Both the position numbers and the translations under genes were made by a program. A stretch of 64,000 nt of DNA, taken from contig JBFJPL010000010.1 in NCBI GenBank assembly GCA_041617155.1, forward strand, positions 197 to 64,196, in the 5' to 3' direction. The DNA is from Kiloniellales bacterium (GTDB taxonomy: Bacteria; Pseudomonadota; Alphaproteobacteria; Kiloniellales; JAKSDN01). Positions 1-64,000 of this stretch are shown here, piece by piece. The number at the start of each line of letters is the position of its first letter. Within the stretch, counting starts at the first letter, position 1. The notes beneath the pieces are model-generated. The model saw only the letters and a list, made by a program, of their open reading frames with translations. It searched no databases and was not told the origin of the DNA.

Positions 1-2422
1 CGCGGCCCTCGCCCTGCCACCAGATGCACAGTTTGTCGTCCCGCCAGCCGTCGACCACCCCGGTGTCGACCAGATCGCCGATGCGGCTGGTGGCCATGCC
101 GTCCCGGGCGATCGAGATCCAACGGTCCTGGCCCGACTGGGCGTCGGTGCCCTTGATCGTACGCCCGACATAGACCGCCCTGAGATCGGCGCCGCGCACC
201 AGGTCGGGTGAACCCGGGTCGAAGCCCCAGGGGATCTCCTCCAGGCCGGCCTTGCGCAAACCGGCGCGGAACTGGCGGCGGATTTTCTCCGACTTGAAGG
301 CCCAGCTGTCGACCGAGAGAACGCTGTAGCTCCACGCCTCCGCCCTCTGCTTGGTCTTGATCCGCTCGATCTCGGCCTGCGCTTCGTCGGCCTTGCCCAA
401 TTGGCCATAGGCCGCGGCCAGGTACATGTGCGTGTCGGTGAAATCGTCGCCGACCTCTAACGCCAGCCTGAACTGCTCGGCCGCCTGCTCGAAGCGGCCT
501 AGATGATAGAGCACCTGCCCGCGCCGCCAGATGAAGCTTTTCGGATTGAGCGGATCGAGCCGCGCGCCCCGTTCCAGCACCTCGAGCGCCTCGGCGGGAC
601 GGCCGGTATAGAGATAGGCCTTGACCATGGCATCGTAGCTGTCGGCATCGGCCATGCCCGAGGCGATCGCTTTCTTGGCCGCCGCGAAACCCTGCTCGTA
701 TTCACCGCGGATGTAATGCACGTGAAGCGCGACGCTATGGGCAAGGGGCGTCGGGTGCTTCATGGCCCGGCGCAGGTAGTGAACCGTCAGATCCATTACC
801 TCCTTCTGCGTCAGCCCCAGCGACTTCTGCCATCCGGCGGCGAAGGTGAGCCAGTAGACATGGGCAAGCGCGGCATAGGCACGGCCATAGCCGGGATCGA
901 GCTCGATCGCCCGCTCCAGATGGGCGATCGCCTTGGCGTGTTCCGTCGCGTCGTAGATCCGGGCGTACTGCCAGCCGCGCAGAAACGCATCGTAGGCCGC
1001 CGGGTTGCCGGTCAGGGCCGAGGCCACGCCTGCCCGCATCCCGGCGGGCAGAGTCATCCCGAGCGCGGCCGCGACATCGCGCGCTATCTTGTCCTGCAGC
1101 GCGAAGACCTTGTCCAGGGAGTCGTCGTAGCGTTCGGCCCAGAGGTGGAAGCCGGAAAGGGCGTCGATCAGCTGGGCATTGACCCGCACCTGGCCCCCGG
1201 CGCGCCGCACGCTGCCCTCGAGCACGAAGCGCACGCCGAGCGCCTCGGCCACCTGCCGGATGGCGACGGGCTTGTCCTTGTAGGCGAAGCTCGAGTTGCG
1301 GGCGATGACGAAGAGGCCGTCGAGCTTGGCCAGCTCGGTGATCAGGTCATCGGTCAAGCCCTCGGCGAAGTAGTCCTGCTCTGGGTCGCGGCTCAGGTTG
1401 GCGAAGGGCAGGACGGCGATCGAGGGCCGGTCGGGCAGGGGGAAGGCCATTTTGGCCTCCGAGGCGGGTTCGACCCGCGATTCCCAGGGCCACAGCCAGG
1501 CGGCTAGGCCGCCGGCCGCGAACACGGCAAGGACCGCGGCAAGCGCCGCCCTACGCCAGCGCCACGGCCCGCGCGCGCCTGCGCCTCGCTCGTCGAAGAC
1601 GGCTTCGTTCGCGGCTTCGCCGCCGTGTTCGGAGAGGACGGGCGCGGGCCGTGAGGCCGCCGGCGCGTCCACGGCACGCGCAGCCGGTTCCGGCATGCCG
1701 TTGCGGATCGCCGCGACCAGCTGCTCTGTCTCGGCGTCCGGTTCGACGGCGAACTCGCGCCGCAACAGCTTGCGGCAGGTCTGGTACTGGCGCAGCGCCG
1801 CTTCGCGCTGCCCGGCTTGCGCGTAAAGCCGCATGAGTGTCCGGTGGGCCGGCTCGTGCGCCGGGTCCAAGGCGATCAGACGTCCGGCCAGCGCGACCGC
1901 CTCGTCGCGCAGCCCGGTCTCGGCCTGGTCGGCCAGCAGCCTGCCGAGAGCGCCGATCACGAGCCCGCGCAGGCGCGCCCGCTGGCCGCGCAGCCAGTCT
2001 TCGAAGACCGGCGCGTGGACCGCGAGCCCGGCGAGGAAATCCCCCGCGTAGAGCTCGGCCGCCTGCGCGAGGCCCTCCGGAGAGCCCTCGGCCACCAAGG
2101 CCTCGAAGGCCACGACGTCGACCTCAGCCGAGGTGGGTTCGAGGGTTACCGCGTTGCGGTCGATGGCAAGCGGCGACGGCTCGACCGCCCGGAGAGCCTT
2201 GCGCAAGGCGGTCAGCGCCTGGCGCAGGCAGCTGCGCGCATGGGCGTCGTCGCGGTCGCTCCACAGGAGGTCGGCCAACGCGCCACGTGACTGGGCCCGG
2301 CCCGGCTGCATGGCCAGATAGGCCAGAACGGCTTGTGCTCTTTGGCTTCTTAGTTCGATCCCCTCGCCGGTCGCCAGCCGGGCCTCGAACCCGCCCAGGA
2401 GTTTGAGCCGGAGCGGTGCCAT
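1..2422 (-). CDS. BTAD/SARP-type winged-helix transcriptional regulator fused to a membrane segment, a TolB-N-like module and TPR repeats (C-terminus lies beyond the window edge)
   Basis: Hand translation of the minus strand from ATG at 2422 stays open to position 1. It is absent from the ORF track because it runs off the window. N-terminus is MAPLRLKLLGGFEARLATGEGIELRSQRAQAVLAYLAMQPG...ALADLLW. This is followed by a hydrophobic segment, then FPLPDRPSIAVLPFANLS..DYFAEGLTDDLITELAKL, then TPR-like helices. The codon at 514..512 is in frame with 2422. The + strand ORF 503..1507 is its antisense shadow. Confidence 0.8.
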   Translation of the reverse strand, partial: MAPLRLKLLGGFEARLATGEGIELRSQRAQAVLAYLAMQPGRAQSRGALADLLWSDRDDAHARSCLRQALTALRKALRAVEPSPLAIDRNAVTLEPTSAEVDVVAFEALVAEGSPEGLAQAAELYAGDFLAGLAVHAPVFEDWLRGQRARLRGLVIGALGRLLADQAETGLRDEAVALAGRLIALDPAHEPAHRTLMRLYAQAGQREAALRQYQTCRKLLRREFAVEPDAETEQLVAAIRNGMPEPAARAVDAPAASRPAPVLSEHGGEAANEAVFDERGAGARGPWRWRRAALAAVLAVFAAGGLAAWLWPWESRVEPASEAKMAFPLPDRPSIAVLPFANLSRDPEQDYFAEGLTDDLITELAKLDGLFVIARNSSFAYKDKPVAIRQVAEALGVRFVLEGSVRRAGGQVRVNAQLIDALSGFHLWAERYDDSLDKVFALQDKIARDVAAALGMTLPAGMRAGVASALTGNPAAYDAFLRGWQYARIYDATEHAKAIAHLERAIELDPGYGRAYAALAHVYWLTFAAGWQKSLGLTQKEVMDLTVHYLRRAMKHPTPLAHSVALHVHYIRGEYEQGFAAAKKAIASGMADADSYDAMVKAYLYTGRPAEALEVLERGARLDPLNPKSFIWRRGQVLYHLGRFEQAAEQFRLALEVGDDFTDTHMYLAAAYGQLGKADEAQAEIERIKTKQRAEAWSYSVLSVDSWAFKSEKIRRQFRAGLRKAGLEEIPWGFDPGSPDLVRGADLRAVYVGRTIKGTDAQSGQDRWISIARDGMATSRIGDLVDTGVVDGWRDDKLCIWWQGEGR

Positions 2423-2601
2423 CGCCCCTCGATTGATCGATTCAAGAGCTTACAACCCGATATTAACGCAGTTTTCACGATTATCCCAGCCCCGAGCGAC
2501 TCGCTTCACGGGCGCCGAACGGTGGTTTCACGGCCGCGGCGTAAGATTTCAGGTTGGATCGGAACGATTGTCGAACCACGGGGGAACAACGGGGAACAGC
2601 C

Positions 2602-4116
2602 ATGAACACCCATCGCGGAAACCAAATCCTTCTGTCGGCGGCGCTGGGCGCCGGCCTGCTCACCCTGGCGTTGGCCTTTGCCGGTTCCGCCACGGCGGAC
2701 GACGACGATGACGATGACGACGACATTACCGTCGTCTATCCCACGGGCGATCCATCGGACGACGTGCCCAACGTGCAGGACGCCGTCGCTGGCGGCGGCA
2801 CGGTCCTGCTCAAGGCGACCGACCGGGACGGCAACCCGACGGCCTTCAACTTCGGTCAGGTCTTCCCCGCGACCCTGCAGGAGGCCTTTGACGCCAGGGA
2901 GGAGAACAGCGTCAACATCAGGCGGAGCGTACGAATCCGCGGTGAGAGCCTGGACGACGACTGGGCCGAGAGTGACGACGATAACGACGAGGACCTGGAC
3001 GATGAGGTTCGCACCACGCTCGAGGGCGGCTTCGAGCCGTTTCACATTGTGGCGCCCGGCATCGACGTGGTCATCGAAGGCATCGACTTCACCTGCACCC
3101 GATACAAGGCCATTTCGGTGAAGACCGGCGACCGGGTCGTTATCAGGAACAACAGGTTCGGCAAGGTCACCTTCTTCCAAACCGATTCTCCACCGCCGTT
3201 TTTTCCGGTTCCGCGGACCTTCGGCATCGCTGTTGCCGACGACACCGGGCAATTGATCTCTGTGGGGACGGCTGAGATCACCGGCAACCTGTTCGACCTC
3301 AACCCCGACCCAAGCCCCCCCTGCCCGCTTCCTGAGGATGCGTTCGATCCAGATCCCAGCCGCGAGAAGCTGGGCGATACGCGTGCATTTGCCTTCATCG
3401 GGGCCAGCGTCGATGGCACTGTGATCGTCCGCGACAACACCATCAGAAACACCGCACGTTTGGGCGTGAACTTCCTCGACCCGCTGGGCAAGGTCGAGGT
3501 GCGCGACAATGTCATCGATCTCGGTCCCTTGGCGGCGAGCCGACCCCTGGGAAATCTCGGTATTCAGTTTCAGCCCGGATTTTTCCCGCCGTTCGACCAG
3601 GAGGGCGGCCGCGCCCTCATCACGGGCAACAAGATCATTTGCAGCAATCCCGATTGCCGGGGCATCGCAGTCGGAGACACCAGCCTGCCCAGAACAGCCC
3701 GCGCCATCGTCAAACACAACCACATCGTCATGGCGGTTCCCGAGAGTGAGACCCCGGTTCTACCCTTTGCGGCGGGTATCGAGCTCTTCATGTCGAACAG
3801 CGTGGTGTCCGACAACAGGATCGAAGGACGAAGCAACTTCGCCATACTGGTCGAGGGCGATTTCGGCGACGGCGTCAACGTCAACCTGGCGAACGACAAC
3901 CGTATCGTCCGCAACAAGGTCCGCGACTTCACGCCGCTCAGCAAAGACTACTTCGGCCTGAAGCTGCCTGAGCCGGTCGACTACGCGCTGTTCGATGGCA
4001 ACGACAACCGGCTTCGGGACAGGAGCGGAACGGTTTGCCTAGGCGGTTTCACGGGCAGTAGCGGCAATGTCGTCAAGGGTGGGCTCGAGGTGGTTGTCGG
4101 TGACAACTGTCAGTGA
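2602..4116 (+). CDS. Secreted right-handed beta-helix repeat protein with poly-Asp tract (paralog 1)
   Basis: Part of ORF 2554..4116 (TTG); the in-frame ATG at 2602 gives MNTHRGNQILLSAALGAGLLTLALAFAGSATA, a signal peptide. Nine consecutive Asp follow, then a second acidic block DDDWAESDDDNDEDLDDE. Periodic IRNN/VRDN/TGNK/SDNR turns are typical of parallel beta-helix proteins. Confidence 0.85.
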   Translation: MNTHRGNQILLSAALGAGLLTLALAFAGSATADDDDDDDDDITVVYPTGDPSDDVPNVQDAVAGGGTVLLKATDRDGNPTAFNFGQVFPATLQEAFDAREENSVNIRRSVRIRGESLDDDWAESDDDNDEDLDDEVRTTLEGGFEPFHIVAPGIDVVIEGIDFTCTRYKAISVKTGDRVVIRNNRFGKVTFFQTDSPPPFFPVPRTFGIAVADDTGQLISVGTAEITGNLFDLNPDPSPPCPLPEDAFDPDPSREKLGDTRAFAFIGASVDGTVIVRDNTIRNTARLGVNFLDPLGKVEVRDNVIDLGPLAASRPLGNLGIQFQPGFFPPFDQEGGRALITGNKIICSNPDCRGIAVGDTSLPRTARAIVKHNHIVMAVPESETPVLPFAAGIELFMSNSVVSDNRIEGRSNFAILVEGDFGDGVNVNLANDNRIVRNKVRDFTPLSKDYFGLKLPEPVDYALFDGNDNRLRDRSGTVCLGGFTGSSGNVVKGGLEVVVGDNCQ

Positions 4117-4210
4117 ATGGGCATGGCCAAGCCTCGGCCAACCCGTTCCACGGCGGCTTCTTTGACATCGGAATTCGTACGAACTGATCGCTGAAAAGGG
4201 GATGACAGCC

Positions 4211-5692
4211 ATGCACATCCAATACAGAAAACGACACCTCCACGCCGCGCTTGGCGCCAGTCTCCTCGCCTTGCTGGTGGCTATTGCAGGCCCCGCCGTG
4301 GCGGACGACGATGATAACGACGTGACCGTCGTCTATCCCACCGGCATCCCCGCGCAGGATATCGGCAACATTCGGGATGCCGTTGCCATGGCGGCGGAAG
4401 GCGGTACCGTCCTGCTTCGGGCAACAGCCTTTGACGGCACGCCGACGCCCTTCAACTTCGGTCAGGTCTTCCCGGAAACCCTTGAAGAAGCCTTCGCTCA
4501 GCGTGAATTCAACAGCGTCAACATTACGAAGAGCGTGCGAATCCACGGCGAGAGTCTGGGCGATATCTGGGACGACGACGATGATGACGAGGAGGTTTCG
4601 GGCGACGCGATCCGGACAACAGTGGAAGGCGGTCTCGAGCCGTTCCGCGTTCTGGCGCCCGGCATCGACGTCGTGATCGAAGGCATCGACTTCACCTGCA
4701 ACCGCTACAAGGTCATTCAGGTGATTGCAGGCCGCCACGTGGTGATCCGAAACAACCGGTTTGGGAAGGTCACGTTTTTCGCGACCGATCTTCTTTTCGG
4801 CACGCCCCGGACCTTCGGCATCGCCGTGGTTAGCGACACCGGCGAGGAACAGATCTCCGTGGATAAGCTTGAGATCGTCAACAACGTGCTCGATCTCAAC
4901 CCCGACCCGAGCCCCAGGTGCCCACTTCCCGGCGAGGCCTTCGACCCCGACCCCAGCCGCGAGGACCTGGGAAACAAGCTCACTTTCGTGATCTTCACGG
5001 CAAACTTGGAGGGCAACAAGATCATCGCGGGAAACCGTGTTCAGAACACGGGTTTTAGAGGAATTTCGGTGATCGACAACTTTGGCACGGCCATCGTTCG
5101 AAGTAATATCCTCGAGTTGGGTCCGCTGGCCGTGGCGAACGGTAACGGGGGGATCAGCGCGCAGAACGGTATTTTCCCACCGTTCGACCGAGCGGCGGGT
5201 CGCTTTGCCATCATGAAGAACAGGATTACTTGCAGCCATCCGAATTGCACCGGCATCGGGGTGGGAGACACCACGGTGCCACGGGCAGGACGGGCCAATG
5301 TCAGGCGCAATCACGTGACCATGGCCGTGCCGGCGTCGGATGCCCCGACATCGCCCATTGCGGCCGGTCTCGATATTCTGATTTCGAACAGCGTGTTTTC
5401 CTTCAACAGGATCGTCGGGCGAAGCAACTTCGCAATCGCGCTGACCGGGGAGATCGACTTCGACGGCCCCGGACCGGCGCCTCCCGTCACCGGCTTGGCG
5501 GACAACAATCGAATCGTCTTGAACGACGTGACGGACTTTGACGCCTTCGACGTCTTCAACCCCTCCGAGGCCGACTACGTCCTGTTCGATGCCAATCACA
5601 ATTTCCTGCTTGGCAGGAGCGGCACGGTCTTCGATGCCGGCGAAGGCAACGTCATTCGGGGCGGGCTCGAGGTGGTCGGTGGAGGGAGCTGA
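4211..5692 (+). CDS. Secreted right-handed beta-helix repeat protein with acidic tracts (paralog 2)
   Basis: ORF 4202..5692. ATG at 4211 aligns with the paralog 1 start and has better spacing to AAGGGG. Signal peptide is MHIQYRKRHLHAALGASLLALLVAIAGPAVA, followed by DDDDND. It is collinear with paralog 1 (VVYPTG, FNFGQVFP, APGIDVVIEGIDFTC, LNPDPSP.CPLP..AFDPDPSRE). Confidence 0.85.
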   Translation: MHIQYRKRHLHAALGASLLALLVAIAGPAVADDDDNDVTVVYPTGIPAQDIGNIRDAVAMAAEGGTVLLRATAFDGTPTPFNFGQVFPETLEEAFAQREFNSVNITKSVRIHGESLGDIWDDDDDDEEVSGDAIRTTVEGGLEPFRVLAPGIDVVIEGIDFTCNRYKVIQVIAGRHVVIRNNRFGKVTFFATDLLFGTPRTFGIAVVSDTGEEQISVDKLEIVNNVLDLNPDPSPRCPLPGEAFDPDPSREDLGNKLTFVIFTANLEGNKIIAGNRVQNTGFRGISVIDNFGTAIVRSNILELGPLAVANGNGGISAQNGIFPPFDRAAGRFAIMKNRITCSHPNCTGIGVGDTTVPRAGRANVRRNHVTMAVPASDAPTSPIAAGLDILISNSVFSFNRIVGRSNFAIALTGEIDFDGPGPAPPVTGLADNNRIVLNDVTDFDAFDVFNPSEADYVLFDANHNFLLGRSGTVFDAGEGNVIRGGLEVVGGGS

Positions 5693-6000
5693 ACGAGACT
5701 GTTCTCTCGACAAACCGGACCAGCCATTAGCCGCCCCCCATGCAAGGGCGAAGTTGTTTTGTCCCGCCGTTGCCGGACAGGTTTTGAATTGGTGCGTTTT
5801 GCCCTTGACCTACGAGGATGGGCCACACCGCTCGACCCCCCAACACACAAATACGTCAATTCAAGACCTGACCCCAAATTTTGCATTAATGCCGGCCAGG
5901 CCCTGGTTTCGGCTTATAGTGTCCGCGAACTCGCCCTGACGGACTCCTGCATTGCCCCGGGTTCCGGACCGGCGGGCCTGTAACCATCACAGAGGCGGCG

Positions 6001-6933
6001 ATGGCGGCACTCGAGGCGTTGCTGGAGGAAACCCGCGAGGCGGTCGCCCAGCGGATCGGGACCGGCCGGGTGGCCGATTACATCCCGGCTCTGGCGCGCA
6101 TCGACCCGCACAAGTTCGGCATCGCCGTGGTCGACCTGGAGGGCCGGGTGACCGCGCTGGGCGATGCCCACGAGCCCTTCTCGATCCAGAGCATCTCCAA
6201 GGTCTTCACCCTGACCCTGGCCCTGGGCCGGCTCGGCCAGGGTATCTGGAAACGGGTCGGGCGCGAGCCCTCGGGATCGCCGTTCAATTCGATCGTGCAG
6301 CTGGAGCGCGAGCGCGGCATCCCGCGCAACCCCTTCATCAACGCCGGCGCGCTGGCGGTCAGCGACGTGGTGATATCCGGCGCCGGCGGCGCGGCGGCCG
6401 CGGTCGAGGAGATCACCGGCTTCATCCGACGCCTGGCCCAGGACCCGGCCATCGCGGTCGACCCGGAGGTTGCCGCCTCGGAAAAGGCGACCGGCTACCG
6501 CAACGCCGCCCTGGCCAACTTCATGAAAGGCTTCGGCAACCTGGAGAACCCGGTCGAGGCGGTGCTGGAGGTCTACTTCAAGCAATGCGCAATCGCCATG
6601 AGCTGCGCCCAGCTGGCGCGCGCGGCCCTGTTCCTCGCCGCCGGGGGCCGGGATCCGGTCGCCGGCCTGGAGATCGTCACCCGGCAGCGGGCCCGGCGGA
6701 TCAAGGCCCTGATGCTGACCTGCGGACACTACGACGCCTCGGGCGACTTCGCCTTCCGGGTCGGGCTGCCCGGCAAAAGCGGGGTCGGCGGCGGCATCCT
6801 GGCGGTGGTCCCGAGCCGCTGCGCCGTCGCCGTCTGGTCGCCCGGCCTCAACGCCAACGGCAACTCCCTGGTCGGCACCCTGGCCCTTGAGCAACTCGCC
6901 GCCAAGGCCGGCTGGTCGGTGTTTCTGGGCTAA
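6001..6933 (+). CDS. glsA: Glutaminase
   Basis: 310 aa with [16 protein letters not shown] (Ser-x-x-Lys) and [17 protein letters not shown], all hallmarks of glutaminase A. Confidence 0.95.
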
Positions 6934-6974
6934 CGGAAAATCTCGGTGACAATGGCGTGTTTCACCGCGCACCG

Positions 6975-6994
6975 CCGCTCGCTCGTGCGAGCGG
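6975..6994. terminator. GC hairpin between convergent glsA and the patatin gene
   Basis: CCGCTCGC-tcgt-GCGAGCGG (8-bp stem) sits in the 102-bp gap between two convergent stop codons. There is no clear U tract. Confidence 0.4.
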
Positions 6995-7035
6995 GGGACC
7001 GGCAGATCAATCGAGTTCGAGCCCCTTGGTTGCTC

Positions 7036-8196
7036 TCAGCCCACGCCGTAATCCGGATAGGGGAAACCGGCGGGCGGGGGAATCTCCGGGTTGACGTGGC
7101 GGCGCAGGCCCGCGTCGCACACGGCGTATCCCCAATTTATGATCCTTGCCCGGTGCTTCTTGGATAGCCGCTTGAGTCTGGTGGGGGTCTCGGCGATGCG
7201 CAGCGTCTTGGCGTGCGGGCAGTCCAACGCATCGTCGAGCCGATAGTTGGCGATGTCGGTCCGGATGCCCCAATAGACGCCTTCGCGGTCGCCCGCGATG
7301 TATGACTGAATGAGCTGTCGCTTGCGCAGGCTCCTCACCTGGTTGTCGATCAGATTGAGAACCCGGTAGGCGTGCCGCGCCCAATCCTCCTTCGGCTCCT
7401 CCTCCGGCAGGGTCTTGCCTCCCGCATCGCTGACCAGAATCGTACCGTAGCGCTTCCACGCGGTCTCGAGGCCCAGGTTGTCGTACACGCCGCCGTCGGA
7501 GAGCACGACCCGCGTCGTGTAGGGTTCCTGTTGCAGGTCCTTGCCGCTATCGGGCGTGTAGGCGGACTCGTCCAGCTCCATGACCAAGGGCGACAGAACC
7601 GGCGGAAAAGCCGAGGACGCGGCGACCGCCGTTGCCAGCCGCACCGTGGGCGCCCGCACTTCACCGACGCGATAGTCGCGCATGTATGGTTTCATGAAGC
7701 GCCAGAGCGCGCCGGACTGGACGTTTGTCGCATTGATGACGAAGCGCGGCGTGTCCGGCAGATCCTGAAGCGTGGTCTTGCCGAAAAGGTGTTTGCGGTA
7801 AGCCGCTTGGATCTTGTCGCTGATGGTACCGGGAAGCAGGATGCCGCCGATGATCGACGAGGCGTCGATCGTCTCTTTCGCCAGGGAGTGAATCGGATCG
7901 GCAACCTGATCGATGAAGTCCGGTATGGACGGGGTGCCGCTGGCCATCAGGCTTTGCCATTTGAGCCCTAGTTGCGCCGCCGTTATGGAGCCGCCGGAGA
8001 CGCTGGAAATGCGCTTGACCTGCGCCAGGATGCCAGTCTCGTACAAGCGCCAAAGGGCACCCACGTGAAACAGCATGGCCCGATAACCGCCACCTGAAAG
8101 GCACAGCGCGATTCCCGGCTCGGGCGCCCGATGCACCGAACCAGTATCGATCTCCTCGACCGGGCTGCGTGTGGAAATCTCGTTCGTATCGCCCAT
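7036..8196 (-). CDS. Patatin-like phospholipase
   Basis: 386 aa. Oxyanion motif LSGGGYRAM, nucleophile elbow SSVSGGS, catalytic Asp motif SDGGVYDNLG. AGGAAGGG lies about 9 nt upstream of the ATG. Confidence 0.9.
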   Translation of the reverse strand: MGDTNEISTRSPVEEIDTGSVHRAPEPGIALCLSGGGYRAMLFHVGALWRLYETGILAQVKRISSVSGGSITAAQLGLKWQSLMASGTPSIPDFIDQVADPIHSLAKETIDASSIIGGILLPGTISDKIQAAYRKHLFGKTTLQDLPDTPRFVINATNVQSGALWRFMKPYMRDYRVGEVRAPTVRLATAVAASSAFPPVLSPLVMELDESAYTPDSGKDLQQEPYTTRVVLSDGGVYDNLGLETAWKRYGTILVSDAGGKTLPEEEPKEDWARHAYRVLNLIDNQVRSLRKRQLIQSYIAGDREGVYWGIRTDIANYRLDDALDCPHAKTLRIAETPTRLKRLSKKHRARIINWGYAVCDAGLRRHVNPEIPPPAGFPYPDYGVG

Positions 8197-8405
8197 TGAA
8201 ATTACCCTTCCTGGTATTCCGTTGAGGCTCTGGCCGAGCCGTTTGTGGCCGCCGCGAGTTCGGGGGCGAATTTATACGACTCCTGCGCTTGCACCGCGCT
8301 AAGCCGAAGCGGGAAGGCCGCTGGATAAGCAAACTCGTCCCGCCAAACTCCCATCGCCGAGCCGAAACTTCAAGGACCGGCAGTGGATTGGTTCACCTCG
8401 TGCGC

Positions 8406-8430
8406 GAAAAAGGTGTCTGACACTTTTTTC
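8406..8430 (-). terminator. A/T-flanked hairpin downstream of the 8498..9055 gene
   Basis: GAAAAAGGTGTC-T-GACACTTTTTTC forms 11 of 12 pairs. It lies 68-92 nt past the stop codon, and the symmetric A and T runs could terminate in either direction. Confidence 0.45.
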
Positions 8431-8497
8431 GCTATCAAACTTTGACGCAGGCCGCGTGCGGCCCCGGACTTCAAGCGTGTTGAGCGCCGTTGGGCAA

Positions 8498-9055
8498 CTA
8501 TCGAGCCTGCTCAAGCCATAGCTTGAATTCTTCACCCGTTAGTCGATCCCAGCCTTTCGGGCAGCCCTCTTTGAGCCGCCGCAGTATGGTCGAAGCTCCG
8601 TGGTCTTTTGGTTGAGCCGCGATCTGAAACGAAAATGCCGCCTCCGCCGGGAAGCTCAGGTTCGGGAAGGTGCAGGCAAGTGCTGCCGCGGCACCGTAGG
8701 CGCCCACCTGCGTGACGTCGCCAAACCTCTCGCGCCGATCCAGATGCAATGTTCCGCTATCATCTACCTTATCGTAGATGGTCTTTATTCCGGACATGCG
8801 ATCGAGGACCTCGTTGAGGAAGACCTGATGAGACCGGATCTGCGACTCCATCGCGAGCTGACGATTCTTGAGCCCGATGTCGGACAGGGCCTGATAGCCG
8901 GTAACGCACGAGACCAGGATGCCGGCGGAGATAGATAGCGTTGTCAGCCATCCGCGTCTTTGAGCGTCACGGGCGGAATTGGCCTCGCACTGTAGTTTCT
9001 CGATCTCCGCCTCGATCTTTCTGCGCTCCAGCTGTTCGTCGGTGTTGGCAATCAT
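8498..9055 (-). CDS. Hypothetical membrane protein with N-terminal coiled-coil-like segment
   Basis: 185 aa. ACGGAGG lies 8 nt upstream of the ATG. There is a charged heptad-like N-terminus (EQLERRKIEAEIEKLQCEA) and one TM helix (LTTLSISAGILVSCVTGYQAL). I recognise no family. The local G+C is visibly lower than the window average. Confidence 0.6.
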   Translation of the reverse strand: MIANTDEQLERRKIEAEIEKLQCEANSARDAQRRGWLTTLSISAGILVSCVTGYQALSDIGLKNRQLAMESQIRSHQVFLNEVLDRMSGIKTIYDKVDDSGTLHLDRRERFGDVTQVGAYGAAAALACTFPNLSFPAEAAFSFQIAAQPKDHGASTILRRLKEGCPKGWDRLTGEEFKLWLEQAR

Positions 9056-9291
9056 CGTGAAGACCTCCGTTTAGGGCAGTCCGGCATTCGCGGCATTCGA
9101 ATCAGAGTCGGAAACGGGGCCAGCATTCAGCAATGACGGCCCATCCGTGGCCGCTGACCGCAGCGAGCGAAGCGCTCCGCCGACGTCGGCGTGCCCACCG
9201 CGACCAGAGCCTAGTTCCCCTGGCGGCAGCCCGAAAGTGCGTCCGCCAAGACCTGTCGCAGCAGCTAGAGCGGGATGATTTTACGCGGCAT

Positions 9292-9399
9292 CGCTCAAAC
9301 TTTGACGGTCACCACCGGGCTTGACCCGGTGGTCCAGGGCCATAAGTGCGGCCGCTCATCGCTGGAACCCTGGATGCCCGTGTCAAGTCCGGGCATGAC
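9292..9399. repeat. REP-like intergenic element (family 1)
   Basis: CGCTCAAACTTTGACG is followed by hairpin ACCACCGGG-cttga-CCCGGTGGT, then TGCGGCCGC, then CCCTGGATGCCCG-tgtcaagt-CCGGGCATGAC. The last module recurs at 25651..25690. Confidence 0.6.
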
Positions 9400-9433
9400 T
9401 CTGATGAATGAACCAACTTTACCGCATCCCGCT

Positions 9434-10063
9434 TTAGGTTTTCTGCCGCAAGACCGCGACCAGATCCACTTCCTTGGTTCGGGCAAAGCCGCTCGGCGCG
9501 ACGAAGCCGCGAGGGTCGTACTCGATTTCCACCCCGAACTTCGCGTAGCAGTGCCAGGCGTACTCCGAGCAGATGTACTCGTTGTCGGGCTTGAGCTCTT
9601 TCCGCTCGTTGTCCGAGAAAGGCAGGAACGACGCCGCAATCCGCGCCGCGATCTTGGCGATCTCGTTCTTGTCGTAGGGATAGCCGAAAAGCTGCACGGC
9701 GAACTGCCCCAACTCCCTGAGGCGATCCGGCGTGGCCTTCTGCTCGAAATCGCGATGCCGCGCGACGACCAGGCCGCCCGGATAGGGATTGCCCTTGCTG
9801 TCGTAGTCGCGCAGATACTTGGTGACCGGCACGGTCCTGACCCCGAGCGGCTCGACGCTCTCGAGCACCATCAGGCGATCGATCGCCTGGACCCACATGA
9901 CGAAACCGACGTGGCTCCACACGCTGTCCGTCGCTCTCTGGATCATTCTCGAGAACCAGGCGGAGCCCGAACACAGCAATATGTCGCCCGAGCGCAGATC
10001 CGCGCGGATCGACGGGTAGGGCACGGCTTTCTTCTTGGGGAAGACATCCACGGATATGGCCAT
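9434..10063 (-). CDS. YiiX/YaeF-like permuted papain-fold (NlpC/P60 superfamily, C92-type) hydrolase
   Basis: Part of ORF 9434..10213. ATG at 10063 is preceded by GAGGAGG. Motifs GDILLCSG, SVWSHVGFV and YICSEYAW fit the permuted His...Cys arrangement of this family. Confidence 0.7.
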   Translation of the reverse strand: MAISVDVFPKKKAVPYPSIRADLRSGDILLCSGSAWFSRMIQRATDSVWSHVGFVMWVQAIDRLMVLESVEPLGVRTVPVTKYLRDYDSKGNPYPGGLVVARHRDFEQKATPDRLRELGQFAVQLFGYPYDKNEIAKIAARIAASFLPFSDNERKELKPDNEYICSEYAWHCYAKFGVEIEYDPRGFVAPSGFARTKEVDLVAVLRQKT

Positions 10064-10341
10064 TGGCGCCTCCTCTATCGAAGGCCGGGAGTCCAGCGGC
10101 CGCCCGGCCGGAAATTCGCAAGATCCGCCAGGAGTCCCGCGGCGAGGCTTCACGCCGGGTCCTCCCAGCTCCCCCACAAGGCTACGCGTGGTTGCCACCA
10201 CCGGTTGTGGCAATAGTCACAGCGGACGAGCGCGGGAGCCCGGTCCCAGAATCAATCGGGTCTGCCGTCTTGATGCGGAATCCAATGCAAGACCGACACG
10301 CATTTCGTTCGACCTATCGGATCCCGCGCTCGCCGCCCCGC

Positions 10342-11976
10342 CTATGCCGCCTGGTCCGTGTCCGCCGGAGTCGCCACGGCGTGCCAGTCGCTCGGCAGCA
10401 CGGTGCGCCAGAAGTTGGAGAAGATCCGCGCCAAGCGTCGCCGGGCGATCCGGCCGATCAGGTAGAGCATCACGAGGCCCAGGAGCAACAGCCAGAGCTC
10501 GGGGCCGGCGACCAGCGCGTAGAGCCGCTCGCCGACCAGCGGCACCGACGAGGCCCCGGCGTAGAGCAGCTTGGTGAACAGGGTCGCTTGCGGCTCCGGG
10601 GCGGCGATGCCGCCGGCCAGCCACAGGGCCGCCAATGTGCCGATCAGCAGCGCGTAGTGGGCCCAGCGGCGGGCCCCGATCCACAGCCTCGCGCCGGCCT
10701 GATCGAGCAGCAGCGGCTGGTTCTTCGGGGTGACGCCGCCAATGCTTCTGACCACCTGCCTGAGGTAAGTCGGGTGCTCGCCCGGGGCCGGGTTTCTGGC
10801 ATTGAACGGCACGCCGACGAACCAGCCCGGCAGGTTGCCGGGCGCGTAACCTTCGGTGCCGAGCGATGTCCGGTACAGGACGCTGACATGGACCTTCGGC
10901 TCGATGCGGCCGTTTTCGCGGCAGATCTTGGCGATATCGCGCGGTTCATAGCGGTAGTAGACCGCCAGGCCGGCGCGGGAATCATAAAGCTTGTCGTGGA
11001 CGTTCATGTGCTCGCTGTAGTCCCGAAGGCTGCCAGCCAGAAACCGCAAGCCTTGGTTGGCCGCCTTCTGCATCATCCAGCACAGCGGCACCAGTGACAT
11101 GCCCTGCTTCGGGTATCCGCCGCCGACATTGGCGTGGGCGCCGGCGAACCAGACCTGCTCGATGCGGTTCTCGCCCCGATCCTCCTCGCTTTCGTCCCAC
11201 ATGGTGGGGTGAAACGACCGCCTCTCGTCATCTATGGCGAGGGCGTGGCAGCCCTTCTGGACATGCGTGCCGAGGATCAGATCCGGAAACTTGTACGGCC
11301 AGATCCAGTTCAGCGCGGTGGCCAGCTCGGCGACCGGCAGGCCGACGGCATCGACCGTGTCCCAGACGCCGACGAACTTGATCTTCGCCACGCCGTCCGG
11401 CGCATGATCCGGATGCTTGACCGCATAGCGCTGGCGGAACGCCGAGCTGGCCTGCTCGGCCGTGCTCGAGAAGGGGATGAACCTGTGCAGCCGGTCGCTC
11501 CAGCGCCGGCGAAAATGCTTGCGGAAGTGGCGGTAGGCCCGGTCGACCAGCGCCTCCAGTTCGCGGTCCTTGAGCGTCGTCCTGGCGCGGCCCGACGCAC
11601 TCACGGGGTGCGTGTCGATGATGCCGCAGCGGCCGATCAGCCCGGCCAGGGTGCGCACGGTGAAGGCGCCGCGGCTGAAGCCAAAGAGGTAGACCTCGTC
11701 GCCGGCGGCGTAGGCGCGGCATAGCTCGGTATAGAGCTGTTTGACGTTGCGCTTCAGCCCGTAGCCGACCGCGCCGGCCATCAGCCTGAGCAGCTTCAAG
11801 CCTTCCGTGCCGACGCCGTCGTCATAGAACGCGATCTGCTGCATCTGGCCCGGATCTTCCTTGTGGCCGTTCAGGTCGACGGCCTCGAACACCTTCCAGA
11901 CGTTGGTGCCGCGGTTCTTGTTGGCGGTGTTGCCCGTGCCGTCGGAACAAAGAACGATTCGCTTCTGCCGCATCAT
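10342..11976 (-). CDS. DUF2235-type alpha/beta hydrolase (Tle1-like fold) with C-terminal transmembrane region
   Basis: Part of ORF 10342..12036. ATG at 11976 is preceded by GGAAGGAG. Motifs IVLCSDGTGN, FYDDGVGT and GFSRGA (GxSxG) are present. The C-terminal 110 aa are hydrophobic (several TM helices). Confidence 0.85.
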   Translation of the reverse strand: MMRQKRIVLCSDGTGNTANKNRGTNVWKVFEAVDLNGHKEDPGQMQQIAFYDDGVGTEGLKLLRLMAGAVGYGLKRNVKQLYTELCRAYAAGDEVYLFGFSRGAFTVRTLAGLIGRCGIIDTHPVSASGRARTTLKDRELEALVDRAYRHFRKHFRRRWSDRLHRFIPFSSTAEQASSAFRQRYAVKHPDHAPDGVAKIKFVGVWDTVDAVGLPVAELATALNWIWPYKFPDLILGTHVQKGCHALAIDDERRSFHPTMWDESEEDRGENRIEQVWFAGAHANVGGGYPKQGMSLVPLCWMMQKAANQGLRFLAGSLRDYSEHMNVHDKLYDSRAGLAVYYRYEPRDIAKICRENGRIEPKVHVSVLYRTSLGTEGYAPGNLPGWFVGVPFNARNPAPGEHPTYLRQVVRSIGGVTPKNQPLLLDQAGARLWIGARRWAHYALLIGTLAALWLAGGIAAPEPQATLFTKLLYAGASSVPLVGERLYALVAGPELWLLLLGLVMLYLIGRIARRRLARIFSNFWRTVLPSDWHAVATPADTDQAA

Positions 11977-12098
11977 CGTGAAACTCCTTCCCCTTTCCGG
12001 GCGCCGCCCGCCCGCAGCAGCTTGCAGGTGCGCCAACTTGTGAAGAGTTCAAAAATCGCGTCCGGCGTTGTGCCGGCTACCGGTCGCCGGCCGAGCGC

Positions 12099-13271
12099 CT
12101 AGTCGCCGCCGCTCAGCTTCTTCTGTGCCGCCTCTCTGACCCCGAGCAGGAACGCCAAGGGGTCCTGGTCGTGCTTGGGAACCGCCGGATGATCCTTTTC
12201 GAACTGTCGGAACTTGGCCCGCGTCACGGGACCGGGGAGGCCGTCGACCGATCCGATCTCGTAGCCGGCTTTCTTGAGAAGACCCTGGACGATTTCGACG
12301 TAAAGGTCCTTCTGCTTTGACGTGGCAAGCGCTCCCGCTTGGCCGACATTGCCGAGGGCGGCCTTGTAGGCGTTGACCCAGTTGCTGGCGTCGTCAAGGG
12401 CCTTCAGCTTGTCCCAGACCGCGCCGCGTGCCAGCAGATTGTTCAAAAGGTTCTGTTTCACCAGCGCCAGGGCCGGGACGACCTTGTCCTGGCAATGCCG
12501 CTCGAGCGCCGTGCGGGGGGCATCGCCGGCGCCGCCGCTCAGCGCCGAGAGGCAGGCGATCTCGACCGCGTCCATGTTGATGTCGTGGAGATAGTTCTTC
12601 TGCATGCTCTCCAGTATCCTGGCCGCCTCAAGGCCGGCGCCGGCCGCGCGGCCGGGGTCGTTCCCTTGGCCGGGCCCGGCGGCCGGCTCGATTTCACCGG
12701 CTTGGTCTACCGTTCCGGAACGCACGCCGGCGAGCGACCGCCCGACGTTTCCAGCCGCCAGTTCGGCCAGCAGCAGCGTGACCATCGTGTCGTCGTATCG
12801 GCTTAGCATGACGGCGTATTCGGTCTTCGAAAGCGCGCCGTTCGCATAGGCCTCGCACGCCCGGTACATGCCGTCGCGCAACAACTGGACGGTGGCGATT
12901 CGCTCGGTCATCTGCGCGATCGCTTCGGCCCGCTGTCGAGCCAAGTCCAATGCCAGGCTGCCGCTGCCCTGGCCGGCGACATCGGCGGCGATCTTCGAGT
13001 CCAGTTCGAAGCTTTCCGAGACCGCCTTCGCGACATCGGGGCTGGGTTCCGCGCACACGATGGCGGAGGGTTTGATCCGGCCGAAATCCGACTCGGCCCC
13101 GACGCGCGTGCGCGTCACGGCGCGATACTCGGCCTTGGTCAACAGGATCGAATCGTCGCCGAAGCTGTGCCATTGAATCGCCTTTTCGCCGGCGCAGGCG
13201 GCGAGCAGGAGCAGGGCTGCCAAGCCAACGGGCACTTGGAAATTCAAGACCCTCGACATCATAGCCTCCAT
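12099..13271 (-). CDS. Lipoprotein with C-terminal peptidoglycan-binding-like domain
   Basis: Part of ORF 12099..13709. An internal start at 13271 (or 13259) gives MEAMMSRVLNFQVPVGLAALLLLAAC, a lipobox. The C-terminus LLKKAGYEIGSVDGLPGPVTRAKFRQFEKD resembles PG_binding_1. I do not recognise the central domain. Confidence 0.75.
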   Translation of the reverse strand: MEAMMSRVLNFQVPVGLAALLLLAACAGEKAIQWHSFGDDSILLTKAEYRAVTRTRVGAESDFGRIKPSAIVCAEPSPDVAKAVSESFELDSKIAADVAGQGSGSLALDLARQRAEAIAQMTERIATVQLLRDGMYRACEAYANGALSKTEYAVMLSRYDDTMVTLLLAELAAGNVGRSLAGVRSGTVDQAGEIEPAAGPGQGNDPGRAAGAGLEAARILESMQKNYLHDINMDAVEIACLSALSGGAGDAPRTALERHCQDKVVPALALVKQNLLNNLLARGAVWDKLKALDDASNWVNAYKAALGNVGQAGALATSKQKDLYVEIVQGLLKKAGYEIGSVDGLPGPVTRAKFRQFEKDHPAVPKHDQDPLAFLLGVREAAQKKLSGGD

Positions 13272-13760
13272 TGCGTTTGTCTTCCGGGGGTCCGCATTCG
13301 CGTATCGAAGCGGAGCTCCGAGGCCGGCCGCGGATCTTGCCCGGCCGGCCTCGACGACGCCGGCGGCCGGCGGCGGATTTTCCTCCGCCGCCCGGATTTT
13401 CCAATGGCCGCTCGGTACCCCGACCGGCTGGTCCGCCGCCGGCGCCGGCTTCAGGCCGGTTTCGTGGAGAAGGCCGGCGGCGGTAAGGGCAACGGATCCC
13501 GACGCTCTCCTGCGCCGCGGCGTCGTATGGCGCGGCCGAGAACAAAGCGAGCCATGAGAGATCGCGCATCTCCACCTGCCCAAAAATAAATGAGTCATCG
13601 GACCGATGGTGCCACCGGCGCCCGGCCGACTCTGTGGCAATTCGCACAGTTCGCGAAAAAGGTCAGTGACGCCGTTTTCGCCCAAGACCCGACTGCCGCC
13701 CCGCGCCACGGCGCCGAACGGCAGGTGGCGGGGCCGAGAGATTCAACCGGGCGTCGCTGG

Positions 13761-14054
13761 ATGCCGCCGCGATGTTCCGTTTATGTTCCTGTCATGTTTG
13801 GCGGCAAGGACAGGCAACTCACGCTCGGCGAGCTCAGGCGCACCGGGCGGGTGGTCCATTGCCTCTGCCGGCGCTGCCGGCACGAGAACAACCTGGCGAC
13901 CAAGCTGCTGATCGCGCGCGCAGGGGCCGCCACCAAGGTGACCTACGCCGCCAATTTCCTGCGCTGTAGCCGCTGCGGCTCGAAGAACGTCTGGACCATG
14001 CCCGGCGAGCGGCCGCGGCACCCCTACCGCATGCCCCCGGCGCCGGAGCGCTAG
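13761..14054 (+). CDS. Small Cys-rich (zinc-ribbon-like) protein
   Basis: Part of ORF 13590..14054; possible starts are ATG 13761 or 13794. Two Cys pairs are present: C.CRRC and CSRC. Weak call. Confidence 0.4.
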   Translation: MPPRCSVYVPVMFGGKDRQLTLGELRRTGRVVHCLCRRCRHENNLATKLLIARAGAATKVTYAANFLRCSRCGSKNVWTMPGERPRHPYRMPPAPER

Positions 14055-14515
14055 CGACGACCTGTAGGATCAACCCGGGCCGACGGGCGAGTGCCGGATC
14101 AAATCCAACGCCGATGTGACGTTGGTCACGGACAGCCTTGTTGGGCCGGTGCATGCTTGGCGCCGTACCGGAGGCCGTCCGGGCTTAGATTTCAAGCACG
14201 TGTGACAAAGCGAACATTATTTGAGCACGGGCGAAATTGGTTTTTACCGCCCGCCATTCATGAGTTCGACGGACGATTCGGCCCCAATCGAAAAGTAGCG
14301 CTTGTCGCGGCATGGCGTCGCGGGCGTCGCATGCGACGCATTCACATAGGGACAGAAGGACGAATGATTTGATCAACCTGGAGGTGGATAGTTTCAATGC
14401 ATAGGAGCACGAACAAGACTTTCGGCGGTTCATATGCCGCCCCTGAAAAACCTGGGCGGACGGCTTCGACAGAGTCCGCTGTTCCGACAACGGCGGCCGG
14501 CCGGGAGCCGGGCCA

Positions 14516-14740
14516 ATGATGAAGGTCCTGCTTCTGGTCTGCGCCGCCACCCTGCCGCATTTCGAGTGTCAGGAGACCAATGCGCGCGTGGTCATCCAAG
14601 GCCCCGACGTGCGGACCGCGCTCGGTTGCGCCATGCGCTCCCAAGCCTACATCGCGAGCACGGCGATCGAGATCGGCGCGGCCGAATACCTCAAGATCAA
14701 ATGCCTGCGCAGCGGCATCGGCGCGCATAACGTCGGCTAG
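14516..14740 (+). CDS. Small secreted protein, unknown function
   Basis: 74 aa. GGGAG lies about 10 nt upstream. The signal-like N-terminus is MMKVLLLVCAATLPHFEC, and four Cys are present. Confidence 0.45.
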   Translation: MMKVLLLVCAATLPHFECQETNARVVIQGPDVRTALGCAMRSQAYIASTAIEIGAAEYLKIKCLRSGIGAHNVG

Positions 14741-15262
14741 CGCGTTATTCGTTCGAATAGAATCGGCGCCGGCCCGCTCCCCCTCCCGGCCGCCCATATC
14801 ATACGATTCCGTGGCCGGCCGCGAGGGAGAGCGGGCTGGTTCCGACTGATTGAAAAATGCCCTAGACGCCGGTCCCCGGACGGGCCGACGGCCGAGCCGC
14901 GAAGCTCACAAACGGCGAGCGCCCCCTGCGGGGGCGCTCACTTGGGAGCCCTTGACGATCGTGACGAGCACGAGATCGGAGGCTGCGGCGCCGGCATCGT
15001 CGGTCACGGTCAGGATCAACGTGTGGCCGCCGCGTTTCAAGCGTATCGTGGTCGCCGCCCCCTCGGCCACGCCGGTGCCGTGGCGGCTTCAAAGGGAGGA
15101 GGCGATCGTGCCGTCGGCATCGACCGAGGCCGAGCCCGCCAAGGGGCTTTCTTCAGGCCGGCATTAGTGGTTTGTTTGGCAATACCCCCTAGACCGGGTG
15201 GATCGCGCCGGCCCGGCGGCGCGGCCGGCGCCGGCGACAACCCGCTTCGAGGACAAGGCTCG

Positions 15263-15925
15263 ATGTTCACGGAATCCAATATCGTCAATCTTTTCCCGAT
15301 CCCCGTTTGGGTCCACACCTTGGGCGCCGAGGAGGCGGCGAGCGTCAACCAGAGCGCGCTCGCGCTGCTCGACGCGATCAGGGCCGAGAAGCCCGACATC
15401 GCCCCGGGCCAGCACTGGCAGACGCCCAACGACCTGCAGAACCGGCCCGAGCTGGAGGCGCTGAACGGCCACGTCAATACGGCGACCAGCGCCATTCTCG
15501 ACCATCTGCAGGTCGAGTACGGCGCCTTCCTGATCACCGGCTGCTGGGCCTCGGTCATGCCCAAGGGGTCGTCGGCGCAGCGCTCGCACACCCATCCCAA
15601 CAACTTCCTGAGCGGCGTCTACTACGTCCAGACGCCGGCCGGCGGCGACAGTATCGTGTTCCACGACCCCAAGGCGCAGACCAACATCATCGCGCCGCGC
15701 GTTAAGCAGGCGAACGAGCACAACTCGCGCAACGCCACCCTGTCGGTCGAGCCCGGAACCTTGGTCATGTTCCCCGCGTGGCTGCCGCACTCGGTCGGCG
15801 GCAACGACGGCGACGGCGACCGGGTAAGCATCAGCTTCAACGTGATGTTCGGCCAGTTCGGCGAGCAGATGAGCCAGCCGAAACCGGAACAGGACCCCGA
15901 CGGGCAGGGCCGCACGTCGGTTTGA
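15263..15925 (+). CDS. Putative 2OG-Fe(II) oxygenase (TIGR02466-like)
   Basis: Part of ORF 14942..15925 with ATG at 15263. Motifs HTHPNNFLSGVYYV, IVFHDP, LVMFPAWLPHSV and RVSISFN are present. Confidence 0.85.
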   Translation: MFTESNIVNLFPIPVWVHTLGAEEAASVNQSALALLDAIRAEKPDIAPGQHWQTPNDLQNRPELEALNGHVNTATSAILDHLQVEYGAFLITGCWASVMPKGSSAQRSHTHPNNFLSGVYYVQTPAGGDSIVFHDPKAQTNIIAPRVKQANEHNSRNATLSVEPGTLVMFPAWLPHSVGGNDGDGDRVSISFNVMFGQFGEQMSQPKPEQDPDGQGRTSV

Positions 15926-15959
15926 GGCCGGCGCCCGCGCCGGCCGCGGAGATCGGCCG

Positions 15960-16841
15960 ATGTTCTTCGAGGGCTTCGCGCTCGAGCAGGCGGCGGTCGC
16001 CGGCGGCACCCTGAGGCTGCGCCGCGGCGGGTCGGGGCCGCCGCTCTTGCTGCTGCACGGCAATCCCCAGACCCATGCCATGTGGCACAAGGTGGCGCCT
16101 GGGATCGCCGCGCGTTTCACGGTCGTCTGTCCGGACCTGCGCGGCTACGGCGGCTCCTTCAAGCCGGCAGCGACCGCCGATCACGCGCCCTACGCCAAGA
16201 CGGCGATGGCCCGGGACATGGCCGAGCTGATGGACCGTCTCGGGCACCGGGAGTTCTGCGTCGCGGGCCACGACCGCGGCGCGCGGGTGGCGCACCGCCT
16301 GGCGCTCGATTGCCCCGAGCGGGTGAGCAGACTGGCGCTGCTCGACATCGTCCCGACGCTCGAGCATTTCGAGCGCACCGACATGGCCTTCGCGATGGGC
16401 TATTACCATTGGTTCTGGCTGGCCCAGCCGCATCCCTTCCCGGAAACCCTGATCGACGCCGCGCCGGAGGCCTGGTTCCGCGCCCACACCGGGCGCGAGC
16501 CCAAGGGCGCCGACTTCTTCCATCTTGAGGCGCTGGCCGACTATCTGGCAGCGGTGCGCCGGCCGGCCACGATCCGCGGCATTTGCGAGGACTACCGCGC
16601 CGCCGCCACGATCGACCTGGCGCACGACCGCGCCAGCCGCGACGCGGGCGAAAAGATCGCCTGCCCGCTGCTGGTGCTCTGGGGCGCCAGGGGCAAGATC
16701 GGCGAATGGTACGCGCCGCTCGAGATCTGGCGGCGCTACGCCGTCGCCGAGCCGACCGGCGGGCCGATCGACAGCGGCCACTACCTCGCCGAGGAGGCGC
16801 CGGCCGCGGTCCTGGCGGCGTTCGAGCGTTTCTTCGCGTGA
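15960..16841 (+). CDS. Alpha/beta hydrolase, haloacetate dehalogenase/epoxide hydrolase-like
   Basis: 293 aa with LLLLHGNPQTHAMW, VAGHDRGARVAHRL (nucleophile Asp elbow) and a C-terminal SGHYLAEE. Confidence 0.9.
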   Translation: MFFEGFALEQAAVAGGTLRLRRGGSGPPLLLLHGNPQTHAMWHKVAPGIAARFTVVCPDLRGYGGSFKPAATADHAPYAKTAMARDMAELMDRLGHREFCVAGHDRGARVAHRLALDCPERVSRLALLDIVPTLEHFERTDMAFAMGYYHWFWLAQPHPFPETLIDAAPEAWFRAHTGREPKGADFFHLEALADYLAAVRRPATIRGICEDYRAAATIDLAHDRASRDAGEKIACPLLVLWGARGKIGEWYAPLEIWRRYAVAEPTGGPIDSGHYLAEEAPAAVLAAFERFFA

Positions 16842-17042
16842 GAGCCTGAGCGTCTCATTGACCCGCACGTGCGGGTCTACGGCGATACGGCCATCAACAC
16901 CGGCTACTACACCTTCAGCTACGAGAAGGACGGCGAGATGAAGTCGCTACCGCCGCGCTACAGCTTCTCGCTGGTAAAGCGCAACGGTAAGTGGCTGCTC
17001 GCGGATCACCACTCCTCGGGCATGCCGGCACCGGTGAAATAG
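16842..17042 (+). pseudogene. 3' remnant of an NTF2-like (SnoaL/DUF4440-type) gene
   Basis: 66 codons with no start codon. It begins directly after, and in frame with, the dehalogenase stop codon. Sequence is ...VRVYGDTAINTGYYTFSYEKDGEMKSLPPRYSFSLVKRNGKWLLADHHSSGMP, which matches only the C-terminal half of this fold. Confidence 0.5.
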
Positions 17043-17450
17043 GGCGCGAGGCGGCCTCTGACAAGTAAGCTCGGCCGGGCGGTTTCGTGGGACATCCCCT
17101 GGCCCGGTCGAGCGTCGTGGCGATGTCTCGACCACATATTCTGCACACGCCCACGTCGGCTTCGGGTCACAGCTTGCCGTAGAGACCGCCTCGCAGCCGG
17201 GTCCGCTGTCAGGGGTAGAGCGGTCGAAATGCCGTCGAACTACCGGTCTGAGCATCCTTTCGGACACGCTTGAAGGCAGATCCGAAAGGGCGAATTCAGC
17301 CAAGGTCGGAAACTCGGCGGTGCGGCAGAAGCCACACCGGACATACCTCATCACCTCCGGGTGGACGGTCCCGGGTGATATCTCGAAATATGAGAACGGA
17401 TTTCTCGTCCGAGGACGCCGTGCAACGCGTCTCACCGGTTCAAGCGGGCT

Positions 17451-18317
17451 TTATCCGACATTGCCCGAACGCGCGGTCACCGACGGCTGCGCACGTTGCG
17501 TGGCGATTTCGGCAAGTGAGATAACCATACAACAGATGCCCATGAGCACGACCGAGAGCGCGGCTGCCGCTGGAAAGTCCGAACCTGTCTCCGAGATCTT
17601 CGAGTAGAGCATGAGTGGCAAGATGTTGACCTGGGTGCCGACCAGGGCGAGCGCGGTGCCGTAGGCGCCGATGGCGACCGCCGAGGTCAGGCAAAAGGCG
17701 GCGAGCAGGCTGGGGAATATCTGCGGCAGGAGCACATCCAGATAAGCCCGCAGCGCGCCCGCGCCGAGCGAACGCGCGGCGGCGATCTGCGCCTGGTCGA
17801 AATTGATCAGGACCGGCAGCACGACCAGCACCACGCGCGGAATCAGATAGTAGGTATAGGCAACGCCCAGACCGGCCGGCGAAAAGATCAGGCCGCCCAC
17901 CACGGCCGGGTCGGCGCCCAACTCGGCGAGCAGAAGCGTGACGAAGCCGGCCCGCCCAAAGACCAGAATGAAGCCATAGGCGACAATCAGGCCGGAGAAG
18001 GTGAGCGGCAGCGAAATGACGAAAAGAAGCCCGGTCCGGGTCGCTTGGTCGAGCCGCGAAAGGTGCATGGCCACGGCCATTCCGACCGCGACGGAAACCA
18101 GCGGCGCGACCGTGCCGAGGACGAGCGTCCCCTGAAGCCCCTTCCAAAACACCGGGTCCTGGAACAAGCGGCCGAAGGCCGACCCGCCCTCCGAGACCGC
18201 CTCGACGACGATCACGGAGAGCGGTAAGGCGAAGAAAAGCAGGAGGACGACCAACCCCGGCGCGGCGAACGCGGCGCGCAGCCCCGGCGGCGTTAGGGCC
18301 GTCCTCCCTTCGCTCAT
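17451..18317 (-). CDS. ABC transporter permease (PotB-like)
   Basis: Part of ORF 17451..18341. ATG at 18317 overlaps the upstream stop (ATGA). It is a multi-TM protein with an EAA-like loop (AARSLGAGALRAY). Confidence 0.9.
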   Translation of the reverse strand: MSEGRTALTPPGLRAAFAAPGLVVLLLFFALPLSVIVVEAVSEGGSAFGRLFQDPVFWKGLQGTLVLGTVAPLVSVAVGMAVAMHLSRLDQATRTGLLFVISLPLTFSGLIVAYGFILVFGRAGFVTLLLAELGADPAVVGGLIFSPAGLGVAYTYYLIPRVVLVVLPVLINFDQAQIAAARSLGAGALRAYLDVLLPQIFPSLLAAFCLTSAVAIGAYGTALALVGTQVNILPLMLYSKISETGSDFPAAAALSVVLMGICCMVISLAEIATQRAQPSVTARSGNVG

Positions 18318-19381
18318 TGGCCGAGCACCTGCTTGGCCCAAGCGCGGTCGATTTCCGACTTCATGGCCTTCGCCTTAGCCACGTCGAGCGGCCGAAGCTG
18401 CGGCGCCGCCGGCATTTTCGAGGCCACGTCCTTGGGCAGGGCGACACCCGGCACGGAGGGCCGCACGAAGCCGTCGGCGAAGCGGGCTTGGCCCTGCTCG
18501 GTCATGATGAAATTGAGCCAGAGCTTGCCGGCGTTCGGATTCGGCCCGTCCTTGACCAAGCTGATGGCATAGGGCGCCGCGGCGGAGGCCTCCTTGGGAA
18601 TGATCACGGCGATGTCGTCGCCCATGCCGTCGAGGTACTTGGCCTTGAGGCCGTCGTTCTCGTAGCCGATCCAAATCGGGATCTCGCCCTTGATGAACTG
18701 GGCGTAGGGAGTGGTGCCGACCACTCGAAGCACGTTGCCGCTGGCGTGCAGCGCCGCCAGGTAGTCGATTCCCGGCATGACGTTGTCCATATCACCGCCG
18801 TTGGCAAAGGCCGCGCCAAAGGTGACCACCTGGCCTTGCCCGGTCGAGCGCGGGTCCAGGTAGACGATCGAGTTCTTGTATTCCGGCTTTTTCAGATCGG
18901 CCCAGCTTTGCGGCACGTTCTTCACCACCTTGGTGTTGACCAGGAACGCGACGTTGAGGGTGTGGATGGTGAACCACTGGCCGGAGGCATGCTTGAAGGC
19001 GTCCGGCAGCTTCTCGAAATTCACCGGCGTGAAATCGGCGACCAGCTTTTTCTCCGCCGCGTCCAGCGCCGAACCGGCGAAATAGTAGGCGGTGTCCGCC
19101 TGCGGTCTATTGCGGGACTTTTCCAGGGTCACGACGGTGGCCGCGGAACCCAGATCGTTATAGACCATCTCAACGTTGGGATAGCGCTCCTTGAAGGCCT
19201 GGAACTGCGCCTTCCAGTTGGCCCAGGTCGGGCCGGTGTCGAAGCTGACCACCAGGCCCTCCTTCGACGCGGCATCGTAAAGCGCCTTTTCGCCGGGATA
19301 GAGTTCCGCACCCTCCAGGGCATGAGCAGCCAGAGGCGATGCAATCGCCATGGCTGCAAGCCAAGAAACAAGTCTGTTCAT
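18314..19381 (-). CDS. ABC transporter periplasmic substrate-binding protein (family 1; iron/polyamine type)
   Basis: 355 aa with signal peptide MNRLVSWLAAMAIASPLAAHA. It has ATGA overlaps with both neighbours. Confidence 0.9.
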   Translation of the reverse strand: MNRLVSWLAAMAIASPLAAHALEGAELYPGEKALYDAASKEGLVVSFDTGPTWANWKAQFQAFKERYPNVEMVYNDLGSAATVVTLEKSRNRPQADTAYYFAGSALDAAEKKLVADFTPVNFEKLPDAFKHASGQWFTIHTLNVAFLVNTKVVKNVPQSWADLKKPEYKNSIVYLDPRSTGQGQVVTFGAAFANGGDMDNVMPGIDYLAALHASGNVLRVVGTTPYAQFIKGEIPIWIGYENDGLKAKYLDGMGDDIAVIIPKEASAAAPYAISLVKDGPNPNAGKLWLNFIMTEQGQARFADGFVRPSVPGVALPKDVASKMPAAPQLRPLDVAKAKAMKSEIDRAWAKQVLGQ

Positions 19382-20445
19382 ATCACGTCTCCCTTGTTCG
19401 TCTCGTTGTCATCGGGGGGAAGCAGCCGGACGGCGTCCGGCGGTATCGCGACCGCCTTGGGTGCAGCGCGATCTCGGGTCTCGACTCGGATCACATGGCC
19501 TTCGACCGCAAAATCGAAGCGCCGGATCGAGCCGAGAAAGCGGTCTTGTGTAACCTGACCCTTGAAATAGTTGGGGGGCGGTGTTTCGCGGTCCTCGAAA
19601 TAGAGGTCGAGCCGTTCGGGCCGGACCAGCACCAGGACCTTGTCGCCGGCGCGCGCGCCCTCTTGCCGGTGGCCGAGGCGGCCGATCGGCGTATCGACCT
19701 CATAGGCCCCGCATACGGTGCCCTGCCAGAAATTGGCCTGCCCGACGAAGCGCGCGACGAAGCGGGTTCGCGGCCGGTCGTAAACCTCGTCGGGTCGGCC
19801 GACTTGAACGATCTCGCCCTCGCTCATGACCGCCACGCGGTCGGCGATCGACAGGGCTTCTTCCTGATCGTGGGTGACATGGATGGTGGCGATGCCGGCT
19901 TCGCGCTGGACCCGGCGAATCTCGTCGCGCATGGCGACGCGAAGCCCGGCGTCGAGGGCCGAGAGCGGCTCATCCAAAAGCAGCGCGCGAGGCTCGAACA
20001 CCAGGGCGCGGGCCAGGGCGACGCGCTGCTGCTGCCCGCCGGACAGGGTCTTGGGAGCGCGGTCGCCGAAGCCTGAGAGGCCGACCCGGTCGAGCATTTC
20101 TTCCGCGCTCCGCCGCCGCCCGGCACGGGTGACGCCACGAACTTTCAGCGGATAGGCGACATTGTCGAGGGTGCTCATGTGCGGAAACAGCGCGTAGTTC
20201 TGAAACACCATGCCGAGCCGGCGGCGTTCCGGCGACAGGGTGCCGACGTCGTGACCGTCGACATTGATGCGCCCATGATCGGGATAGAAAAATCCGGCCA
20301 GCAGCTTGAGACAGGTGCTCTTGCCCGATCCTGATGGACCGATCAGGGCGACCAACTCGCCGTCCTCGACCGCGAGGTCGACCCCCCTGACTCCGGTCCG
20401 GGTGCCGGGATAGGTGAAGGATACGGCGTCGAAGCGAACCGGCAT
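19378..20445 (-). CDS. ABC transporter ATP-binding protein (PotA/FbpC-like)
   Basis: Walker A GPSGSGKST, signature LSGGQQQRVALARAL, Walker B LLLDEPLSALD, plus a C-terminal TOBE-like region. Confidence 0.95.
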   Translation of the reverse strand: MPVRFDAVSFTYPGTRTGVRGVDLAVEDGELVALIGPSGSGKSTCLKLLAGFFYPDHGRINVDGHDVGTLSPERRRLGMVFQNYALFPHMSTLDNVAYPLKVRGVTRAGRRRSAEEMLDRVGLSGFGDRAPKTLSGGQQQRVALARALVFEPRALLLDEPLSALDAGLRVAMRDEIRRVQREAGIATIHVTHDQEEALSIADRVAVMSEGEIVQVGRPDEVYDRPRTRFVARFVGQANFWQGTVCGAYEVDTPIGRLGHRQEGARAGDKVLVLVRPERLDLYFEDRETPPPNYFKGQVTQDRFLGSIRRFDFAVEGHVIRVETRDRAAPKAVAIPPDAVRLLPPDDNETNKGDVI

Positions 20446-20455
20446 GGCGATGTCC

Positions 20456-21226
20456 CTACCTGGTCTGTGCGCCGCGCGCGGTCAGCGCGCCGGCCGCCGC
20501 CGCCAAAATGGCCAATACCAGAAGCACGACGGTCGCCGCGCAGGCAAAGCCCGTGGCGCCGTAGAAGGCCTGCAGCAGGACCACCGGGTAGGTTCGGCTA
20601 AGAAAGCCCGCGACCAGGTTGGAAAGCTGAAACTCGCCGATCGAGATCGCCGCGACGGTTATCAGCCCCGACATCAGGCTGTGCTGCAAACCGGGCACGA
20701 CGATATCGAAGAAACGATTCCTGAAGGAGGCGCCCAGGGTCGCCGCCACCCGCTCGAGATCTTCCAGGCCGAGAGACGCCATGTCGGCCAGCAAGACGTT
20801 GAGAAGATAGGGCAGAGTCAGCACCACATGGGCCAGGACCAGCAGCCAAGTGGACCCGAGAAACGGCAGGGTATCGCTTGAAAAAACCAGGATGAAGCCA
20901 AAGGCCAAGACCAGTTCGGGCACCGCGATGGGCATCAGCGACACGATCCGCGCCGCGGTCTTGACGCCGGCGCGCGCGGCGCTGTTGATCGCGTAGGCGA
21001 GCGGCAAGCCGATCAGTGTGTTGAGCACGCAGGTACACAAGACCACGACGAGGCTTGTCTCGAAGGCACGGCGGAAGCTCGGGTCGGTGAAGACCTCCAG
21101 ATACCATTCGGTGGTAAACCCGGAGGGCAGCAGGGTGCCGGTCCAAGTGGCGCCGAAGGAGCCGACGAACAGCAGGAGAATCGGCGCTGCGAGATAGAGA
21201 AGATAGGCTCCCGTGACGGCACGCAT
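20456..21226 (-). CDS. ABC transporter permease (PotC-like)
   Basis: 256 aa, multi-TM, and the first gene of the minus-strand operon 21226..17451. Confidence 0.9.
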   Translation of the reverse strand: MRAVTGAYLLYLAAPILLLFVGSFGATWTGTLLPSGFTTEWYLEVFTDPSFRRAFETSLVVVLCTCVLNTLIGLPLAYAINSAARAGVKTAARIVSLMPIAVPELVLAFGFILVFSSDTLPFLGSTWLLVLAHVVLTLPYLLNVLLADMASLGLEDLERVAATLGASFRNRFFDIVVPGLQHSLMSGLITVAAISIGEFQLSNLVAGFLSRTYPVVLLQAFYGATGFACAATVVLLVLAILAAAAGALTARGAQTR

Positions 21227-21325
21227 AACGATACTTACCTTGGACGATTTGTTTCATTGAACAGTGTCTTGCTGGTTCCTTCCACTCGAACCGGGACTCA
21301 GGCTACCTGTAAGCGGCGGCGCATG

Positions 21326-21949
21326 TCAGCCGTCGAGTGCGAGGATGCGCCGCGCCACCCGCTCCAACGCGGTTTCGATATCCGTGCAGCGCACCGCGCC
21401 CGGCACCTCCGGCGCGTCCTCCAAGGCGATCACCAGCCGATCGAAATGCAGGCCGAAGGCCATCTCGGACAGGGTCCCGTATTCGCCGCCGATGGCGAGC
21501 AACGCGATCGCGGCGCGCGCGATCAGGGCGTTGCGCGCGGGACCCAGGCCGGTTGCGATAGGTATGGCGATATAGGGGTTGGCCTCGCGCCACTCATCGC
21601 CCGGCAGGATGCCGATCGGCAGGCCGCCGGCCGCCTGATGGCCGCGCGACGCGGCTTCCATCACGCCCGATCGGCCGCCGCAGACCATCGGCACGCCGAG
21701 TTCGCCCAGGCGGCGGCCGAGAGTCTCGGCCACTTCCATCTGGCGGGGGCTGGCGTTCTTGGGGCCGATCACGGCCACCGGCACGCGCCGGACCTTAGAT
21801 TGGGAATAAAGCCAGGCGACGGCGGCGAGAGGCGTGATCTCGCGCGCGTCTTGCGGCCGGCCCTCAGGAGGCAGCCAAGCGAGCGTCCAAGGGTCGAACC
21901 TGGCGCCATCTCGAAGCAGCGCATTGGCCGCTTGGCTGAATTCGAGCAT
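21326..21949 (-). CDS. TIGR00725/LOG-like Rossmann-fold protein
   Basis: Part of ORF 21326..21973 (TTG). ATG at 21949 is preceded by TGGAGG. Motifs VCGGRSGVMEAASRG and IGGEYGTLSEM are present. Confidence 0.8.
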   Translation of the reverse strand: MLEFSQAANALLRDGARFDPWTLAWLPPEGRPQDAREITPLAAVAWLYSQSKVRRVPVAVIGPKNASPRQMEVAETLGRRLGELGVPMVCGGRSGVMEAASRGHQAAGGLPIGILPGDEWREANPYIAIPIATGLGPARNALIARAAIALLAIGGEYGTLSEMAFGLHFDRLVIALEDAPEVPGAVRCTDIETALERVARRILALDG

Positions 21950-22082
21950 CCGGTGGCCTCCAGCTTCGCTCAAACCAATTAACCCGACAATTCGCAGATG
22001 GCATCCAAATTTTCGGCAACTGTACTATCGCCCCACCACCGGCGGAACTGTAGCCCCCCTTTGCCGGCATCCGATAGCACGA

Positions 22083-22296
22083 TCTCGGCAGTCCGCCGGG
22101 GCGGGTCTTGGCCGGAGTTCATAGACCAGGCTCAGGGATTTCCGGAACGCTTCCCTCGGCACGGACATCTGGCCGATTGAAAGGTGGCATAGCGCCCTTC
22201 AGCAACGGCCTTGGCACCGATCTCGATCAGCTTCTCGCGCAGGGCGGTCAGCGGCGAATACTCGAACTCCCGTGGCTGATCCCGTGTCCGGTTGGG
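22083..22296 (-). pseudogene. C-terminal remnant of a DDE transposase, frameshifted
   Basis: Minus-strand translation gives PREFEYSPLTALREKLIEIGAKAVAEGRYATFQ. After a 1-nt frame change it continues MSVPREAFRKSLSLVYELRPRPAPA. From memory this matches the conserved C-terminus (..LREKLIKIGAKVV.HGRY..FQ.AEVA.PR..F..IL..I..LRP.P) of an IS4/IS1380-like transposase group. No upstream transposase body is present. Confidence 0.5.
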
Positions 22297-22507
22297 TCAC
22301 GAGCGGCCGTCCTGGCTCGTCCGTGGCAACGGCCGCTGTTGGATCGAAAGCCGCCATCGCCGATTATGCAAGAACGCTTGGTTCAGATGCGGCGCCACGC
22401 TCACGGGTGTCATTCCCTCTTGATGGGGCAGGGCAATCACACCGGCGCCGTCTTGAAGAGCCTATCCCGATGGCGAACAAACGCTAAGATCGGCTTGGCG
22501 GCGGGGC

Positions 22508-23752
22508 TTGACGCCACGAGTGCGAGGTCAAATCGAAGGGCAGTGGGGAGCAGCGGGCGTGAGACCTTCGTTCGGGCGCGTGGTTTGGCCCCTGGCGGTC
22601 GCCGAGACCGTGGTCTGGGCCGCCATGTTCTACAGCTTCCCGGCCCTGTTGCCCGCATGGGAGGCGGACCTCGGCTGGTCGAAGACCGAGCTCTCCGCGG
22701 CCTTCACGCTCGCCCTGGTGGTCTCGGCGGCGCTCGCCCCGGTCGCCGGGCGTCTGATCGACCACGGCTTCGGCCGGCAGGTCTTCGCCGGCGGCGCGCT
22801 GCTCGGCGCCGTGCTGCTCGCCTTGCTGTCCCAGGTGACCCAGCCCTGGCAGTTCACCTGCCTCTGGTTCGGCCTCGGCATCGCCATGTCGAGCTCGCTC
22901 TACGAGGCCTGCTTCGCCGTACTCACCCGGACGATGGGGTCGGACGCCAAGAAGGCGATCACGCTGGTTAGCCTGGTCGCCGGGTTTGCCGGCACCGTGT
23001 CGTTTCCCTCCGCCCACGGCCTGGTGGCGGCGGTCGGCTGGCGCGGCACGGTGCTGGTGTTCGCCGCCGCCATCGTCGCCGTGGCGGTGCCGCTGATCTG
23101 GATCGGCTGCCGGGGCGCCGAGCGGCACGGCGAGAGCCATGCCCTGCCGGCCAGCGAGAAGACCGCCCAGGCCTTCCGGGTGATCGGAACCTGGCCCTTC
23201 TGGCTGCTCGCCGTGGCCTACGCGATGTTCGCGCTAGACCATGGCCTGGTGATCACCCATGTCCTGCCGATCCTCGACGACCGCGGCGTACATGCCGATG
23301 CCGCGGTGCTCGCCGCCTCGATGATCGGCCCGATGCAGGTCGCCGGGCGGCTCGCCATGATGGCAGCCGACCGCTACGTCTCGACGCTGACCATCGCGCT
23401 CGCCTGCTACGTCGCTTTGGGCGTCGCGGCGGGCGCGCTGTTCGGCGCCAGCCTGATCCCGGGTCTGGTGGTCGTCTTCGTCATCTGCCACGGCGCCGGC
23501 AACGGCGTGACCAGCATCATCCGCCCGGTCGTGACCGCCGAGCTCTTGGGGCGGCGGAACTTCGGCGCGGTCTCGGGCCTGCTCGCGGTGTCCTTCGTCG
23601 GCGGCATCGCCGTCGCCCCCACGGTGGCGGCCGTGGTCTGGGAGGCCGGCGGCTACGATCTGGTGCTGCTGCTCGCGATCGCGGCCGCGGCGCTCGGCTT
23701 GCTGGCGCTCTCGGCCGCCTGGTGGTCGGCGAAATCGAGACCGCCGGTCTAG
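22508..23752 (+). CDS. MFS transporter
   Basis: 414 aa (TTG start, uncertain). About 12 hydrophobic helices are present, with an MFS loop motif-like GRLIDHGFGRQ. Confidence 0.85.
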   Translation: MTPRVRGQIEGQWGAAGVRPSFGRVVWPLAVAETVVWAAMFYSFPALLPAWEADLGWSKTELSAAFTLALVVSAALAPVAGRLIDHGFGRQVFAGGALLGAVLLALLSQVTQPWQFTCLWFGLGIAMSSSLYEACFAVLTRTMGSDAKKAITLVSLVAGFAGTVSFPSAHGLVAAVGWRGTVLVFAAAIVAVAVPLIWIGCRGAERHGESHALPASEKTAQAFRVIGTWPFWLLAVAYAMFALDHGLVITHVLPILDDRGVHADAAVLAASMIGPMQVAGRLAMMAADRYVSTLTIALACYVALGVAAGALFGASLIPGLVVVFVICHGAGNGVTSIIRPVVTAELLGRRNFGAVSGLLAVSFVGGIAVAPTVAAVVWEAGGYDLVLLLAIAAAALGLLALSAAWWSAKSRPPV

Positions 23753-23777
23753 GCGTGACTGCCGATCGCTTGCGCCT

Positions 23778-24785
23778 TCAGGCCGCGCCGGTCTCCAGCA
23801 CCGCGGCGCCCTGCAGGCGGCCGTCGCGCAGGCGGCTGAGCGCCTCGTTGGCCTGCTCGAGCGGCAGGGCCTCGACATGGGTCTCGACCGGGATCCGGGG
23901 AGCGAGCGCCAGGAACTCCTCGCCGTCCCGGCGGGTCAGGTTGGCGACCGAGGCCAGCTTGCGTTCGCGCCACAGGATCTCATAGGGGAAGCTCGGGATG
24001 TCCGACATGTGGATGCCGGCGCAGACCACGGTGCCGCCCGGCGCCACGGCCCGGAGCGCGGCCGGCACCAGGGCGCCGATCGGGGCGTAGAGGATCGCGG
24101 CGTCGAGCGGCTCGGGCGGCGTTTGGTCCGAATCGCCCACCCAGGCCGCGCCCAGACGCCGGGCGAAGTCCTTGGCCGCTTGGTCGCCCGGGCGCACGAA
24201 GGCGAAGACCCGGCGGCCCTGGTAGCGGGCCACCTGCGCGACGATATGGGCGGCCGCGCCGAAGCCGTAGAGCCCGATCCGCTCGGCCTCGCCAGCCAGC
24301 CGGAGCGAGCGGTAGCCGATTAAGCCGGCGCACAGCAGCGGCGCCGCCGCGACATCGCTCAGGCCGTCGGCCAGGGGGAAGCAATAGCGCTGGTCGGCGA
24401 CTAGGTAGTCGGCGTAGCCGCCGTCCAGGGTGTAGCCGGTGAAGCGCGCCGTTTCGCACAGGTTCTCCCGGCCGGCCGCGCAGTAGCGACAGGCCCCGCA
24501 GGTCCAGCCGAGCCACGGCACGCCGACCCGCGTGCCCTCGGCGAAGCGCGCCACACCGGGCCCGAGGGCGGCCACCCGCCCGACCACCTCGTGCCCGGGG
24601 ATGAGCGGCAGCTTGGGCTCGGTCAGCTCGCCGTCGCAGACGTGCAGATCGGTGCGGCAGACGCCGCAGGCGGCGACCCGCACCAGGACCTGACCCGGCC
24701 CCGGCTCGGGCATGGCGCGCTCTTCCAGCCGCAGCGGCCGGTTGGCCTCGTGCAGCACCATCGCGCGTATTATTTCGCTCACCAT
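23778..24785 (-). CDS. Zinc-dependent alcohol dehydrogenase
   Basis: Part of ORF 23778..24803. ATG at 24785 is preceded by GGGAGGA. Motifs [17 protein letters not shown] and a GxGxxA Rossmann motif (YGFGAAAH) are present. Confidence 0.9.
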
Positions 24786-24901
24786 TGGATCGCGTCCTCC
24801 CAAAGGAAAGCCGAAATTGTAGTGTGTTTTTAGCGAAGACCGGAACGGCCCCGGCGTCTTTGACGCAGATCAGCAGGAAAGAGAAGGGAGTCTGTCCCGA
24901 C

Positions 24902-25438
24902 TCACGGGTGAGCGCCGCCCGCACCATTGGGCGGCGTCCAGAGGACGCGGATCGGGAATTCCTTGCCGATGATCGCGGTGGCCAGGCCGAGGCAGATCAC
25001 CGTGACCACGCAGGTGCGCTCGCAGTGGAACGGCAGGGCGGTGACGAAGCCGTAGCTGCTGGCGAGCACCAGCGAGAACCAGCACCAGCGCCACCAGTGC
25101 CACAGGTGGCGCGGGTCCTGGCTGATGCGGTACTTCATGATCTCGTTGGGGTCGTAGTGCTGGCCGCCGTTGCGCCGGGCGCGCACCACCTTGGAGAGCG
25201 CCGTCAAGGCCAGGTGATGGGCCGCCGCGGCCAGCAGGACCGCGGTCAGGCCCGGCTCGGTGCGGACCTCGAAGACCCGGTCGACCAGGCCGATCGCGAC
25301 GATGCAGATGGCGCCGCTGGCCACGCCAAGGGCCATGGCGAAGCCGCCGGAGACGGCCCAGGTCTTGAGCGAACGCCAGTCGAAGGCCTCGACCAGGCCG
25401 GGCCGCTCGCCGCGCTCATGGCGGCCGTCCTCGGGCAT
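24902..25438 (-). CDS. Four-TM membrane protein, unknown family (paralog A)
   Basis: Part of ORF 24902..25459. ATG at 25438 is preceded by GGGAG. It shares FDW..LKTWAV.GGFA, LH/HHLALTAL and a C-terminal EFPIRVL with paralog B. Confidence 0.65.
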   Translation of the reverse strand: MPEDGRHERGERPGLVEAFDWRSLKTWAVSGGFAMALGVASGAICIVAIGLVDRVFEVRTEPGLTAVLLAAAAHHLALTALSKVVRARRNGGQHYDPNEIMKYRISQDPRHLWHWWRWCWFSLVLASSYGFVTALPFHCERTCVVTVICLGLATAIIGKEFPIRVLWTPPNGAGGAHP

Positions 25439-25650
25439 TGTGGGCTCCCGCGAGAGCAAAAGCCCAGCTTATCGGACCGGGGTTGATGGCCGCTTAACGC
25501 TGTCGAAGCCGCAGCCATAGCGGGCCCGGTGGCCTCGGGTTCCTGGCGGTTGTAAGTCGACCATGAGCCCTGGTGCTTTCGCGATCACTCACCCGTGCCA
25601 GGCTCGGGTCCCGCTTCGCGCCCTGCTGCGCAGCCGGAGCTTCCAGGGAT

Positions 25651-25690
25651 GCGGCCGCCCCTGGATTGCCGGATCAAGCCCGGCAATGAC
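25651..25690. repeat. REP-like hairpin (family 1)
   Basis: GCGGCCGCCCCTGGATTGCCG-gatcaagc-CCGGCAATGAC has the same architecture as 9348..9399. Confidence 0.55.
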
Positions 25691-25725
25691 AGCCGCGGGA
25701 GTATGACGCGTTGGCCTCCAGGCTC

Positions 25726-26226
25726 CTAGCGCGAGCGCCGTTCCAGCACGCGGATCGGGTATTCCAGGCCGATCACGATGATCACCGCGCCGAACGCGAG
25801 CGCCAGGCCGGCGTCGATGCCCTGGACGCGGAGGCTGAGCGCGTTGACGCCGTAGATCACCATCCAGATCAGGCAAATCCAGGGCAGCAGGAACAGGCCG
25901 TCCTTGGGGTAGCTGACGATCTCGCGGATCAGGATGCCCCGGCCGTCCGACGGTCCGGCGCCGACCGCCCGGCCCAGGGCCAGCAGGGCGAAGAGATGCA
26001 GGATGCCCGCGAAGACCGCGCTGGCGGTCATGGCCTCGAGCGATCCCGGGCCGGCCGGCGCGATCGTGGCGACCAGCATGGTCGCGCCAATGGTGAGGAG
26101 GGCGCTGGCGGCGCCCAGAACGACGGCGAAGCCGAGAAAAACCGCCCAGGTCTGCCACTTCGCCCAGTTGAACGCCGCCGCCAGTCCCGAGCGCTGGTCC
26201 CGCGGGCCGATGCTTGTCTCCGTCAT
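25726..26226 (-). CDS. Four-TM membrane protein, unknown family (paralog B)
   Basis: Part of ORF 25726..26259. ATG at 26226 is preceded by AAGGGGAG. Motifs FNWAKWQTWAVFLGFA, LHLFALLAL and a C-terminal EYPIRVL are present. Confidence 0.65.
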   Translation of the reverse strand: MTETSIGPRDQRSGLAAAFNWAKWQTWAVFLGFAVVLGAASALLTIGATMLVATIAPAGPGSLEAMTASAVFAGILHLFALLALGRAVGAGPSDGRGILIREIVSYPKDGLFLLPWICLIWMVIYGVNALSLRVQGIDAGLALAFGAVIIVIGLEYPIRVLERRSR

Positions 26227-26329
26227 GGAACTCCCCTTGGCTGCTTGCCGCCCCAGCATAGCCCCCGACGGTTGACGGTCTGTTAAGGCGTTTCCCGTTC
26301 AGGTCGTAAATCGGCGGGCGCCACGACCG

Positions 26330-27163
26330 TCACGAGCCCCGATGGCGCGCGCTGGGGAAGAACAGCTGGCGGCCGTCGACCTTGAAGGCGGCGATGGCCT
26401 GCTGGCCTTCGTCGGAGATCAGCCAGTCGATCAGGGCCTGGCCGTCCGCGGCCTTCACGTGCGGGTGGCGTTCGGGATTGACCAGGATGACGCCGTAGGG
26501 GTTGAACAGGCGCGGGTCGCCTTCGGCCAGGACCGCGAGGTCGCGCTTGTTGCGGAACGCCAGCCAGGTCGCCCGGTCACTCAGCAGGTAGCCGCCCAGC
26601 GCCGCCGCCGTGTTGAGCGTGGCCCCCATGCCGGCGCCAGTTTCCCGGTACCAGCCGCCGCTCGCCGCCGCCGGGTCGATGCCGGCGATGCGCCACAGGC
26701 CCTGCTCCTTCTTGTGGGTGCCGCTGTCGTCGCCGCGCGACAGGAAGGTCGCCTTGGCCCGGGCGATCCGGGCCAGCGCCTCGGCCGCGTCGCTCAGCCC
26801 GGCGATGCCGGCCGGGTCGTCCCTGGGGCCGATCAGCACGAAGTCGTTGTACATGACGTCGTGGCGGGCGACGCCGTAACCGCGGGCGACGAAGACGTCC
26901 TCGGAAGGCCGGTGGTGGACCAGCAGCAGGTCGGCGTCGCCCCGTTCGGCCATCTTGATGGCCTGGCCGGTTCCGCGGGCGACGACCCGGACCTGGATGC
27001 CGGTCTTGGCGGTGAAGATCGGCAGCAGATGGGCGAACAGCCCGGAGTTCTCGGTCGAGGTCGTCGAGGCCAGCAGGATGAAGCGGTCGCCGGCTCGGGC
27101 CGGCGCCGCCAGGGCAAGGCCGGCGGCCAGGGCGGCCAGGAGCAGGCGTCGTGCGATTACCAT
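26330..27163 (-). CDS. tupA: Tungstate ABC transporter substrate-binding protein
   Basis: This is the C-terminal 277 aa of the artefactual 590-aa ORF 26330..28102. ATG at 27163 overlaps the tupC stop. Signal peptide is MVIARRLLLAALAAGLALAAPARA. ASTTSTENSGL fits the TupA anion-binding motif. Confidence 0.85.
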   Translation of the reverse strand: MVIARRLLLAALAAGLALAAPARAGDRFILLASTTSTENSGLFAHLLPIFTAKTGIQVRVVARGTGQAIKMAERGDADLLLVHHRPSEDVFVARGYGVARHDVMYNDFVLIGPRDDPAGIAGLSDAAEALARIARAKATFLSRGDDSGTHKKEQGLWRIAGIDPAAASGGWYRETGAGMGATLNTAAALGGYLLSDRATWLAFRNKRDLAVLAEGDPRLFNPYGVILVNPERHPHVKAADGQALIDWLISDEGQQAIAAFKVDGRQLFFPSARHRGS

Positions 27164-27867
27164 AGCAGTTCTCCATCCAGGAAAGCTCGCGCCTCGGGGC
27201 TTGCGGGCGCGCGGAAAAACGCTTCGGCCGGCGCCTGCTCGAGCAGGCGGCCGCGGTGCAGAAACACCACCTCGTCGGCCAGACGCCGGGCCTGGCCGAG
27301 GTCGTGGGTGGTCATGACGATCTTGGTGCCGGCGGCGTGGATCGCGTTGACGATCTCCTCGACCGCGCGGGTCGCCGCCGGGTCGAGGCTGGCGGTCGGC
27401 TCGTCGAGGAACAGCAGGTCCGGCTCCAGCACCCAGGCCCGCGCCAGGGCGAGGCGCTGCTGCTCGCCGGCGGACAGCAGCCGGGCCGGCTGGCGGGCCA
27501 GGGCGGTCAGTCCGGTGCGCGCCAGCACCGCGTCGCGGCGCCCGGCGCGCGCCGGCCGTTCGACCCGGCCGAGCGCCAAGGCATAGTCCACATTGCCGGC
27601 CGCCGAGCGGCGCAGCATGACCGGCCGCTGGAACACCATGGCCTGGCGCGCGGCGGCCCGGGGGCTTTGCCAGACGACCCGGCCGGCGGAGGGCGCGATC
27701 AGGCCGTGGGCGAGGCGCAGCGTCAGGCTCTTGCCGGCGCCATTGGGACCCAGGATGATGGTGCGCGGCCCGGCCTCGAGGGCCAGATCGAGGCCGTCGA
27801 TCAGGCGCCGCCCGCCGGCCACGTAGCTCAGCCCCGCCAGGCGCCCGGGCAGGATCGAGGCATTCAT
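27157..27867 (-). CDS. tupC: Tungstate ABC transporter ATP-binding protein
   Basis: Part of ORF 27157..28044 with ATG at 27867 (MNASILPG). Walker A GPNGAGKS, signature LSAGEQQRLALARA and LFLDEPTASLD are present. Confidence 0.85.
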   Translation of the reverse strand: MNASILPGRLAGLSYVAGGRRLIDGLDLALEAGPRTIILGPNGAGKSLTLRLAHGLIAPSAGRVVWQSPRAAARQAMVFQRPVMLRRSAAGNVDYALALGRVERPARAGRRDAVLARTGLTALARQPARLLSAGEQQRLALARAWVLEPDLLFLDEPTASLDPAATRAVEEIVNAIHAAGTKIVMTTHDLGQARRLADEVVFLHRGRLLEQAPAEAFFRAPASPEARAFLDGELLW

Positions 27868-27879
27868 TGTTGTGCCTGC

Positions 27880-28110
27880 ATTCTTTCCCTCTCCCTCTGG
27901 GAGAGGGAGGGCCGCGCGGCGGAGCCGCGGGAGGGTGAGGGCGCGTTGGTTCTGGCGGGGTGTGAAAAGCAATCTGCCGCTTTGCCGTTCGGCACAAGCC
28001 AACAACCCGCCCTCGCCACGCGCTTCGCGCCCTTGGCAGGCCAAGCCCTCTCCCGAGGGGAGAAGGGACGCTGCCCCAGCCCGCCCCCTTGGAGTGGGCC
28101 ACTATCAGGG
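27880..28110. repeat. REP/MITE-like element (family 2) inside the tup operon
   Basis: Hairpins CTCCCTC-tggga-GAGGGAG (27891..27909) and CCCTCTCCC-gag-GGGAGAAGGG are present. The segment 28008..28072 matches 43674..43735 in inverted orientation. Confidence 0.65.
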
Positions 28111-28120
28111 ATGTTTGGCA

Positions 28121-28822
28121 TCAGGCATGCCCCTTGGCGGCCTCGCCGATCGCGAAGGCGGCGCCGTTCACGCTCAGCGACAGGACGATCAGGATAATGC
28201 CCAGGCCGAGCGCCAGGGGCAGGTCGCCCCGCGCCGTCTCGAGCGCGATCGCCGTGGTCATGACCCGGGTCACGTGGTCGATGTTGCCGCCGACGATCAT
28301 CACCGCGCCGACCTCCGCGCTGGCCCGGCCGAAGCCGGCCAGAACCGCGGTCAGCAGGCTGAAGCGGCCGTCCCACAGCAGGGTCGGGATCGCCCGCGCC
28401 GGCCGGCAGCCGAGCGAGCGGAGCTGCTCCTCGTACTCGTGCCAAAGGTCTTCGACCAGCTGGCGGGTCAGCGCCGCGATGATCGGCACGACCAGCAATG
28501 TCTGGGCGATGATCATCGCCGCCGGCGTGAACAGCAGGCCGAGCACGCCCAAGGGCCCGGCCCGGGACAACAGCAAGTAGACGACCAGCCCGACCACGAC
28601 CGGCGGCAGGCCCATGAAGGCGTTGAGCGCCACGGTCAGCAGCCGCCGGCCGGGGAAACGGAAGAGCGCCAGCGCGGCGCCCACCGGCAGGCCGATCAGC
28701 GCCGCCAGGGCGACCGCCGTGAGGCTCACCCTGAGCGACAGGGCGACGATCTCGACCAGGTTCGGATCGAGGCCGCCGATCAGCCGAAAGGCCGTGGCGA
28801 AGGCCGCGGCGAAGTCGCCCAT
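28121..28822 (-). CDS. tupB: Tungstate ABC transporter permease
   Basis: 233 aa, multi-TM, with an EAA-type loop (EEQLRSLGCRPARAI). It sits in a tup context. Confidence 0.85.
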   Translation of the reverse strand: MGDFAAAFATAFRLIGGLDPNLVEIVALSLRVSLTAVALAALIGLPVGAALALFRFPGRRLLTVALNAFMGLPPVVVGLVVYLLLSRAGPLGVLGLLFTPAAMIIAQTLLVVPIIAALTRQLVEDLWHEYEEQLRSLGCRPARAIPTLLWDGRFSLLTAVLAGFGRASAEVGAVMIVGGNIDHVTRVMTTAIALETARGDLPLALGLGIILIVLSLSVNGAAFAIGEAAKGHA

Positions 28823-28974
28823 GATCGTCCCGCCTGCCCATAATCATGCGTAGTTATGCATTTTCATGTTTTTTCTACAACATTCTCTGGCTATTTGGAA
28901 ATAGTGCAGATTTGTCAAGGCGTCTGGGCCGCCAAACCACACGCTCGCGATTGCGGAACAACGATCCCCTCACC

Positions 28975-29100
28975 ATCGCGCGGCTTCGCCGCGGCCCCCC
29001 TCCCTCTTCCCGGGGAGAGGGGCTAACACACCGAGTCGCAGAAATTTTCCCTCTCCTTGAGGAGAGGGAGGGACCCGCGAATCGGGAGGGGGACGTTGTT
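28975..29100. repeat. REP-like element (family 2)
   Basis: CCCCTCCCTCTTCCC-gg-GGAGAGGGG and CCCTCTCC-ttga-GGAGAGGGAGGG hairpins, of the same type as 27880..28110 and 43590..43745. Confidence 0.55.
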
Positions 29101-29186
29101 CGTCATAGCGGAACGGCAGGTCTGATCAGACGAACTTCACGATCAGGAAACTAGGTTGGGTTCGGGGGGTGAACGCCGGCGCGGCG

Positions 29187-29217
29187 AAAAAAAGACGCCC
29201 GTGCGGGCACGGGCGCC
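29187..29217 (-). terminator. Rho-independent terminator (distal) after the carboxypeptidase gene
   Basis: The minus strand reads GGCGCCCGTG-cccg-CACGGGCGTC followed by TTTTTTT. Confidence 0.7.
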
Positions 29218-29223
29218 TTGCAA

Positions 29224-29244
29224 GAAAACCGGCCGGGGCCGGCT
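29224..29244 (-). terminator. Rho-independent terminator (proximal) after the carboxypeptidase gene
   Basis: The minus strand reads CCGGCC-cc-GGCCGG followed by TTTTCTT, about 20 nt past the stop codon. Confidence 0.6.
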
Positions 29245-29260
29245 TTCCAGGATCATCCGA

Positions 29261-30589
29261 TCATTCGGGTTCGGCTTCCTCCGCCGCCTCTGCTTCCTCG
29301 GAACGCGGGTTGCCGATGAACTCATCGGTGAGGTCGCCCGGCGGCAGCAGCAGGTCGGCTTCGGCCGGGTCTTCGTCGAACAGGCTGCCGTCGGCGGTCG
29401 CCCGCAGCACGGCCTCCAGCAACTCGCGGGCGTTGTTCTTCAGCATGCCGATCGACTTCTGGCCTTGGCCGCGGATCTCGACCAGGATGCTGCCGCCGAC
29501 CGCTCCCGCCTCGCCGGCCGCGATGCGCGCGCTGCCGAGCAGGCCGTAGGCGTTGCGCGCGATACCCGGGAATCCGCCGCCGCGCAGGGCGACGCCGGCG
29601 CTGTTCCGGAACAGGTAATTGGTGAATTCCATGTTGCCGAGCTCCTGCGAGCGCTTCTTCATGACCAGCGTGATCTGCTTGGAGAAGTCCACCGCGTCGG
29701 GATGCACCTCTTCGTTGGTCGGCCACAGGATCGAGCCGGTAATCAGGCGCCCCGCGCGCCCGACCGCAGGATCGACGCCGTCCTGGACCTTGGCGCTGCC
29801 CTGGTTGTGCACGTCGATAACCCAGATCGGCGCATAGGAATCGTAAGCAGCCCGGACGGCGCGCGCCTCGGGCACCGGATTGAGCGCCGGGTCGTAGGGG
29901 TCGGGGTCGAAGCTTCCGGCCGTCAGGTCCGGATTGCACACCACCTGCCAACTCGTTGACCAATCGGGCCAGTGGTAGCGGTTGATGTCGTAGGACGAGA
30001 GCCGACCGAGATCGGGGTCGACGAAAGTCGTCGAAAAGGTCCCGCGCCCCTGGTTCAACTGGCTGGGTATGATATTGCCGTCGTCGTCGAAGCAATCACG
30101 AGAGTCTCGCGGCGGCGTGGCGAAATTGCTGTTGCCGCGGGTGAAGAGTTCCGAGCCGTCCGGGTTGACCCGCGGGACGATCAGCACGAAGAGCTCGCCC
30201 AACACCTCTTGAGCGAAAGAGCCGCCGGAGATCAGTTTCTGGATCAGCTCCACGGCCGCCTCGGTGCCGTGCGGTTCATTGCCGTGCTGCTGCGTGATGA
30301 TCAGCACCGGGGTGTTCGCCGGGTTGCCGAGCTTGGCGAGCCAGACGTCGCGGCCCTGGTTGGTGACCCCGACCGATTCCAGCTCCATCACGCCCTTCGA
30401 ACGCCCCTCGAGCCGTATGAGCTTCTTGACCAGTTGCTCGTAGGACTCGAAGCCTTCGAGCGACACTTCCTGGTCTGGCGTGATCCAGGGGCCGGCCGGC
30501 ACCGACGTTTGCGCGGCGGCGGTCGCCGCAAAACCGCAGCCGACCACGATCGCGCCGGCAAGAGCCAACGTTCCGTTCAACAACTTCAT
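29261..30589 (-). CDS. Secreted M14-family zinc carboxypeptidase
   Basis: Part of ORF 29261..30634. ATG at 30589 is preceded by GGGAGAA. Signal peptide is MKLLNGTLALAGAIVVGCGFAATAAAQ. Motifs QQHGNEPHGTEA (HxxE) and VNPDG are present, with an acidic C-terminal tail. Confidence 0.9.
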   Translation of the reverse strand: MKLLNGTLALAGAIVVGCGFAATAAAQTSVPAGPWITPDQEVSLEGFESYEQLVKKLIRLEGRSKGVMELESVGVTNQGRDVWLAKLGNPANTPVLIITQQHGNEPHGTEAAVELIQKLISGGSFAQEVLGELFVLIVPRVNPDGSELFTRGNSNFATPPRDSRDCFDDDGNIIPSQLNQGRGTFSTTFVDPDLGRLSSYDINRYHWPDWSTSWQVVCNPDLTAGSFDPDPYDPALNPVPEARAVRAAYDSYAPIWVIDVHNQGSAKVQDGVDPAVGRAGRLITGSILWPTNEEVHPDAVDFSKQITLVMKKRSQELGNMEFTNYLFRNSAGVALRGGGFPGIARNAYGLLGSARIAAGEAGAVGGSILVEIRGQGQKSIGMLKNNARELLEAVLRATADGSLFDEDPAEADLLLPPGDLTDEFIGNPRSEEAEAAEEAEPE

Positions 30590-31153
30590 TTGCCATTCTC
30601 CCGAACAGAGCACCCGCCTCGACGGCGTACTCACGGTTGCATGATGTGCCTTCAGAAGGCGCTACAATGGTGTGATTGTTATCGACAGCGGGACAGCAGG
30701 CAATCTCTTTGAGGTTTGGCCGTGCGAAATACAGTTCTCCCGGTGCGAGCGATGGGGTTCGGGCGGCACGAATGCGGCTGAAGAGGCGGTCGCCGCCGAC
30801 GCCAACGAGGGGGCCGCCCCGGGGCGGCCCCCTCTCTCGAGTCTCTGGACTTTCGGCGCCCTCGGTCTGGCCCAGGATCTCGATGTTTCATCCGAGCTTC
30901 CCGGATCGCGCCCGCAATGAATAAAATACGGCAGCACGCTAGCCTGTCGAAGGCGATCAGGCGGTGTCCGGGTCTCGGCGCGTTCGGCGCCTGCCAAGGC
31001 CGGGGACGGTCCGGCCGACCCGCGACGCAAAGGGAAGATTGCCGGTGCCGCGCTCGGATGCGCGGCAGGTGTGGTAATTGCCACAGCGCGGCGCGGCCGG
31101 CGGGCGGATCATGGCGGCCAGGGGTTACGACTTGTCCAGGGAGACGGTTTTTC

Positions 31154-31312
31154 ATGACACGCAGCGAGAAACGCCCGGAGAGATCCACCGGCGGCCGAGA
31201 CGTCATCTCGGCCTGGATCGTTGTGGCGGTGTTGTTGATGGCGCTGGCGTTGGTGCCCGCTTTCAATTCCGTCGTATCCGAAGGCGCGCGCGCGATCGCC
31301 GAGCTTCGCTAG
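31154..31312 (+). CDS. Possible small single-TM protein (52 aa)
   Basis: In-frame ATG within ORF 30917..31312, with GGGAGA 8-9 nt upstream. It has one TM helix (ISAWIVVAVLLMALALVPAF). Weak call. Confidence 0.3.
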   Translation: MTRSEKRPERSTGGRDVISAWIVVAVLLMALALVPAFNSVVSEGARAIAELR

Positions 31313-31620
31313 GCGGACATTGCGGATCGAGCGCCGGCTCGGCTTGATCCGTCCCGACCCGGCGCTTGCTTGCATCCCTCCGAGGCATGCCGCCAGCCGG
31401 TTCCGGCGCACGCCTGCGGCCCGGCATTTGTCGGCGCGGCCTGGCGACCCGAGCCCGCCGCGCGCGAAGAGATCATTTTAAAGGCACGACCCGACGGACC
31501 GCGTGGGCATATCTATGGGCGCGGTCTTGACCTTTCGGCTAAGCTGGACTGAGGTAGGGATCCGGGTGAGCTGCGCTCGCGCGTCGCCCAACCCCGCAAC
31601 CGCGTTGAGGGAGCACCGCC

Positions 31621-32871
31621 ATGAAGCGCACCACTGGTCGCAATTTTCTTTTCGTTCCCGGACCCACCAACATTCCCGATCGGGTGCAGCGCGCCATGTT
31701 GGTCGCGATGGAGGACCACCGCTCCTCGAGATTCCCGGACCTTTCGATGAGCGTGCTGAGCGACCTGAAGCAGGTGTTCAAGACGGACGATGGCCAGGTC
31801 TTCATCTTTCCCTCCTCCGGCACCGGCGCCTGGGAGGCGGCGCTGACCAACACCCTCTCGCCGGGCGACAAGGTGCTGGCCTCGAGCTTCGGCCAGTTCA
31901 GCTACCTGTGGATCGACATGGCCCAGCGGCTCGGCTTCGACGTCGAGGTTCAGGAGGTCGCGTGGGGCGAGGGCGTACCGCTGGCGTGGACCGACGAGGT
32001 GCTGCGCGCCGACAAGAATCACCAGATCAAGGCGATCCTCGCCTGCCACAACGAGACCGCGACCGGCGTGACCAGCGACATCGCCGGGCTGCGCCGGGTG
32101 ATGGACGAGGTCGGCCACCCGGCCCTGCTCTGCGTCGACGCGGTCAGCTCGCTCGCCAGCATCGATTTCTGCATGGACGAGTGGCGCGTCGATCTGGCGG
32201 TCAGCGGCTCGCAGAAGGGCCTGATGCTGCCGGCCGGCCTCGGCATCCTGGCGGTCAGCCGGAAGGCCCTCGAGGCCACGAAAAGTGCCCAATCGAAGCG
32301 CTGCTACTTCGATCTGGCCGACATGATCAACACCAACCCGAGCGGTTACTTTCCCTACACGCCGGCGCTACCGATGCTCTACGGCCTGCGCGAGTCGCTC
32401 GACATCATCTTCGAGGAGGGCCTGGAGGACATCTTCTCGCGCCACAACTACCTGGCCGAAGGAGTGCGCGCCGCGGTCACCGAGGGCTGGCGGCTAAAGC
32501 TCTGCGCCAAGGAGCCCAAGTGGCACTCCGACACGGTGAGCGCGGTGATGCTGCCGCCCGGCATCAACGGCGCGCACATCATCGACGTGGCGTTCCGGCG
32601 CTACAACCTGGCGCTCGGCGCCGGCCTGTCCAAGGTCGCCGGCAAGCTGTTCCGCATCGGCCACCTGGGCGACCTCAACGAGCTCATGCTGATGGGCGCG
32701 ATCGCCGGCGCCGAAATGGCGATGCTCGACGTCGGCGTCGAGGTGCAGCCGGGCAGCGGCGTGGCCGCGGCCTCCAACTACTGGCGCACCCACGACCCGG
32801 TGCCGAAGCGCAAGGTGTCCAAGGAAGAGCAGTTCTACGAGGCCCACTCGACCGGCTCGGTCCACGGCTGA
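31621..32871 (+). CDS. Class V aminotransferase (serine-glyoxylate/alanine-glyoxylate type)
   Basis: 416 aa with FVPGPTNIP, HNETATGV, the PLP-lysine context SGSQKGL and FRIGHLG. Confidence 0.9.
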   Translation: MKRTTGRNFLFVPGPTNIPDRVQRAMLVAMEDHRSSRFPDLSMSVLSDLKQVFKTDDGQVFIFPSSGTGAWEAALTNTLSPGDKVLASSFGQFSYLWIDMAQRLGFDVEVQEVAWGEGVPLAWTDEVLRADKNHQIKAILACHNETATGVTSDIAGLRRVMDEVGHPALLCVDAVSSLASIDFCMDEWRVDLAVSGSQKGLMLPAGLGILAVSRKALEATKSAQSKRCYFDLADMINTNPSGYFPYTPALPMLYGLRESLDIIFEEGLEDIFSRHNYLAEGVRAAVTEGWRLKLCAKEPKWHSDTVSAVMLPPGINGAHIIDVAFRRYNLALGAGLSKVAGKLFRIGHLGDLNELMLMGAIAGAEMAMLDVGVEVQPGSGVAAASNYWRTHDPVPKRKVSKEEQFYEAHSTGSVHG

Positions 32872-32955
32872 CCGGCCCGGCCGCTTTTCCGGCCGAGGGT
32901 TTGGCGATCGCTCGGCGCATGGCATTGCAGCGGCCGATCTGGTTGGTTCGTCCTT

Positions 32956-34170
32956 ATGGTCAAGACCGCTTTCGTGACCGGCGCCACGGGCTTTCTGGGG
33001 CGCAATCTGGTCGAGCAGCTAGAGCCGGACTGGGAAGTGGTCGCGCTGCACAGGCCGAGCTCGGACGTGAGCGCGCTCGGCACGCGTGCCGTACGATGGG
33101 TGGCGGGAGACCTGCTCGACCCGGCCTGCCTGGGACGGGCCATTCCCGGCCGCGTCGACGCGGTCTTTCACCTGGCCGCCGACACCTCGTTCTGGTCGCG
33201 CCACAATGCCCGACAGACGCGGGTGAACGTCGAGGGTACGGCCAACGTCCTGGAGGCCGCGCTGGCGGCACGGGCCAGGCGCTTCGTGCACACCTCGACC
33301 TGGAACACCTACGGCCTGGAGCAGGGCCAGCTGAGCGAGGCGACGCCGCAGCTTGGGGGCAGCTCCTGGATCAACTACAACCGCACCAAGTTCCTGGCCG
33401 AGCAGCAGGTCCGCGACGCCGTGAAGCGCGGCCTCGAGGCGGTGATCGTGAACCCCTGCCACATCATGGGCCGCTACGACAGGCACGGCTGGGCGCGGCT
33501 GATCATCGACCTGTGCAACCGGTGGATTCCGGCGGCGCCGCCGGGCGCCGGCACCTTCTGCCACGGCGAACAGGTCGCGAAAGCCCACATCGCCGCGGCC
33601 GAACGCGGCCAGGCGGGCCAGAACTATCTGCTCGGCGGCGCCTTCGCCTCGCTGCTCGAGGTCTTCCGGACGATCGCCGAGGTCACCGGCTGCCGGGCTC
33701 CGAAGATCACCTTGCCCGCCGGCGCCTTCCGCCTGGCGGCGCGGCTCAACGTTCTGCTGGCGGCCGTGACCGGAAGCGAACCCGAGTTGACTCCGGAGGG
33801 CGTCGAAATGGTGAGCGTCAGCGCCAAAGTCGTCTCGACGCTGGCCGAGCGGGAACTCGGCTATCGCCCGGTGCCGCTCGAGACCATGATCGAGGACAGC
33901 TATGGCTGGCTCGAGGCCGAGGGCCTTGTGCGCCGCTCAGCCGAATCGCGGCCCGGCGGCCAGCGCGCGGCCGGCGCGGCGTTAGTCGGTGGGAAGACGG
34001 ACGCGAATGGCCGCGCGCTTGAAATAGAAGTAGAGAAGCGAGCTGTCGGCGGCGGCAAAGAAACACCAGACCGAGACGAAGGCCGCGAGATAGAGGTAGG
34101 CGGAGACCAGGAAACCGACCAGGACGATCGCACCGAAGACCTGGATGATTCTGTGCGAGGAAAGCAGTAA
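32956..34170 (+). CDS. NAD-dependent epimerase/dehydratase family protein (3' end questionable)
   Basis: Motifs VTGATGFLGRNLV and a catalytic YxxxK context (YNRTKFLAE) are present. The recognisable domain ends near 33925. The frame then stays open for about 80 low-complexity codons and overlaps the convergent gene 33982..34635. Confidence 0.8.
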   Translation: MVKTAFVTGATGFLGRNLVEQLEPDWEVVALHRPSSDVSALGTRAVRWVAGDLLDPACLGRAIPGRVDAVFHLAADTSFWSRHNARQTRVNVEGTANVLEAALAARARRFVHTSTWNTYGLEQGQLSEATPQLGGSSWINYNRTKFLAEQQVRDAVKRGLEAVIVNPCHIMGRYDRHGWARLIIDLCNRWIPAAPPGAGTFCHGEQVAKAHIAAAERGQAGQNYLLGGAFASLLEVFRTIAEVTGCRAPKITLPAGAFRLAARLNVLLAAVTGSEPELTPEGVEMVSVSAKVVSTLAERELGYRPVPLETMIEDSYGWLEAEGLVRRSAESRPGGQRAAGAALVGGKTDANGRALEIEVEKRAVGGGKETPDRDEGREIEVGGDQETDQDDRTEDLDDSVRGKQ

Positions 34171-34635
34171 TGCGCCGCAGCTGCAAAGGAGGTAGGGAAT
34201 CTGCTGCCAGGTTATCGCCTCCACGTCGCTCGTGTAGCTGATGCTGTGGCCGCGGATGGCGGCGACGGACGGGTCGCCGAGAAGACCGACCAGGAGATAG
34301 CCCGAGAGCACGGACCCGATGACCGCGATCGCTGAGAGAACCTGCCGACGGCGGCGATCTGGTTCGATCAGCAGCACGGCGAGCGCGGCGTAGATCGGCC
34401 AAAAAACCTTGGCGAAAATCAGAAAGGCGAAGGAAAGCGCGGCCACTTTCGCGCTGTCGCTCTCGCCGGACAATTGCAGCCACAGAACGCCCTCGATCGC
34501 TTGCTGGCTAGTGAACAGCAGTGGCACGATCGCCAGAGGAAGTTCCCGCGGCTGCTTGACATGCTTGATGGCCGCGAGGCCGATCACCGCGGTGGTCGCG
34601 GCGATGGAGAAGCTTGCGGTTGCCGAGAAGCACAT
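33982..34635 (-). CDS. Multi-TM membrane protein (DUF6629-like, from memory)
   Basis: 217 aa starting MCFSATASFSIAATTAV, with about 6 hydrophobic helices. Confidence 0.7.
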   Translation of the reverse strand: MCFSATASFSIAATTAVIGLAAIKHVKQPRELPLAIVPLLFTSQQAIEGVLWLQLSGESDSAKVAALSFAFLIFAKVFWPIYAALAVLLIEPDRRRRQVLSAIAVIGSVLSGYLLVGLLGDPSVAAIRGHSISYTSDVEAITWQQIPYLLCSCGALLLSSHRIIQVFGAIVLVGFLVSAYLYLAAFVSVWCFFAAADSSLLYFYFKRAAIRVRLPTD

Positions 34636-34965
34636 GACAGCGGCGCCTCGCGCACAGGGACGAGCCCGCGTTCGATCCGGATGTGGCTAAGAACGGGCGC
34701 GAGAGCCAGCGGTTGCTGAGCGGCGATCCATACCACAAGGCCGGCGACGAATCGATAGCGCCTGGTGGGCGCAACCGGCCGAGGCCGAATCCGGGGCGCT
34801 GCCGTGGGTCCCCGCAGCCGGCCTTGCGAGGCTGCGGATATTGCCGGGCATCGACAAGCCAGGAGCAGGGGCGACGCTTGCGGCGTTTGCGCCGGCGTCC
34901 GGCTCGGTCGATTGGACGCCTAGCGAGCGAAATGATCTGGCGCCGTCGTTCGTGCGTATGGAAAG

Positions 34966-35565
34966 ATGGTCATTTACGATTGGGACGCCTCGACCATGTT
35001 CGCACGACTCTTCGTTACGCTGGTCGCCCTCTTCGCGGCTTGCGCCGTCGCCGCCGGCGAGGCGAACCAATCCGCCCACGATTTCGCTTTCACCTCGATC
35101 GAGGGCGAGCCTTTGCCGTTGTCGCGTTTCAAAGGCAAGGTGGTGCTCGTCGTGAACACGGCCTCGCGCTGTGGTTTCACCCATCAGTATGGTGATCTCC
35201 AGGCGGTCTGGGAGCGCTACCGGGACCGCGGGCTGGTCGTGCTCGGCGTGCCGTCGAACGACTTCGGCAATCAAGAGCCGGGGACGGAAGCCGAGATCAA
35301 GAACTTCTGCGAGGTCAATTTCGCCGTCGATTTTCCCATGACCGCCAAGGTCCAGGTGACCGGAGAGGCGGCGCACCCCTTTTACAAATGGGCGGCGCGA
35401 GACGCCGGGCCCGACGGCCAGCCGCGCTGGAACTTCCACAAGTACCTGATCGGCCCCGACGGTCGCCTCGCCGATTGGTTTTCGACCCCGACGGCGCCGA
35501 CCTCGAGCGAGGTGACGGGCGTCATCGAAGCGCAGCTTTCGCGAGCCGCCGGCGGCGGCGGATGA
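34966..35565 (+). CDS. Glutathione peroxidase (Cys type)
   Basis: Motifs LVVNTASRCGFT, LGVPSNDFGNQEPG and WNFHKYL are present. The start may instead be ATG 34996 (MFARLFVTLVALFAACAVAA signal). Confidence 0.9.
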   Translation: MVIYDWDASTMFARLFVTLVALFAACAVAAGEANQSAHDFAFTSIEGEPLPLSRFKGKVVLVVNTASRCGFTHQYGDLQAVWERYRDRGLVVLGVPSNDFGNQEPGTEAEIKNFCEVNFAVDFPMTAKVQVTGEAAHPFYKWAARDAGPDGQPRWNFHKYLIGPDGRLADWFSTPTAPTSSEVTGVIEAQLSRAAGGGG

Positions 35566-36266
35566 TCCGCGCCGGAGGGCCGAAATCTATGCTCCCTCGA
35601 CAGCGGGCGTGGCTTCGGAGGCTGGCTGCGGCTCGCCCCAACCTTGGTCTGGGTGCCGCCATGATCGGCCGACGCGCGCGTCGCGGTCCAAGGTCGGCCG
35701 GTCTTCCGGTTCTGGCCGCGGCTTTGGCGGTTCTTGTCTGCACCGCGCAGGGACTGTCGGCCGCGGAAACGGCGGAACTTTGGAGCGCGCTCCGTTCGGG
35801 CGGTCATGTCGCCTTGTTGCGCCATGCGATCGCGCCCGGCACCGGCGATCCGCCGGGCTTCGCGCTGGGCGACTGCGGTACGCAAAGGAACCTGTCCGAT
35901 GAGGGGCGGGTCCAGGCCGAGCGTATCGGCGCCCGCTTTGCCGCCAACGGCATAGCACAGGCGGAAGTATTCTCCAGCCAGTGGTGCCGCTGCCTCGAGA
36001 CCGCGCAACTGCTTGGGCTCGGCTCGGTCGAGCAGCTGCCTGTTCTCAACTCCTTCTTTCAACGCGCCGAACGCCGGGACCGGCAGACCCGAGCGCTCGA
36101 GACGTGGCTCGCCGGCCGAGCGCTCGACCGGCCGCTCGTGCTGGTCACCCATCAGGTCAATATCTCCGCTTTGACCGGCGTCTTTCCCGCTTCGGGCGAG
36201 CTGGTGGTCCTGCGCCGGTCCGAAAACGGCGCGCTATCGGTCGTCGGCTCGATCGAGACGGATTGA
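35562..36266 (+). CDS. Histidine phosphatase superfamily protein (secreted?)
   Basis: Part of ORF 35388..36266. ATG at 35562 overlaps the gpx stop (ATGA). The catalytic motif is ALLRHAIAPG. A signal-like segment LPVLAAALAVLVCTAQG is present. Confidence 0.75.
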   Translation: MIRAGGPKSMLPRQRAWLRRLAAARPNLGLGAAMIGRRARRGPRSAGLPVLAAALAVLVCTAQGLSAAETAELWSALRSGGHVALLRHAIAPGTGDPPGFALGDCGTQRNLSDEGRVQAERIGARFAANGIAQAEVFSSQWCRCLETAQLLGLGSVEQLPVLNSFFQRAERRDRQTRALETWLAGRALDRPLVLVTHQVNISALTGVFPASGELVVLRRSENGALSVVGSIETD

Positions 36267-36273
36267 GCAGACG

Positions 36274-36774
36274 GTGCTGGGGCCGGAGAGAAAGCATCGC
36301 GGCAGGGCCAAGGACCTGCTCGGGCTCGCCCTGTTCGTGGCCGGCTGTCTGGCGGTCTCGGGCATCGGCGGGGCGATCACGGCGACCAGCGTCGGCACCT
36401 GGTACCAAGCGCTCCAGAAACCGCCCTTCAACCCGCCCGACTGGGTCTTCGCGCCGGTCTGGACGACGCTTTATCTCTTGATGGCGATCGCGGGCTGGCG
36501 CGTCTGGCGCGGTGCGGAACCAAAGGCCGGCCGGCTGGCCCTGGCGGTCTTCGCCGGGCAGCTCGGATTGAACCTTGCCTGGTCGTGGCTGTTCTTCGGC
36601 TTGCGGCGGGTCGATCTGGCGCTGGCCGAAGTGGTGATTTTGCTACTCGCGATCATCGCCACGGCTGGCCTGTTCTGGCGGATCGACCGATGGGCGGCGG
36701 CGCTTCTGGTGCCTTATGGGCTCTGGGTCGGTTACGCCACGCTACTCAACGCCTCGCTTTGGTTGCTGAACTAG
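36274..36774 (+). CDS. tspO: TspO/MBR tryptophan-rich sensory protein
   Basis: 166 aa (GTG start) with WYQALQKPPFNPPDWVFAPVWTTLYLLM, LNLAWSWLFF and LVPYGLWVGYATLLN. Confidence 0.9.
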   Translation: MLGPERKHRGRAKDLLGLALFVAGCLAVSGIGGAITATSVGTWYQALQKPPFNPPDWVFAPVWTTLYLLMAIAGWRVWRGAEPKAGRLALAVFAGQLGLNLAWSWLFFGLRRVDLALAEVVILLLAIIATAGLFWRIDRWAAALLVPYGLWVGYATLLNASLWLLN

Positions 36775-36853
36775 CCCTGGCGAGAAAACCCTGGTTTGGC
36801 GACCGACCCGGCCGACCTTGCGGCGCTTTGGCCGGCGGCTCATATTGTTCTGC

Positions 36854-37837
36854 ATGGACAAAGGACGAGCAGGGGCGGTGGACCAGGACGCGGCCGGCGG
36901 CGCGCCGGTCAGGACGGTCCGGCGGGCCCGGCCCAAGGCGGCCGATCCGGTGGCGCGCGCGGGGTTTCTGCTGGCGCCCGACCCGGACGATCCCAAGCTG
37001 ACCGAACGGGTCCGCGGCGTCGACCACGAGGGCCAGGCGATCGAGACCGCCGTGGTGGTCGAACGGCCGCTCACGTTGTTCCTGAACGGCCAGGAGATCG
37101 TCACCATGATGACGATCGGCGATTATCCGGACTACCTGGCGCTCGGCTTCCTGATCAACCAGAACATGCTCAAGCCCGACGACGTGGTCACCGCGGTCGA
37201 GCACGACGCGGAGCTGGAAGTCGTCGTGGTGCGCACCGAGCGCCCGACCAACTACGAAGAGAAGCTCAAGAAGAAGGTGCGCACCTCGGGCTGCGCCCAG
37301 GGCACGGTGTTCGGCGACCTGATGGAGAAGTTCGACCAGGTCGCGCTGCCCAAGGACGCCCGGCTCAAGACCTCCTGGCTCTACGAGCTGACCCGCCAGA
37401 TCAACACGGTGCCCAGCCTCTACCTGGGCGCCGGGGCGATCCACGGCTGCGTGCTGTGCCAGGGCGACCGGCCGCTGGTCTACATGGAGGACGTCGGGCG
37501 GCACAACGCGGTCGACAAGATCGCCGGCTACATGTTCCGCCACCGGATCCGGCCCGAGGACAAGATCTTCTACACCACCGGGCGCCTGACCTCGGAGATG
37601 GTCATCAAGACCGTGCAGATGGGCATCCCGATCCTGATCTCGCGCTCCGGCTTCACCGCCTGGGGCGTCGACCTGGCGCGCCGGGCGAACCTCACCTTGA
37701 TCGGCCGGGCCAGGGGCCGGCGCTTCATCGCGCTTTCCGGCGAAGAGCGCATCGTGTTTGACGGCGACCCAGGCCAGGCCGCCGAGGAGGAGCCGCGCCA
37801 CCAGCGCAAGGCCGCCCGCGACGACGATGGCGGGTGA
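36854..37837 (+). CDS. fdhD: Formate dehydrogenase accessory sulfurtransferase FdhD
   Basis: Part of ORF 36818..37837. The start is uncertain (ATG 36854 or GTG 36908). Motifs ERPLTLFLNG, VGRHNAVDKIAG and ISRSGFT are present. Confidence 0.85.
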   Translation: MDKGRAGAVDQDAAGGAPVRTVRRARPKAADPVARAGFLLAPDPDDPKLTERVRGVDHEGQAIETAVVVERPLTLFLNGQEIVTMMTIGDYPDYLALGFLINQNMLKPDDVVTAVEHDAELEVVVVRTERPTNYEEKLKKKVRTSGCAQGTVFGDLMEKFDQVALPKDARLKTSWLYELTRQINTVPSLYLGAGAIHGCVLCQGDRPLVYMEDVGRHNAVDKIAGYMFRHRIRPEDKIFYTTGRLTSEMVIKTVQMGIPILISRSGFTAWGVDLARRANLTLIGRARGRRFIALSGEERIVFDGDPGQAAEEEPRHQRKAARDDDGG

Positions 37838-38462
37838 ATCGCCCGCGGTCGCCGGGGTGCTCATGGCGGGCGGACTGTCCAGGCGCATGGGCGGCGGCGA
37901 CAAGTGCCTGAGGCCCCTGGCCGGGCGGCCGATCCTGGCCCATATCGTCGCGCGGGTCGCCCCGCAGGTCGGCGCCCTGGTGCTCAATGCCAACGGCGAC
38001 CCGGGCCGCTTCGAGGCCTTCGGCCTGCCGGTCGCGGCCGATGTGGTCGAGGGCTTCGCAGGTCCCCTGGCCGGGGTGCTGACCGGCCTGGAATGGGCGG
38101 AACGGCACGCGCCGGGTTGTCGATGGGTCGCCAGCTTCGCCTGCGACGCGCCCTTTCTGCCGCTCGACCTGGTGGCGCGCCTGCTGGCCGCGGTCGAGGC
38201 CGAGGGCGCGGACCTCGCCTGCGCCAGCTCAAAGGGCCGGGCGCATCCGGTCTTCGGGCTCTGGCCGCTGGCGCTCAAGAACGATCTCGCCCGGGCCATG
38301 GGCGATGAGCAGCTGCGCAAGGTCGACGTCTGGACCGCGCGCCACAAGCTGGCCACGGTCGACTTCGCCGAGGTCGCGACTGCCGCCGGGCCGCTCGACC
38401 CCTTCTTCAACACCAACCGCCCGGAAGACTTGGCGGAAGCCGAGCGCCTCGCCGAGGTGTAA
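37827..38462 (+). CDS. mobA: Molybdenum cofactor guanylyltransferase
   Basis: Part of ORF 37758..38462. ATG at 37827 overlaps the fdhD 3' end. Motifs LMAGGLSRRMGGGDK, AGPLAG and CDAPFLP are present. Confidence 0.9.
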   Translation: MAGESPAVAGVLMAGGLSRRMGGGDKCLRPLAGRPILAHIVARVAPQVGALVLNANGDPGRFEAFGLPVAADVVEGFAGPLAGVLTGLEWAERHAPGCRWVASFACDAPFLPLDLVARLLAAVEAEGADLACASSKGRAHPVFGLWPLALKNDLARAMGDEQLRKVDVWTARHKLATVDFAEVATAAGPLDPFFNTNRPEDLAEAERLAEV

Positions 38463-38465
38463 TAT

Positions 38466-38490
38466 CAAAGGTTATTGATAATGACCTTTG
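38466..38490. terminator. AT-rich hairpin between convergent mobA and the radical SAM gene
   Basis: CAAAGGT-tattgataatg-ACCTTTG sits in the 31-bp gap between the two stop codons. The stem is weak. Confidence 0.35.
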
Positions 38491-38493
38491 GTA

Positions 38494-40275
38494 TTAGGCA
38501 TGGGTCCGCTGGCCATGGCGTCGGCGCTCCTTCTCCGCTGCCGTCCTCGCCGCGGCGGTCGAGGTAAACAGGGCCAGTTCGGCTGCTTCATCGTCCGCCG
38601 CCGGCGCGAGTGACAGATCCATATAGTCCCAGCGCCGCGGATCACGCTCGATCCGTCGGCGAACCCGGTTCATCCGCCAGGCGAGCCGCGCGATGCGCGC
38701 ATGCTTGGCCACGAATTCGGCGGCGAAGCGCCGATAGAACGTCAGCCGGCCCTCGACCGGCAGCCCGGGACGCCGGTCGCGCCGGTACTTGCGCCGCAGG
38801 ATGCCACCCTCCAGCGGATGCACCTTTTCAAGGAAGATCAGGCCGCAGAACCACAACAGGTCGGCGAGGATCCAGGCCAGGCTGATGCCGCGGGCGGCCG
38901 CTCGGCGCATGACGGTTTCAATGTGCGCCGGCGTATAAAAGGTTTCCCACGCCAGGCGATTAGCGCGCTGCCACTCGTCCGCGCTCATCCGCGGGTGCCG
39001 CGTGGTGACGTGGTTGAGGTCGTAGTTGTTGAGATCGGGATCCATCCACCCGCCCGCGGCCGCCAAATCGCGGTGATCCGCGGATCCCGGCAGCGGGGTC
39101 AGATTGAAGAACTCGACCAGATCGAGCGGCAACTCGCGCTGGATGATCTTGATGTCACGCACTATGGTCTCGGCGCTGTCGCTTGGGAAACCGAGGATAT
39201 AGCCGGCATAGGTGCGGGCGCCGACGTCCTTCCACGCCTGCAGCATGACGCGATACTCGGTGATCCTGTTTTGCCGCTTGCGGGCACCGGCCAGGCTCTC
39301 GGGATTGATGTTTTCCAGACCAAGGAACACCCGGTCGACACCGGCCCGCGCCGCCTTTTGGACGAAGTTCGGGATGCGGTGGCACAGCGTATCGACCTGC
39401 ACGAGGAAGCGGATCGGGAGTCCTTCCCGCTCGCGCAGCTCGATCAACCGGTCGAAGATCGCCTCCCAGTTCTTGTTGCGCGCGAGGTTGTCGTCGGTGA
39501 TGAAGAACCGCTCGACCCCCTGGGCCAAATTTTCGCGCACGATCCGCTCGATCGCGTCGGCGTCGCGGAAACGCGACTTGCGGCCCTGCACATTGATGAT
39601 GGTGCAGAACGAGCACTGGAACGGACAACCGCGCCCGGCATCGAAGCTCGACTGCGCGCCGACGGTGCGCCGGATGCGGGCATAGGGCAGGAACGGCAGA
39701 GGGGCGCCCTGCAAGTCGGGGACCGCCGCAAGGTGGTCGTAGACCGGCTCAAGCGCGCTGCGATCGGCGTCGCGGAGCACTTGCTCCAGTCGCCCCTCCT
39801 CGGCCTCTCCCACAAACAGGGAAATGCCCAACTCTCGGGCCTCGCGCAGCTCGGGGGTCAGGTCGGGCAGCATCGCCAAGCAGCCGGATACGTGGAACCC
39901 GCCGATGCAGACCTGGACGCCGGCCTCGCGCAACGGTCTCGCGATATCCATGGCGCGGGGGAACTGGTTCGACTGCACGCCGACCAGCGCGACCAGTCCA
40001 CGTCCGCCGGCGCGCCGGATACGCCGGATGATCTTTTGCGGCTTGATGCGGACGTTGGTCTCGTCGAAGGCCGACAGCTCCAGATCCACGTCGTCGCCCA
40101 GCACCCCTCGCTCGCGGCAGTCGACCGCCAGCCCGTACACCGCAGCCAGCGAATTGGAGGGGATCCACGAGCGCACCCATTGGATGACATAGCCGTCATC
40201 GTCGTAGTGCGACGGTTTGATCATCACCAGGTGGAATGTCTTGCGATGTATGCGCCGAAAAACAGCCATCGCCAT
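38494..40275 (-). CDS. B12-binding-domain radical SAM protein, unknown substrate
   Basis: 593 aa. The N-terminal region is flavodoxin-like and B12-binding-like (LVALVGVQSNQF...CIGGFHVSG). The radical SAM cluster motif is CPFQCSFC. A long basic C-terminal extension follows. Confidence 0.9.
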   Translation of the reverse strand: MAMAVFRRIHRKTFHLVMIKPSHYDDDGYVIQWVRSWIPSNSLAAVYGLAVDCRERGVLGDDVDLELSAFDETNVRIKPQKIIRRIRRAGGRGLVALVGVQSNQFPRAMDIARPLREAGVQVCIGGFHVSGCLAMLPDLTPELREARELGISLFVGEAEEGRLEQVLRDADRSALEPVYDHLAAVPDLQGAPLPFLPYARIRRTVGAQSSFDAGRGCPFQCSFCTIINVQGRKSRFRDADAIERIVRENLAQGVERFFITDDNLARNKNWEAIFDRLIELREREGLPIRFLVQVDTLCHRIPNFVQKAARAGVDRVFLGLENINPESLAGARKRQNRITEYRVMLQAWKDVGARTYAGYILGFPSDSAETIVRDIKIIQRELPLDLVEFFNLTPLPGSADHRDLAAAGGWMDPDLNNYDLNHVTTRHPRMSADEWQRANRLAWETFYTPAHIETVMRRAAARGISLAWILADLLWFCGLIFLEKVHPLEGGILRRKYRRDRRPGLPVEGRLTFYRRFAAEFVAKHARIARLAWRMNRVRRRIERDPRRWDYMDLSLAPAADDEAAELALFTSTAAARTAAEKERRRHGQRTHA

Positions 40276-40483
40276 GTGCTCCCCTTGCAGCAGAATGCGA
40301 TATCGCTAAAAAATTTTCGCAGCTTTGTTCACGCGAGCCTCGATTTCGATCAGCTTATTGAGCGCAAATGGCGACTCACGGGACGTGACAATTTATATCC
40401 CAATCGGGTCAGCTGCGGAAGTGCCGTCCGGTCGTGACGAACGACCGCTTTTGCGGCACAGGCGGAACCTGTTGCGACCCTCA

Positions 40484-42121
40484 TCAGCGGCCGTTTGTGG
40501 CCCGCGCTCGGACGTTTGGGTTCGAGCGGTCGAACAGGCGCGCAAGATAGGCCTCGAGGGCCGCCGGGTCCGGTTTGCCTGCGCCGTAACCGATATAGCC
40601 GTCCGGCCGCACCAGGATCACGCTGGCACCCAGCCGATCGTGCAGCGCGCCCTGGGGATCGCTCAAACGAGTCGCGCGGTGCGCCGGCGGGGCTTGTGAG
40701 TTTCCTTCGAAAACCCACAAGACGGAAAGGTCGTAGCTCCAGAGGTCCGCCGCCGAAGCGGCGATCGCGGTGAGCGCCTCGAGCGCCCGCGGCGGGCTGT
40801 CCGCGCGCGGCAGCAGGAGCAAGCTGTGACGCTGGTGATCGAGCGCTTCATGGAGCCGCATTGCTGTGCCGTTGGCGGCGGCGAGGCCGGCATCCGGGAG
40901 CCTTTCGCCTGCGCCTCTGCCAGCGACGAACGCGCTCCGCCGATAGCGGATCGTGAGGTTGCCGATGGTGTTGGCGAAGCGGCGCCGCAGGCCCGGCTGG
41001 CCTGCCAGCCTCGGTATCAGGAAGCGACGCAGCCAGTGGCTGAATCTGCCCCGGCGACGGATCGAGCGGGTCGCGAGATCGGTCGCGCGCAGCACGCTGC
41101 GCGCGACCGGCAGCCGTTCGGCCTGGTAGCTGTCGAGCAGCGCCTCGCCGGCCTGGCCGCGCAGCACCAGCGCCAGCTTCCAGGCCAGGTTGACGGCGTC
41201 CTGGATACCGGTGTTCATGCCCTGTCCGCCGGCCGGGGAGTGGATGTGCGCTGCGTCGCCGGCGAGCAGCACGCGGCCCACCCGGTAGCGCTCCACCATG
41301 GGCCGGTGAATCCGGAACCCGGCCAGCCAGACCGGGTCGTGCAGGCGCGTGCCGGCCGGCGCGCCCTCCGCCAATAGCTGCCGGAAGAAGTCCAGGCTCG
41401 GCGCCTCGGCCGCCGCGCCGGGTTCCGGTTTGGGTAGGATGGTGATCACGCGCTGATAGCTGCCGGGCAGGGGGATGACGCCTAGCGGGCCGTCGCGCCG
41501 CAAGAACGCATGGGCCCAGTCGGCCGCCAGCGGCCAGTCAATGCGCAGGTCGGCGAGCCGGAAGTCGTCCTCGTAGGCCGCCCCCTCGAAGGCGAGGCCG
41601 AGCCCGTGGCGCACTGCCGAGTGGGCGCCGTCGCAGCCGATCAGCCAGCCGGCCCGCGAGGCCTCCTGGCTGCCGTCGGCCCGGCGCAGGCGCGCGCTCA
41701 CGCCGGTTGCGTCCTGGCTGAAGCCCAACAGCTCGACCGGACGCGCGACCACGACCCCGAGGCGCGCGAGCTGCTCGATCAGCAGGCGCTCGGTCTCGCT
41801 CTGCTCGAGCGAGAGAATGTAGTTGTGGCGGCTGTCCATGGATTCAAGCGAAAGCCGGGCCAGGGGCCGGCCGCCAGCGTGGACGGGGAGGCCGCGCACC
41901 AAGAGCCCCCGGCCCAGCATCGGCGCGGCGACACCGAGCGCCTCCAGCGCTTCGAGTGTTCGCGCGTGCACCGCCAAGGCCTTGGAATGCACGGAGGGCT
42001 CGGCGGCCTTGTCGACCACCCGGCAGCGCACGCCATGGCGCGCGAGCGCCAGGGCCATGATCAGGCCCGTCGGACCGGCCCCGGCCACCAGCACGTCAAG
42101 CTTATGGCCGGCCGTCGTCAC
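40484..42121 (-). CDS. FAD-dependent aromatic-ring-hydroxylase-like monooxygenase
   Basis: Lower part of ORF 40484..42505. GTG at 42121 overlaps the stop of the upstream lipoprotein gene (GTGA). Motifs DVLVAGAGPTGL, GCDGAHSAVR and GDAAHIHSPAGGQGMNTGIQDA are present, plus a C-terminal thioredoxin-like extension. Confidence 0.85.
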   Translation of the reverse strand: MTTAGHKLDVLVAGAGPTGLIMALALARHGVRCRVVDKAAEPSVHSKALAVHARTLEALEALGVAAPMLGRGLLVRGLPVHAGGRPLARLSLESMDSRHNYILSLEQSETERLLIEQLARLGVVVARPVELLGFSQDATGVSARLRRADGSQEASRAGWLIGCDGAHSAVRHGLGLAFEGAAYEDDFRLADLRIDWPLAADWAHAFLRRDGPLGVIPLPGSYQRVITILPKPEPGAAAEAPSLDFFRQLLAEGAPAGTRLHDPVWLAGFRIHRPMVERYRVGRVLLAGDAAHIHSPAGGQGMNTGIQDAVNLAWKLALVLRGQAGEALLDSYQAERLPVARSVLRATDLATRSIRRRGRFSHWLRRFLIPRLAGQPGLRRRFANTIGNLTIRYRRSAFVAGRGAGERLPDAGLAAANGTAMRLHEALDHQRHSLLLLPRADSPPRALEALTAIAASAADLWSYDLSVLWVFEGNSQAPPAHRATRLSDPQGALHDRLGASVILVRPDGYIGYGAGKPDPAALEAYLARLFDRSNPNVRARATNGR

Positions 42122-42474
42122 CGGTTGACGCCGAAGTCCCTGTCGAACTCGCAGAAGCTGCCGTGGCCCTCGGCGACGCGCCAGGTCGGGACGGTTTCGG
42201 TCAAGCGCATGGACTGACAGCCGTAGGCCCGGATCGCGGCGGCGTACGCGCCCTGGCGGGTGCCGTCGACGCCGCCGCGGGTCCGCACCCTGATGCCGGT
42301 GCGGGCCTCCGGCCGGCGGCTCACCGCATAGGTCACGCCCTTGACGGTGAACAGCAGGCTCGGCGACAGCTCGTTGCGCAAGGCCAGCCGCTGCTCGGCG
42401 AGATCGCGCGGCACGGGCGCGCAGCCGGCCAGCAGGCCGCCCAGCAGTAGGCAAATAACGGCTGGTTTGAGCAT
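42118..42474 (-). CDS. Small lipoprotein, unknown function
   Basis: Part of ORF 42118..42660. ATG at 42474 gives MLKPAVICLLLGGLLAGC, a lipobox. It is translationally coupled to the monooxygenase. Confidence 0.6.
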   Translation of the reverse strand: MLKPAVICLLLGGLLAGCAPVPRDLAEQRLALRNELSPSLLFTVKGVTYAVSRRPEARTGIRVRTRGGVDGTRQGAYAAAIRAYGCQSMRLTETVPTWRVAEGHGSFCEFDRDFGVNR

Positions 42475-42681
42475 GGCGTCCGCTACTCGAAAGCTGCGCC
42501 GGCACGGCGCCGACTTGGTCCCCGGGACTATATGAAGGCGGGTGCGCTTTGGCGAGGGGGCGGGGCGTCCGGGGCCGCCAAATACCGCTTCAATAGCCCA
42601 AACTACTAAATGGTCGGATTTATCTAATAATTTAGGTAAAACTTGGAACGTAAGTGGCAATTTTGTGGTATATTTACCGCT

Positions 42682-43554
42682 ATGGAGTTGTCGGAGAAAC
42701 TATTGAGCGGAAGTCCTGCGCGGCCGGACTATCTCGATCACTATCAGGAGCACGGCTATGCGGTCGTGCGCGGCGTTTTCCGGCCCGACGAGGTCGCGCA
42801 GCTGGCGGCGGCCTTCGACGAGATTTATCAGCAGGGCCTGGCCCACGGCGCCAGCTATCGCCATCAGAACACCCTCTTTCGGCTGGCGCGGGACCGCAAT
42901 CTGGGGCCGATCGTCCGCTTGGTCCAGTGGCCGGTCTATTTCGAGCCCGTGCTCGACCGCTTCCGGCTCGACCGCCGGCTGTTCGAGATCGTGGCGCCGC
43001 TGCTTGGCCCTGACCTGAAGCAGATCATCAACCAGCTGCACTGGAAGCCACCGGGCGCCGACGGGGTCGAATTCGGCTATCACCAGGACATCCGCTTTCG
43101 CCGGCCGCGCGCGGCCTACCGCCGGCCGGAAACCGCCTACGTACAGACTGGCATCGCGATCGATCCGCACCGCAAGGACAACGGCGCCATGACCCTGTTC
43201 CCCGGCAGCCACAGGCTGGGCGAGCTGGACTTCGCCGAGGGGCCGAAGGTCATGGACCGGCCGCTCGACGACGCGGACATCGTGCGCGCGGGCCTCGACC
43301 CCAAGGCGCGGATCGACCTGGAGCTGGAGCCGGGCGACGTCGCCCTGTGGAACCTTTTCACCGTGCACGGCTCGGGCCCAAACCGCTCGCGCGACGACCG
43401 CCGGCTCTACCTCAACGGCTATGTCACCGCGGCCCATTGCGACCGCGGCGAATGGGCCTTCAAGGAGGGCCGGCCCTGTCAACTGGGCGAGCCGGTCCTG
43501 GTCCACTACGAGGAACTCTTCACCCGCCCCGAGCCGCACTACCTCGAGGACTAA
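42682..43554 (+). CDS. Phytanoyl-CoA dioxygenase (PhyH) family protein
   Basis: Part of ORF 42643..43554 with ATG at 42682. Motifs YHQDIRF (HxD), AMTLFPGSH and FTVHGSGPN are present. Confidence 0.9.
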   Translation: MELSEKLLSGSPARPDYLDHYQEHGYAVVRGVFRPDEVAQLAAAFDEIYQQGLAHGASYRHQNTLFRLARDRNLGPIVRLVQWPVYFEPVLDRFRLDRRLFEIVAPLLGPDLKQIINQLHWKPPGADGVEFGYHQDIRFRRPRAAYRRPETAYVQTGIAIDPHRKDNGAMTLFPGSHRLGELDFAEGPKVMDRPLDDADIVRAGLDPKARIDLELEPGDVALWNLFTVHGSGPNRSRDDRRLYLNGYVTAAHCDRGEWAFKEGRPCQLGEPVLVHYEELFTRPEPHYLED

Positions 43555-43763
43555 AGCGGGATCGGGTTCCATGGAGTCGGCGGAGGTGCCCCCTCATCCT
43601 CCCACAGCGCTGCTGCGCTGCGGGCCCCCTGCCTCTCCCCGAGGAGAGGGAAGAGTAAGGCTCGCGTCGCGGCGTTCCCTCTCCTTGGACAGAGGGCTTG
43701 GCCTGCCAAGGGCGCGAAGCGCGGGGTGAGGGGGTGATCCCAACCAAACCGATCCCGCTTTAG
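43551..43763. mobile_element. MITE-like element with 15-bp terminal inverted repeats, carrying family 2 REP hairpins
   Basis: CTAAAGCGGGATCGG at 43551..43565 is the exact reverse complement of 43749..43763. The interior contains CCTCTCCCC-ga-GGAGAGGG and a segment homologous to 28008..28072. Confidence 0.6.
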
Positions 43764-45211
43764 GGTTTCTCCGATGGCGGCGTAAGCTGGCCGCGCCCAG
43801 CGGTGCTGGCGCGAAGGGCCTCGAATTGCTCCACCGTGATGGCCTCCGCGATCTCCGCGATGCGCTGCGTGAGGGCGTCACGCTCGGCGGCGGCCGGCGC
43901 GCCGGCGACACCGTCGCTCAGGGTCGACCAACGCGGATTGCCGCGCGCCTGCTTGATGAGCGGGCCGAAGCGCGCGGCGATGCCGGCGGGCTCGAGCGGC
44001 GCTTCGCGGATCGGGGTCTGCGCGCCGTGGCCGCGGCCCAAGAGGGCCGCCGCGAGAGAGGCGTTGCGCGCGATCAGGTGCATGAGGGTCGGCTCGGCCA
44101 CCCTCATGTCGGCGAACCCCCGGACAGACGAGATCAGATCGCCGCCGTAGCGACGGATGCCGTCGACGATGAAGCCGACCGTGGCGCCGGCGAGCGCGGC
44201 CGCGCCCAGGGTCAGGCCGCCGGTCATGAGATCGATCGCCAGGCCGGCCGTGGCGCCGGTGGCCAGCGCCTTCGCGGTGTTGATCGCGAAACGCTCCAGG
44301 ACCGCGGGATCGAAGAGGTCCTCCTGCCATTCGCCATGGGCGAAGGGCAGGTCTTCGGCCGCATAGTCGCGCTCGGCGAAGCGGTGCACGCGCAGCAGAG
44401 CGCTGACGGCGTCCCGTTCACGGCGCCGCACCGCGTCCTTGAGGGCGGCGGCGACGGCGGCCTCGGCGGCCTCGTCGCCCGCCGGATAGAGGCGGCGCGC
44501 TGCGGCCACGTCGACGATCAGCTCAGCCACGATCAAGGCGGCCGCCCGCTTCAGCGCCTTGCGGGCGGCGGTAAGCTCGGCCATCAGCGCCTCGAGCGCC
44601 GGCGCGAAACGGTCCGCCAGGGTCGCGATCTTGGCGTAGAGCGCCAGTTCGTCGGCCTCGCGATAGACGACGGTGTCGAAGGCGACGACGGCGTGCATGT
44701 TGACCCGAGCCAGCTGGTCCCGCCAGGCGGCCTCATGTGTGGCGCCGGGCGCCAGAAAGTTGAGCACGGCGACGACCGGGCGGGCGCAACGGCCGATCAG
44801 CTCCAGTTCGTCCCGGTGCTTGGCGCGCACCGGGTCGCGCACATCGACGACGTAGAGCAGCAGATCGGAGGCCAGGATCTGGTTGACCGCCTTCGCCTCC
44901 TGGCCGAAGCCGGCCTGAAGATCCGGCTCCCGCGCGAAGGCCTCGATCGTCTCGATCCAGTCCTCGCCTCTTTTCACCTTGAGGCGCTCGATATGGGCCA
45001 GCAGGCCGCTGGAGTCCTCGAAGCCGGGAGTGTCGTAGAGGTGCAGCACGGTGCGTCCGGCCACGGCGAGTTCGGCCAGCTCGACGTGGCGCGTCGTCGC
45101 CGGATGCGCGGAAATTTCGCCGAAGTCGCGCTGCCGGGTCAGGGTCCGCATCAGGCTGGTCTTGCCCGTATTGGTGTGGCCGATGACGGCGATCGCGGGA
45201 ACCTTCGTCAC
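43760..45211 (-). CDS. GTPase with DUF3482-like C-terminal membrane-associated region
   Basis: Lower part of the 912-aa ORF 43760..46498. GTG at 45211 overlaps the stop of the upstream gene (GTGA). G1 motif is VIGHTNTGKTS and G3 is DTPG. The C-terminal half has Gly/Ala-rich hydrophobic helices. Confidence 0.85.
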   Translation of the reverse strand: MTKVPAIAVIGHTNTGKTSLMRTLTRQRDFGEISAHPATTRHVELAELAVAGRTVLHLYDTPGFEDSSGLLAHIERLKVKRGEDWIETIEAFAREPDLQAGFGQEAKAVNQILASDLLLYVVDVRDPVRAKHRDELELIGRCARPVVAVLNFLAPGATHEAAWRDQLARVNMHAVVAFDTVVYREADELALYAKIATLADRFAPALEALMAELTAARKALKRAAALIVAELIVDVAAARRLYPAGDEAAEAAVAAALKDAVRRRERDAVSALLRVHRFAERDYAAEDLPFAHGEWQEDLFDPAVLERFAINTAKALATGATAGLAIDLMTGGLTLGAAALAGATVGFIVDGIRRYGGDLISSVRGFADMRVAEPTLMHLIARNASLAAALLGRGHGAQTPIREAPLEPAGIAARFGPLIKQARGNPRWSTLSDGVAGAPAAAERDALTQRIAEIAEAITVEQFEALRASTAGRGQLTPPSEKP

Positions 45212-46653
45212 GGGGCGGGCCCGAGCAGTCGTGCCAGGCGGTTCCGGCTGTCGTCCGCCCGCCGGTCGAGGTCGATGGCGACCATGTCGGCCGTGTCGAT
45301 GCCGGCGTTCCGGCCGGCCGCGACCCAGTCGGCGATGCGGGCCGCGGCGTCCTGCTCGGCCAGGCGTCGATGCAAGGCGGTCGCGCCAGTGAGCAACAGG
45401 ACGAGCCGCCCCTGGGCCGCGGCCCTTAGGGCTGCCAGCGCCGCGGTGACGCCGCGATCCGGCGTCTGGCGCAGGTCGACCACCGCGACCACCCGTGCCG
45501 GTTTCGCAGTCGCCTCGCCCAGCGCGGCGATCGCCTGCACCAGCTCGGCGCGGCCGTCGCGGCGGCCCAGGTCGCGCACCTGCTCGGGCGTGCCCGGCGG
45601 CGGCCAGCCCGTGGCCGGCTCGTCGATCTCCCAGCCGAGCAGATAGATGGGGCCCGCAGGCGGGCGTGGCGGCAAGACCTCGAGGTCGGGCACGGCCGTT
45701 GGAGGCGCGGCGCCCACTTCGTCGTTGTCGACCACCCGGGTCGCGTGGGCCAGGGGCGAGAGCTGCGCGGCGAGCTGGGCGTAGTAGGGCTGGCTGAGGT
45801 CGAGCGGGGCGGCGGCGATCCCGCGCCAGGCCAGCACCACGCTGGCCGCCAGCGCCAGGCCGCGCGGCACGAGGCCGTACAGCACCAGGACCGAGACCAG
45901 CAGCGACGACCACAGGACCTGGTCGCCGGTCGGCGCCGAGCCCGGCCATTTCGCGGCGAGCACCGCGGCTTGGTCCGGCACGGCGATGCCGAGGGCTGCG
46001 GGTAGCAACGCCAAGGCTTCGGTCAGCCAGGTATAGGCGGCGGCGTCGAGGATCGTGGTTTCCCAAACGAAGGTGTAGAGCTGTGCGCTGAGCAGGGCCA
46101 GCGTCATGGCCAGCGCGCCGAGCAGGTAGCCGAACCACAGTCCATGGCTCAGGCCCGAGGCCAACCAACGGCCCCCACGGCCGCTGGCCCAGCGCGTCGC
46201 CAGCGCCTGCGCGGCCGCCGTGCGATAGGCGCCGGCACCGAAACGCTCGGCGGATTGACGCCACAGCCAGAGTACCGCGCCGCCCAGAACGCCGCCCCTG
46301 GACCGGCGTGGCGCGGCGACCATCAGGACCAGCCAAAGCAGGAAACTCAGGATATGCAGGCCAAGCAGGCTGGCCAGCAGCCAGAAGAAATTGACCGTCG
46401 TGTCGTCGGCGCTCGCCAGCGCCGTGCGGGCGGTCGCGGCGCCCGCGGCCGCGGCGATCACGAAACCAGCCAAGCTCAAACCACGCAACACGGCCCAAAG
46501 GCGCGCGACCTCGCGGCCGAGATCGGGTGCCGCAGTCTGAACGCGGGCGCGGGCGACGACCTTGGCCTCGGTCGAGGCGACCGCCTGCCGGATCTTTTCG
46601 ACCGAGCCCGCCGCCGCAGCGCCGGGGCCATTGACGGTTTCATAGTACCGCAC
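45208..46653 (-). CDS. DUF2868-like multi-TM protein
   Basis: 481 aa (GTG start) with several TM helices. VNFFWLLASLLGLHILSFLLW resembles, from memory, the DUF2868 family that pairs with DUF3482 GTPases. Confidence 0.75.
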   Translation of the reverse strand: MRYYETVNGPGAAAAGSVEKIRQAVASTEAKVVARARVQTAAPDLGREVARLWAVLRGLSLAGFVIAAAAGAATARTALASADDTTVNFFWLLASLLGLHILSFLLWLVLMVAAPRRSRGGVLGGAVLWLWRQSAERFGAGAYRTAAAQALATRWASGRGGRWLASGLSHGLWFGYLLGALAMTLALLSAQLYTFVWETTILDAAAYTWLTEALALLPAALGIAVPDQAAVLAAKWPGSAPTGDQVLWSSLLVSVLVLYGLVPRGLALAASVVLAWRGIAAAPLDLSQPYYAQLAAQLSPLAHATRVVDNDEVGAAPPTAVPDLEVLPPRPPAGPIYLLGWEIDEPATGWPPPGTPEQVRDLGRRDGRAELVQAIAALGEATAKPARVVAVVDLRQTPDRGVTAALAALRAAAQGRLVLLLTGATALHRRLAEQDAAARIADWVAAGRNAGIDTADMVAIDLDRRADDSRNRLARLLGPAP

Positions 46654-46749
46654 CGCCTCCGCGAGCAGCCGATCCGCGGCGGACGGTGTGCCAGTGATCT
46701 TGCACGTGGTCTCGCCGATGATGGCCTCCCTCTCTGCCCGACCCGCGCT

Positions 46750-47568
46750 TCAGCCGCCGCCTGCGGCCACGATCTCGCGCACCAGGGCGAGGTCGGAGAC
46801 CTTGTCGACATCGACCGGCGCGGTCGGGAAGGGCATTTGCACCACCGTGGCCCGCACCTTGATGGCCGCCGAGGCACGTCGCATCGCGGCCGACAGGGTC
46901 AGGCGGCCGAGCAGGAACAGGACCAGCGAGACGACGCCGAAGCTGGCGATCATGCGCCAGGGCTTCTTGCGGTGGCTTTCCGCACGGGCCCAGAAGCGCA
47001 CCGCCTGGAGCCCGGCCGGCCTTGTTAACGCGAAGAGGTTGCAGCCGGAAAAGCGTCCGTCGCGGAACCTCAGGTAGGTGCGTTCGGCGCCGGGAAAGGC
47101 GCTCTCGATCACCGATTTCGCCGCCAGGGCGGCGACCACGTCGGCGCCGGTCGCCTGAGCCTCGGCCAAGAAGTGCTCGATCATCTGAACCGTCACGAGC
47201 GGGTTGTCCGCCGTGGTGACGAGCAGGGGGGTGGGGCTCGCCAGGGCCTCGGTCGCCGCCAGTACGCTGCGGCTCGGAGTCGCGCCGCTGGTCAGGACCC
47301 TGACCTTGCCGGCCGCGACCGTCGCGCTGACCGCCGAAAGCTCGGTCAGCAACTCGGGCGCCTCGATCGAGATCACGATGTCGCCCACCGAGGGGCTCGC
47401 CAGCAGCGTCTCCAGAACCCGCACGACCATCGGCACGCCGGCGATATCGACCAGGCACTTGTGGCTCTTGCCCTCACTCAGCGCGACCGGGTCCGAGGCC
47501 CCGCGCGAGCCGGCCAGGACCAGGGCGGTGAAGACCTGGCCACCGGGGCTGCCGTCCTCCTTGCTCAC
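46750..47568 (-). CDS. MobA-like NTP-transferase-fold protein with C-terminal TM helix
   Basis: 272 aa. The GTG start overlaps the stop of the upstream GNAT gene (GTGA). Motifs LVLAGSRGASDP and TTADNPL are present. The TM helix is MIASFGVVSLVLFLLG. Confidence 0.8.
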   Translation of the reverse strand: MSKEDGSPGGQVFTALVLAGSRGASDPVALSEGKSHKCLVDIAGVPMVVRVLETLLASPSVGDIVISIEAPELLTELSAVSATVAAGKVRVLTSGATPSRSVLAATEALASPTPLLVTTADNPLVTVQMIEHFLAEAQATGADVVAALAAKSVIESAFPGAERTYLRFRDGRFSGCNLFALTRPAGLQAVRFWARAESHRKKPWRMIASFGVVSLVLFLLGRLTLSAAMRRASAAIKVRATVVQMPFPTAPVDVDKVSDLALVREIVAAGGG

Positions 47569-48767
47569 GCCAGCGCCTTTTCGTAGATCCGGTAGGTCTT
47601 GTAGGGCCGGCCGCCAGCCGTCTCGATGATGCTCTGGGCCTGCAGGTTGTCCTCGAGCACCCAGGAAAGCTCCGCGCTCTCAAAGCCGCGCCGGCGCAGG
47701 CCTTGGTGCGCCCGGTTGATCACCGCGAAGGCCAGGGCGGCGCCCAACGTGCCGCCCTGGAATTTTCGCCGCACGCCCATCAGCGGCATGCGGGCGGTGC
47801 GGATCTTGCCGGCTTTCAGGCGGTACAGCAGTTTGGCCCAGCCGAACGGCAAAAGCGCGCCGTCCAGATCGGCGATCGCCTCGTTAAGGTTCGGCAGGCC
47901 GACCGCGAAAGCCGCTGGCTCGCCCTCGACCTCGGCGATCGCGACGCATTCGGCATCGATCAGCGGCTTCAGGTCCTTGGCGACCTTGGCGATTTCGACC
48001 TGGGAGAAGGGGACGAAGCCCCAGTTGTTGGCCCAGGCGTCGTTGAAGATTCCCATGACCGCCTTCAGGTCCTCGTCGAACCGACGCATCAACAGCGGCC
48101 GGATGGTCAGGCCTGATTGCGCCTCGAGGCGACCGATCAGCCGTCGCGCGGACTCGGGCAGCGGGTCCCTGGCCATGTCGAATTCATAGGCGATGAGGTC
48201 GCGCACCTTGGCGTAGCCCAGGGCCTCCAGCCGTTCCGCGTAGTAGGGCCGCGCGTGTCCCATCATCAGCGAGGGCGGCCGCTCGAATCCCTCCACCAGA
48301 AGGCCGGACTCGTCGTTGATCGACAGGCTGAAGGGCCCGCGCACGCGCACCAGGCCGCGCTGGCGCAGCCAAGCCTCGGCGGTGCCGAGCAGCTGGGCGA
48401 ACACTTCCGCGTCGTCGATCGCCTCGAGGAAGCCAAAATGCCCGGTCGCGTCCTGGTGCTGGTTCAGCGCCGCCTGGTCGATCTGGGCGCTGATCCGGCC
48501 GACCGGCGTGCCGCCGCTGAGCGCCAGCCAAAGCTGCACCTCGGCGTGGCGGAAAAAGGGATTGGCCTTGCGGTCAAGGTGCTGGCGCCGTTCGAAGACC
48601 AGCGGCGGGACCCATTGGGAATCATCCCAGTAGATGCGCCAGGGAACCCTGATGAAGCGGTCGAGTGCCGCTTTGCCTTCGACCGGCAGGATCTCGACGG
48701 CGCCGGGCGCCGGCGCGCGCGCCGCGACCTGTTCCCGACCCGCTCCGCGCTTAGCCTGCTCAGGCAA
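47565..48767 (-). CDS. GNAT-fold N-acyltransferase, candidate bacterial ceramide synthase (bCerS-like)
   Basis: 400 aa (TTG start, AGAGGAG upstream). Motifs VPWRIYWDDSQWVPPL, NPFFRHAEVQLWLA, GRISAQID, GHFGFLEA and RGPFSLSINDESGLLVEGF are present. As far as I recall, this family is often mis-annotated as dATP pyrophosphohydrolase, and it includes the Caulobacter ceramide synthase. Confidence 0.7.
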   Translation of the reverse strand: MPEQAKRGAGREQVAARAPAPGAVEILPVEGKAALDRFIRVPWRIYWDDSQWVPPLVFERRQHLDRKANPFFRHAEVQLWLALSGGTPVGRISAQIDQAALNQHQDATGHFGFLEAIDDAEVFAQLLGTAEAWLRQRGLVRVRGPFSLSINDESGLLVEGFERPPSLMMGHARPYYAERLEALGYAKVRDLIAYEFDMARDPLPESARRLIGRLEAQSGLTIRPLLMRRFDEDLKAVMGIFNDAWANNWGFVPFSQVEIAKVAKDLKPLIDAECVAIAEVEGEPAAFAVGLPNLNEAIADLDGALLPFGWAKLLYRLKAGKIRTARMPLMGVRRKFQGGTLGAALAFAVINRAHQGLRRRGFESAELSWVLEDNLQAQSIIETAGGRPYKTYRIYEKALA

Positions 48768-48883
48768 TGTTATGACGCTCCTCTTCGCCGATCCGATCAG
48801 CCGCTGCAGCGGTTCCGTCGCCGCGCAGCACTATAGCGCCGAAAAAGTGATTCGGGGACCGTGCGGTGGCGCCCGGCGGCGGG

Positions 48884-49375
48884 CTATTGTCGCAGGGTGA
48901 TCTCCACGGTCGTACCGTTGGGGCCGACCGTAAAACGCGCTTCCTTGTGCTTCGGCGGCCCGAGGCGCAGGCCGGGATTGTTGGAGACGCCATAGGGCTC
49001 GGCCGGCAGTCCCAAGGCGTTCTTGTCGAACTTCCTGTTGCCGTTGACGTCGTGATAGAGGCCGATCGCGAAGACCCCTGGTCCCGGCACCGGCAGGCAC
49101 ATCTCGACGCTGCCGATGCGCGCCGGAACGCGAACCCGCACCAGTTTCTTCTTCTTTTTCAGGAACTCCTCCGGCTTGTCGCCGTGCAGGTCCGCGGTGA
49201 TCGTGCCCTTGGCCTTGCGCACGTTCTTGACGATGACACGGATCGCGCCGGCCTGTTCCTCGCAGGCCGCGGCGCGTGGTGTGGCGGCGCTTTGATCGAG
49301 GCCCGAGGCCGGCGCCGCCGAAGCGGGCAGGCCGACCGCCAATGCCAGCATCAAGCCTCTGAGTACGAATGTCAT
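48884..49375 (-). CDS. DUF2141-like secreted protein
   Basis: 163 aa with a signal peptide. Motifs HDVNGNRKFDKNALGLPAEPYGVSNN are present. Confidence 0.8.
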   Translation of the reverse strand: MTFVLRGLMLALAVGLPASAAPASGLDQSAATPRAAACEEQAGAIRVIVKNVRKAKGTITADLHGDKPEEFLKKKKKLVRVRVPARIGSVEMCLPVPGPGVFAIGLYHDVNGNRKFDKNALGLPAEPYGVSNNPGLRLGPPKHKEARFTVGPNGTTVEITLRQ

Positions 49376-49571
49376 CGATAGCCTGCCGTCGGTCCAGTTG
49401 GTGAAGCCGGGGTTGCCTCATCTTTATACGAAGCCTCGGGGCCTTACATCCACATTCCTTTGGTCGTCGCTTAAGGCGATCAGAAATACCTGTTTTCAAT
49501 CCGCCCGGCAGGCTAAACCTAAGCGGCCCGTTGCATCGCAGGTATCGCGCCCCGACCACGTTGCGAGCACT

Positions 49572-50759
49572 ATGTTCAAGACCCTAGACCGCTACGTTCT
49601 CCGGCAGATCATCGTCTCGTCGGCGGCGATGATCGGCATTGCCCTGATCGCTCTCCTGCTGGAGCGGTTGCTGCGGCTGCTCGGGCTGGCCGCCAATCCG
49701 GACCGGGTTCTGGGCTACATCTCGCAAATGCTGGTCTCGCTGATCCCGCACTACCTCGGGATCGCCCTGCCGTTGGCGTTCTTCCTCGGCATGATGCTGA
49801 CCTTCAACCGGCTTAGCCGCGACAACGAGCTGGCGGTGATGACCGCCGCCGGCAAGGGGCTGCAGCGGGTCATGGTGCCGGTTCTGGGCCTGGCCTTCGT
49901 ATTGACCGTCATCGCCGCCGTGACCTTCAGCTACCTTCAGCCGCTGGCCCGCTACACCTATCGCTCGCTGGCCCACACGGTGGTGCATGCGTCGCTCAAC
50001 GCGGCGGTAAAGGAGGCGACTTTCGTTCATGTCGATGGCCTGACCTTCATCGCCGAGAACGCCTCGGCGGACGGCGAGCAGCTCGGCAGGATTTTCGTCT
50101 ACGAGGAAAAGGCCGACGGCCGATCCTTCGTCACCACCGCGAGCCGGGGCACCTTGCGCGCTTCGAAACAAGGTCAGGGGCCGCTTCTGGTCCTGGACCA
50201 GGGCGAGCGGCTGGAGTTCCGTCCCGAACGCGGCGGCGCCGGTACCTTGGAGTTCAGCCGGTTCCAGTGGCCGATCACCCGCTCGTCGGACGCCGGGTTC
50301 CGGGCGCGCGGCAAGGACGAGAGGGAGCTCACCCTGTGGGAACTCTGGGCCGCCGCGAAGGCGCCGCCGCCGAAGATATCCGCGGCGGAGGCCATCGCCG
50401 AACTGCACGCCCGGCTGGTCAGCGTGCTGACCATACTGGTGCTGCCGTTCCTGGCGGTGCCCCTCTCGCTCGGCGGCGGGCGAATTGGCCAGTCCTACGG
50501 CATTGGCGTCGGGCTTCTGATCCTGGTGGTCTACGAGAAGGTGGTGACCTTCGGCGAGGCCATGGCGGAGAAGGGCGACATTACGCCCTGGCTCGCCATT
50601 TGGCTGCCTTTCGGCCTGTTTGCCCTGCTCGGCGGCTACCTCTTCTACCGGGCGGCCTACACGGTTTCCAGCGGCACGCTGGCCGGGTTGCCGGCGCCGC
50701 GCGACCTGTTCAAGCTGCTCGGCCGGCGCTTTCGCCTCAGGCACAGGCGCGCCACATGA
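49572..50759 (+). CDS. lptF: LptF/YjgP-family permease
   Basis: Part of ORF 49398..50759 with ATG at 49572. The sequence is MFKTLDRYVLRQI... It has six-TM architecture with a large periplasmic loop. Confidence 0.85.
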   Translation: MFKTLDRYVLRQIIVSSAAMIGIALIALLLERLLRLLGLAANPDRVLGYISQMLVSLIPHYLGIALPLAFFLGMMLTFNRLSRDNELAVMTAAGKGLQRVMVPVLGLAFVLTVIAAVTFSYLQPLARYTYRSLAHTVVHASLNAAVKEATFVHVDGLTFIAENASADGEQLGRIFVYEEKADGRSFVTTASRGTLRASKQGQGPLLVLDQGERLEFRPERGGAGTLEFSRFQWPITRSSDAGFRARGKDERELTLWELWAAAKAPPPKISAAEAIAELHARLVSVLTILVLPFLAVPLSLGGGRIGQSYGIGVGLLILVVYEKVVTFGEAMAEKGDITPWLAIWLPFGLFALLGGYLFYRAAYTVSSGTLAGLPAPRDLFKLLGRRFRLRHRRAT

Positions 50760-51829
50760 ACAGCCTGTTGAGCCGCTATCTGGCACGGCTTTTTCTGGCA
50801 CGGCTGTTGGTCATCCTGCTTGGCCTCGCGGCCCTGGTGCTTTTGCTCGACCTGCTGGCGAACAGCGACGAGATCATCGAGCGCGGCCGCGGCATCGCCG
50901 AAACGCTCGGCCGCTACAGCGTGCTGCGGTTGCCCGGCGTGCTGTCTCAGGTTATTCCCATCTCGGTCCTGCTGGCCACCTTGACGATGCTGGCCAGCCT
51001 GGCCCGGCATAGCGAACTGGTCGCGATCTTTGCCTCCGGCGTGTCCCACTTCAGGCTGATTCTCACCTTGTTGCCGGTCGCGCTGCTGGTTGCCGTGGTG
51101 CAGTACCTGGTCGAGGACTGGGCGCTGCCGCCGGCCAACGCGGCGCTTCGGGCCTGGGGTGTCGCCGACTTCGAGGACTTCGCCGCGAAAGACGATCAGG
51201 CGCGAACCTGGTTTCGACAGGGCGACAACTTCGTGTCGGTTCGCAAGATCTCCGGCGAGCAAGGGGATTTGTCCGGCATCGCCATCTTTCGCCGCAATGC
51301 CGAAGGCCGGCTGGTCGAAAAGATCGAGGCGGCGCGCGCCAGCTATGCCGCCGAAACCTGGGTTCTGGAGGATGTGGTCCGGAGCAATCCGGGCTCCACG
51401 AACAAGGTCACCGAGGCGCGTCTGGTTTGGCCCGGGGCGATCGAGAGCTCCGTGTTGCACCTGCTGTCCGTCCACCCGCGGGAGCTGCCCCGGGCGCAAC
51501 TGGTCCATCTGGTCGAGAAGAACGGCTACGGCAACCGGCCGCTCTATCTCTACAAGGTCTGGCTGCACAACAAGGTCGCCCGACCCTTCGCGACCATGGT
51601 ACTGGTCCTGGTCGGTATCGCGGCGGTGCAATGGGTCCATCCCCGGCGGCCGGCGGCCGGCATGCTGATCATTGGCATCGGGGTCGGGTTCATCTATTGG
51701 ATCTTCGACGAGTTCGTCGTGACGATCGGCGAAGCCGGGCTGCTGCCCGCCGTGATCGCGGCCTGGGCGCCGCCGATCATCCTGGCTGCTCTTGCCAGCG
51801 CCGTGATCCTGCGCCATGAGGGAAAGTAG
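50756..51829 (+). CDS. lptG: LptG/YjgQ-family permease
   Basis: Part of ORF 50267..51829. ATG at 50756 overlaps the lptF stop (ATGA). The sequence is MNSLLSRYLARLFLARLLV... Confidence 0.85.
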   Translation: MNSLLSRYLARLFLARLLVILLGLAALVLLLDLLANSDEIIERGRGIAETLGRYSVLRLPGVLSQVIPISVLLATLTMLASLARHSELVAIFASGVSHFRLILTLLPVALLVAVVQYLVEDWALPPANAALRAWGVADFEDFAAKDDQARTWFRQGDNFVSVRKISGEQGDLSGIAIFRRNAEGRLVEKIEAARASYAAETWVLEDVVRSNPGSTNKVTEARLVWPGAIESSVLHLLSVHPRELPRAQLVHLVEKNGYGNRPLYLYKVWLHNKVARPFATMVLVLVGIAAVQWVHPRRPAAGMLIIGIGVGFIYWIFDEFVVTIGEAGLLPAVIAAWAPPIILAALASAVILRHEGK

Positions 51830-51841
51830 CCCGAACATCCC

Positions 51842-52801
51842 ATGAAAATCGGATTGGTCAGCAATTGGCGAAGCCGGCGCAACAAGCGGGGTCTGCCGGT
51901 GCTGCCGGACACCAGGGTTTCGGGCGTCGAGATTCTGCATCGTCCGTTGGACGGGATCGTCGGCCTGGGCGACGTCTTGCGCGACTTCGCGGCGGCCGAG
52001 GTCGATATCCTCGCCGTCAATGGCGGCGACGGCACCGTCTCGGCCACCTTGAGCGAGCTGCTGCACCGCAATGCGTTCGACAAGCTGCCCCTTCTGGCGC
52101 TGCTGGGTGGCGGCACCACGAACATGACCGCCGCCGACGCGGGCCTGCGCGGCCCGGCGGCCAAGGCCTTGAGGCGCCTGGTCGCGCGGACCGCGCGCAA
52201 CGAACTCGAAGCCGTCACTGTCGAGCGTGACGTCATCCGGGTCGACTACCGGCCCGACCGGGCGCCGCTCTACGGCATGTTCTTCGGGACCGCCGCGATC
52301 TGCCGGGCGATTCAGCTGTGCCACGAGGTGTTTCATCCGATCAAGGTGGAATCCTCGGCCGCCGCCGGCGCGACCCTGGCCTACGTCTTCGCGTGCAGCC
52401 TGTTCGGCCGCACCGACAAGCATCGACTTATCCAAGGCGACCGAATGACCGTGCGCTTGGACGGCCGGGCCAGCGAAGAGGGCGAAAAGCTTTTGGCCCT
52501 GGTGACCACGCTGGACCGTTTGGTGCTGCGCTCCCGGCCGTTCTGGGGCAAGGAGGAGGGGGCGCTTCGATACATGAGCATCGCCCACCCGCCCTGGCGT
52601 CTGGGCCGCTCGGCCAGGCGCGTTCTGTACGGCGGCGCGGACCGCGGTTTGCCGCCGGAGCACTACGACAGTCACAACGCCGAGCGCATATCGTTCGAGA
52701 TGACCTGCCCCTTCACGCTCGATGGCGAGATCTTCGAACCGGCGCCGGACGTCCCGGTCGAACTGAGCTGCGGCGGGCGTCTGAGCTTTCTGCACAATTG
52801 A
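51842..52801 (+). CDS. Diacylglycerol-kinase-family lipid kinase (candidate ceramide kinase)
   Basis: 319 aa with ILAVNGGDGTV (DAGK catalytic domain motif) and LLGGGTTNM. It starts 12 nt after the lptG stop. Confidence 0.8.
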   Translation: MKIGLVSNWRSRRNKRGLPVLPDTRVSGVEILHRPLDGIVGLGDVLRDFAAAEVDILAVNGGDGTVSATLSELLHRNAFDKLPLLALLGGGTTNMTAADAGLRGPAAKALRRLVARTARNELEAVTVERDVIRVDYRPDRAPLYGMFFGTAAICRAIQLCHEVFHPIKVESSAAAGATLAYVFACSLFGRTDKHRLIQGDRMTVRLDGRASEEGEKLLALVTTLDRLVLRSRPFWGKEEGALRYMSIAHPPWRLGRSARRVLYGGADRGLPPEHYDSHNAERISFEMTCPFTLDGEIFEPAPDVPVELSCGGRLSFLHN

Positions 52802-52806
52802 GAGCC

Positions 52807-53760
52807 ATGATGAAACGACAAAAGGCTGTCCGGGAGGTGATCGCGGCCGAGTTGGGCCAGCCGGTGTCCGACAGCGTCAAGGCCGCGGCGGCCGAGATCC
52901 GCCGACGTCACCGGGCGGCCGTCGCCGGCTGCCTGTTTTACGGTTCCTGTCTCAGGGAAGGCCGCGACCAGGGCCGGGTGATCGATTTCTACGTGCTCAC
53001 CCAGGACTACCGGCAGTTCCATGGCCGGCGCTTGCCGGCGATGCTGAACGCCCTTTTGCCGCCGAACGTCTATTACCTGGAGACCGAGTCCGACGGCCAA
53101 GTGGTCAGGGCCAAGTACGCAGTGATTTCGCTCGAGGATCTGGTCCAGGACACCTCGGCTTCCGCCTTTCTCTCGACCCTCTGGGGTCGTCTGTCGCAGC
53201 CCTGCGCGTTGGTCTACGAGCGCGACCAGCAGGTCCGCCGGGCGGTCGCCGCCGCGCTGGGTGCCGCGGTCGAAACCATGACGACGGAGACGCTGCCGCT
53301 GCTGCCGCGCGAATTTAGCGCCCGCGACCTCTGGACCCGGGCGTTTGCCGAAAGCTATCGCACCGAATTGCGGTCGGAACGCACGAACCGTCCAGCCGAG
53401 CTCTATCAAAGCTATGCCGCGCGCTACGACCGCGTGACGACGGCCATGCTGGCCGGATCACACATCGGGTCGGAGCCGGAGGCTTCGGACCCGCCGCGGT
53501 TCCGTCATGCGGCCGACGGCGGCAAACGCGGCGGCGCCGAACGACGATGGTGGCGCCGGCGCGTGGCCGGCAGGGCGGTCCATGTGCTGCGGCTCTGCAA
53601 GGCCGCCTATACCTTCACGGACGGCCTTGACTACATACTCTGGAAGATCGAACAGCACTCCGGCGTGCGCACCGAGCCGACGGCGTGGCAGCGGCGCCAT
53701 CCGCTCCTCGCGGCGCCGGGTCTGGCTTGGCGGCTCTATCGCCGCCGGGCCATCCGGTGA
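52807..53760 (+). CDS. Tam41/Mmp37-like nucleotidyltransferase (candidate lipid-phosphate cytidylyltransferase)
   Basis: Part of ORF 52318..53760; ATG at 52807 lies 5 nt after the kinase stop. The segments LFYGSCLREG...VIDFYVLTQDYRQFH, PPNVYYLE and KYAVISLEDLVQD....LWGRLSQP parallel the conserved blocks I recall for mitochondrial CDP-DAG synthase Tam41 (YGSGVF..D.IF.V.D...WH, GVYYN, KYGVIS...L..DL..W..LY.AGRLQKP). Confidence 0.65.
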   Translation: MMKRQKAVREVIAAELGQPVSDSVKAAAAEIRRRHRAAVAGCLFYGSCLREGRDQGRVIDFYVLTQDYRQFHGRRLPAMLNALLPPNVYYLETESDGQVVRAKYAVISLEDLVQDTSASAFLSTLWGRLSQPCALVYERDQQVRRAVAAALGAAVETMTTETLPLLPREFSARDLWTRAFAESYRTELRSERTNRPAELYQSYAARYDRVTTAMLAGSHIGSEPEASDPPRFRHAADGGKRGGAERRWWRRRVAGRAVHVLRLCKAAYTFTDGLDYILWKIEQHSGVRTEPTAWQRRHPLLAAPGLAWRLYRRRAIR

Positions 53761-53785
53761 GAAGGTTGGAACCGAGGCTTTCGAG

Positions 53786-55024
53786 CTAGACCCGCTCTTC
53801 GGCCACCCGGCGCAAAGGGAAGGCCTCGGCCGCCTCATAGGCGCGCATATCTTCCGCGACCATCGCAAAGGCTTCGGCGATCCGCTCGATCTGCGCCGGC
53901 GTGTGTGCCGCGGACGCACTGCAGCGCAGCAGCGAGGTGCTGTTTGGCGTACCCGGCGGGATCGCCAGGTTCACGTAGACGCCCGCCGCGATCAGCTTGT
54001 TCCAATACATCACGGCCTGGTCTTGGCTCGGGATCTTGACCGCGATGATCGGGCTGGCCGGCGCCGCCAGGGTCAGACCGAGATCGCTCAGCCGATCGTA
54101 AAGCGCGTGCGCATTGCGCCACAGCGTTTGCCTTAGTGACGGGTCGCTCGAGATCCGCCGCAGCGCCGTGGTTACCGAGGCGACGTTGGCCGGCGAGAGC
54201 GACGCCGTGAACATGTAGGGCCGACTGGCGAAGCGCAGATAGGGGAATTTCGGATGGTCCGAGGCGCAGAAGCCGCCGATCGAGCCCAGGCTCTTGCTGA
54301 AGGTACCGACGATGAAATCGACATCCTCCAACACGCCGGCATGCTCCGCCACGCCGCGGCCATGCTCGCCGAACACGCCGACCGAGTGCGCCTCGTCGAC
54401 GTAGAGGTAGGCGCCGTACTTGCGCTTGATCTCGGCGAACTCCGCCAGCGGCGCGATATCGCCGAACATGCTGTAGAGGCCTTCGACGATGATCAGCTTG
54501 TTGCCGCCGCCGCCGTCCAGGCGCTGTAGGCGCTTTTCCAGGTCGCTCGGCGAATTGTGCCGGAAGCGGATCACCGTGGCGCCGGTCATGCGGCAGCCGT
54601 CGTAGATGCAGGCGTGGCAATCGGCGTCCAACAGGATGTAGTCGTCCGGACCGGCGATCGCCGAGATCACGCCGAGGTTCGCCTGATAGCCGGTCGGGAA
54701 CACCATGGCCGAACCGAAATCGAAGAAAGACGCGATCTCTTTCTCGAGCGTGCGGTGTTCGGTATAGGTGCCGTTGGCGATGCGCGAACCGGTCGTGCCG
54801 GTGCCCAAACGCTCCAGCGCATCTTGTGCCGCGTCGACGCACTCGCGATCGAAGGTCAGGCCGAGATAGTTGTTGGTTCCCGCCAGCACGACTTTCCGCC
54901 CGCCGATGATGGCTTCCGTCGCGTGCCGCATTTCGTCCATGCACACGCCGAAAGGATCCTGTCCTGCGGCGACGATCTGTTCGTGCAGCGCGGGCAAGCC
55001 GGCCATTTTGTCAAAGAGATCCAT
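53786..55024 (-). CDS. spt: Serine palmitoyltransferase (alpha-oxoamine synthase family)
   Basis: Part of ORF 53786..55075 with ATG at 55024. It is collinear with the Sphingomonas SPT sequence as I recall it: DPFGVCMDE, GTNNYLGLTFD, GTTGSRIANGT, VDEAHSVG, the PLP-lysine motif GTFSKSLG and LLRCSASAAHTPAQI. Confidence 0.9.
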   Translation of the reverse strand: MDLFDKMAGLPALHEQIVAAGQDPFGVCMDEMRHATEAIIGGRKVVLAGTNNYLGLTFDRECVDAAQDALERLGTGTTGSRIANGTYTEHRTLEKEIASFFDFGSAMVFPTGYQANLGVISAIAGPDDYILLDADCHACIYDGCRMTGATVIRFRHNSPSDLEKRLQRLDGGGGNKLIIVEGLYSMFGDIAPLAEFAEIKRKYGAYLYVDEAHSVGVFGEHGRGVAEHAGVLEDVDFIVGTFSKSLGSIGGFCASDHPKFPYLRFASRPYMFTASLSPANVASVTTALRRISSDPSLRQTLWRNAHALYDRLSDLGLTLAAPASPIIAVKIPSQDQAVMYWNKLIAAGVYVNLAIPPGTPNSTSLLRCSASAAHTPAQIERIAEAFAMVAEDMRAYEAAEAFPLRRVAEERV

Positions 55025-55028
55025 GTTC

Positions 55029-55280
55029 CTACTGGGCCCCCGCTTGTTTGTGGATGGCTCGGACAAGATCCCCAACTGTCCGAATTTCCGATAACAGGTT
55101 CATCGGAAAGGAGATGCCATACTCGTCCTCTACTTCCATGATCAGATCGAGCACAGCCACTGAATCAATCTCCAAGTCTCCCGTGATATCGGTTTCGCCT
55201 GTCAGCTCTAGGTTTCTGACATTGAATTGCTGCAGCTTCTGGCAGACTTTGCGTAAAACCAGATCGTCCGCGACGTCCAT
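55029..55280 (-). CDS. Dedicated acyl carrier protein
   Basis: Part of ORF 55029..55370 (GTG); ATG at 55280 gives 83 aa. The phosphopantetheine site context is GDLEIDSVAVLDLIMEVE. It ends 4 nt before the spt start. The local G+C is noticeably lower. Confidence 0.85.
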   Translation of the reverse strand: MDVADDLVLRKVCQKLQQFNVRNLELTGETDITGDLEIDSVAVLDLIMEVEDEYGISFPMNLLSEIRTVGDLVRAIHKQAGAQ

Positions 55281-55390
55281 GGCGCTAGTTAGTACCCTAA
55301 TGGTTACGCTTTGGTTTAGCTGTGTGCGAATTATCCGGCCGCCGCTGAAACGACCCAAGACGTAAAGCACGCCGCCTTAGAACACTCAAA

Positions 55391-55444
55391 TCACTGTTTG
55401 TTACACAGTGTTACTGATCACTCTTTGTTACAGCCTGTTACGGC
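55391..55444. promoter_or_regulatory. Tandem 27-bp repeat carrying four TGTTAC hexamers upstream of acp-spt
   Basis: The two units are TCACTGTTTGTTACACAGTGTTACTGA and TCACTCTTTGTTACAGCCTGTTACGGC. TGTTAC occurs at 55399, 55409, 55426 and 55436, that is two pairs each spaced 10 bp apart. Confidence 0.45.
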
Positions 55445-55582
55445 TCTTCGGACGGCCTGTTCTCTTGGCTCGGCCCTCGAATCCTTGGTCGCTTCGCGGT
55501 CCGTGAAACGACCACTTGTCGCAACGTCGCGGCGCTGGCCGCCACGCGTCCGGATCGTCGGCCGGCCACATCCGGATGGTGC

Positions 55583-56524
55583 TCAAAGCCAACCGTTTCT
55601 CAGATACCAACCGAGCGTCAGACGCATGCCTTCATCCAGCTCCACCCTCGGCTGCCAGCCGGTCAAATCGGCGACGACGTTGTCCCGGCAAACCCAATCA
55701 TCGTGGTACAACTCGTTGACCTTCTCGGGCGCCATCGTCGGCGCACGTCCGGCAATTCGCGCCAGCCCGGAGTCGATGCCGGCAACCAGGCGCATCATGA
55801 TTCTCGGCACGGAAACGCAGGTCACTCTTCTGCCCAGGAAGCGCTCACCGGCCTCGGCAATTTCAGCCCAGCTGTAGCCGGCGCCCCGGGCATCCCTGAT
55901 CTCCAACCTCGATCCGCTCTCGACCTCGGCGGATAGCAGCGCAACGATCGCCTCGCAAAGGTCGGTCACATAGATGAGCGAGACCCGCGCCTTTGCAACC
56001 CTGGGCACCGGCAGAAAACCACGTTTCATGAAGCGGAACAGCCGCAGGGTTTCTCGGTCGCCAGGGCCATAGACAGCCGGCGGCCTCAGGGCGACCCAAT
56101 TCAATGCCGCGCCGTGCGCGGCCAATGCCTGCTCCGCCCGGTTCTTGCTCGCCGCGTAGCCGGACAGCGCCGGTTCGCGCGCGGCCAGTGAGGAGAGAAA
56201 GACGATGCGCGGCGGCGCCTCCTGGCGGCCGCAGACTTCGGCCAGCAGGGAGGTGCCGGCGGCATTCACCCGATCCAGGTCATCGCTCCGCGCCGCCTTG
56301 ATCAGGCCGGCGCAGTGCACCACCGCGTGACAGCCTTCGACCAATTCTTGCAAACTCGCCTGGTCCTCGAGCGTGCCGCCGACGACGGCGGCAGGCGCCG
56401 GCAAGCCGGCGCCATCCGGCCGGCGCGACAGAGCGCGCACGTCGAATCCCGCAGCCAGCAGGGACTCGACCAGGTGGCGACCGATAAAGCCGGTTGCCCC
56501 GGTAACCGCCACACGGCTGTTCAT
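55583..56524 (-). CDS. NAD(P)-dependent epimerase/dehydratase-family reductase (CerR-like)
   Basis: 313 aa with VTGATGFIGRHLV and the active-site context SGYAASKNRAE (YxxxK). It sits between the acyl ligase and acp, the same position I recall for the Caulobacter ceramide cluster. Confidence 0.8.
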   Translation of the reverse strand: MNSRVAVTGATGFIGRHLVESLLAAGFDVRALSRRPDGAGLPAPAAVVGGTLEDQASLQELVEGCHAVVHCAGLIKAARSDDLDRVNAAGTSLLAEVCGRQEAPPRIVFLSSLAAREPALSGYAASKNRAEQALAAHGAALNWVALRPPAVYGPGDRETLRLFRFMKRGFLPVPRVAKARVSLIYVTDLCEAIVALLSAEVESGSRLEIRDARGAGYSWAEIAEAGERFLGRRVTCVSVPRIMMRLVAGIDSGLARIAGRAPTMAPEKVNELYHDDWVCRDNVVADLTGWQPRVELDEGMRLTLGWYLRNGWL

Positions 56525-56625
56525 GTCATATCAGGTCTTGGTCGCTTCGGTGCGCCAGGTGCCGTCGGAATGCCTCGGAATTCATCGCGCGACTATCCAT
56601 AACCCGGCGTCGTCCGGCTGTCCGA

Positions 56626-58356
56626 TCAATTCTGAGGGGCGGCAAAAAATCCGGAAAGGTAGCGAACCTTGGTGAAGCTGCGGCTGATCTTGCCTGACGA
56701 GGTGAGCGGCAGGCTGCGAACCGGCGCCAGCACGACCTTGGTGTCGACGCCGACGGACTTGCGCACGATCGTCGCGATCTCGTTTGCCAGGGTCGCGCGC
56801 TCCTCCTCCTCCCGGCTTCTGCATTGGACGACGGTGACGACTTCCTCGCCGTTCTCCGGCGATTCCACCGAGAAAGCCGCGACGTCGCCGTTCTTTATGC
56901 CGGCCAGGCGTTCAACCGCCCACTCGATGTCCTGAGGCCAGATGTTTCGGCCGTTGCAGATGATCAGATCCTTGGCGCGCCCGGTGATGACCAGTGAACC
57001 GTCGATCATATAGCCCAGGTCGCCGGTGTCGAGCCAGCCGTCTTCCGAAAGCACGGCGGCGGTCTTCTCCGGGTCCTGGAAGAAGCCGCTCATCAGGCTC
57101 GGCCCTTTGACCATAACCCGCCCGACCTGACGATCGGGTAGCAGCGTGCCGTCCTCGTCCCTGATCTCGATTTCGTGCCCGCCCATCGCCGTGCCGCAGA
57201 GCACCAGGGAGCGCGCGTCCTCGACCGGCGTGTCGGCCGTCGCCGGCACCGCTTTGCCGCTCCGGGCCAGCTCGCGCTTGTCGATCCGGTCGGTCTCGAA
57301 CTCCTCGGCCAGGGGCGCGAAGCTGACCGCCAGGGTGGATTCGGCCAGGCCGTAGCTCGGCACGAAGGCCGAGCGCTTGAATCCGAACTCCTTGAAGGTC
57401 TCCGCGAATCGGTTGAGCACGCCCGCGCGGACCATGTCGCCGCCGATGCCGGCGACCCGCCATGCCGAGAGGTCGAGCGAAACTTCCGAACCGTTGCTGC
57501 CCCGGCGCTGGCACAGGTCGTAGCCGAAGGAGGGGCTGAAAGCCAAGGTGCCGCCGTTCTCGGAGAGCAGCCGCAGCCACAGCAGGGGACGCCGGGCGAA
57601 GTCCGAGGTGGCGAGGTAGTCGATCGAAAGCTGTGACAGCATGGGACAGATGCTGAATCCGACCAAACCCATGTCGTGGTACAGCGGTAACCAGCTGGTG
57701 CAGCGGTCGCCCTCGCGGGCGTCCAGGCCGTGAATCATGATCGCCCGGCAGTTGCTGGTGATCGAGCGCTGCGAGATGACGATGCCCTTGGGGTCGCTCG
57801 TGCTGCCGGAGGAGTATTGAATGTAGGACGGATCGTCCGGGCCCGCCGGCCGCGGGTCGGGGCCTTCGGGCAGGGCGCAGAACTCCTCCGGGGTGCCGGC
57901 CATCGCGACTTCGAACCCCTCGAGCGCCTCGCGCAACATGCCGATCATGTGGGTCGATGCCACGGCCGCCGCCGGCAGGGCCGAGCCGATCATGCGCCGG
58001 ATCTGCTGAAGGTAGGCCTCCTTGGCGCCGAGGTTCATCGGCACGGGCAGCTGCATCGGAAGCAAGCTGGCGTACTGGCAGGCATAGAAGAAGCGGTGGA
58101 AATCGGGCGTCGTCTCGGCCACCAGAGCGACGCGGCTGCCCGGCTCCAGCCCGAGCTTGATGAGCTTTCGAGCCAGAGAAATCGCGTCTTCGCGCATTTC
58201 GGCGTAGCTCAGACTGGCCTGAAGCTCACCCCTGATCGAGTAGAAGTTGCAGCCGGCCTCGCCCTTGGCGGCATAGTCGAGCCCCTCGGCGAGTGTTTCG
58301 AATTTTCCGCGCATGAACGGCAGGGAGCTGGAGGATGTCGGCGTGGGGCGTTGCAT
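56626..58356 (-). CDS. Fatty acyl-AMP ligase / acyl-ACP synthetase
   Basis: 576 aa with the AMP-binding motif YIQYSSGSTSDPKG, plus TGDLGY and the C-terminal SSGKISR. Confidence 0.9.
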   Translation of the reverse strand: MQRPTPTSSSSLPFMRGKFETLAEGLDYAAKGEAGCNFYSIRGELQASLSYAEMREDAISLARKLIKLGLEPGSRVALVAETTPDFHRFFYACQYASLLPMQLPVPMNLGAKEAYLQQIRRMIGSALPAAAVASTHMIGMLREALEGFEVAMAGTPEEFCALPEGPDPRPAGPDDPSYIQYSSGSTSDPKGIVISQRSITSNCRAIMIHGLDAREGDRCTSWLPLYHDMGLVGFSICPMLSQLSIDYLATSDFARRPLLWLRLLSENGGTLAFSPSFGYDLCQRRGSNGSEVSLDLSAWRVAGIGGDMVRAGVLNRFAETFKEFGFKRSAFVPSYGLAESTLAVSFAPLAEEFETDRIDKRELARSGKAVPATADTPVEDARSLVLCGTAMGGHEIEIRDEDGTLLPDRQVGRVMVKGPSLMSGFFQDPEKTAAVLSEDGWLDTGDLGYMIDGSLVITGRAKDLIICNGRNIWPQDIEWAVERLAGIKNGDVAAFSVESPENGEEVVTVVQCRSREEEERATLANEIATIVRKSVGVDTKVVLAPVRSLPLTSSGKISRSFTKVRYLSGFFAAPQN

Positions 58357-58659
58357 CGGCTAGGGCTGAAACTCGCACAGAGGACAAAACGGCCCGGTCG
58401 GCGCCAATACCGGTCCGAAGGAATTACGCCTAGTTAGTCTTAAGATTGTCTTGCACATGGTCTTTCGATACCCGCGGACAGAATCGGCGGGACACGAACC
58501 GCTCGCGGGCCCGCTGGCCACATCCAATAGCCGGGGAGGGATGTTTTCTCCCGTATTTTCCGGAAAATGCAAGAACAAAGTTTGCGGCAAGCAGCGCCGG
58601 CGGAGCGGTCGGACCGGCGGCGGCATGACGCGCGGCAAGCCCCGCGGCGGGACTTGCCG

Positions 58660-60378
58660 TCAAAGCGAAGTGGCTTGAGGTTCGGCTTCCGGCGTGACGG
58701 CGAAACGATCGGCGCCCAGTTCGTAGACCCGGTCGGCCGCGTCGAGCCACGCCGGCCGGTGGGTGATCGCCAGGATCGTGACAGAGTCCGCCAGACTGCG
58801 GATATTGCGGCAGATCGCCGCTTCGGTTTCCGGGTCGAGCGCGGAGGTCACCTCGTCCAGGATGAGCAGCGCGGGATTATGGACCAGGGCGCGGGCCAGG
58901 GCGATCCGCTGGCGCTGGCCGCCCGAGAGCCTGGCGCCGCGTTCGCCGACCAGCGTCATCATGCCCTCCGGCAGGGCGGAGACGAACTCCCAGGCATCCG
59001 CGGCTTCGAGCGCGGCCTGCGCCTGCTCGGCGCTGAACGAGTTGTCGCCGAGCGTCACGTTGGCCAAGACCGTATCGTGGAAGAGTATGAGCTCCTGGGG
59101 CACATAGCCGATCATTGCGCGCCAGGCATGGAGATCGACCTGTTCCAGCGGCACGCCGTCAATCAGAATTTCGCCCTCGTCCGGCCGGTAAAGCCCCAGC
59201 AGGAGATCGGTCAAGGTGGTCTTGCCGACACCGGACGCGCCCATGATCACGGTCACCTTGTTGGCCGGCACCTCCATCGAGATGTTCTCCAGGACCTGGT
59301 TGTCGCCGAACGCGAAGGAGATGTCGTGCATAGTGCAGCCTTCGTTCAAGGTCGGATGCTGTGTGCCGTGCACCACCTCGCGTTCCAGCTTGGATTGGTC
59401 GACCAGCTTGTGGATCGCCCAGTAGGCGCTTTCGACGATCGACGCTTCCTGCAGCAGTTTCTGAATGCGGTTGACCCGCGACACCGTGCGTTGCAGCACG
59501 AGCCCCATGACAAACAACTCGGTGAGCGGCTGCTGCAGAAACCGGACCGCCAGATAAAAGCCGACCACCAGGCACAACGTCAAGATCGGTTCCTGCAGGT
59601 TGCGCATCAGCTGGGTGCTGAGGGTTTGCCGCCGCAAAGCCTGTCTCAGGTCGTCGATCTTGTTTTCGAACAGCTGGGCGAAATGGCCTTGCCGGCCCAT
59701 GGCCTTGAGCGGCTTGATGCCAACGAGCGCGTCGCTCAAGTGCACCACAAGCTCCTGCGTGCGCTTGGTCTGCCGCCGGCCCGCCTTCCTGGCGGTTCGC
59801 ACCATGGAGCTGAGCAGGAGGGCGATCAGTCCGCCGATCAGCAGCGCGACCAGCGCCAGTTGCCACGACAGCAACAAGGCCACGGCGATATAGACCGCGC
59901 ATTGCACGATGCTCGCGATGAACTGAACGGCCAGGACAAAGGCTTGGGCTGAACGCGATGCTTCGAAACTGACCGCATTGGCCAGTCGGCCGACCGGTTG
60001 GCCGATGAAAAAACTCCACTTCGCGCGCATCAGGTTGTCGATCAGCTTGGTGCGCAACTCGGTCGCGACCTCCGCCGCGGCGTAGCCGACATGGCGCATG
60101 GCCAGGAGGCTGAGGCCGGATTTCAGGACTATACCGCCCAGCACCACGAGAATCAGGATTTCGAGGTTGGCCGGCAGGCCGAGGCGATCCAGAGATTCGA
60201 AAATGACCTTGCTGGCCGTCGATGTTCCGCCGTCGGACCCTGCGCCGGCGACGGACAGCAGCGGCAGCAGGCTGGTCAGGCCGATCCCCTCGGCCAGGCC
60301 GGCCAGCAGCAGCAGGCCGAGAACGGTCCAACGGATCCGCGCCTTGGTGGCGAAAAAGATGCCTAGTACACCGCGCAT
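58660..60378 (-). CDS. ABC exporter, fused permease-ATPase (MsbA-like)
   Basis: Part of ORF 58660..60456 with ATG at 60378. It has a six-TM N-terminal half. Walker A is GASGVGKTT, the signature is LSGGQRQRIALARAL, and LILDEVTSALD is present. Confidence 0.9.
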   Translation of the reverse strand: MRGVLGIFFATKARIRWTVLGLLLLAGLAEGIGLTSLLPLLSVAGAGSDGGTSTASKVIFESLDRLGLPANLEILILVVLGGIVLKSGLSLLAMRHVGYAAAEVATELRTKLIDNLMRAKWSFFIGQPVGRLANAVSFEASRSAQAFVLAVQFIASIVQCAVYIAVALLLSWQLALVALLIGGLIALLLSSMVRTARKAGRRQTKRTQELVVHLSDALVGIKPLKAMGRQGHFAQLFENKIDDLRQALRRQTLSTQLMRNLQEPILTLCLVVGFYLAVRFLQQPLTELFVMGLVLQRTVSRVNRIQKLLQEASIVESAYWAIHKLVDQSKLEREVVHGTQHPTLNEGCTMHDISFAFGDNQVLENISMEVPANKVTVIMGASGVGKTTLTDLLLGLYRPDEGEILIDGVPLEQVDLHAWRAMIGYVPQELILFHDTVLANVTLGDNSFSAEQAQAALEAADAWEFVSALPEGMMTLVGERGARLSGGQRQRIALARALVHNPALLILDEVTSALDPETEAAICRNIRSLADSVTILAITHRPAWLDAADRVYELGADRFAVTPEAEPQATSL

Positions 60379-60570
60379 CGCGTTTGCAGTTCCGTGATTT
60401 GCCCGTTCAGCTGCCCGGACGGGGCGCCCCGCTTCTTGCTCGCCGCAGGCTAACAAATCGCTGGTTTAGGGCTTCCTAACAGACTTCCCAATGTGACTCC
60501 AGTCGACTTTGGCCGGCATCGGCGCGGCGTGCGAGGCCGTAGGCGCCGTCCGATCGCCGGACCGCGGCTC

Positions 60571-61104
60571 TCAGCGGACCGGCCAGAGACCGCGCAAGTG
60601 CGCGATCAATGCCTTTCTTTGGCCCTGGTCCAGCTCGGTGTGGGCCCCCAGGTTGGGCAACGCCGGCCAGCCGGGATCATCGAAGGAAACGCCGCCGAAC
60701 GCGCGGGGCTCGGCATATCTGGGCAGCACATGGAAATGGACGTGAGGGTCGACCATCATGAGCATGAGGTAGTTGATCTTGTCGTAGGCGAAGGCCTTGC
60801 CCAGGGTGGTTTCGATATCGGCGGTCACGGTACCGAGGTTGTCGAACGCCGGCTGGCCGATGGCCGCAAAGGCCGTTGCCGGTTGCTTGCAGGCCAGGAC
60901 CAGGGCGCCCAGCGTGGCTTGCTGCGGGCGCAAGAGGATTACCCAGTGGTCGTAGTCCGCCAGCAGCGTCTCGGGATAGCCGAACTTGGCGATGGTCTGG
61001 TTCGCGGCCGGTGACGTGGCGGTTGGCTCGGACAACGGATCTCTCCAAACGAATGTCGGAACGTCGGCCGCCGGTCTATGCGCCGCTGTGCGGACGACGG
61101 CCAA
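60571..61104 (-). CDS. HIT-family nucleotide hydrolase/transferase
   Basis: 177 aa (TTG start, N-terminus uncertain). The histidine triad is HVHFHVLPR. Confidence 0.75.
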   Translation of the reverse strand: MAVVRTAAHRPAADVPTFVWRDPLSEPTATSPAANQTIAKFGYPETLLADYDHWVILLRPQQATLGALVLACKQPATAFAAIGQPAFDNLGTVTADIETTLGKAFAYDKINYLMLMMVDPHVHFHVLPRYAEPRAFGGVSFDDPGWPALPNLGAHTELDQGQRKALIAHLRGLWPVR

Positions 61105-61307
61105 ATCTAGCCGTCACGGCCGCCAATCGCAAAGCCCATGCCGTGGCGGCATTTGCATTCGCCGCCAAATCGATTATGTACCCACGGCAGTAAATCGAAG
61201 TGACCGGCGGCCTGGAGCGCCAGCGCGGCGCCCGCCTGCCGCGACAGCTTTGGAGTTCGGCGTTGGTGCAGACAAGCGATTCGGCGCGGGGTAGAGCGCC
61301 CGGCCTT

Positions 61308-62453
61308 ATGGTGATCGGCCAGTGTGATACCAAGATCTGGGGATTGGCGCCGGGCGAACGCCATATCCGCGCCTTCGCACGGGCCGGCGTATCCTCGCTC
61401 GTCAAGACCAGCGAGCCGGCTCCGGCCGAGGGTTCCGTGGTCATGATCCGGGCCGAATACGTGATCGCTGAGGAACTGGTCCGCGCCCTGGTGGAAACGC
61501 CCGGCGTGATCCTGGCGGTCGAGGGGCGGCGCGCCGGCGAGAAGCTCGCCGTCGCGGCCCACGCGGAGGCGGCCGATGCCGAGGCGGTCGCCGCGTTCCT
61601 GACGCGCGGCGCCTTCGGCCCGGACGATTCGGCACCCAGGGGCTTGCGCGTTCTGGGACCTGGCGAAATCGGCTCCCAGTACAATCAGATGCTGCGCAAG
61701 CGGATGGTTCCCTTCGTGCTGTCGCTGGCCGACCAGCCGCTCGCCGAGATCGAGAAAACGACCTTCAGCGCGGTCTACAAGGGCTCGACCGACTTCGTCA
61801 CCAAGTGGTGCTGGCCGTTGCCCGCGCGCTGGGCCACGCGCTGGGCGGCCGCCTGGCACATCACCCCCAACACGATCACGACGGTCAGCCTGGTGTTCGT
61901 CGTCCTGGCGACCTATCTCTTCGCCCAAGGTGATTTTCTGGCCGGCGTCGCGGCGGCCTGGTTCATGACCTTCCTGGACACGGTCGACGGCAAGCTGGCC
62001 CGGGTGACACTGACCTCCTCCAAGTGGGGCAATCTCTACGACCACGGCATCGATCTGATCCACCCGCCGTTCTGGTGGGGCGCGTGGTGGTTCGGCCTCA
62101 AGGGCGTGAGCGATCCGGCCCTGCAGTCCTCGCTCGACCTGGCGCTCTGGATCATCCTGGTCGGCTATGTCGCCGGCCGCCTGTTGGAGGGCGTTTTCCT
62201 CTGGAGCTTCAAGATCCAGACCCATATCTGGCGCCCGGTCGACCACTACTTCCGTACGATCACCGCCCGGCGCAATCCCAATCTGGCGATCATGATGGTC
62301 GGTGCGCTGTTCGGCCGCCCCGATCTCGGCTTCCTGGCGGTCGCCGGCTGGACCGTGTTCTGCCTGCTGTTCCATGCCGTGCGCGTCCTGCAGGCGCTGG
62401 CCGTCCACACGCGCGGCGGGCGGATCAGCTCCTGGCTGAAGGAGCCGGGCTAG
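61308..62453 (+). CDS. CDP-alcohol phosphotransferase with about 190-aa N-terminal cytoplasmic domain
   Basis: Part of ORF 61200..62453 (GTG) with ATG at 61308. The full family signature D-x2-DG-x2-AR...G-x3-D-x3-D is present as DTVDGKLARVTLTSSKWGNLYDHGIDLIH. The C-terminal half is multi-TM. Confidence 0.85.
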   Translation: MVIGQCDTKIWGLAPGERHIRAFARAGVSSLVKTSEPAPAEGSVVMIRAEYVIAEELVRALVETPGVILAVEGRRAGEKLAVAAHAEAADAEAVAAFLTRGAFGPDDSAPRGLRVLGPGEIGSQYNQMLRKRMVPFVLSLADQPLAEIEKTTFSAVYKGSTDFVTKWCWPLPARWATRWAAAWHITPNTITTVSLVFVVLATYLFAQGDFLAGVAAAWFMTFLDTVDGKLARVTLTSSKWGNLYDHGIDLIHPPFWWGAWWFGLKGVSDPALQSSLDLALWIILVGYVAGRLLEGVFLWSFKIQTHIWRPVDHYFRTITARRNPNLAIMMVGALFGRPDLGFLAVAGWTVFCLLFHAVRVLQALAVHTRGGRISSWLKEPG

Positions 62454-62723
62454 GAGCCTGTCCGAGTATTGGTCATGGACTGCATCGGTCGGACAGACGC
62501 GAGGGTTAGGAGCGGAGGCGCGGGCGATGCCGTGTGCATCGGCAAGCCTTCGCGACGCGGCACTCGCGTCTGTCCGGCCGACCCGGAGGGCCGCGTTTTC
62601 AAGGCCCTGGGCCGTCGTCCGGCACCGCTTGCGATGCGCACGGCATCGCGGCGCGGCACCGTCCTAGCCCAAGGCCTTGAAAACGCGGTGCAGCCCGTGA
62701 CCAATACTCGGATAGGCTCCTAG
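62450..62723. mobile_element. 274-bp MITE-like element with 29-bp terminal inverted repeats
   Basis: The left end is CTAGGAGCCTGTCCGAGTATTGGTCATGG. The reverse complement of the right end is CTAGGAGCCTATCCGAGTATTGGTCACGG, giving 27/29 identity. Internal nested inverted repeats are present. It has TA (or CTAG) flanks. Confidence 0.65.
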
Positions 62724-62730
62724 GGAAAAG

Positions 62731-63441
62731 ATGTCGGGCGACCAGCCACCAGACGAATCCGCAGGCGGGCCGGCGCGGCCCGTGGCGGTGGTCTTCGACC
62801 TCGACCGGACGGTCACCAAGTGGGGCACCTTCACGCCGTTCCTGCTGTTCGCGGCACGCGGCCGGCCCTTGAAATTTCTTCTGATCGGGCCGCTTCTGGT
62901 CGCCGCCCTGGGCTACAAGCTGGGCCTGATCAGCCGCGGGCGACTCAAGGAAATCATGCTCACATCCGTGCTCGGCGGGGCGACGCGCGACGAGGTGGCG
63001 GCGCTTTCCGCGGCCTTCGTCGAACGGCGCGTAAACTGCGGCTTGCGGCCGGGCGCGCTGCGGGCCATCGCCGAACATAAGGCCAAGGGCTGTTATTTGA
63101 TCCTTGCAACGGCGAGTTTCGAATTCTATGTAGAGCGCTTGGGGCATCAGCTGGGCTTCGATAGGGTTGTCGCCACCCGGTCTCTTTGGGACGAGGGAGG
63201 GCGTCTCGTCGGACGGATCGATGGCGAGAACTGCTACGGGGCGGAAAAGCTGAGGCGCTTGGAAGAAGCTCTGCCCGATTTGAGCGCACGTTATCGGGTG
63301 GTCGCCTATTCCGACAGCCACGCTGATGAGCCGCTGCTCCGTTGGGCGGATATCGGCATTGCCGTGAATCCGACACGAAAACTACGCAGACGTGCAAAAG
63401 CGGGGAATTTCGAGCTTGTGGACTGGAACAGCACAGCGTGA
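62731..63441 (+). CDS. HAD-IB family phosphatase (SerB-like)
   Basis: 236 aa with motif I VVFDLDRTV, ILATAS, and motif IV YSDSHADEPLL. Confidence 0.85.
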   Translation: MSGDQPPDESAGGPARPVAVVFDLDRTVTKWGTFTPFLLFAARGRPLKFLLIGPLLVAALGYKLGLISRGRLKEIMLTSVLGGATRDEVAALSAAFVERRVNCGLRPGALRAIAEHKAKGCYLILATASFEFYVERLGHQLGFDRVVATRSLWDEGGRLVGRIDGENCYGAEKLRRLEEALPDLSARYRVVAYSDSHADEPLLRWADIGIAVNPTRKLRRRAKAGNFELVDWNSTA

Positions 63442-63552
63442 TCGCCAACGGCTGCGCCGCCGCCGTTCCGGTCACAAAGTTTACACAACTTAATCAACCC
63501 TTAACCCGCCACACCCCATCTATTCGACCCCTAGCGATATTGGATAGGCAGA

Positions 63553-64000
63553 ATGAAAGCAGTGATCTTGAGTGCGGGCCAGGGCTCTCGCCTGCTGCCC
63601 TTGACCGAAGACCGTCCGAAATGCCTGCTTCCGATCAACTCGTCCCGCCTGATCGAGCTTCAGGTCCAGAACTTGGTCGCTTGCGGCATCGACGAAGTCG
63701 CCGTGGTCGTCGGTTTTCGGGCCGCCGCGGTCGAGACGTTCCTCGACGTCTTCCGGCGCGCCGGGCTGGCCATCCGTACCCTGTTCAATCCCTTTTTCAA
63801 TGTCGCCGACAACCTGGCGAGCTGCTGGATGGCGCGCGATGAAATGGACCGGGATTTCATTCTGCTGAACGGCGATACGCTGTTCGAGCCGGCGGTGCTC
63901 GACGAGCTGCTGAACGCGCCGCCGGCGCCGGTGACCTTGGCGATCGACCGCAAGGCGGCCTATGATTCCGACGACATGAAGGTGCGGCTCGACGGCTCCC
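63553..64000 (+). CDS. Nucleotidyltransferase (cytidylyltransferase-like, LicC/IPCT-type), 3' end beyond window
   Basis: Hand translation from ATG at 63553 gives MKAVILSAGQGSRLLPLTEDRPKCLLPI...ILLNGDTLF. This is the G-x-G-x-R-L...K NTP-transferase signature. The frame stays open to the window edge. Confidence 0.85.
   Translation, partial: MKAVILSAGQGSRLLPLTEDRPKCLLPINSSRLIELQVQNLVACGIDEVAVVVGFRAAAVETFLDVFRRAGLAIRTLFNPFFNVADNLASCWMARDEMDRDFILLNGDTLFEPAVLDELLNAPPAPVTLAIDRKAAYDSDDMKVRLDGS

Follow-up and report, generated by a model that had tools for sequence, protein, structure and literature searches.

The sphingolipid cluster of Caulobacter consists of 17 genes, CC_1152-CC_1168 (PMC11324152 and its S1 Text), and its products are ceramide phosphoglycerate (CPG) and ceramide diphosphoglycerate (CPG2) (PMC9393093). 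The functions of the genes have been shown genetically, and for CpgB and CpgD also biochemically (PMC11324152, PMC12275187, PMC9393093). In this cluster CpgB, of DAGK type, is the ceramide kinase, CpgC (CC_1161) is the Tam41-like protein on which the conversion of ceramide-1-phosphate to CPG depends, CpgA is the CDP-alcohol phosphotransferase, and CC_1153 is needed for CPG2 (PMC11324152). CpgD is a cytidylyltransferase that makes CDP-glycerate (PMC12275187), and LptF2 and LptG2 are described as sphingolipid transporters in a preprint (bioRxiv 10.64898/2026.04.12.717747). The families given for the Caulobacter proteins are PF00483/PF01128/PF12804 for CC_1152, PF12804 for the MobA/CobY/CofC-like CC_1153, PF03739 twice for CC_1155/1156, a HIT motif for CC_1157, PF01066 with an N-terminal cytoplasmic domain for CC_1159, a DAG/sphingosine kinase for CC_1160 and Tam41 for CC_1161 (S1 Text, PMC11324152). 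Production of CPG/CPG2 has been predicted for other Proteobacteria with contiguous orthologous clusters (PMC11324152).

The stretch of DNA that we analysed, 64 kb long and here called the window, ends in a block of lipid genes of about 17.5 kb with 16 genes (46750 to ~64300), which probably directs the synthesis and export of an anionic phosphosphingolipid similar in type to the CPG/CPG2 of Caulobacter; we infer the type of head group solely from the gene content. The genes were called as GC3-supported open reading frames, and the families were assigned by a Pfam profile search of the window ORFs. The 16 genes are:

46750..47568, minus strand, MobA-like nucleotidyltransferase, CC_1153 counterpart (Pfam NTP_transf_3, 59.6 bits)
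47565..48767, minus strand, GNAT-fold N-acyltransferase, bCerS candidate of the CC_1154 type (weak Pfam Acetyltransf_1 match, 23.4 bits)
48884..49375, minus strand, secreted DUF2141 protein, beta-sandwich (Pfam DUF2141, 100 bits)
49572..50759, plus strand, LptF-family permease, LptF2, CC_1156 type (Pfam LptF_LptG, 234 bits)
50756..51829, plus strand, LptG-family permease, LptG2, CC_1155 type (Pfam, 243.8 bits)
51842..52801, plus strand, DAGK-type lipid kinase, ceramide kinase candidate of the CpgB, CC_1160 type (Pfam DAGK_cat, 35.9 bits)
52798..53760, plus strand, Tam41/Mmp37-like protein of the CpgC, CC_1161 type (Pfam Tam41_Mmp37, 36 bits, cutoff 24)
53786..55024, minus strand, Spt, serine palmitoyltransferase (NCBIfam NF047599 SPT equivalog, 626 bits, cutoff 500)
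55029..55280, minus strand, dedicated acyl carrier protein of AcpR type (Pfam PP-binding, 42.6 bits)
55583..56524, minus strand, NAD(P)-dependent epimerase/dehydratase-family reductase of CerR type (Pfam Epimerase, 99.8 bits)
56626..58356, minus strand, fatty acyl-AMP ligase / acyl-ACP synthetase of AasR type (Pfam AMP-binding, 174.5 bits)
58660..60456, minus strand, half-size ABC exporter (TMD-NBD) of the HepA/PglK/MsbA-like subfamily (Pfam ABC_membrane and ABC_tran)
60571..61104, minus strand, HIT-family nucleotide hydrolase/transferase of the CC_1157 type (Pfam HIT, 21.5 bits, exactly at the cutoff)
61200..62453, plus strand, CDP-alcohol phosphotransferase of the CpgA, CC_1159 type (Pfam CDP-OH_P_transf, 38.1 bits, residues 221-325)
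62731..63441, plus strand, HAD-IB phosphatase (Pfam HAD, 113 bits; TIGR01490, 118.8 bits, cutoff 98.3)
63553..64000, plus strand, cut by the window end, cytidylyltransferase of the CpgD, CC_1152 type (Pfam NTP_transferase, NTP_transf_3 and IspD)

The locus begins at 46750 and its right border lies about 300 bases past the window end, as seen in a fragment from the same species, in which the cytidylyltransferase is complete (252 aa) and O-antigen-type sugar genes come after it. It is laid out as four units arranged in two divergent pairs, DUF2141-bcerS-mobA-like against lptF2-lptG2-cpgB-cpgC, and HIT-ABC-aasR-cerR-acpR-spt against cpgA-HAD-cpgD. All 16 genes listed in a preliminary description of this DNA were recovered with the coordinates and domain families claimed for them, and so was the coupling of the nucleotidyltransferase to the GNAT gene, where stop and start share a GTGA overlap. 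The translations have intact GGDG, CDP-alcohol transferase, HxHxHxx, DxDxT and Walker A/B motifs, as well as the ACP serine and the SDR GxxGxxG and YxxxK motifs, and three proteins have weak family matches, bCerS with 23 bits, CpgC with 36 bits and HIT with a score right at the cutoff. That description had also regarded the genes around the ceramide core as unassigned and the lipid as possibly undescribed. The first view cannot be kept, and the second probably not either: for 13 of the 16 genes there is a one-to-one counterpart in Caulobacter CC_1152–CC_1165, with orthology judged by common family membership, motifs, the spacing of residues and synteny and not by reciprocal best hits, and the predicted product is therefore probably of the CPG/CPG2 type, described 2022–2026.

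The five core genes of a Caulobacter-type ceramide locus are present and adjoin each other as in Caulobacter, as had been proposed. For comparison we used 80 spt loci from other genomes of diverse taxa, 48 of which are full loci (spt-centred, at least 18 kb). An acpR-type gene is found directly upstream of spt in 70/80 loci, and the CerR-type and AasR-type genes each occur in 46 of the 48 full loci. The carrier protein has a DSV phosphopantetheine site, the reductase has the motifs GATGFIG and YAASK, and the ligase scores 774 bits with NCBIfam NF006624 (cutoff 600). The GNAT-fold protein found no match in NCBIfam or PDB searches; relatives of it, at a median identity of 54%, are present in 42/80 spt loci, and synteny and the literature make it a candidate bCerS.

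The whole reading would change if the alpha-oxoamine synthase were a different acyltransferase (BioF, Kbl or, say, the cysteate acyltransferase of sulfonolipids) and the locus made a non-sphingolipid amino lipid. The protein does share their PLP-dependent family (Pfam Aminotran_1_2), and similarity to BioF, to Kbl and to cysteate-C-fatty acyltransferase can be detected, but we find this reading hardly credible, as the protein passes the SPT equivalog model and fails those of its relatives (bioF 334 < 426, Kbl 309 < 460, ALAS 237 < 339), which bears out the identity first given to it. Its closest solved structures are the Sphingomonas SPTs (429 bits for S. wittichii 2x8u, and 420 bits); in the PDB Kbl scores 216, cysteate acyltransferase 182 and BioF ~160. 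Every sequence in the alignment keeps the PLP-binding lysine of TFSKS. Another thought is that the functional link ends with the five genes of the ceramide core, and that the flanking genes are LPS and phospholipid housekeeping genes that are nearby by chance. LptF and LptG exceed the curated cutoffs for LPS permeases (TIGR04407, 252.6 bits, cutoff 230, and TIGR04408, 258.4 bits, cutoff 240) and could be the sole pair of the genome, of which one contig was seen, and the ABC exporter is similar to MsbA and HepA. The flanking genes, however, adjoin spt in dozens of genomes of different classes and in varied gene orders, whereas the five genes immediately left of the locus (38.5-46.6 kb) recur in 0/80 spt loci. 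Within 10 kb of spt in the 48 full loci we counted LptF 35 times, LptG 34, DAGK 33, Tam41-like 32, GNAT 30, MobA-like 27, HIT 22, CDP-OH transferase 19, cytidylyltransferase 14, DUF2141 14, ABC 10 and HAD once, and the module counts in these loci, with p-values that ignore shared ancestry, were 31/2/1/14 for CpgB-CpgC, 25/3/5/15 for CerS-MobA-like, 18/4/1/25 for HIT-CpgA and 18/1/9/20 for CpgA-metallophosphoesterase. Close relatives of the ABC exporter (at least 40% identity, at least 6 kb of flank) adjoin sphingolipid genes in 18/24 independent metagenome contigs, against 0/6 for relatives of less than 40% identity. By genetics, the Caulobacter counterparts are moreover either needed for CPG/CPG2 or dispensable only without spt (PMC11324152; bioRxiv 10.64898/2026.04.12.717747). 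A chance neighbourhood is thus very improbable, and the view that the surrounding lipid genes belong with the ceramide core, and co-occur with spt, stands.

The head-group genes recur in a similar way. The MobA-like gene comes after the bCerS gene in 25 of the 28 full loci that have it, a CpgB-like gene (GGDG motif here) is found in 33/48 full loci, in 31 of them with a CpgC-like partner, and the CpgC-like gene in 32/48. The HIT gene, with an HVHFHVL motif in the window, is present in 22/48 full loci and co-occurs with CpgA, which is found in 24/80 spt loci and here has an N-terminal extension of ~200 aa and the motif DxxDGxxAR-x8-G-x3-D-x3-D. The CpgD-like protein has the same three Pfam families as CC_1152, and its residues G9, R13, K23, N87, N106-G107-D108, M142 and K156 stand in identical order and near-identical spacing to G12, R16, K26, N90, N110-G111-D112, M147 and K161 of CpgD (PMC12275187).

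A ceramide core of the same kind could nevertheless carry a head group other than CPG2, for instance phosphoinositol or phosphoglycerol, made by a PgsA/PgpC-like or PIP-synthase/phosphatase-like logic in which the Tam41-like protein gives CDP-ceramide, the CDP-alcohol phosphotransferase links this with a phosphorylated alcohol, and the terminal phosphate is stripped by the HAD phosphatase. In NCBIfam the transferase scores best with archaetidylinositol-phosphate and PIP synthases, at 44 and 42 bits and far under the cutoffs, the cytidylyltransferase is similar to inositol-1-phosphate and phosphocholine cytidylyltransferases, and the HAD protein has a weak PgpC match (36 bits). A phosphatase next to the transferase is also nearly universal, a metallophosphoesterase in 22/24 CpgA-bearing loci and HAD in the window and in one other locus (L039), which is the pattern expected of a synthase/phosphatase pair, and CpgA and CpgC have yet to be given a biochemical role even in Caulobacter (PMC11324152, PMC12275187). 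Equally weak resemblances are however seen in Caulobacter, where CpgA has a 'PgsA domain' and the top structural match of CpgD is an inositol-1-phosphate cytidylyltransferase, and yet CpgD makes CDP-glycerate and the organism makes CPG2 (PMC12275187, PMC9393093). The Met/Lys pair that touches glycerate in CpgD is present in the window protein with matching spacing, the set of cpgA-D, CC_1153 and HIT is complete, and Pfam finds no inositol-phosphate synthase or glycerol-phosphate genes in the locus, so we consider another head group unlikely.

The transport genes lptF2 and lptG2 overlap by 4 bases, with a possible earlier start of lptF, up to 49398. They are of the type found in sphingolipid loci, and as one contig was seen the genome may have second copies or these may be its only LptFG. 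The ABC exporter, with a likely start at the ATG at 60378, falls below the NCBIfam cutoffs for the HepA family (306 bits < 725) and MsbA (257 bits < 602), occurs in 17/80 spt loci at 40-58% identity and is a candidate inner-membrane sphingolipid flippase. The DUF2141 protein has an N-terminal signal-like sequence and two near-invariant cysteines, C38 and C93. Its gene is present in 15/80 spt loci, which differ in gene order, and is confined to loci that also have LptF2 (14/14 full loci), and distant homologues in Erythrobacter and one other genome adjoin cpgC-like and cpgB-like genes. An AF2 model (pLDDT 82.5) gave no informative match in a Foldseek search. The HAD-IB phosphatase is present in 1/80 other spt loci, L039, again in the order cpgA-HAD-cpgD; it is a metallophosphoesterase that the other CpgA-bearing loci mostly have, and none was found in the 64-kb window. 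The HAD protein could alter the final head group.

For the ceramide steps, which are published for Caulobacter, we made the assignments by homology and synteny. AasR would charge the dedicated carrier AcpR with a fatty acid, Spt would condense acyl-AcpR with serine to 3-oxosphinganine, bCerS would N-acylate this, and CerR would reduce it to dihydroceramide. By analogy with the published head-group steps, CpgB would convert ceramide to ceramide-1-phosphate, CpgC would be required for going on to CPG, CpgD would make CDP-glycerate from CTP and phosphoglycerate, and CpgA would use it to attach a second phosphoglycerate, giving CPG2, with the MobA-like transferase and the HIT protein as presumed parts of the CPG2 module. 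Following the Caulobacter preprint model, LptF2/LptG2 would pull the lipid from the inner membrane with the housekeeping LptB as power source. To this we add three proposals of our own: the ABC exporter may flip the lipid or an intermediate over the inner membrane in place of the Wzx-like CC_1166, the HAD-IB phosphatase may take over the role of the calcineurin-like phosphoesterase CC_1158, and the secreted DUF2141 protein may be a periplasmic accessory.

The locus thus shares with Caulobacter the ceramide-synthesis genes aasR, cerR, acpR, spt and bcerS, the CPG/CPG2 head-group genes cpgA–D with the MobA-like CC_1153 and the HIT gene CC_1157, and the transport genes lptF2 and lptG2, and each of these other than spt matches the Pfam/InterPro family given for its Caulobacter counterpart (S1 Text, PMC11324152). 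The 64-kb window is without the CC_1158 metallophosphoesterase, LptC2, CC_1167 and the Wzx-like CC_1166, and the pathway is therefore not an exact copy of that of Caulobacter. Only the ABC exporter, the DUF2141 protein and the HAD phosphatase are outside the published Caulobacter set, the first occupying the place of the flippase CC_1166 and the last the slot of the phosphoesterase CC_1158, and the three are modest leads on sphingolipid transport. It is a genuine bacterial sphingolipid locus, and a mostly ordinary one compared with that of Caulobacter, save for these three swapped or added accessory genes.

The locus at the right-hand end of the window is a sphingolipid locus, and its gene content makes it probable that the product is of the ceramide phosphoglycerate (CPG) or ceramide diphosphoglycerate (CPG2) type, the anionic sphingolipids of Caulobacter; that a ceramide-based lipid is made we hold with even greater confidence. 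The window has about 66% G+C, and coding frames were for this reason picked by third-position G+C, while domains were taken from Pfam and NCBIfam.

Genes of the locus (coordinates, strand, product).
46750-47568, minus: MobA-like nucleotidyltransferase, GTG start
47565-48767, minus: weak GNAT protein of 400 aa, bCerS candidate (23.4 bits, cutoff 20.7)
48884-49375, minus: DUF2141 protein (Pfam)
49572-50759, plus: LptF (Pfam, NCBIfam)
50756-51829, plus: LptG (Pfam, NCBIfam)
51842-52801, plus: DAGK-type kinase (DAGK_cat, 35.9 bits)
52798-53760, plus: Tam41-like protein (Tam41_Mmp37, 36 bits)
53786-55024, minus: alpha-oxoamine synthase, Spt (SPT equivalog)
55029-55280, minus: ACP, 83 aa (Pfam)
55583-56524, minus: epimerase/SDR-family reductase, CerR type (Pfam)
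56626-58356, minus: AMP-binding ligase, AasR type (passes its NCBIfam subfamily model)
58660-60456, minus: ABC half-transporter (below MsbA and HepA cutoffs)
60571-61104, minus: HIT protein (HVHFHVL motif)
61200-62453, plus: CDP-alcohol phosphotransferase with a 200-aa N-terminal extension, CpgA type (PF01066)
62731-63441, plus: HAD-IB phosphatase (Pfam, NCBIfam)
from 63553, cut by the window end, plus: cytidylyltransferase, CpgD type (252 aa at full length in L001, a contig of the same species)

All genes listed in the preliminary description were reproduced in this way at their coordinates, and the translational coupling it had proposed between an NTP-transferase and the GNAT gene is visible as a GTGA, in which the GNAT stop codon and the GTG start of the MobA-like gene overlap. 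For comparison, 80 spt-centred loci with 10-kb flanks, one genome per species, were searched with all window proteins; they are the best 80 of at least 599, cover Alpha-, Gamma- and Deltaproteobacteria, Nitrospirota and Calditrichota, include none from Caulobacter, and 48 of them are at least 18 kb long (full loci). The left border was set at 46750 because the five genes beyond it had no match in this census. As members of the locus we rejected the left neighbours encoding a DUF2868 protein, a DUF3482 GTPase, PhyH and an FAD monooxygenase (0/80 loci); the first two form a pair on the same strand at 43760-46653, and it is the absence of recurrence near spt that places this pair outside. In L001 the cytidylyltransferase is followed by O-antigen-type sugar-nucleotide genes, which puts the end of the locus about 300 bases beyond the window. 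An Rfam search of 46-64 kb gave no regulatory RNA, and promoter and terminator scans gave background levels only. Elsewhere in the window there are a patatin-like phospholipase (7036-8271) and a Tle1-like type VI secretion phospholipase effector (10342-12048), the latter beside an unassigned 547-aa ORF (12099-13742), possibly its partner or immunity protein.

Ceramide synthesis in Caulobacter depends on the five genes aasR, cerR, acpR, spt and bcerS (PMC11324152), whose proteins are ACL94677 and ACL94685-94688. Judged by its sequence, the alpha-oxoamine synthase of the window is a bacterial serine palmitoyltransferase: it reaches 626 bits on the NCBIfam SPT equivalog NF047599 (cutoff 500) and stays below the cutoffs of the sister enzymes BioF (334 < 426), Kbl (309 < 460) and ALAS (237 < 339), its closest solved structures are the Sphingomonas SPTs 2x8u (429 bits) and 2jg2 (420), compared with 216 for Kbl and about 160 for BioF, and the PLP-binding lysine K244 in TFSKS is invariant in an alignment of 17 sequences. 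The acyl-AMP ligase scores 774 bits on its subfamily model against a cutoff of 600. All five gene types are found, with spt, acp, cerR and aasR contiguous, a block that recurs in 41-46 of the 48 full loci. The bCerS candidate gave 0 matches in a PDB search, and its pairing with the MobA-like gene is kept in 25 loci. Both the very SPT-like synthase and the Caulobacter-type five-gene set that had been read from the DNA are thus well founded. AcpR would be charged with a fatty acid by AasR, Spt would condense acyl-AcpR with serine, and the product would be N-acylated by bCerS and then reduced by CerR.

Six further Caulobacter genes turn ceramide into CPG and CPG2, in a region of 17 genes, CC_1152-CC_1168 (PMC11324152, PMC9393093), for each of which the domain family is listed (PMC11324152, S1 Text). 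CC_1152 is a nucleotidyltransferase with PF00483, PF01128 and PF12804 (PMC11324152), now named CpgD, the maker of CDP-glycerate (PMC12275187); CC_1153 is MobA/CofC-like and lies beside bcerS, CC_1160 is the DAG/sphingosine-type kinase CpgB, a ceramide kinase, and CC_1161 is the Tam41-like CpgC (PMC11324152). The window has counterparts to all of these. Its CpgB-type and CpgC-type genes are adjacent and overlapping, and such a pair is found in 31 of the 48 full loci (two-by-two counts 31/2/1/14; here and in the other pairwise counts the kinship of the loci is ignored). The CpgA-type protein carries PF01066 at residues 221-325 of 417, behind an N-terminal domain, and the motif DTVDGKLAR-x8-G-x3-D-x3-D. 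Catalytic motifs are intact in the translations, namely GGDG of the kinase, DxxDGxxAR-x8-G-x3-D-x3-D of the transferase, HVHFHVL of the HIT protein and the ACP serine. In the cytidylyltransferase, G9, R13, K23, N87, N106-G107-D108, M142 and K156 correspond to the published CpgD residues G12, R16, K26, N90, N110-G111-D112, M147 and K161 (PMC12275187), in the same order and with near-identical spacing, a match made by spacing only; a PDB search with the protein did not return the CpgD structures cited in a 2026 preprint among its matches. By analogy with the steps published for Caulobacter, and going by gene content, ceramide would be phosphorylated by CpgB, CpgC would be needed for CPG, and CpgA would add a second phosphoglycerate from the CDP-glycerate made by CpgD, giving CPG2. 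The MobA-like and HIT proteins would be placed in the same CPG2 module.

The main alternative is that a synthase and a phosphatase work together on a different phospho-head group, as the phosphatase gene adjoining the transferase might indicate. The weak similarities of these proteins to PIP synthases and inositol-phosphate cytidylyltransferases point the same way, but the Caulobacter enzymes that make CPG2 show the very same similarities, and we consider another head group unlikely. Next to cpgA, Caulobacter has CC_1158, a calcineurin-like phosphoesterase (PMC11324152), for which tblastn gave no match anywhere in the 64-kb window, where the slot beside cpgA is held by the HAD-IB phosphatase. 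A metallophosphoesterase is present in 22 of 24 CpgA-bearing loci, in 15 of these no more than 270 bases from cpgA; one of the two other loci is truncated, and in the second (L039), just as in the window, cpgA is immediately followed by a HAD gene. This looks like a non-orthologous displacement of the calcineurin-like enzyme by the HAD-IB one, as far as sequence and position tell. Caulobacter can make CPG2 without CC_1158, and several published clusters have no such gene (PMC11324152). It is conceivable that a phosphatase step is integral to the CpgA reaction, and that it is normally carried out by the calcineurin-like enzyme and here by HAD-IB.

The HIT protein CC_1157 was classed as probably unrelated to phosphosphingolipid synthesis in the Caulobacter study (PMC11324152). 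Across the full loci the presence of HIT closely follows that of CpgA (18/4/1/25) and that of the metallophosphoesterase (20/2/7/19), and HIT may, contrary to that class, belong to the CPG2 module. This co-occurrence and the exchange of metallophosphoesterase for HAD point to steps in CPG2 chemistry that are still undefined.

Over the 48 full loci the gene types were counted as follows: CerR 46, AasR 46, ACP 41, LptF 35, LptG 34, DAGK 33, Tam41-like 32, GNAT 30, MobA-like 27, HIT 22, CDP-OH transferase 19, cytidylyltransferase 14, DUF2141 14, ABC 10 and HAD 1. Further pairs behave as modules, GNAT with MobA-like (25/3/5/15) and CpgA with metallophosphoesterase (18/1/9/20), and since the genes occur in many different orders, their linkage is more than inherited synteny. 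A de novo census of ORF families in the 80 loci gave four recurrent families that are wholly missing from the window: the CC_1158-type calcineurin-like metallophosphoesterase (35/80), a fatty-acid hydroxylase (26/80), an Elm1-like protein (12/80) and the CC_1166-type Wzx-like flippase (6/80). The CPG2-type cluster is thus built of modules and occurs widely, in Alpha-, Gamma- and Deltaproteobacteria, Nitrospirota and others. The recurrence bears out the idea that the lipid genes around the core belong with it. Two other suggestions of the preliminary description, that many of these extra genes are unassigned and that the lipid is a possibly undescribed phospho-sphingolipid, have been overtaken by work from 2022-2026, because 13 of the 16 genes match the published Caulobacter set and the gene set as a whole is of the published CPG/CPG2 type.

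The closest genome representative (L005, Spt 74% identical) keeps the left half of the locus from spt to the MobA-like gene, DUF2141 included, and has no ABC, HIT, cpgA, HAD or cpgD gene within 6.8 kb upstream of aasR, whereas two metagenome contigs (L089 and L090, ABC exporter 88% and 68% identical) retain the order HIT-ABC-aasR; the right-hand module therefore seems to be mobile between close relatives. In loci of Deltaproteobacteria, Nitrospirota and Calditrichota (L051, L061, L078, L080; also L031, L053, L062, L071, L073, L074) the ABC exporter comes after spt, and/or a nonulosonic acid synthase of the NeuB type and an SDR, which hints at sphingolipids with a sialic-acid-like sugar decoration in these bacteria.

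How bacterial sphingolipids pass the inner membrane and the periplasm has been put explicitly as an open question (bioRxiv 10.64898/2026.04.12.717747). In Caulobacter, CC_1155 is LptG2, CC_1156 LptF2, CC_1166 a Wzx-like flippase and CC_1168 LptC2 (PMC11324152); LptF2 and LptG2 form a complex and bind LptB, and their genes can be deleted only in the absence of spt or cpgB (2026 preprint, bioRxiv 10.64898/2026.04.12.717747). The two LptF/LptG-family permeases of the window (PF03739 twice; TIGR04407, 252.6 > 230; TIGR04408, 258.4 > 240) are of a type found in 34-35 of the 48 full loci. There is no second lptFG pair in the 64-kb window and no lptB, lptC or lptA in the locus. LptF2/G2 would work with the housekeeping LptB to extract the lipid, which would then pass to the outer membrane.

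The ABC exporter resembles, in sequence, a lipid-exporting half-transporter but is outside MsbA and HepA, falling below the curated models TIGR02203 (MsbA, 257 < 602), NF008381 (226 < 867) and the HepA family (306 < 725). It occurs in 17 of the 80 spt loci at 40-58% identity, beside aasR or directly after spt. Carriers include Dongiaceae and Geminicoccaceae loci from MAGs (L035, L036, L047) and the cultured Benzoatithermus flavus (L082), in whose 21-kb locus no cpg or lptF2/G2 genes were seen. Of the six loci with the Wzx-like gene, four (L058, L068, L070 and L081, among them two Azospirillum and one Niveispirillum) have it in this slot upstream of aasR. ABC and Wzx-like genes never occur together in the 48 full loci, a non-significant exclusion (0/10/5/33, p = 0.57), and the one point in favour of a replacement is that both lie upstream of aasR. 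Metagenome contigs with flanks of at least 6 kb served for a reverse test: 18 of 24 relatives with at least 40% identity adjoined sphingolipid genes, and 0 of 6 below 40% did so. A strict specificity for sphingolipids was rejected, as about a quarter of the close relatives lie in NeuB, glycosyltransferase or sulfotransferase clusters; with these in mind, the subfamily seems, from sequence and neighbourhood, to consist of flippases that move polar groups on lipid anchors and have often been drawn into spt loci. We hypothesize that this HepA/PglK/MsbA-like subfamily may, in the place of CC_1166, provide many bacteria with their missing inner-membrane flippase.

The DUF2141 protein is predicted to be a secreted beta-sandwich with two near-invariant cysteines. 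Fifteen of the 80 loci have it, variously arranged and always together with LptF2, and in Erythrobacter and another genome its gene lies beside cpgC-like and cpgB-like genes with spt not nearby. A Foldseek search of the PDB with the AF2 model (pLDDT 82.5) gave generic beta-sandwiches only, e.g. CBM20, with a best E-value of 0.012; nothing LptA- or LptC-like was among the matches, so that the fold lends no support to an LptC2 analogue. The protein may still serve the LptF2G2 route as a component in the periplasm. As a separate observation, L087 has at 16073-17283 a fatty-acid hydroxylase gene and, immediately after it, a second, shorter DUF2141 gene, 6 kb from its first DUF2141-cpgC-cpgB group.

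That the ABC exporter is the flippase, that DUF2141 is the periplasmic partner of LptF2G2, and that the phosphatase is integral to CpgA with HIT in the CPG2 module, is as a whole a tentative proposal to which we give somewhat less than an even chance. These three points are not described in the literature searched, where no paper ties the ABC exporter or DUF2141 to bacterial sphingolipids. With this locus, an uncultured lineage of Alphaproteobacteria joins those that carry the published CPG2-type cluster, a result that confirms more than it surprises. Modest leads on how sphingolipids are transported, and on CPG2 chemistry, come from the HAD swap, DUF2141 and the ABC exporter, the last two being concrete, testable candidates for the crossing of inner membrane and periplasm.

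Among known systems, the CDP-alcohol pathways IPCT/DIPPS (di-myo-inositol phosphate), TagD/TagF and PgsA/Pgp share the logic that a soluble cytidylyltransferase activates a polar group with CDP, after which a membrane CDP-alcohol phosphotransferase passes the phospho-group on to an acceptor, with a phosphatase gene adjoining, but the similarity is weak (15-54 bits), and in the window the acceptor would be a phosphoceramide derivative and the donor CDP-glycerate. In LPS export by MsbA and LptB2FGC, an anionic lipid bound for the outer membrane is likewise flipped by an ABC half-transporter and extracted by a permease pair of the LptFG type, and LptF and LptG of the window pass the curated models for these proteins. 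The ABC exporter, however, fails the MsbA models, the locus is without lptB, lptC and lptA, and the proposed cargo is a sphingolipid and not lipid A.

Closer are the contiguous CPG2-type clusters of Azotobacter vinelandii, Pseudomonas luteola, Nitrosomonas eutropha, Hyphomonas neptunium and Sphingomonas wittichii (PMC11324152, Fig 7 and S2 Table), which are predicted to make CPG and CPG2 (PMC11324152). They share with the window the core, cpgA-D, CC_1153, HIT and lptF2G2, CC_1158 is missing in all five, and those from beta- and gammaproteobacteria are, like the window, without CC_1166-1168. Their ortholog tables cover the counterparts of the 17 Caulobacter genes only, with identities of roughly 25-57% in S2 Table, and are silent on the ABC exporter, DUF2141 and HAD. 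The window, in contrast, comes from an uncultured alphaproteobacterium with Pelagibius, Kiloniellaceae, Geminicoccaceae and Rhodovibrionaceae as its nearest named relatives, to which Spt is about 60-65% identical.

The Caulobacter region itself (CC_1152-CC_1168, CCNA_01210-01226) covers ceramide synthesis, the CPG/CPG2 head group and LptF2G2C2 transport. In place of the Wzx-like CC_1166 the window has the HepA/MsbA-like ABC exporter upstream of aasR, and in place of CC_1158 the HAD-IB phosphatase after cpgA; LptC2 (CC_1168) and CC_1167 are absent, the secreted DUF2141 protein is added, and the order of the modules differs. When the genes are mapped one-to-one by domain family, motif and neighbourhood, 13 of the window's 16 pair with a Caulobacter gene of the same domain family (aasR, cerR, acpR, spt, bcerS, CC_1153, cpgA-D, CC_1157, lptF2 and lptG2). 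Both regions keep spt, acp, cerR and aasR together in one block and bcerS beside the MobA-like gene, and the predicted product, CPG/CPG2, is the same.

Follow-up and report, generated by a model that had tools for sequence, protein, structure and literature searches.

The two adjacent permease genes at positions 49572–51829 of the window (the whole stretch of 64,000 nucleotides analyzed here) fall into the LptF2/LptG2 group within the lipopolysaccharide-exporter (Lpt) family, and thus add one more case to a system that has been described before. This family has already been published, in 2024, for Caulobacter crescentus, where CC_1156/CC_1155 were named LptF2/LptG2 and proposed to be exporters of phosphosphingolipids (PMC11324152). 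The initial annotation left a choice between a housekeeping LPS extractor genetically tied to sphingolipid synthesis and a specialized pair extracting sphingolipids. The clade to which the pair belongs, its conserved synteny, and the published genetics and biochemistry of the Caulobacter proteins all favor the specialized pair, whereas the housekeeping extractor is contradicted by the clade and by the lack of the pepA/holC–lptD context.

How sphingolipids reach the outer membrane of bacteria has been answered only lately, by LptF2/LptG2, and a single model organism underlies this answer. Within the Lpt family, the dedicated permease pair makes up a lineage of its own with strong support, and travels with the sphingolipid island over several alphaproteobacterial orders, including on megaplasmids, and the neighboring genes for the flippase and for periplasmic accessory proteins vary. 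The window locus leaves the published picture unchanged; it assists the choice of comparison organisms and the correct annotation of such pairs, the latter because pipelines may name them LPS LptF/LptG.

For the window's organism, we infer a mechanism in which the pair is probably a dedicated LptF2/LptG2-type extractor of the anionic sphingolipid made by the island. The product of each gene is one transmembrane half of an Lpt-type ABC extractor of this kind. The two would form a heterodimer with 6 + 6 TM helices and a periplasmic beta-jellyroll on each half, driven by an LptB ATPase whose gene would lie in another part of the genome. The extractor would move an anionic sphingolipid, presumably a ceramide phosphoglycerate-like product of the surrounding island, out of the inner membrane and hand it to a periplasmic Lpt-type bridge leading to the outer membrane. 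Since no LptB, LptC, LptA or LptD/E genes were found within the 64-kb window, every partner of the pair is assumed; lpx genes were not found in it either. The permease genes, the ceramide-kinase-like gene and the Tam41-like gene form one tight plus-strand block, so that the step making the lipid anionic, and toxic if kept in the inner membrane, would be expressed together with the exporter.

The permease genes and their products

The lptF2-type gene occupies positions 49572..50759 of the plus strand (395 aa; ATG at 49572, TGA ending at 50759), and the lptG2-type gene, positions 50756..51829 of the same strand (357 aa; ATG at 50756, TAG ending at 51829). The overlap of the two genes noticed in the initial annotation was read directly from the sequence at the same coordinates, the ATGA at 50756–50759 being common to the lptF2 stop and the lptG2 start. 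Such overlap is a generic trait of lptFG genes, with nothing special to the window pair: among 76 related loci it comprises 4 nt in 55 and 1 nt in 9, and in E. coli, 1 nt. Proteins identical to these two were found on metagenome contigs and one 65-kb MAG contig only; the best relative in GTDB is 64% identical, and the relatives belong to the Kiloniellales and Rhodospirillales. The source of the window is an uncultured alphaproteobacterium close to the Kiloniellales.

Both proteins cover the complete Pfam profile PF03739 LptF_LptG (1–353 of 353), with E-values of 1.7e-69 for LptF2 and 3.7e-72 for LptG2. Among the NCBIfam models, the first protein is best described as LptF (TIGR04407, 252.6 bits vs the cut-off of 230), and the second one, as LptG (TIGR04408, 258.4 bits vs the cut-off of 240), both passes being marginal. 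As the cut-offs of the LPS LptF/LptG models are passed, the sequence scores alone do not exclude an LPS substrate. The LptF/LptG assignment agrees with comparison to solved structures, where the best matches of LptG2 are LptG chains.

By hydropathy, both proteins have 3 + 3 TM segments flanking a large periplasmic domain (about 160 aa in LptF2). The AF2 model of LptF2 (pLDDT 79) contains six strands at residues 151–234, and its top Foldseek matches are LptF chains (TM 0.6–0.73). The coupling-helix glutamates E86 of LptF2 and E87 of LptG2 correspond to the LptB-contacting residues E84 of E. coli LptF and E88 of E. coli LptG, and are kept in nearly all aligned sequences, both of the clade and of the housekeeping proteins.

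Phylogeny and conserved linkage to sphingolipid genes

In the phylogenetic trees, the window pair groups with about 80 other pairs from sphingolipid islands. Together with 20 others taken from the related loci, including three without sphingolipid flanks as well as those of Roseomonas mucosa and Sphingomonas parapaucimobilis, it is monophyletic in 200/200 bootstraps for LptF and in 199/200 for LptG (L-INS-i alignment, Poisson distances). Bootstraps based on the Kimura distance (43% and 61%) were misleading, as these distances are undefined at high divergence, and are superseded by the Poisson-based ones. Housekeeping LptFG proteins of Alphaproteobacteria (Sinorhizobium, Azospirillum, Methylobacterium, Pseudorhodobacter) lie outside this clade: the identity of the window pair to housekeeping proteins is 19–25%, vs the within-clade mean of 37% (LptF) and 32% (LptG).

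The initial annotation had asked whether the linkage to spt is conserved in relatives. Indeed, the spt/bCerS/kinase linkage is retained, at least three core sphingolipid genes being present at 52 of the 58 GTDB loci that have 6 kb or more of sequence on each side. The linked loci span the Rhodospirillales, Kiloniellales, Hyphomicrobiales, Parvibaculaceae, Azospirillum, Niveispirillum and Jannaschia, and the linkage persists in metagenome relatives down to 29% identity. We also considered whether the unlinked clade members (loci L043, L047, L059, L075 and L009) could be housekeeping copies, and rejected this, as none of them is in the pepA context; the neighbors of unlinked members are either metallophosphoesterase and sugar ABC genes, or sulfotransferases.

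Gene neighborhood and operon structure

The genes for Spt, bCerS and the candidate ceramide kinase are all located within 6 kb on either side of the permease pair. Downstream of lptG2 on the plus strand lies the gene of a DAGK-family lipid kinase, a CpgB-like ceramide kinase candidate (51842..52801; DAGK_cat, E 6e-9), followed by the gene of a Tam41/Mmp37-like protein (52810..53760, plus strand; PF09139, E 6.5e-9), which resembles CpgC (CC_1161), itself described as Tam41-like; this gene was also called on metagenome contigs. The kinase directly follows lptG in 12 related loci, and in 37 loci a single CDP-alcohol transferase gene is inserted between them; relative to spt, the kinase has the same position as CC_1160/CpgB. 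The spacer between lptG2 and the kinase is 51830–51841, with the next ATG at 51842, so that the distance of 12 nt given in the initial annotation was confirmed.

The gaps along the plus-strand block lptF2, lptG2, kinase, and Tam41-like gene are −4, 12, and 8 nt, and the same four genes were called independently on metagenome contigs encoding identical proteins. No terminator-like site was found in the sequence between lptG2 and the kinase. The short gaps, the lack of such a site and the conserved gene order are consistent with co-transcription of the permeases with the kinase. A gene order close to that of the window is present in the cultivable relative Pelagibius litoralis DSM 21314.

Upstream of lptF2, the divergent intergenic region (49376..49571, 196 nt) separates it from the minus-strand gene of a secreted beta-sandwich DUF2141 protein (48884..49375; PF09912, E 9e-29), whose N-terminus carries a hydrophobic signal-like segment. 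This is presumably a promoter region; no sigma-70-like consensus site was found in it. The DUF2141 gene adjoins lptF in many Rhodospirillales and Kiloniellales loci, as well as on the Roseomonas plasmid. Beyond it, on the minus strand, is the gene of the candidate bacterial ceramide synthase, a bCerS-like GNAT protein (47565..48767; 400 aa, weak GNAT match). The permease pair had been described as lying between the ceramide synthase and the kinase; the adjacency holds for the kinase and fails for bCerS, as the DUF2141 gene and the 196-nt region intervene. Almost every related island has a bCerS homologue, with 45–67% identity, and the relative position of bCerS is the same as that of CC_1154. 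The bCerS gene overlaps by 4 nt with the gene of a MobA-like nucleotidyltransferase resembling CC_1153/CpgD (46750..47568, minus strand; NTP_transf_3), and the nucleotidyltransferase downstream of bCerS is kept in related loci.

On the other side of the plus-strand block, there is a series of minus-strand genes, starting with those of serine palmitoyltransferase Spt (53786..55024; NF047599, 626 bits vs the cut-off of 500; called as a 412-aa gene) and of a dedicated AcpR-like acyl carrier protein (55029..55280; PP-binding domain, matched by ACP models). These are followed by the genes of a CerR-like NAD-dependent reductase (55583..56524; Epimerase/3Beta_HSD domains), which adjoins acp and spt in related loci, and an AasR-like fatty acyl-AMP ligase/acyl-ACP synthetase (56626..58314; AMP-binding domain, NF006624, 770 bits). 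The next one encodes an ABC exporter half-transporter with TMD and NBD (58660..60456; ABC_membrane and ABC_tran), a candidate sphingolipid flippase. With the MsbA equivalog model it scores 257 bits, under the cut-off of 602, and its best match is HepA-like, likewise under the cut-off; its homologues are present at loci L012 and L013 and in many Hyphomicrobiales islands. The last minus-strand gene encodes a CC_1157-like HIT-family protein (60571..61104; HIT domain), a homologue of which immediately precedes lptF in 50 related loci. Finally, the plus-strand gene at 61200..62453 encodes a CDP-alcohol phosphatidyltransferase-family protein (PF01066), whose likeness to CpgA/CC_1159 is that of gene order only; the gene inserted between lptG and the kinase in the 37 related loci mentioned above is its homologue.

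Comparison with known systems

Similarly to the window pair, Caulobacter LptF2 (CCNA_01214/CC_1156) and LptG2 (CCNA_01213/CC_1155) are a PF03739 pair within a sphingolipid island. Both islands contain spt, acp, cerR, the acyl-ACP synthetase, bCerS, a CpgB-type candidate or known ceramide kinase, a Tam41-like CpgC-type protein, the HIT protein and the nucleotidyltransferase, and in both a dedicated LptB is absent. In Caulobacter, the genes lptF2, lptG2 and lptC2 are dispensable only if no anionic sphingolipid is made, their deletion being possible in an spt or cpgB mutant background alone, and LptF2 and LptG2 co-purify and bind the sole LptB, which is the LPS ATPase (10.64898/2026.04.12.717747, bioRxiv 2026). 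The islands differ in gene order, which is lptG–kinase–Tam41-like in the window, with the HIT gene 9 kb away, vs HIT–lptF2–lptG2–bCerS in Caulobacter. Moreover, Caulobacter LptC2 has no homologue in the window, the HepA/MsbA-like ABC exporter takes the place of the Wzx-like candidate flippase CC_1166, and the DUF2141 gene is a feature of the window, unlike Caulobacter. Orthology to the Caulobacter proteins would be transitive, going through the published Sphingomonas orthologues and the shared island content.

The Sphingomonas LptF/LptG (Swit_3905/3906 and the plasmid copy of S. parapaucimobilis) belong to the same clade and have the same spt/acp/cerR/bCerS linkage; they are about 28–32% identical to the window pair. 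By report, an organism that lacks LPS has this pair and no other. In Roseomonas, the annotation of the island copies goes no further than "LptF/LptG family permease". The housekeeping LptB2FG(C) systems (the E. coli, Shigella, Klebsiella and Enterobacter structures; S. meliloti) share with the window pair the family, fold and topology, as well as the overlap of the F and G genes, the coupling glutamates and the equivalent of LptF R33. The context is different: in S. meliloti, it is holC–pepA and lptF–lptG–lptD–surA, and E. coli shows the housekeeping context too, whereas the window pair has the DUF2141 gene upstream and the lipid kinase downstream, and neither pepA/holC nor lptD/surA is found around it.

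Substrate and role of the pair

The marginal passing of the LPS LptF/LptG equivalog models and the conservation of the coupling glutamates and of the overall fold speak for the pair as an ordinary housekeeping LPS extractor, with its sphingolipid neighbors incidental or merely regulatory. However, this is extremely improbable given the separation from housekeeping LptF/LptG in almost all bootstrap replicates at an identity of only 19–25% and the absence of the S. meliloti-type context, and chance placement does not explain a sphingolipid linkage that holds across orders.

It is also quite unlikely that this is the organism's only LptFG pair, serving by the same mechanism any outer-leaflet lipid, that is, sphingolipid alone should the organism lack LPS, or both LPS and sphingolipid. 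There is a precedent in Sphingomonas: the S. wittichii pair beside spt is reported to be the sole one (10.64898/2026.04.12.717747), and the S. parapaucimobilis pair falls within the clade of the window pair. Furthermore, the window proteins pass the NCBIfam LptF/LptG equivalogs, in contrast to the less specifically named Roseomonas copies, and no second lptFG pair is found within the available 64 kb. On the other hand, the genus in which sphingolipids replace LPS is Sphingomonas (10.64898/2026.04.12.717747), whereas the relatives of the window are the Kiloniellales and Rhodospirillales. A housekeeping lptF is present in each of the 12 Azospirillum records matched, and another Azospirillum species has an island-type pair (L076), which points to two pairs per genome in this genus. 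A further point against a sole pair comes from Roseomonas, where UDP-2,3-diacylglucosamine diphosphatase, an enzyme of lipid A synthesis or processing, is encoded on the same plasmid as the island.

A further elaboration of the dedicated extractor would be, in this Kiloniellales-like lineage, a route of sphingolipid export more self-contained than that of Caulobacter. The HepA/MsbA-like exporter (58660–60456) would be a dedicated flippase for ceramide phosphate, the genes of LptF2/LptG2 and of the two head-group enzymes would share a transcript, and the DUF2141 protein, being secreted, would replace the Caulobacter-only LptC2. The acidic residues that LptG2 has in place of K40/K41 (see below) would mark a cavity no longer tuned to lipid A. 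We consider this scheme unlikely as a whole. The idea of the DUF2141 protein as an LptA/LptC-like bridge was a dead end, as its AF2 model (pLDDT 86) is a plain beta-sandwich and the fold search yields only weak CBM20-like matches (E ≥ 0.012).

Residues of the lipid-binding cavity

We compared the basic residues that bind lipid A phosphates, namely K34, K40, K41, R133 and R136 of LptG, and R33 and K317 of LptF. The position of LptG K34 is occupied by D32 in the window protein (MAFFT and profile alignments), by Asp or Glu in 78 of 78 related pairs, and by an acidic residue in the 150 best cluster representatives, with about five exceptions, one of which is an LptFG fusion with housekeeping neighbors (a kdsD-like gene and lolA). 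The replacement of K34 was considered as a signature of a new substrate, and rejected, since Asp is also present in the housekeeping LptG of S. meliloti, M. bullatum and P. turbinis. Thus, it is normal outside the Enterobacteria-type proteins.

At the K40/K41 positions of LptG, the window protein has acidic residues (D38, E39), as does most of the clade, and the residues are basic in E. coli and in the housekeeping alphaproteobacterial proteins, although the latter are only three controls and the alignment of this loop depends on the method. The equivalents of R33 (R35 in the window) and R133 are retained. On the whole, the cavity comparison is mostly uninformative and gives no clear substrate signature. 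Specific to the clade are the residues E31, H60 and Y61 in TM1/TM2 of LptF, together with the RGxDERELT motif.

The permease genes and their protein family

Read directly from the sequence, the lptF-like gene is an ORF of 395 aa on the plus strand, from the ATG at 49572 to a TGA ending at 50759, and the lptG-like gene, on the same strand, runs from the ATG at 50756 to a TAG ending at 51829 (357 aa). The initial annotation described an ATGA overlap and a 12-nt gap before the lipid kinase gene, and both are confirmed: the second ATG, at 50756, lies within the stop of the first gene, and the first ATG after the TAG of lptG is at 51842. The gene models are backed by the codon-position GC, and the same four plus-strand genes were called independently on six metagenome contigs with identical proteins (395 aa, 357 aa, the 319-aa kinase and the 316-aa product of the fourth gene). 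The ATGA overlap is ordinary for the LptF/LptG family; it is 4 nt long in 55 of 76 related loci and 1 nt in nine of the 76, the latter also being the length in Escherichia coli K-12. Single LptF-LptG fusion polypeptides of 760-812 aa also occur among the relatives (P0230, P0239, P0241, P0254, P0256, P0258, P0274 and locus L095, 8001-10439), P0258 having a housekeeping neighbourhood of parAB, a kdsD-like SIS+CBS gene and lolA.

Both permeases match the Pfam family PF03739 along its entire profile. The NCBIfam models assign the first to LptF and the second to LptG, each slightly above the equivalog cut-off, and comparison with the solved LptB2FG structures agrees. By hydropathy, each protein has three transmembrane segments, a hydrophilic domain of about 160 residues and three further transmembrane segments. 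AlphaFold2 models the LptF-like protein (pLDDT 79) with a six-stranded periplasmic domain, and the best Foldseek matches of this model are LptF chains with TM-scores of 0.6-0.73.

The sphingolipid island

A complete sphingolipid island surrounds the pair. Upstream of lptF2, the minus strand carries a MobA-like nucleotidyltransferase gene (46750-47568), which overlaps by 4 nt the gene of a GNAT-like ceramide synthase candidate of 400 aa (47565-48767), and a DUF2141 gene (48884-49375), which is divergent from lptF2 and whose product has a signal-like N-terminus. Downstream, on the plus strand, the gene of the DAGK-family kinase (51842-52801) is followed after 8 nt by that of a Tam41-like protein (52810-53760). 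Then come, on the minus strand, genes for serine palmitoyltransferase (53786-55024), acyl carrier protein, a CerR-like reductase, fatty acyl-AMP ligase, an ABC exporter half-transporter (58660-60456) and a HIT protein, and finally, on the plus strand, a gene of the CDP-alcohol phosphatidyltransferase family and one for a HAD hydrolase. No terminator-like site was found in the sequence between lptG and the kinase gene, nor any other on the plus strand of the block downstream of 49900. The whole 64-kb window contains no genes for LptB, LptC, LptA, LptD/E or lipid A synthesis.

The serine palmitoyltransferase scores above the cut-off of the NCBIfam 'BetaP' model (626 vs 500 bits) and below that of the 'AlphaP' one (493 vs 670), though the host is an alphaproteobacterium. 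The island is adjoined by a DUF3482 GTPase and DUF2868 gene pair (43760-46653, minus strand), found on the same-species contigs L001 and L002 and absent from the related loci. Just beyond (38494-43554) are genes for a radical SAM protein, a FAD-dependent aromatic-ring hydroxylase-like protein and a PhyH-family dioxygenase. Minus-strand genes elsewhere in the window (7036-8196 and 10342-12036) code for a patatin-like phospholipase and for a protein with a T6SS Tle1-like phospholipase effector domain; no T6SS genes are near them.

The ABC exporter does not qualify as an MsbA equivalog, scoring 257 bits where the cut-off is 602; its best score, to a HepA-like glycolipid exporter, is likewise below the cut-off. 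Its homologues are present in many related islands, and in Caulobacter and in locus L093 it is replaced by a Wzx-like Polysacc_synt gene; the two may be alternative sphingolipid flippases. The position of the DUF2141 gene is kept in many Rhodospirillales and Kiloniellales loci and on a Roseomonas plasmid, and is not conserved in Hyphomicrobiales islands. The AlphaFold2 model of its product is a beta-sandwich (pLDDT 86) with weak, CBM20-like fold matches.

Housekeeping extractor or specialised paralog

Two alternatives had been proposed: the pair could be the housekeeping LPS extractor tied to sphingolipid genes, or a specialised paralog extracting sphingolipids. Housekeeping alphaproteobacterial controls came from a plasmid-collection protein search, via chromids and mislabelled chromosomes (among them Sinorhizobium meliloti, with the context holC-pepA | lptF-lptG-lptD-surA, Azospirillum oryzae, A. 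brasilense, Methylobacterium bullatum and Pseudorhodobacter turbinis). Neighbour-joining trees were built from L-INS-i alignments and bootstrapped 200 times. One clade united the window pair with 20 other pairs from related loci (200/200 replicates for LptF, 199/200 for LptG), and the housekeeping proteins formed their own (199/200 and 194/200). Identity between the window proteins and the housekeeping ones is 19-25%, no higher than to E. coli. Thus, the housekeeping reading is not upheld, and the pair falls into the specialised, sphingolipid-type branch.

A housekeeping lptF was present in 12/12 Azospirillum records matched, and a different Azospirillum species (L076) has an island-type pair; hence these are paralogous lineages and not variants of one gene. 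Azospirillum has its housekeeping pair split: on the A. oryzae chromid (L096, 4992-7156) a family-9 glycosyltransferase gene follows the housekeeping lptF in the place of lptG.

To assess conservation of the linkage, one genome per GTDB species was scanned, which yielded 80 loci, and these were then searched with the island proteins of the window; 58 of the loci have 6 kb or more of sequence on each side. Linkage to sphingolipid genes is kept in the relatives: at least three core genes were found in 52 of the 58 well-flanked loci and none in four. The kinase gene starts at most 60 nt after lptG in 12 related loci, a single CDP-alcohol transferase gene separates the two in 37, and a HIT gene is immediately upstream of lptF in 50. 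Identical proteins turned up nowhere but on metagenome contigs and a single 65-kb MAG contig; the nearest named relatives are alphaproteobacterial, from a Kiloniellales MAG (64% identity), followed by Rhodospirillales and Rhodovibrionaceae MAGs (53-55%) and Pelagibius (43-45%), and metagenome relatives down to 29% identity show the same linkage pattern.

No unlinked member of the set is in a housekeeping context. Three pairs without flanking sphingolipid genes (L043, L047 and L075, about 8900-16500) belong to the sphingolipid-type clade in the trees and lie between a sugar ABC importer and a metallophosphoesterase gene, the latter being an island gene in other genomes. The island with the permease pair also occurs on the Roseomonas mucosa megaplasmid p1-AD3 (L092), together with a lipid A enzyme gene, and on the Sphingomonas parapaucimobilis replicon unnamed5 (L091, 385 kb). 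Both replicons are roughly 385 kb and carry the whole island; as obgE and proB are also on the Sphingomonas one, it is a chromid and not a plasmid.

Comparison with Caulobacter and proposed mechanism

The system is already published, and the window pair is a further example of it. In the C. crescentus island CC_1152-CC_1168, CC_1156/CC_1155 were named LptF2/LptG2 and CC_1168 LptC2, CC_1166 was proposed as a Wzx-like flippase, and orthologues were given for Hyphomonas and Sphingomonas (Olea-Ozuna et al. 2024, PMC11324152). Uchendu, Isom and Klein (bioRxiv 10.64898/2026.04.12.717747) found that lptF2, lptG2 and lptC2 are deletable in spt or cpgB backgrounds only, that LptF2 and LptG2 co-purify, that the single LptB is bound by both, and that many alpha- and gammaproteobacterial sphingolipid loci have such pairs. 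By family and position the window kinase corresponds to CpgB and the Tam41-like protein to CpgC. Unlike Caulobacter, the window has a different gene order, a candidate flippase of another type and a DUF2141 gene, and lacks LptC2.

Protein family, fold, clade membership, synteny and the close packing of the genes identify the window pair as an LptF2/LptG2-type extractor; its presumed substrate, partners and transcription enter the following, most likely, mechanism. Ceramide would be made by the island and rendered anionic by the kinase and partner enzymes; the anionic lipid would be exposed by an inner-membrane flippase, perhaps the HepA/MsbA-like ABC exporter, and LptF2/LptG2, powered by a shared LptB, would raise it onto a periplasmic bridge. 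The operon layout would couple the toxic-intermediate step with export. It is quite probable that this dedicated pair is a second one in the host genome, beside a housekeeping pair; that it is the sole LptFG pair, as the LptF2/LptG2-type pair is reported to be in S. wittichii (10.64898/2026.04.12.717747), seems unlikely.

Cavity and coupling residues

In published structures the 1'-phosphate of lipid A is contacted by LptG K34, K62, R133 and R136 and LptF R33, and the 4'-phosphate by LptG K40 and LptF K317. Every related pair has Asp or Glu at the position of K34 (D32 in the window). We considered this replacement as a special feature of sphingolipid pairs and rejected it, since the controls share the acidic residue: it is found in three housekeeping alphaproteobacterial LptG proteins (L097, L099 and L100) and, with about five exceptions, in the best 150 representatives from 1.8 billion clusters, one of these representatives being an LptFG fusion with housekeeping surroundings. 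LptG K34 has been described as highly conserved, and lethal if changed to Glu, in Enterobacteria; thus, this 'conserved lysine' is lineage-specific.

At the LptG K40/K41 positions, E. coli and the three housekeeping alphaproteobacterial proteins carry basic residues and the window (D38, E39) and most of the clade acidic ones, in a comparison with n = 3 controls and a method-dependent loop alignment. Residues such as LptF E31, H60, Y61 and the RGxDERELT motif are specific to the clade relative to this small control set. The coupling glutamates E86 and E87 and R35, the equivalent of LptF R33, are kept in the window, which fits extraction of an anionic lipid driven by LptB.

Follow-up and report, generated by a model that had tools for sequence, protein, structure and literature searches.

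A CpgB-type ceramide kinase gene and a gene for a distant Tam41 relative in a sphingolipid locus of a Kiloniellales bacterium

The locus and its two central genes

The window, which is the whole 64,000-nucleotide stretch of DNA analysed here, includes a run of genes associated with sphingolipid synthesis and export. The genes are listed below with coordinates, strand and the evidence for each assignment. Identities are to a Caulobacter-type reference locus (L083) or to Caulobacter-type proteins.

46750..47568, minus strand: MobA-like NTP transferase, CC_1153 type (Pfam NTP_transf_3; 40% identical to the gene that L083 has at the CC_1153 position)
47565..48767, minus strand: GNAT-like bacterial ceramide synthase, bCerS (aligns over 376 aa with the gene found at the CC_1154 position of L083, 49% identical; weak GNAT match in Pfam)
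49572..50759, plus strand: LptF-like permease, LptF2 type, 395 aa (Pfam LptF_LptG, 234 bits; 34% identity to the L083 copy)
50756..51829, plus strand: LptG-like permease, LptG2 type, 357 aa (Pfam LptF_LptG, 242 bits; 30% identity to L083)
51842..52801, plus strand: predicted CpgB-type ceramide kinase, DAGK_cat fold, 319 aa (Pfam DAGK_cat and BLASTP against CpgB)
52022..52036, plus strand: GGDGT ATP-binding motif of the kinase, aa 61-65
52807..53760, plus strand: CpgC orthologue (gene 2), Tam41-like protein of nucleotidyltransferase (NTase) fold, 317 aa (316 aa from 52810)
53786..55024, minus strand: serine palmitoyltransferase spt, convergent, 25 nt past the cpgC stop (NCBIfam 626 bits, cut-off 500; 54% identity to Caulobacter-type Spt)
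55029..55370, minus strand: dedicated acyl carrier protein, acp (Pfam PP-binding)
55583..56524, minus strand: CerR-type reductase, NAD-dependent epimerase fold (Pfam Epimerase)
56626..58356, minus strand: acyl-ACP synthetase / fatty acyl-AMP ligase (NCBIfam fatty acyl-AMP ligase, 774 bits)
58660..60456, minus strand: ABC exporter, flippase candidate (Pfam ABC_membrane and ABC_tran)
60571..61104, minus strand: HIT-domain protein (Pfam HIT at threshold; 51% identity to the Caulobacter-type HIT gene)
61308..62453, plus strand: CpgA orthologue, CDP-alcohol phosphotransferase with an N-terminal cytoplasmic domain, ATG at 61308 (Pfam CDP-OH_P_transf; 47% identity over 382 aa to Caulobacter-type CpgA)
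62731..63441, plus strand: HAD-family hydrolase (Pfam HAD, 113 bits)
63535..63999, plus strand: CpgD orthologue, CTP:phosphoglycerate cytidylyltransferase type, running past the window end (Pfam NTP_transferase; 53% identical to the gene found at the CC_1152 position of L083)

Since spt, acp, cerR, the ACP synthetase, bCerS, lptF2 and lptG2, cpgA to cpgD and CC_1153 all have orthologues in the window, it contains a complete ceramide (di)phosphoglycerate-type locus. The Caulobacter-type reference loci (L083 and L084) were fetched from metagenome contigs by means of a published cc_1161 deletion primer. The distance between the two upstream primers in L084 is exactly 843 bp, which agrees with the published figure, and the cpgC open reading frame of L083 encodes 293 aa, which agrees with the published 882 nt.

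The kinase gene and gene 2 are tightly packed behind lptG, as the sequence-only reading had described. The coordinates confirm gaps of 12 nt between the end of lptG (51829) and the kinase ATG (51842), and of 5 nt between the end of the kinase stop (52801) and the ATG of gene 2 (52807); lptG itself overlaps the lptF stop by 4 nt. Gene calls on identical public contigs give the 395 aa and 357 aa listed for the two permeases and place the start of gene 2 at the second ATG, 52810. Judged by this spacing, the kinase gene and cpgC are probably co-transcribed with lptF2-lptG2. A scan of 49200..54000 for promoters and terminators gave nothing above shuffled expectation.

The kinase matches Pfam DAGK_cat with 35.9 bits (cut-off 23.6, E 6.3e-9), no Pfam domain other than this catalytic domain is found in it, and the GGDGT motif that had been read from the sequence is present. 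The GGDG motif is common to CpgB and human CERK (PMC10331486). In BLASTP the kinase aligns with Caulobacter-type CpgB over its full length (33% identity, E 2e-31); the match is reciprocal, and the kinase is the sole match to a CpgB query within the 64-kb window. Like CpgB (CCNA_01218) it combines DAGK_cat and GGDG with the same genomic partner, and the CxxxCxxC motif, for which the window kinase was searched, is absent from both. Its N-terminus is shorter than that of the longest Caulobacter-type open reading frame. A YegS/BmrU-type lipid kinase was considered and rejected, the best NCBIfam score being 22.6 bits against a cut-off of 387; other lipid-kinase NCBIfam models also scored far below their cut-offs. 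Its sequence places the window kinase in the CpgB family of bacterial ceramide kinases. Purified Caulobacter CpgB is an ATP-dependent ceramide kinase (PMC10331486), and phosphorylation of ceramide by the window kinase is predicted by orthology.

In BLASTP gene 2 aligns over its full length with Caulobacter-type CpgC at 35% identity and E 2e-52 (residues 8-314 paired with residues 4-289), again reciprocally and as the only match to that query in the 64-kb window. The two proteins are of similar length (317 aa and 293 aa). Caulobacter crescentus CpgC (CC_1161 / CCNA_01219) retains nearly all of the family-invariant residues, as gene 2 does, and in both cases the gene directly follows a ceramide kinase gene and adjoins spt. 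The arrangement differs in other respects. The Caulobacter-type locus has a cpgABC operon, whereas in the window the pair comes after lptF2-lptG2, with cpgA at a distance of 7.5 kb; spt is convergent with cpgC, tail to tail, in the window but diverges from it in the Caulobacter-type locus. On this sequence evidence gene 2 is the counterpart of Caulobacter cpgC. The two genes are thus orthologues of already known genes, which answers the comparison with the Caulobacter cpg genes that the sequence-only reading had left to be made: the kinase corresponds to CpgB and gene 2 to CpgC.

Relationship of CpgC to Tam41

Tam41 (TAMM41 in human; PDB 6IG2, 6IG4 and 7ECD) is the CDP-diacylglycerol synthase of mitochondria and Firmicutes. 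Gene 2 matches the Pfam family Tam41_Mmp37 (PF09139) with 36.0 bits (cut-off 24, E 6.4e-9), so that the absence of such a match, named beforehand as an observation that would refute the possible CDP-ceramide route, does not apply. The match covers just aa 85-189 of gene 2, corresponding to profile positions 80-177 of 322. PF09139 is matched by 19 of the 38 CpgC family members at E<=0.01; the window CpgC is above the Pfam threshold, whereas Caulobacter-type CpgC has no Pfam match at all.

The AlphaFold model of gene 2 (pLDDT 88.3) has the two-domain fold of Tam41, an NTase domain and a helical/winged-helix domain. A Foldseek search of the PDB with this model ranks Tam41 structures in the first five places (TM-score 0.50-0.58, E 2.6e-9 to 6.7e-8, probability 1.0); aminoglycoside nucleotidyltransferases come next, at E about 3e-4. 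A profile of the 38 family members searched against PDB sequences found no Tam41, just chance matches to BAG6. The Tam41 link rests on the Pfam match, the fold and hhalign; in hhalign the CpgC family aligned to Tam41 with E 0.005 and low probability. Identity between gene 2 and Tam41 is about 15%. The S. pombe and Firmicutes Tam41 sequences used for alignment were drawn from the PDB, a yeast Tam41 sequence serving solely as a probe.

The following segments of gene 2, all on the plus strand, have counterparts in Tam41 or a comparable position.

52936..52992, plus strand: NTase core FYGS (G46, S47) ... IDFY (D60), where, as in Tam41, just one acidic residue is present
53110..53202, plus strand: AKYAV (K103) and WGRLSQP (R128, Q131, P132), counterparts by hhalign of Tam41 KYG and GRxQKP
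53350..53379, plus strand: ESYRTELRSE (Y184, E187, R189, E191), counterpart of Tam41 SYxGDxR...AE
53512..53760, plus strand: basic, Trp-rich C-terminal region, aa 236-317 (19 K/R against 6 D/E)

In the Tam41 sequences of S. pombe and Firmicutes the stretches that align with FYGS and IDFY are GYGS and IDF. None of the 38 family members departs from G46 or D60, and S47 is nearly invariant, being kept in at least 90% of them. K103 and R128 are invariant as well, and so are Y184, E187, R189 and E191, which align to an invariant Y, D, R and E in two Tam41 structures. In human TAMM41, Lys109, Arg133 and Lys136 are described as CTP-binding residues (PMC8935507), and we located these in the alignment through their neighbours Tyr110 and Pro137. 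The positions of the glycine and serine (G46/S47), the aspartate (D60), the lysine (K103) and the arginine (R128) are conserved; the position of Lys136 is occupied by Gln131, which is invariant among the 38 CpgC family members, and Thr199 and Asn208 could not be placed confidently.

The C-terminal region contains the invariant motifs LWKIExHSG and WQRRHP, which could not be aligned to Tam41, and no transmembrane segment is predicted in it. The basic C-terminal segment of Tam41, at a comparable position, binds the membrane (PMC7018664). Tam41 and gene 2 have in common the G-S pair, the single Asp of IDF, the Lys of KY(G/A)V, the Arg of GR..(K/Q)P, the SY..(D/E).R...E motif and a basic C-terminal region without a transmembrane helix. 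On profile, predicted fold and motifs taken together, gene 2 is a distant relative of Tam41, and the Tam41 pattern that had been recognised by eye in the second gene is borne out.

CpgC could also be a protein of NTase fold without catalytic function that serves another enzyme as scaffold or lipid chaperone. It lacks two of the three classical NTase acidic residues, and glutamine stands in place of a CTP-binding lysine. Active Tam41 likewise retains just one of the three acidic residues (PMC11646218), and about 30 positions are invariant across the 38 divergent family members, including residues that line the nucleotide pocket of Tam41. We consider a non-catalytic role extremely improbable. 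The predicted chemistry shared by Tam41 and CpgC would be transfer of an NMP from an NTP to a lipid phosphomonoester, the lipid being phosphatidate for Tam41 and probably ceramide-1-phosphate (C1P) for gene 2. CdsA offers a functional analogy only, converting CTP and a lipid phosphate to a CDP-lipid and pyrophosphate. The two folds are not related: in CdsA an Asp-Asp dyad sits in a membrane protein of nine helices, whereas CpgC would be a soluble or peripheral protein of NTase fold.

Possible routes from ceramide-1-phosphate to ceramide phosphoglycerate

In Caulobacter, deletion of cpgB abolishes C1P, and deletion of cpgC leads to its accumulation and to loss of ceramide phosphoglycerate (CPG). 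The published accounts state that CpgC acts 'via an unidentified mechanism' (PMC12275187, PMC13228409), a wording still used in 2026. A literature search by locus tag found no paper assigning an activity to CpgC, and the phrase 'CDP-ceramide' was not found in the literature searched. Olea-Ozuna et al. 2024 pointed to the Tam41 domain of CC_1161 and proposed an 'NDP-activated ceramide', leaving the nucleotide unspecified (PMC11324152). An activated ceramide has thus been in print since 2024 and is not a new hypothesis.

The route proposed here would begin with the soluble DAGK-fold kinase, which by orthology with the Caulobacter enzyme would convert ATP and ceramide to C1P. CpgC, as a peripheral membrane nucleotidyltransferase, would then most likely join the C1P phosphate to CTP or another NTP, releasing pyrophosphate. 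With CTP the product would be CDP-ceramide, the sphingolipid analogue of CDP-diacylglycerol. Some phosphotransferase would place the ceramide-phosphate on glycerate or phosphoglycerate to give CPG, a second phosphoglycerate would be added by CpgD and CpgA through CDP-glycerate, and the anionic lipid would be exported by LptF2G2. The activation logic would resemble that of the CpgD/CpgA pair, except that CpgD activates a soluble head-group precursor and CpgC would activate the lipid.

Formation of an NDP-ceramide by the Tam41-like CpgC is plausible. That CpgB supplies C1P and CpgC turns it into CDP-ceramide, or another NDP-ceramide, within a ceramide-phosphoglycerate-type locus is the reading we lean towards. 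Against this reading weigh the distance of the Tam41 similarity and the invariant Gln at the position of a TAMM41 CTP-binding Lys. The narrower statement, that proteins of the CpgC family act as CTP:ceramide-1-phosphate cytidylyltransferases and that CDP-ceramide truly occurs as an intermediate, we judge to be evenly balanced.

Alternatively, CpgC may make CPG from C1P in a single step without releasing a free liponucleotide, as in the scheme of Zik et al. 2022. Glycerate or phosphoglycerate would be attached directly, and an enzyme-bound activated intermediate could serve. The accumulation of C1P in the cpgC deletion, in which no CPG is formed, fits such a step, for which no further gene has been found, and the invariant polar motifs LWKIExHSG and WQRRHP in the C-terminal third could bind a second substrate. 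Without activation, the energetics disfavour a direct ester linkage of glycerate to a phosphomonoester (PMC11324152), and CpgC has the fold and the conserved residues of a nucleotidyltransferase. One-step synthesis by CpgC is in our view unlikely.

Related loci bear on several of these questions. Our counts refer to the closest 80 of at least 573 loci from genome contigs, Caulobacter not being among them. In 68 of the closest 80 loci cpgC is immediately preceded by a kinase gene of the same orientation, the median distance between the two open reading frames being -2 nt. The kinase-cpgC pairing is more than chance; seven of the closest 80 have no kinase within 10 kb of cpgC, which weighs against the route proposed above. 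A CerR-type reductase gene adjoins spt in 48 of these 80 loci, and a HAD hydrolase is present in just three.

An enzyme that might use CDP-ceramide was sought by clustering all open reading frames of the closest 80 of at least 573 loci, and no unassigned candidate transferase emerged, which is also in keeping with one-step synthesis by CpgC. The clusters comprised only families already known, namely a CC_1158-type metallophosphoesterase (40 loci), a hydroxylase/desaturase, an LpxL-like acyltransferase and an SDR, together with shadow open reading frames; none of these four families has a member in the window.

A donor role for CDP-ceramide has been suggested within the window itself: the sequence-only reading had the activated ceramide feed the CDP-alcohol phosphotransferase at 61308..62453, which would then build the head group. 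CDP-alcohol phosphotransferases commonly use liponucleotide donors such as CDP-diacylglycerol. A cpgA-like gene occurs within 10 kb of cpgC in 33 of the closest 80 loci, often in the order cpgA-cpgB-cpgC, and the lipid profiles of the mutants would also agree with a scheme that forms CPG and CPG2 in parallel from CDP-ceramide. This part of the sequence-only reading conflicts with Caulobacter genetics. The protein is the CpgA orthologue, and in Caulobacter a cpgA deletion still forms CPG, CpgA being needed only for the second phosphoglycerate; CC_1160 expressed alone restores CPG in a CC_1159/1160 double mutant. CpgD makes CDP-glycerate, which is the proposed donor for CpgA in the published model, and the remaining 47 of the closest 80 loci have no cpgA-like gene nearby. 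The step is thus unsupported, and we regard it as improbable. Because CpgA is dispensable for CPG, no enzyme can be assigned as the user of CDP-ceramide, and this weighs against the route through CpgC proposed above.

Gene 2 might instead be an ordinary Tam41-type CDP-diacylglycerol synthase acting on phosphatidate (PA), with the kinase supplying PA from diacylglycerol and the sphingolipid context incidental. It scores as a member of Tam41_Mmp37, Firmicutes Tam41 makes CDP-diacylglycerol (PMC11646218), and CpgB phosphorylates diacylglycerol in vitro about as well as ceramide (PMC10331486). Deletion of cpgB in Caulobacter leaves PA unchanged (PMC10331486), and the Caulobacter orthologue of gene 2 is required specifically for CPG. 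The CpgC family is just a remote branch of Tam41, and cpgC lies in ceramide-synthesis loci in most of the related genomes that supplied the closest 80 of at least 573 loci. A housekeeping CDP-diacylglycerol synthase was rejected on this genomic context, and action on phosphatidate is very improbable.

Implications for sphingolipid synthesis

The conversion of C1P to ceramide phosphoglycerate is the last step without an assigned enzyme in the synthesis of the anionic sphingolipid, and has been in question since 2022. This lipid lets Caulobacter survive without lipid A and is the target of polymyxin/colistin. The window CpgC is the family member that bridges most clearly to Tam41, being above the Pfam threshold and having a confident model, and the published hypothesis is sharpened here to the named residues D60, K103, R128, E187, R189 and E191. 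If proteins of the CpgC family do form CDP-ceramide, this liponucleotide would be the general entry to phosphosphingolipid head groups, parallel to CDP-diacylglycerol in glycerolipids. It would operate in at least several hundred bacterial species from many phyla, including Pseudomonadota, Desulfobacterota, Nitrospirota, Acidobacteriota and Calditrichota.

The kinase/Tam41-like gene pair and its locus

The kinase gene and the Tam41-like gene lie inside a complete bacterial sphingolipid locus.

Sphingolipid locus of the window (coordinates, strand, feature)
46750..47568, minus, MobA-like NTP transferase
47565..48767, minus, GNAT-like ceramide synthase
48884..49375, minus, DUF2141 protein
49572..51829, plus, lptF and lptG with a 4-nt overlap
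51842..53760, plus, kinase and Tam41-like gene
53786..58356, minus, spt, acyl carrier protein, CerR-type reductase and acyl-AMP ligase
58660..60456, minus, ABC exporter
60571..61104, minus, HIT protein
61308..62453, plus, CDP-alcohol phosphotransferase
62731..63441, plus, HAD hydrolase
63535..end, plus, NTP_transferase gene, truncated by the window end

The sequence-only reading had described a lipid kinase and a Tam41-like gene tightly packed between lptG and spt, and each of these points is borne out. The kinase ORF (319 aa, 51842..52801) begins 12 nt after the end of lptG at 51829, and the Tam41-like ORF (317 aa, ATG at 52807, end at 53760) follows after 5 nt; public gene calls on identical contigs start it at the neighbouring ATG, 52810. 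The adjoining spt gene is convergent (53786..55024). The kinase carries GGDGT at residues 61-65 and matches the Pfam DAGK_cat profile with 35.9 bits (cut-off 23.6). The Tam41-like protein matches Tam41_Mmp37 (PF09139) with 36.0 bits (cut-off 24, E 6.4e-9), the match covering only about one third of the profile.

The window lptF and lptG products share 34% and 30% identity with LptF2 and LptG2, the Caulobacter sphingolipid-locus paralogues, for which a 2026 preprint implicates a role in sphingolipid export. With 12 nt between lptG and the kinase gene, lptF/lptG and the pair appear to form one unit. The DUF2141 gene, which runs divergently to lptF, recurs in 15/80 related loci; further upstream are a DUF2868 gene (45208..46749, minus) and a PhyH-family dioxygenase (42640..43554, plus). 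Scored against the NCBIfam models for serine palmitoyltransferase, the window Spt clears the 'betaproteobacterial' one (626 vs 500 bits) and falls below the cut-off of the 'alphaproteobacterial' one (493 vs 670 bits). Despite the betaproteobacterial match, the locus has its closest relatives among MAGs of Rhodospirillales and Kiloniellales.

Orthology to Caulobacter cpgABC and distribution of the family

In Caulobacter, cpgA, cpgB and cpgC are CCNA_01217, CCNA_01218 and CCNA_01219 (Zik et al. 2022). Deletion of cpgB leaves the cells without ceramide-1-phosphate (C1P), deletion of cpgC retains C1P and abolishes ceramide phosphoglycerate (CPG), and deletion of cpgA retains CPG and abolishes CPG2, the form with a second phosphoglycerate (Zik et al. 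2022). Caulobacter-type reference loci were found by searching metagenome contigs with the cc_1161 deletion primer (Olea-Ozuna et al. 2024 supplement). In one locus, L084, both upstream primers match exactly at the 843 bp spacing of Olea-Ozuna et al. 2024. In the other and longer one, L083, cpgC (1404..2285, minus) encodes 293 aa, matching the 882 nt given in that paper, and the gene order is as published: spt, cpgC, cpgB, cpgA, metallophosphoesterase, HIT gene, lptF2, lptG2, bCerS, CC_1153-type and cpgD-type.

The Tam41-like protein aligns over its full length with Caulobacter-type CpgC (35% identity, E 2e-52) and the kinase aligns with CpgB (33%, E 2e-31), both matches being reciprocal within the window. 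The full-length reciprocal alignment identifies the Tam41-like gene, at the sequence level, as cpgC. This is the comparison with cpgABC that the earlier reading had called for. The two window genes are further members of the known CpgB and CpgC families. The CDP-alcohol phosphotransferase is the CpgA orthologue (47% identity) and the truncated NTP_transferase the CpgD orthologue (53%).

The window HAD gene lies between the cpgA and cpgD orthologues and occurs in only 3/80 related loci. A CC_1158-type metallophosphoesterase is present in the Caulobacter-type loci and in 40/80 related loci, and was not found in the window; the HAD gene may be a non-orthologous replacement of a phosphatase step. 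The window HIT gene shares 51% identity with its counterpart in the Caulobacter-type locus, which stands at the CC_1157 position; a HIT gene is present in 18/80 related loci. Since the substrates of HIT enzymes are nucleotide-phosphate conjugates, the protein could conceivably have a function involving CDP-linked intermediates. The HIT gene was rated probably unrelated by Olea-Ozuna et al. 2024.

The CpgC family comprises 1600 clusters at 50% identity (E<=0.001), with homologues in at least 573 species. In 2022 its range was stated as 'Caulobacterales and Sphingomonadales'; the range found here is far wider, including, besides Alphaproteobacteria, Gammaproteobacteria, Desulfobacterales, Nitrospirales, Binatia, Terriglobia, Calditrichota, Neomarinimicrobiota and others. 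Synteny was counted within 10 kb in the 80 closest of the at least 573 loci. A CpgB-type kinase is directly upstream of cpgC on the same strand in 68/80, three further loci being truncated too early for a judgement, and the median ORF distance is -2 nt. Other neighbours are lptG (56/80), lptF (54/80), bCerS (53/80), spt (46/80) and a cpgA-like gene (33/80). Seven loci (L009, L015, L027, L029, L030, L034 and L067), several labelled Gammaproteobacteria, have a ceramide synthase gene rather than a kinase directly upstream and no cpgB-like gene within 10 kb.

CpgC as a remote relative of Tam41

Structure prediction, also proposed earlier, places the window CpgC with Tam41. The AlphaFold model (38 homologues, pLDDT 88.3, pTM 0.85) has Tam41 structures as its five best PDB matches, from S. 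pombe (6IG4, 6IG2) and Firmicutes (7ECD), with E 2.6e-9 to 6.7e-8 and TM-scores of 0.50-0.58; the next matches are other nucleotidyltransferases at E about 3e-4. Searched against PDB sequences, a profile of the CpgC family failed to recover Tam41, which marks the relationship as a remote one.

Alignment with hhalign to two solved Tam41 sequences lined up every conserved CpgC-family block, as represented in the window: FYGS (GYGS in Tam41), IDF (IDF), VYY (VYY), AKYAV (IKYGV), GRLSQP (GRFQKP) and ESYRTELR..SE (LSYLGDIRM..AE). Tam41 retains one of the three classical nucleotidyltransferase acidic residues (PMC11646218), and the CpgC family keeps the same single Asp as invariant D60. Human TAMM41 binds CTP through Lys109, Arg133 and Lys136 among others (PMC8935507); the first two correspond to invariant K103 and R128, whereas Lys136 is replaced by invariant Gln131. 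The last 82 residues of the window protein are strongly basic (19 K/R vs 6 D/E), and no transmembrane segment was found in them. In Tam41 the same C-terminal position is taken by a basic segment that binds membranes (PMC7018664).

Caulobacter-type CpgC carries nearly all the family-invariant residues. Neither reference protein (L083 1404..2285, minus; L084 207..1076, minus) has a Pfam match, even at E<=0.1, which fits the 2022 description of CpgC as having 'no conserved domains'. PF09139 is matched by only 19/38 family members, the window protein being the best.

A putative reaction for CpgC

CpgB is a ceramide kinase, as shown for the Caulobacter enzyme (PMC10331486), and cpgC acts downstream of C1P (Zik et al. 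2022). We infer that CpgC applies the Tam41 reaction to C1P, in which NTP and C1P would give NDP-ceramide and pyrophosphate. An energetic objection has been raised to direct glycerate addition to C1P (PMC11324152), an NDP-ceramide intermediate would resolve it. The earlier proposal that CDP-ceramide feeds the window CDP-alcohol phosphotransferase sits poorly with Caulobacter genetics, as this enzyme is the CpgA orthologue and Caulobacter CPG forms without CpgA. In the published model CpgD supplies CDP-glycerate for the second phosphoglycerate step.

Clustering of all ORFs of the 80 loci gave no new conserved candidate for an enzyme that would consume CDP-ceramide. Since CpgA is also dispensable for CPG, a bifunctional CpgC is a live rival to a CpgC confined to the Tam41-type reaction, and conserved C-terminal CpgC motifs that do not align to Tam41 are compatible with it.

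In the searched literature no paper contains the term 'CDP-ceramide' or assigns an activity to CpgC, and papers of 2025 and 2026 still call its mechanism 'unidentified' (PMC12275187, PMC13228409). The activated-ceramide idea, put forward by Olea-Ozuna et al. 2024 as an 'NDP-activated ceramide' together with the Tam41 domain of CC_1161, is an existing published hypothesis that the sequence-only reading reached independently. To it the present analysis adds a direct test of orthology, a comparison with Tam41 at the level of structure and residues, and a distribution of the family wider than first reported.
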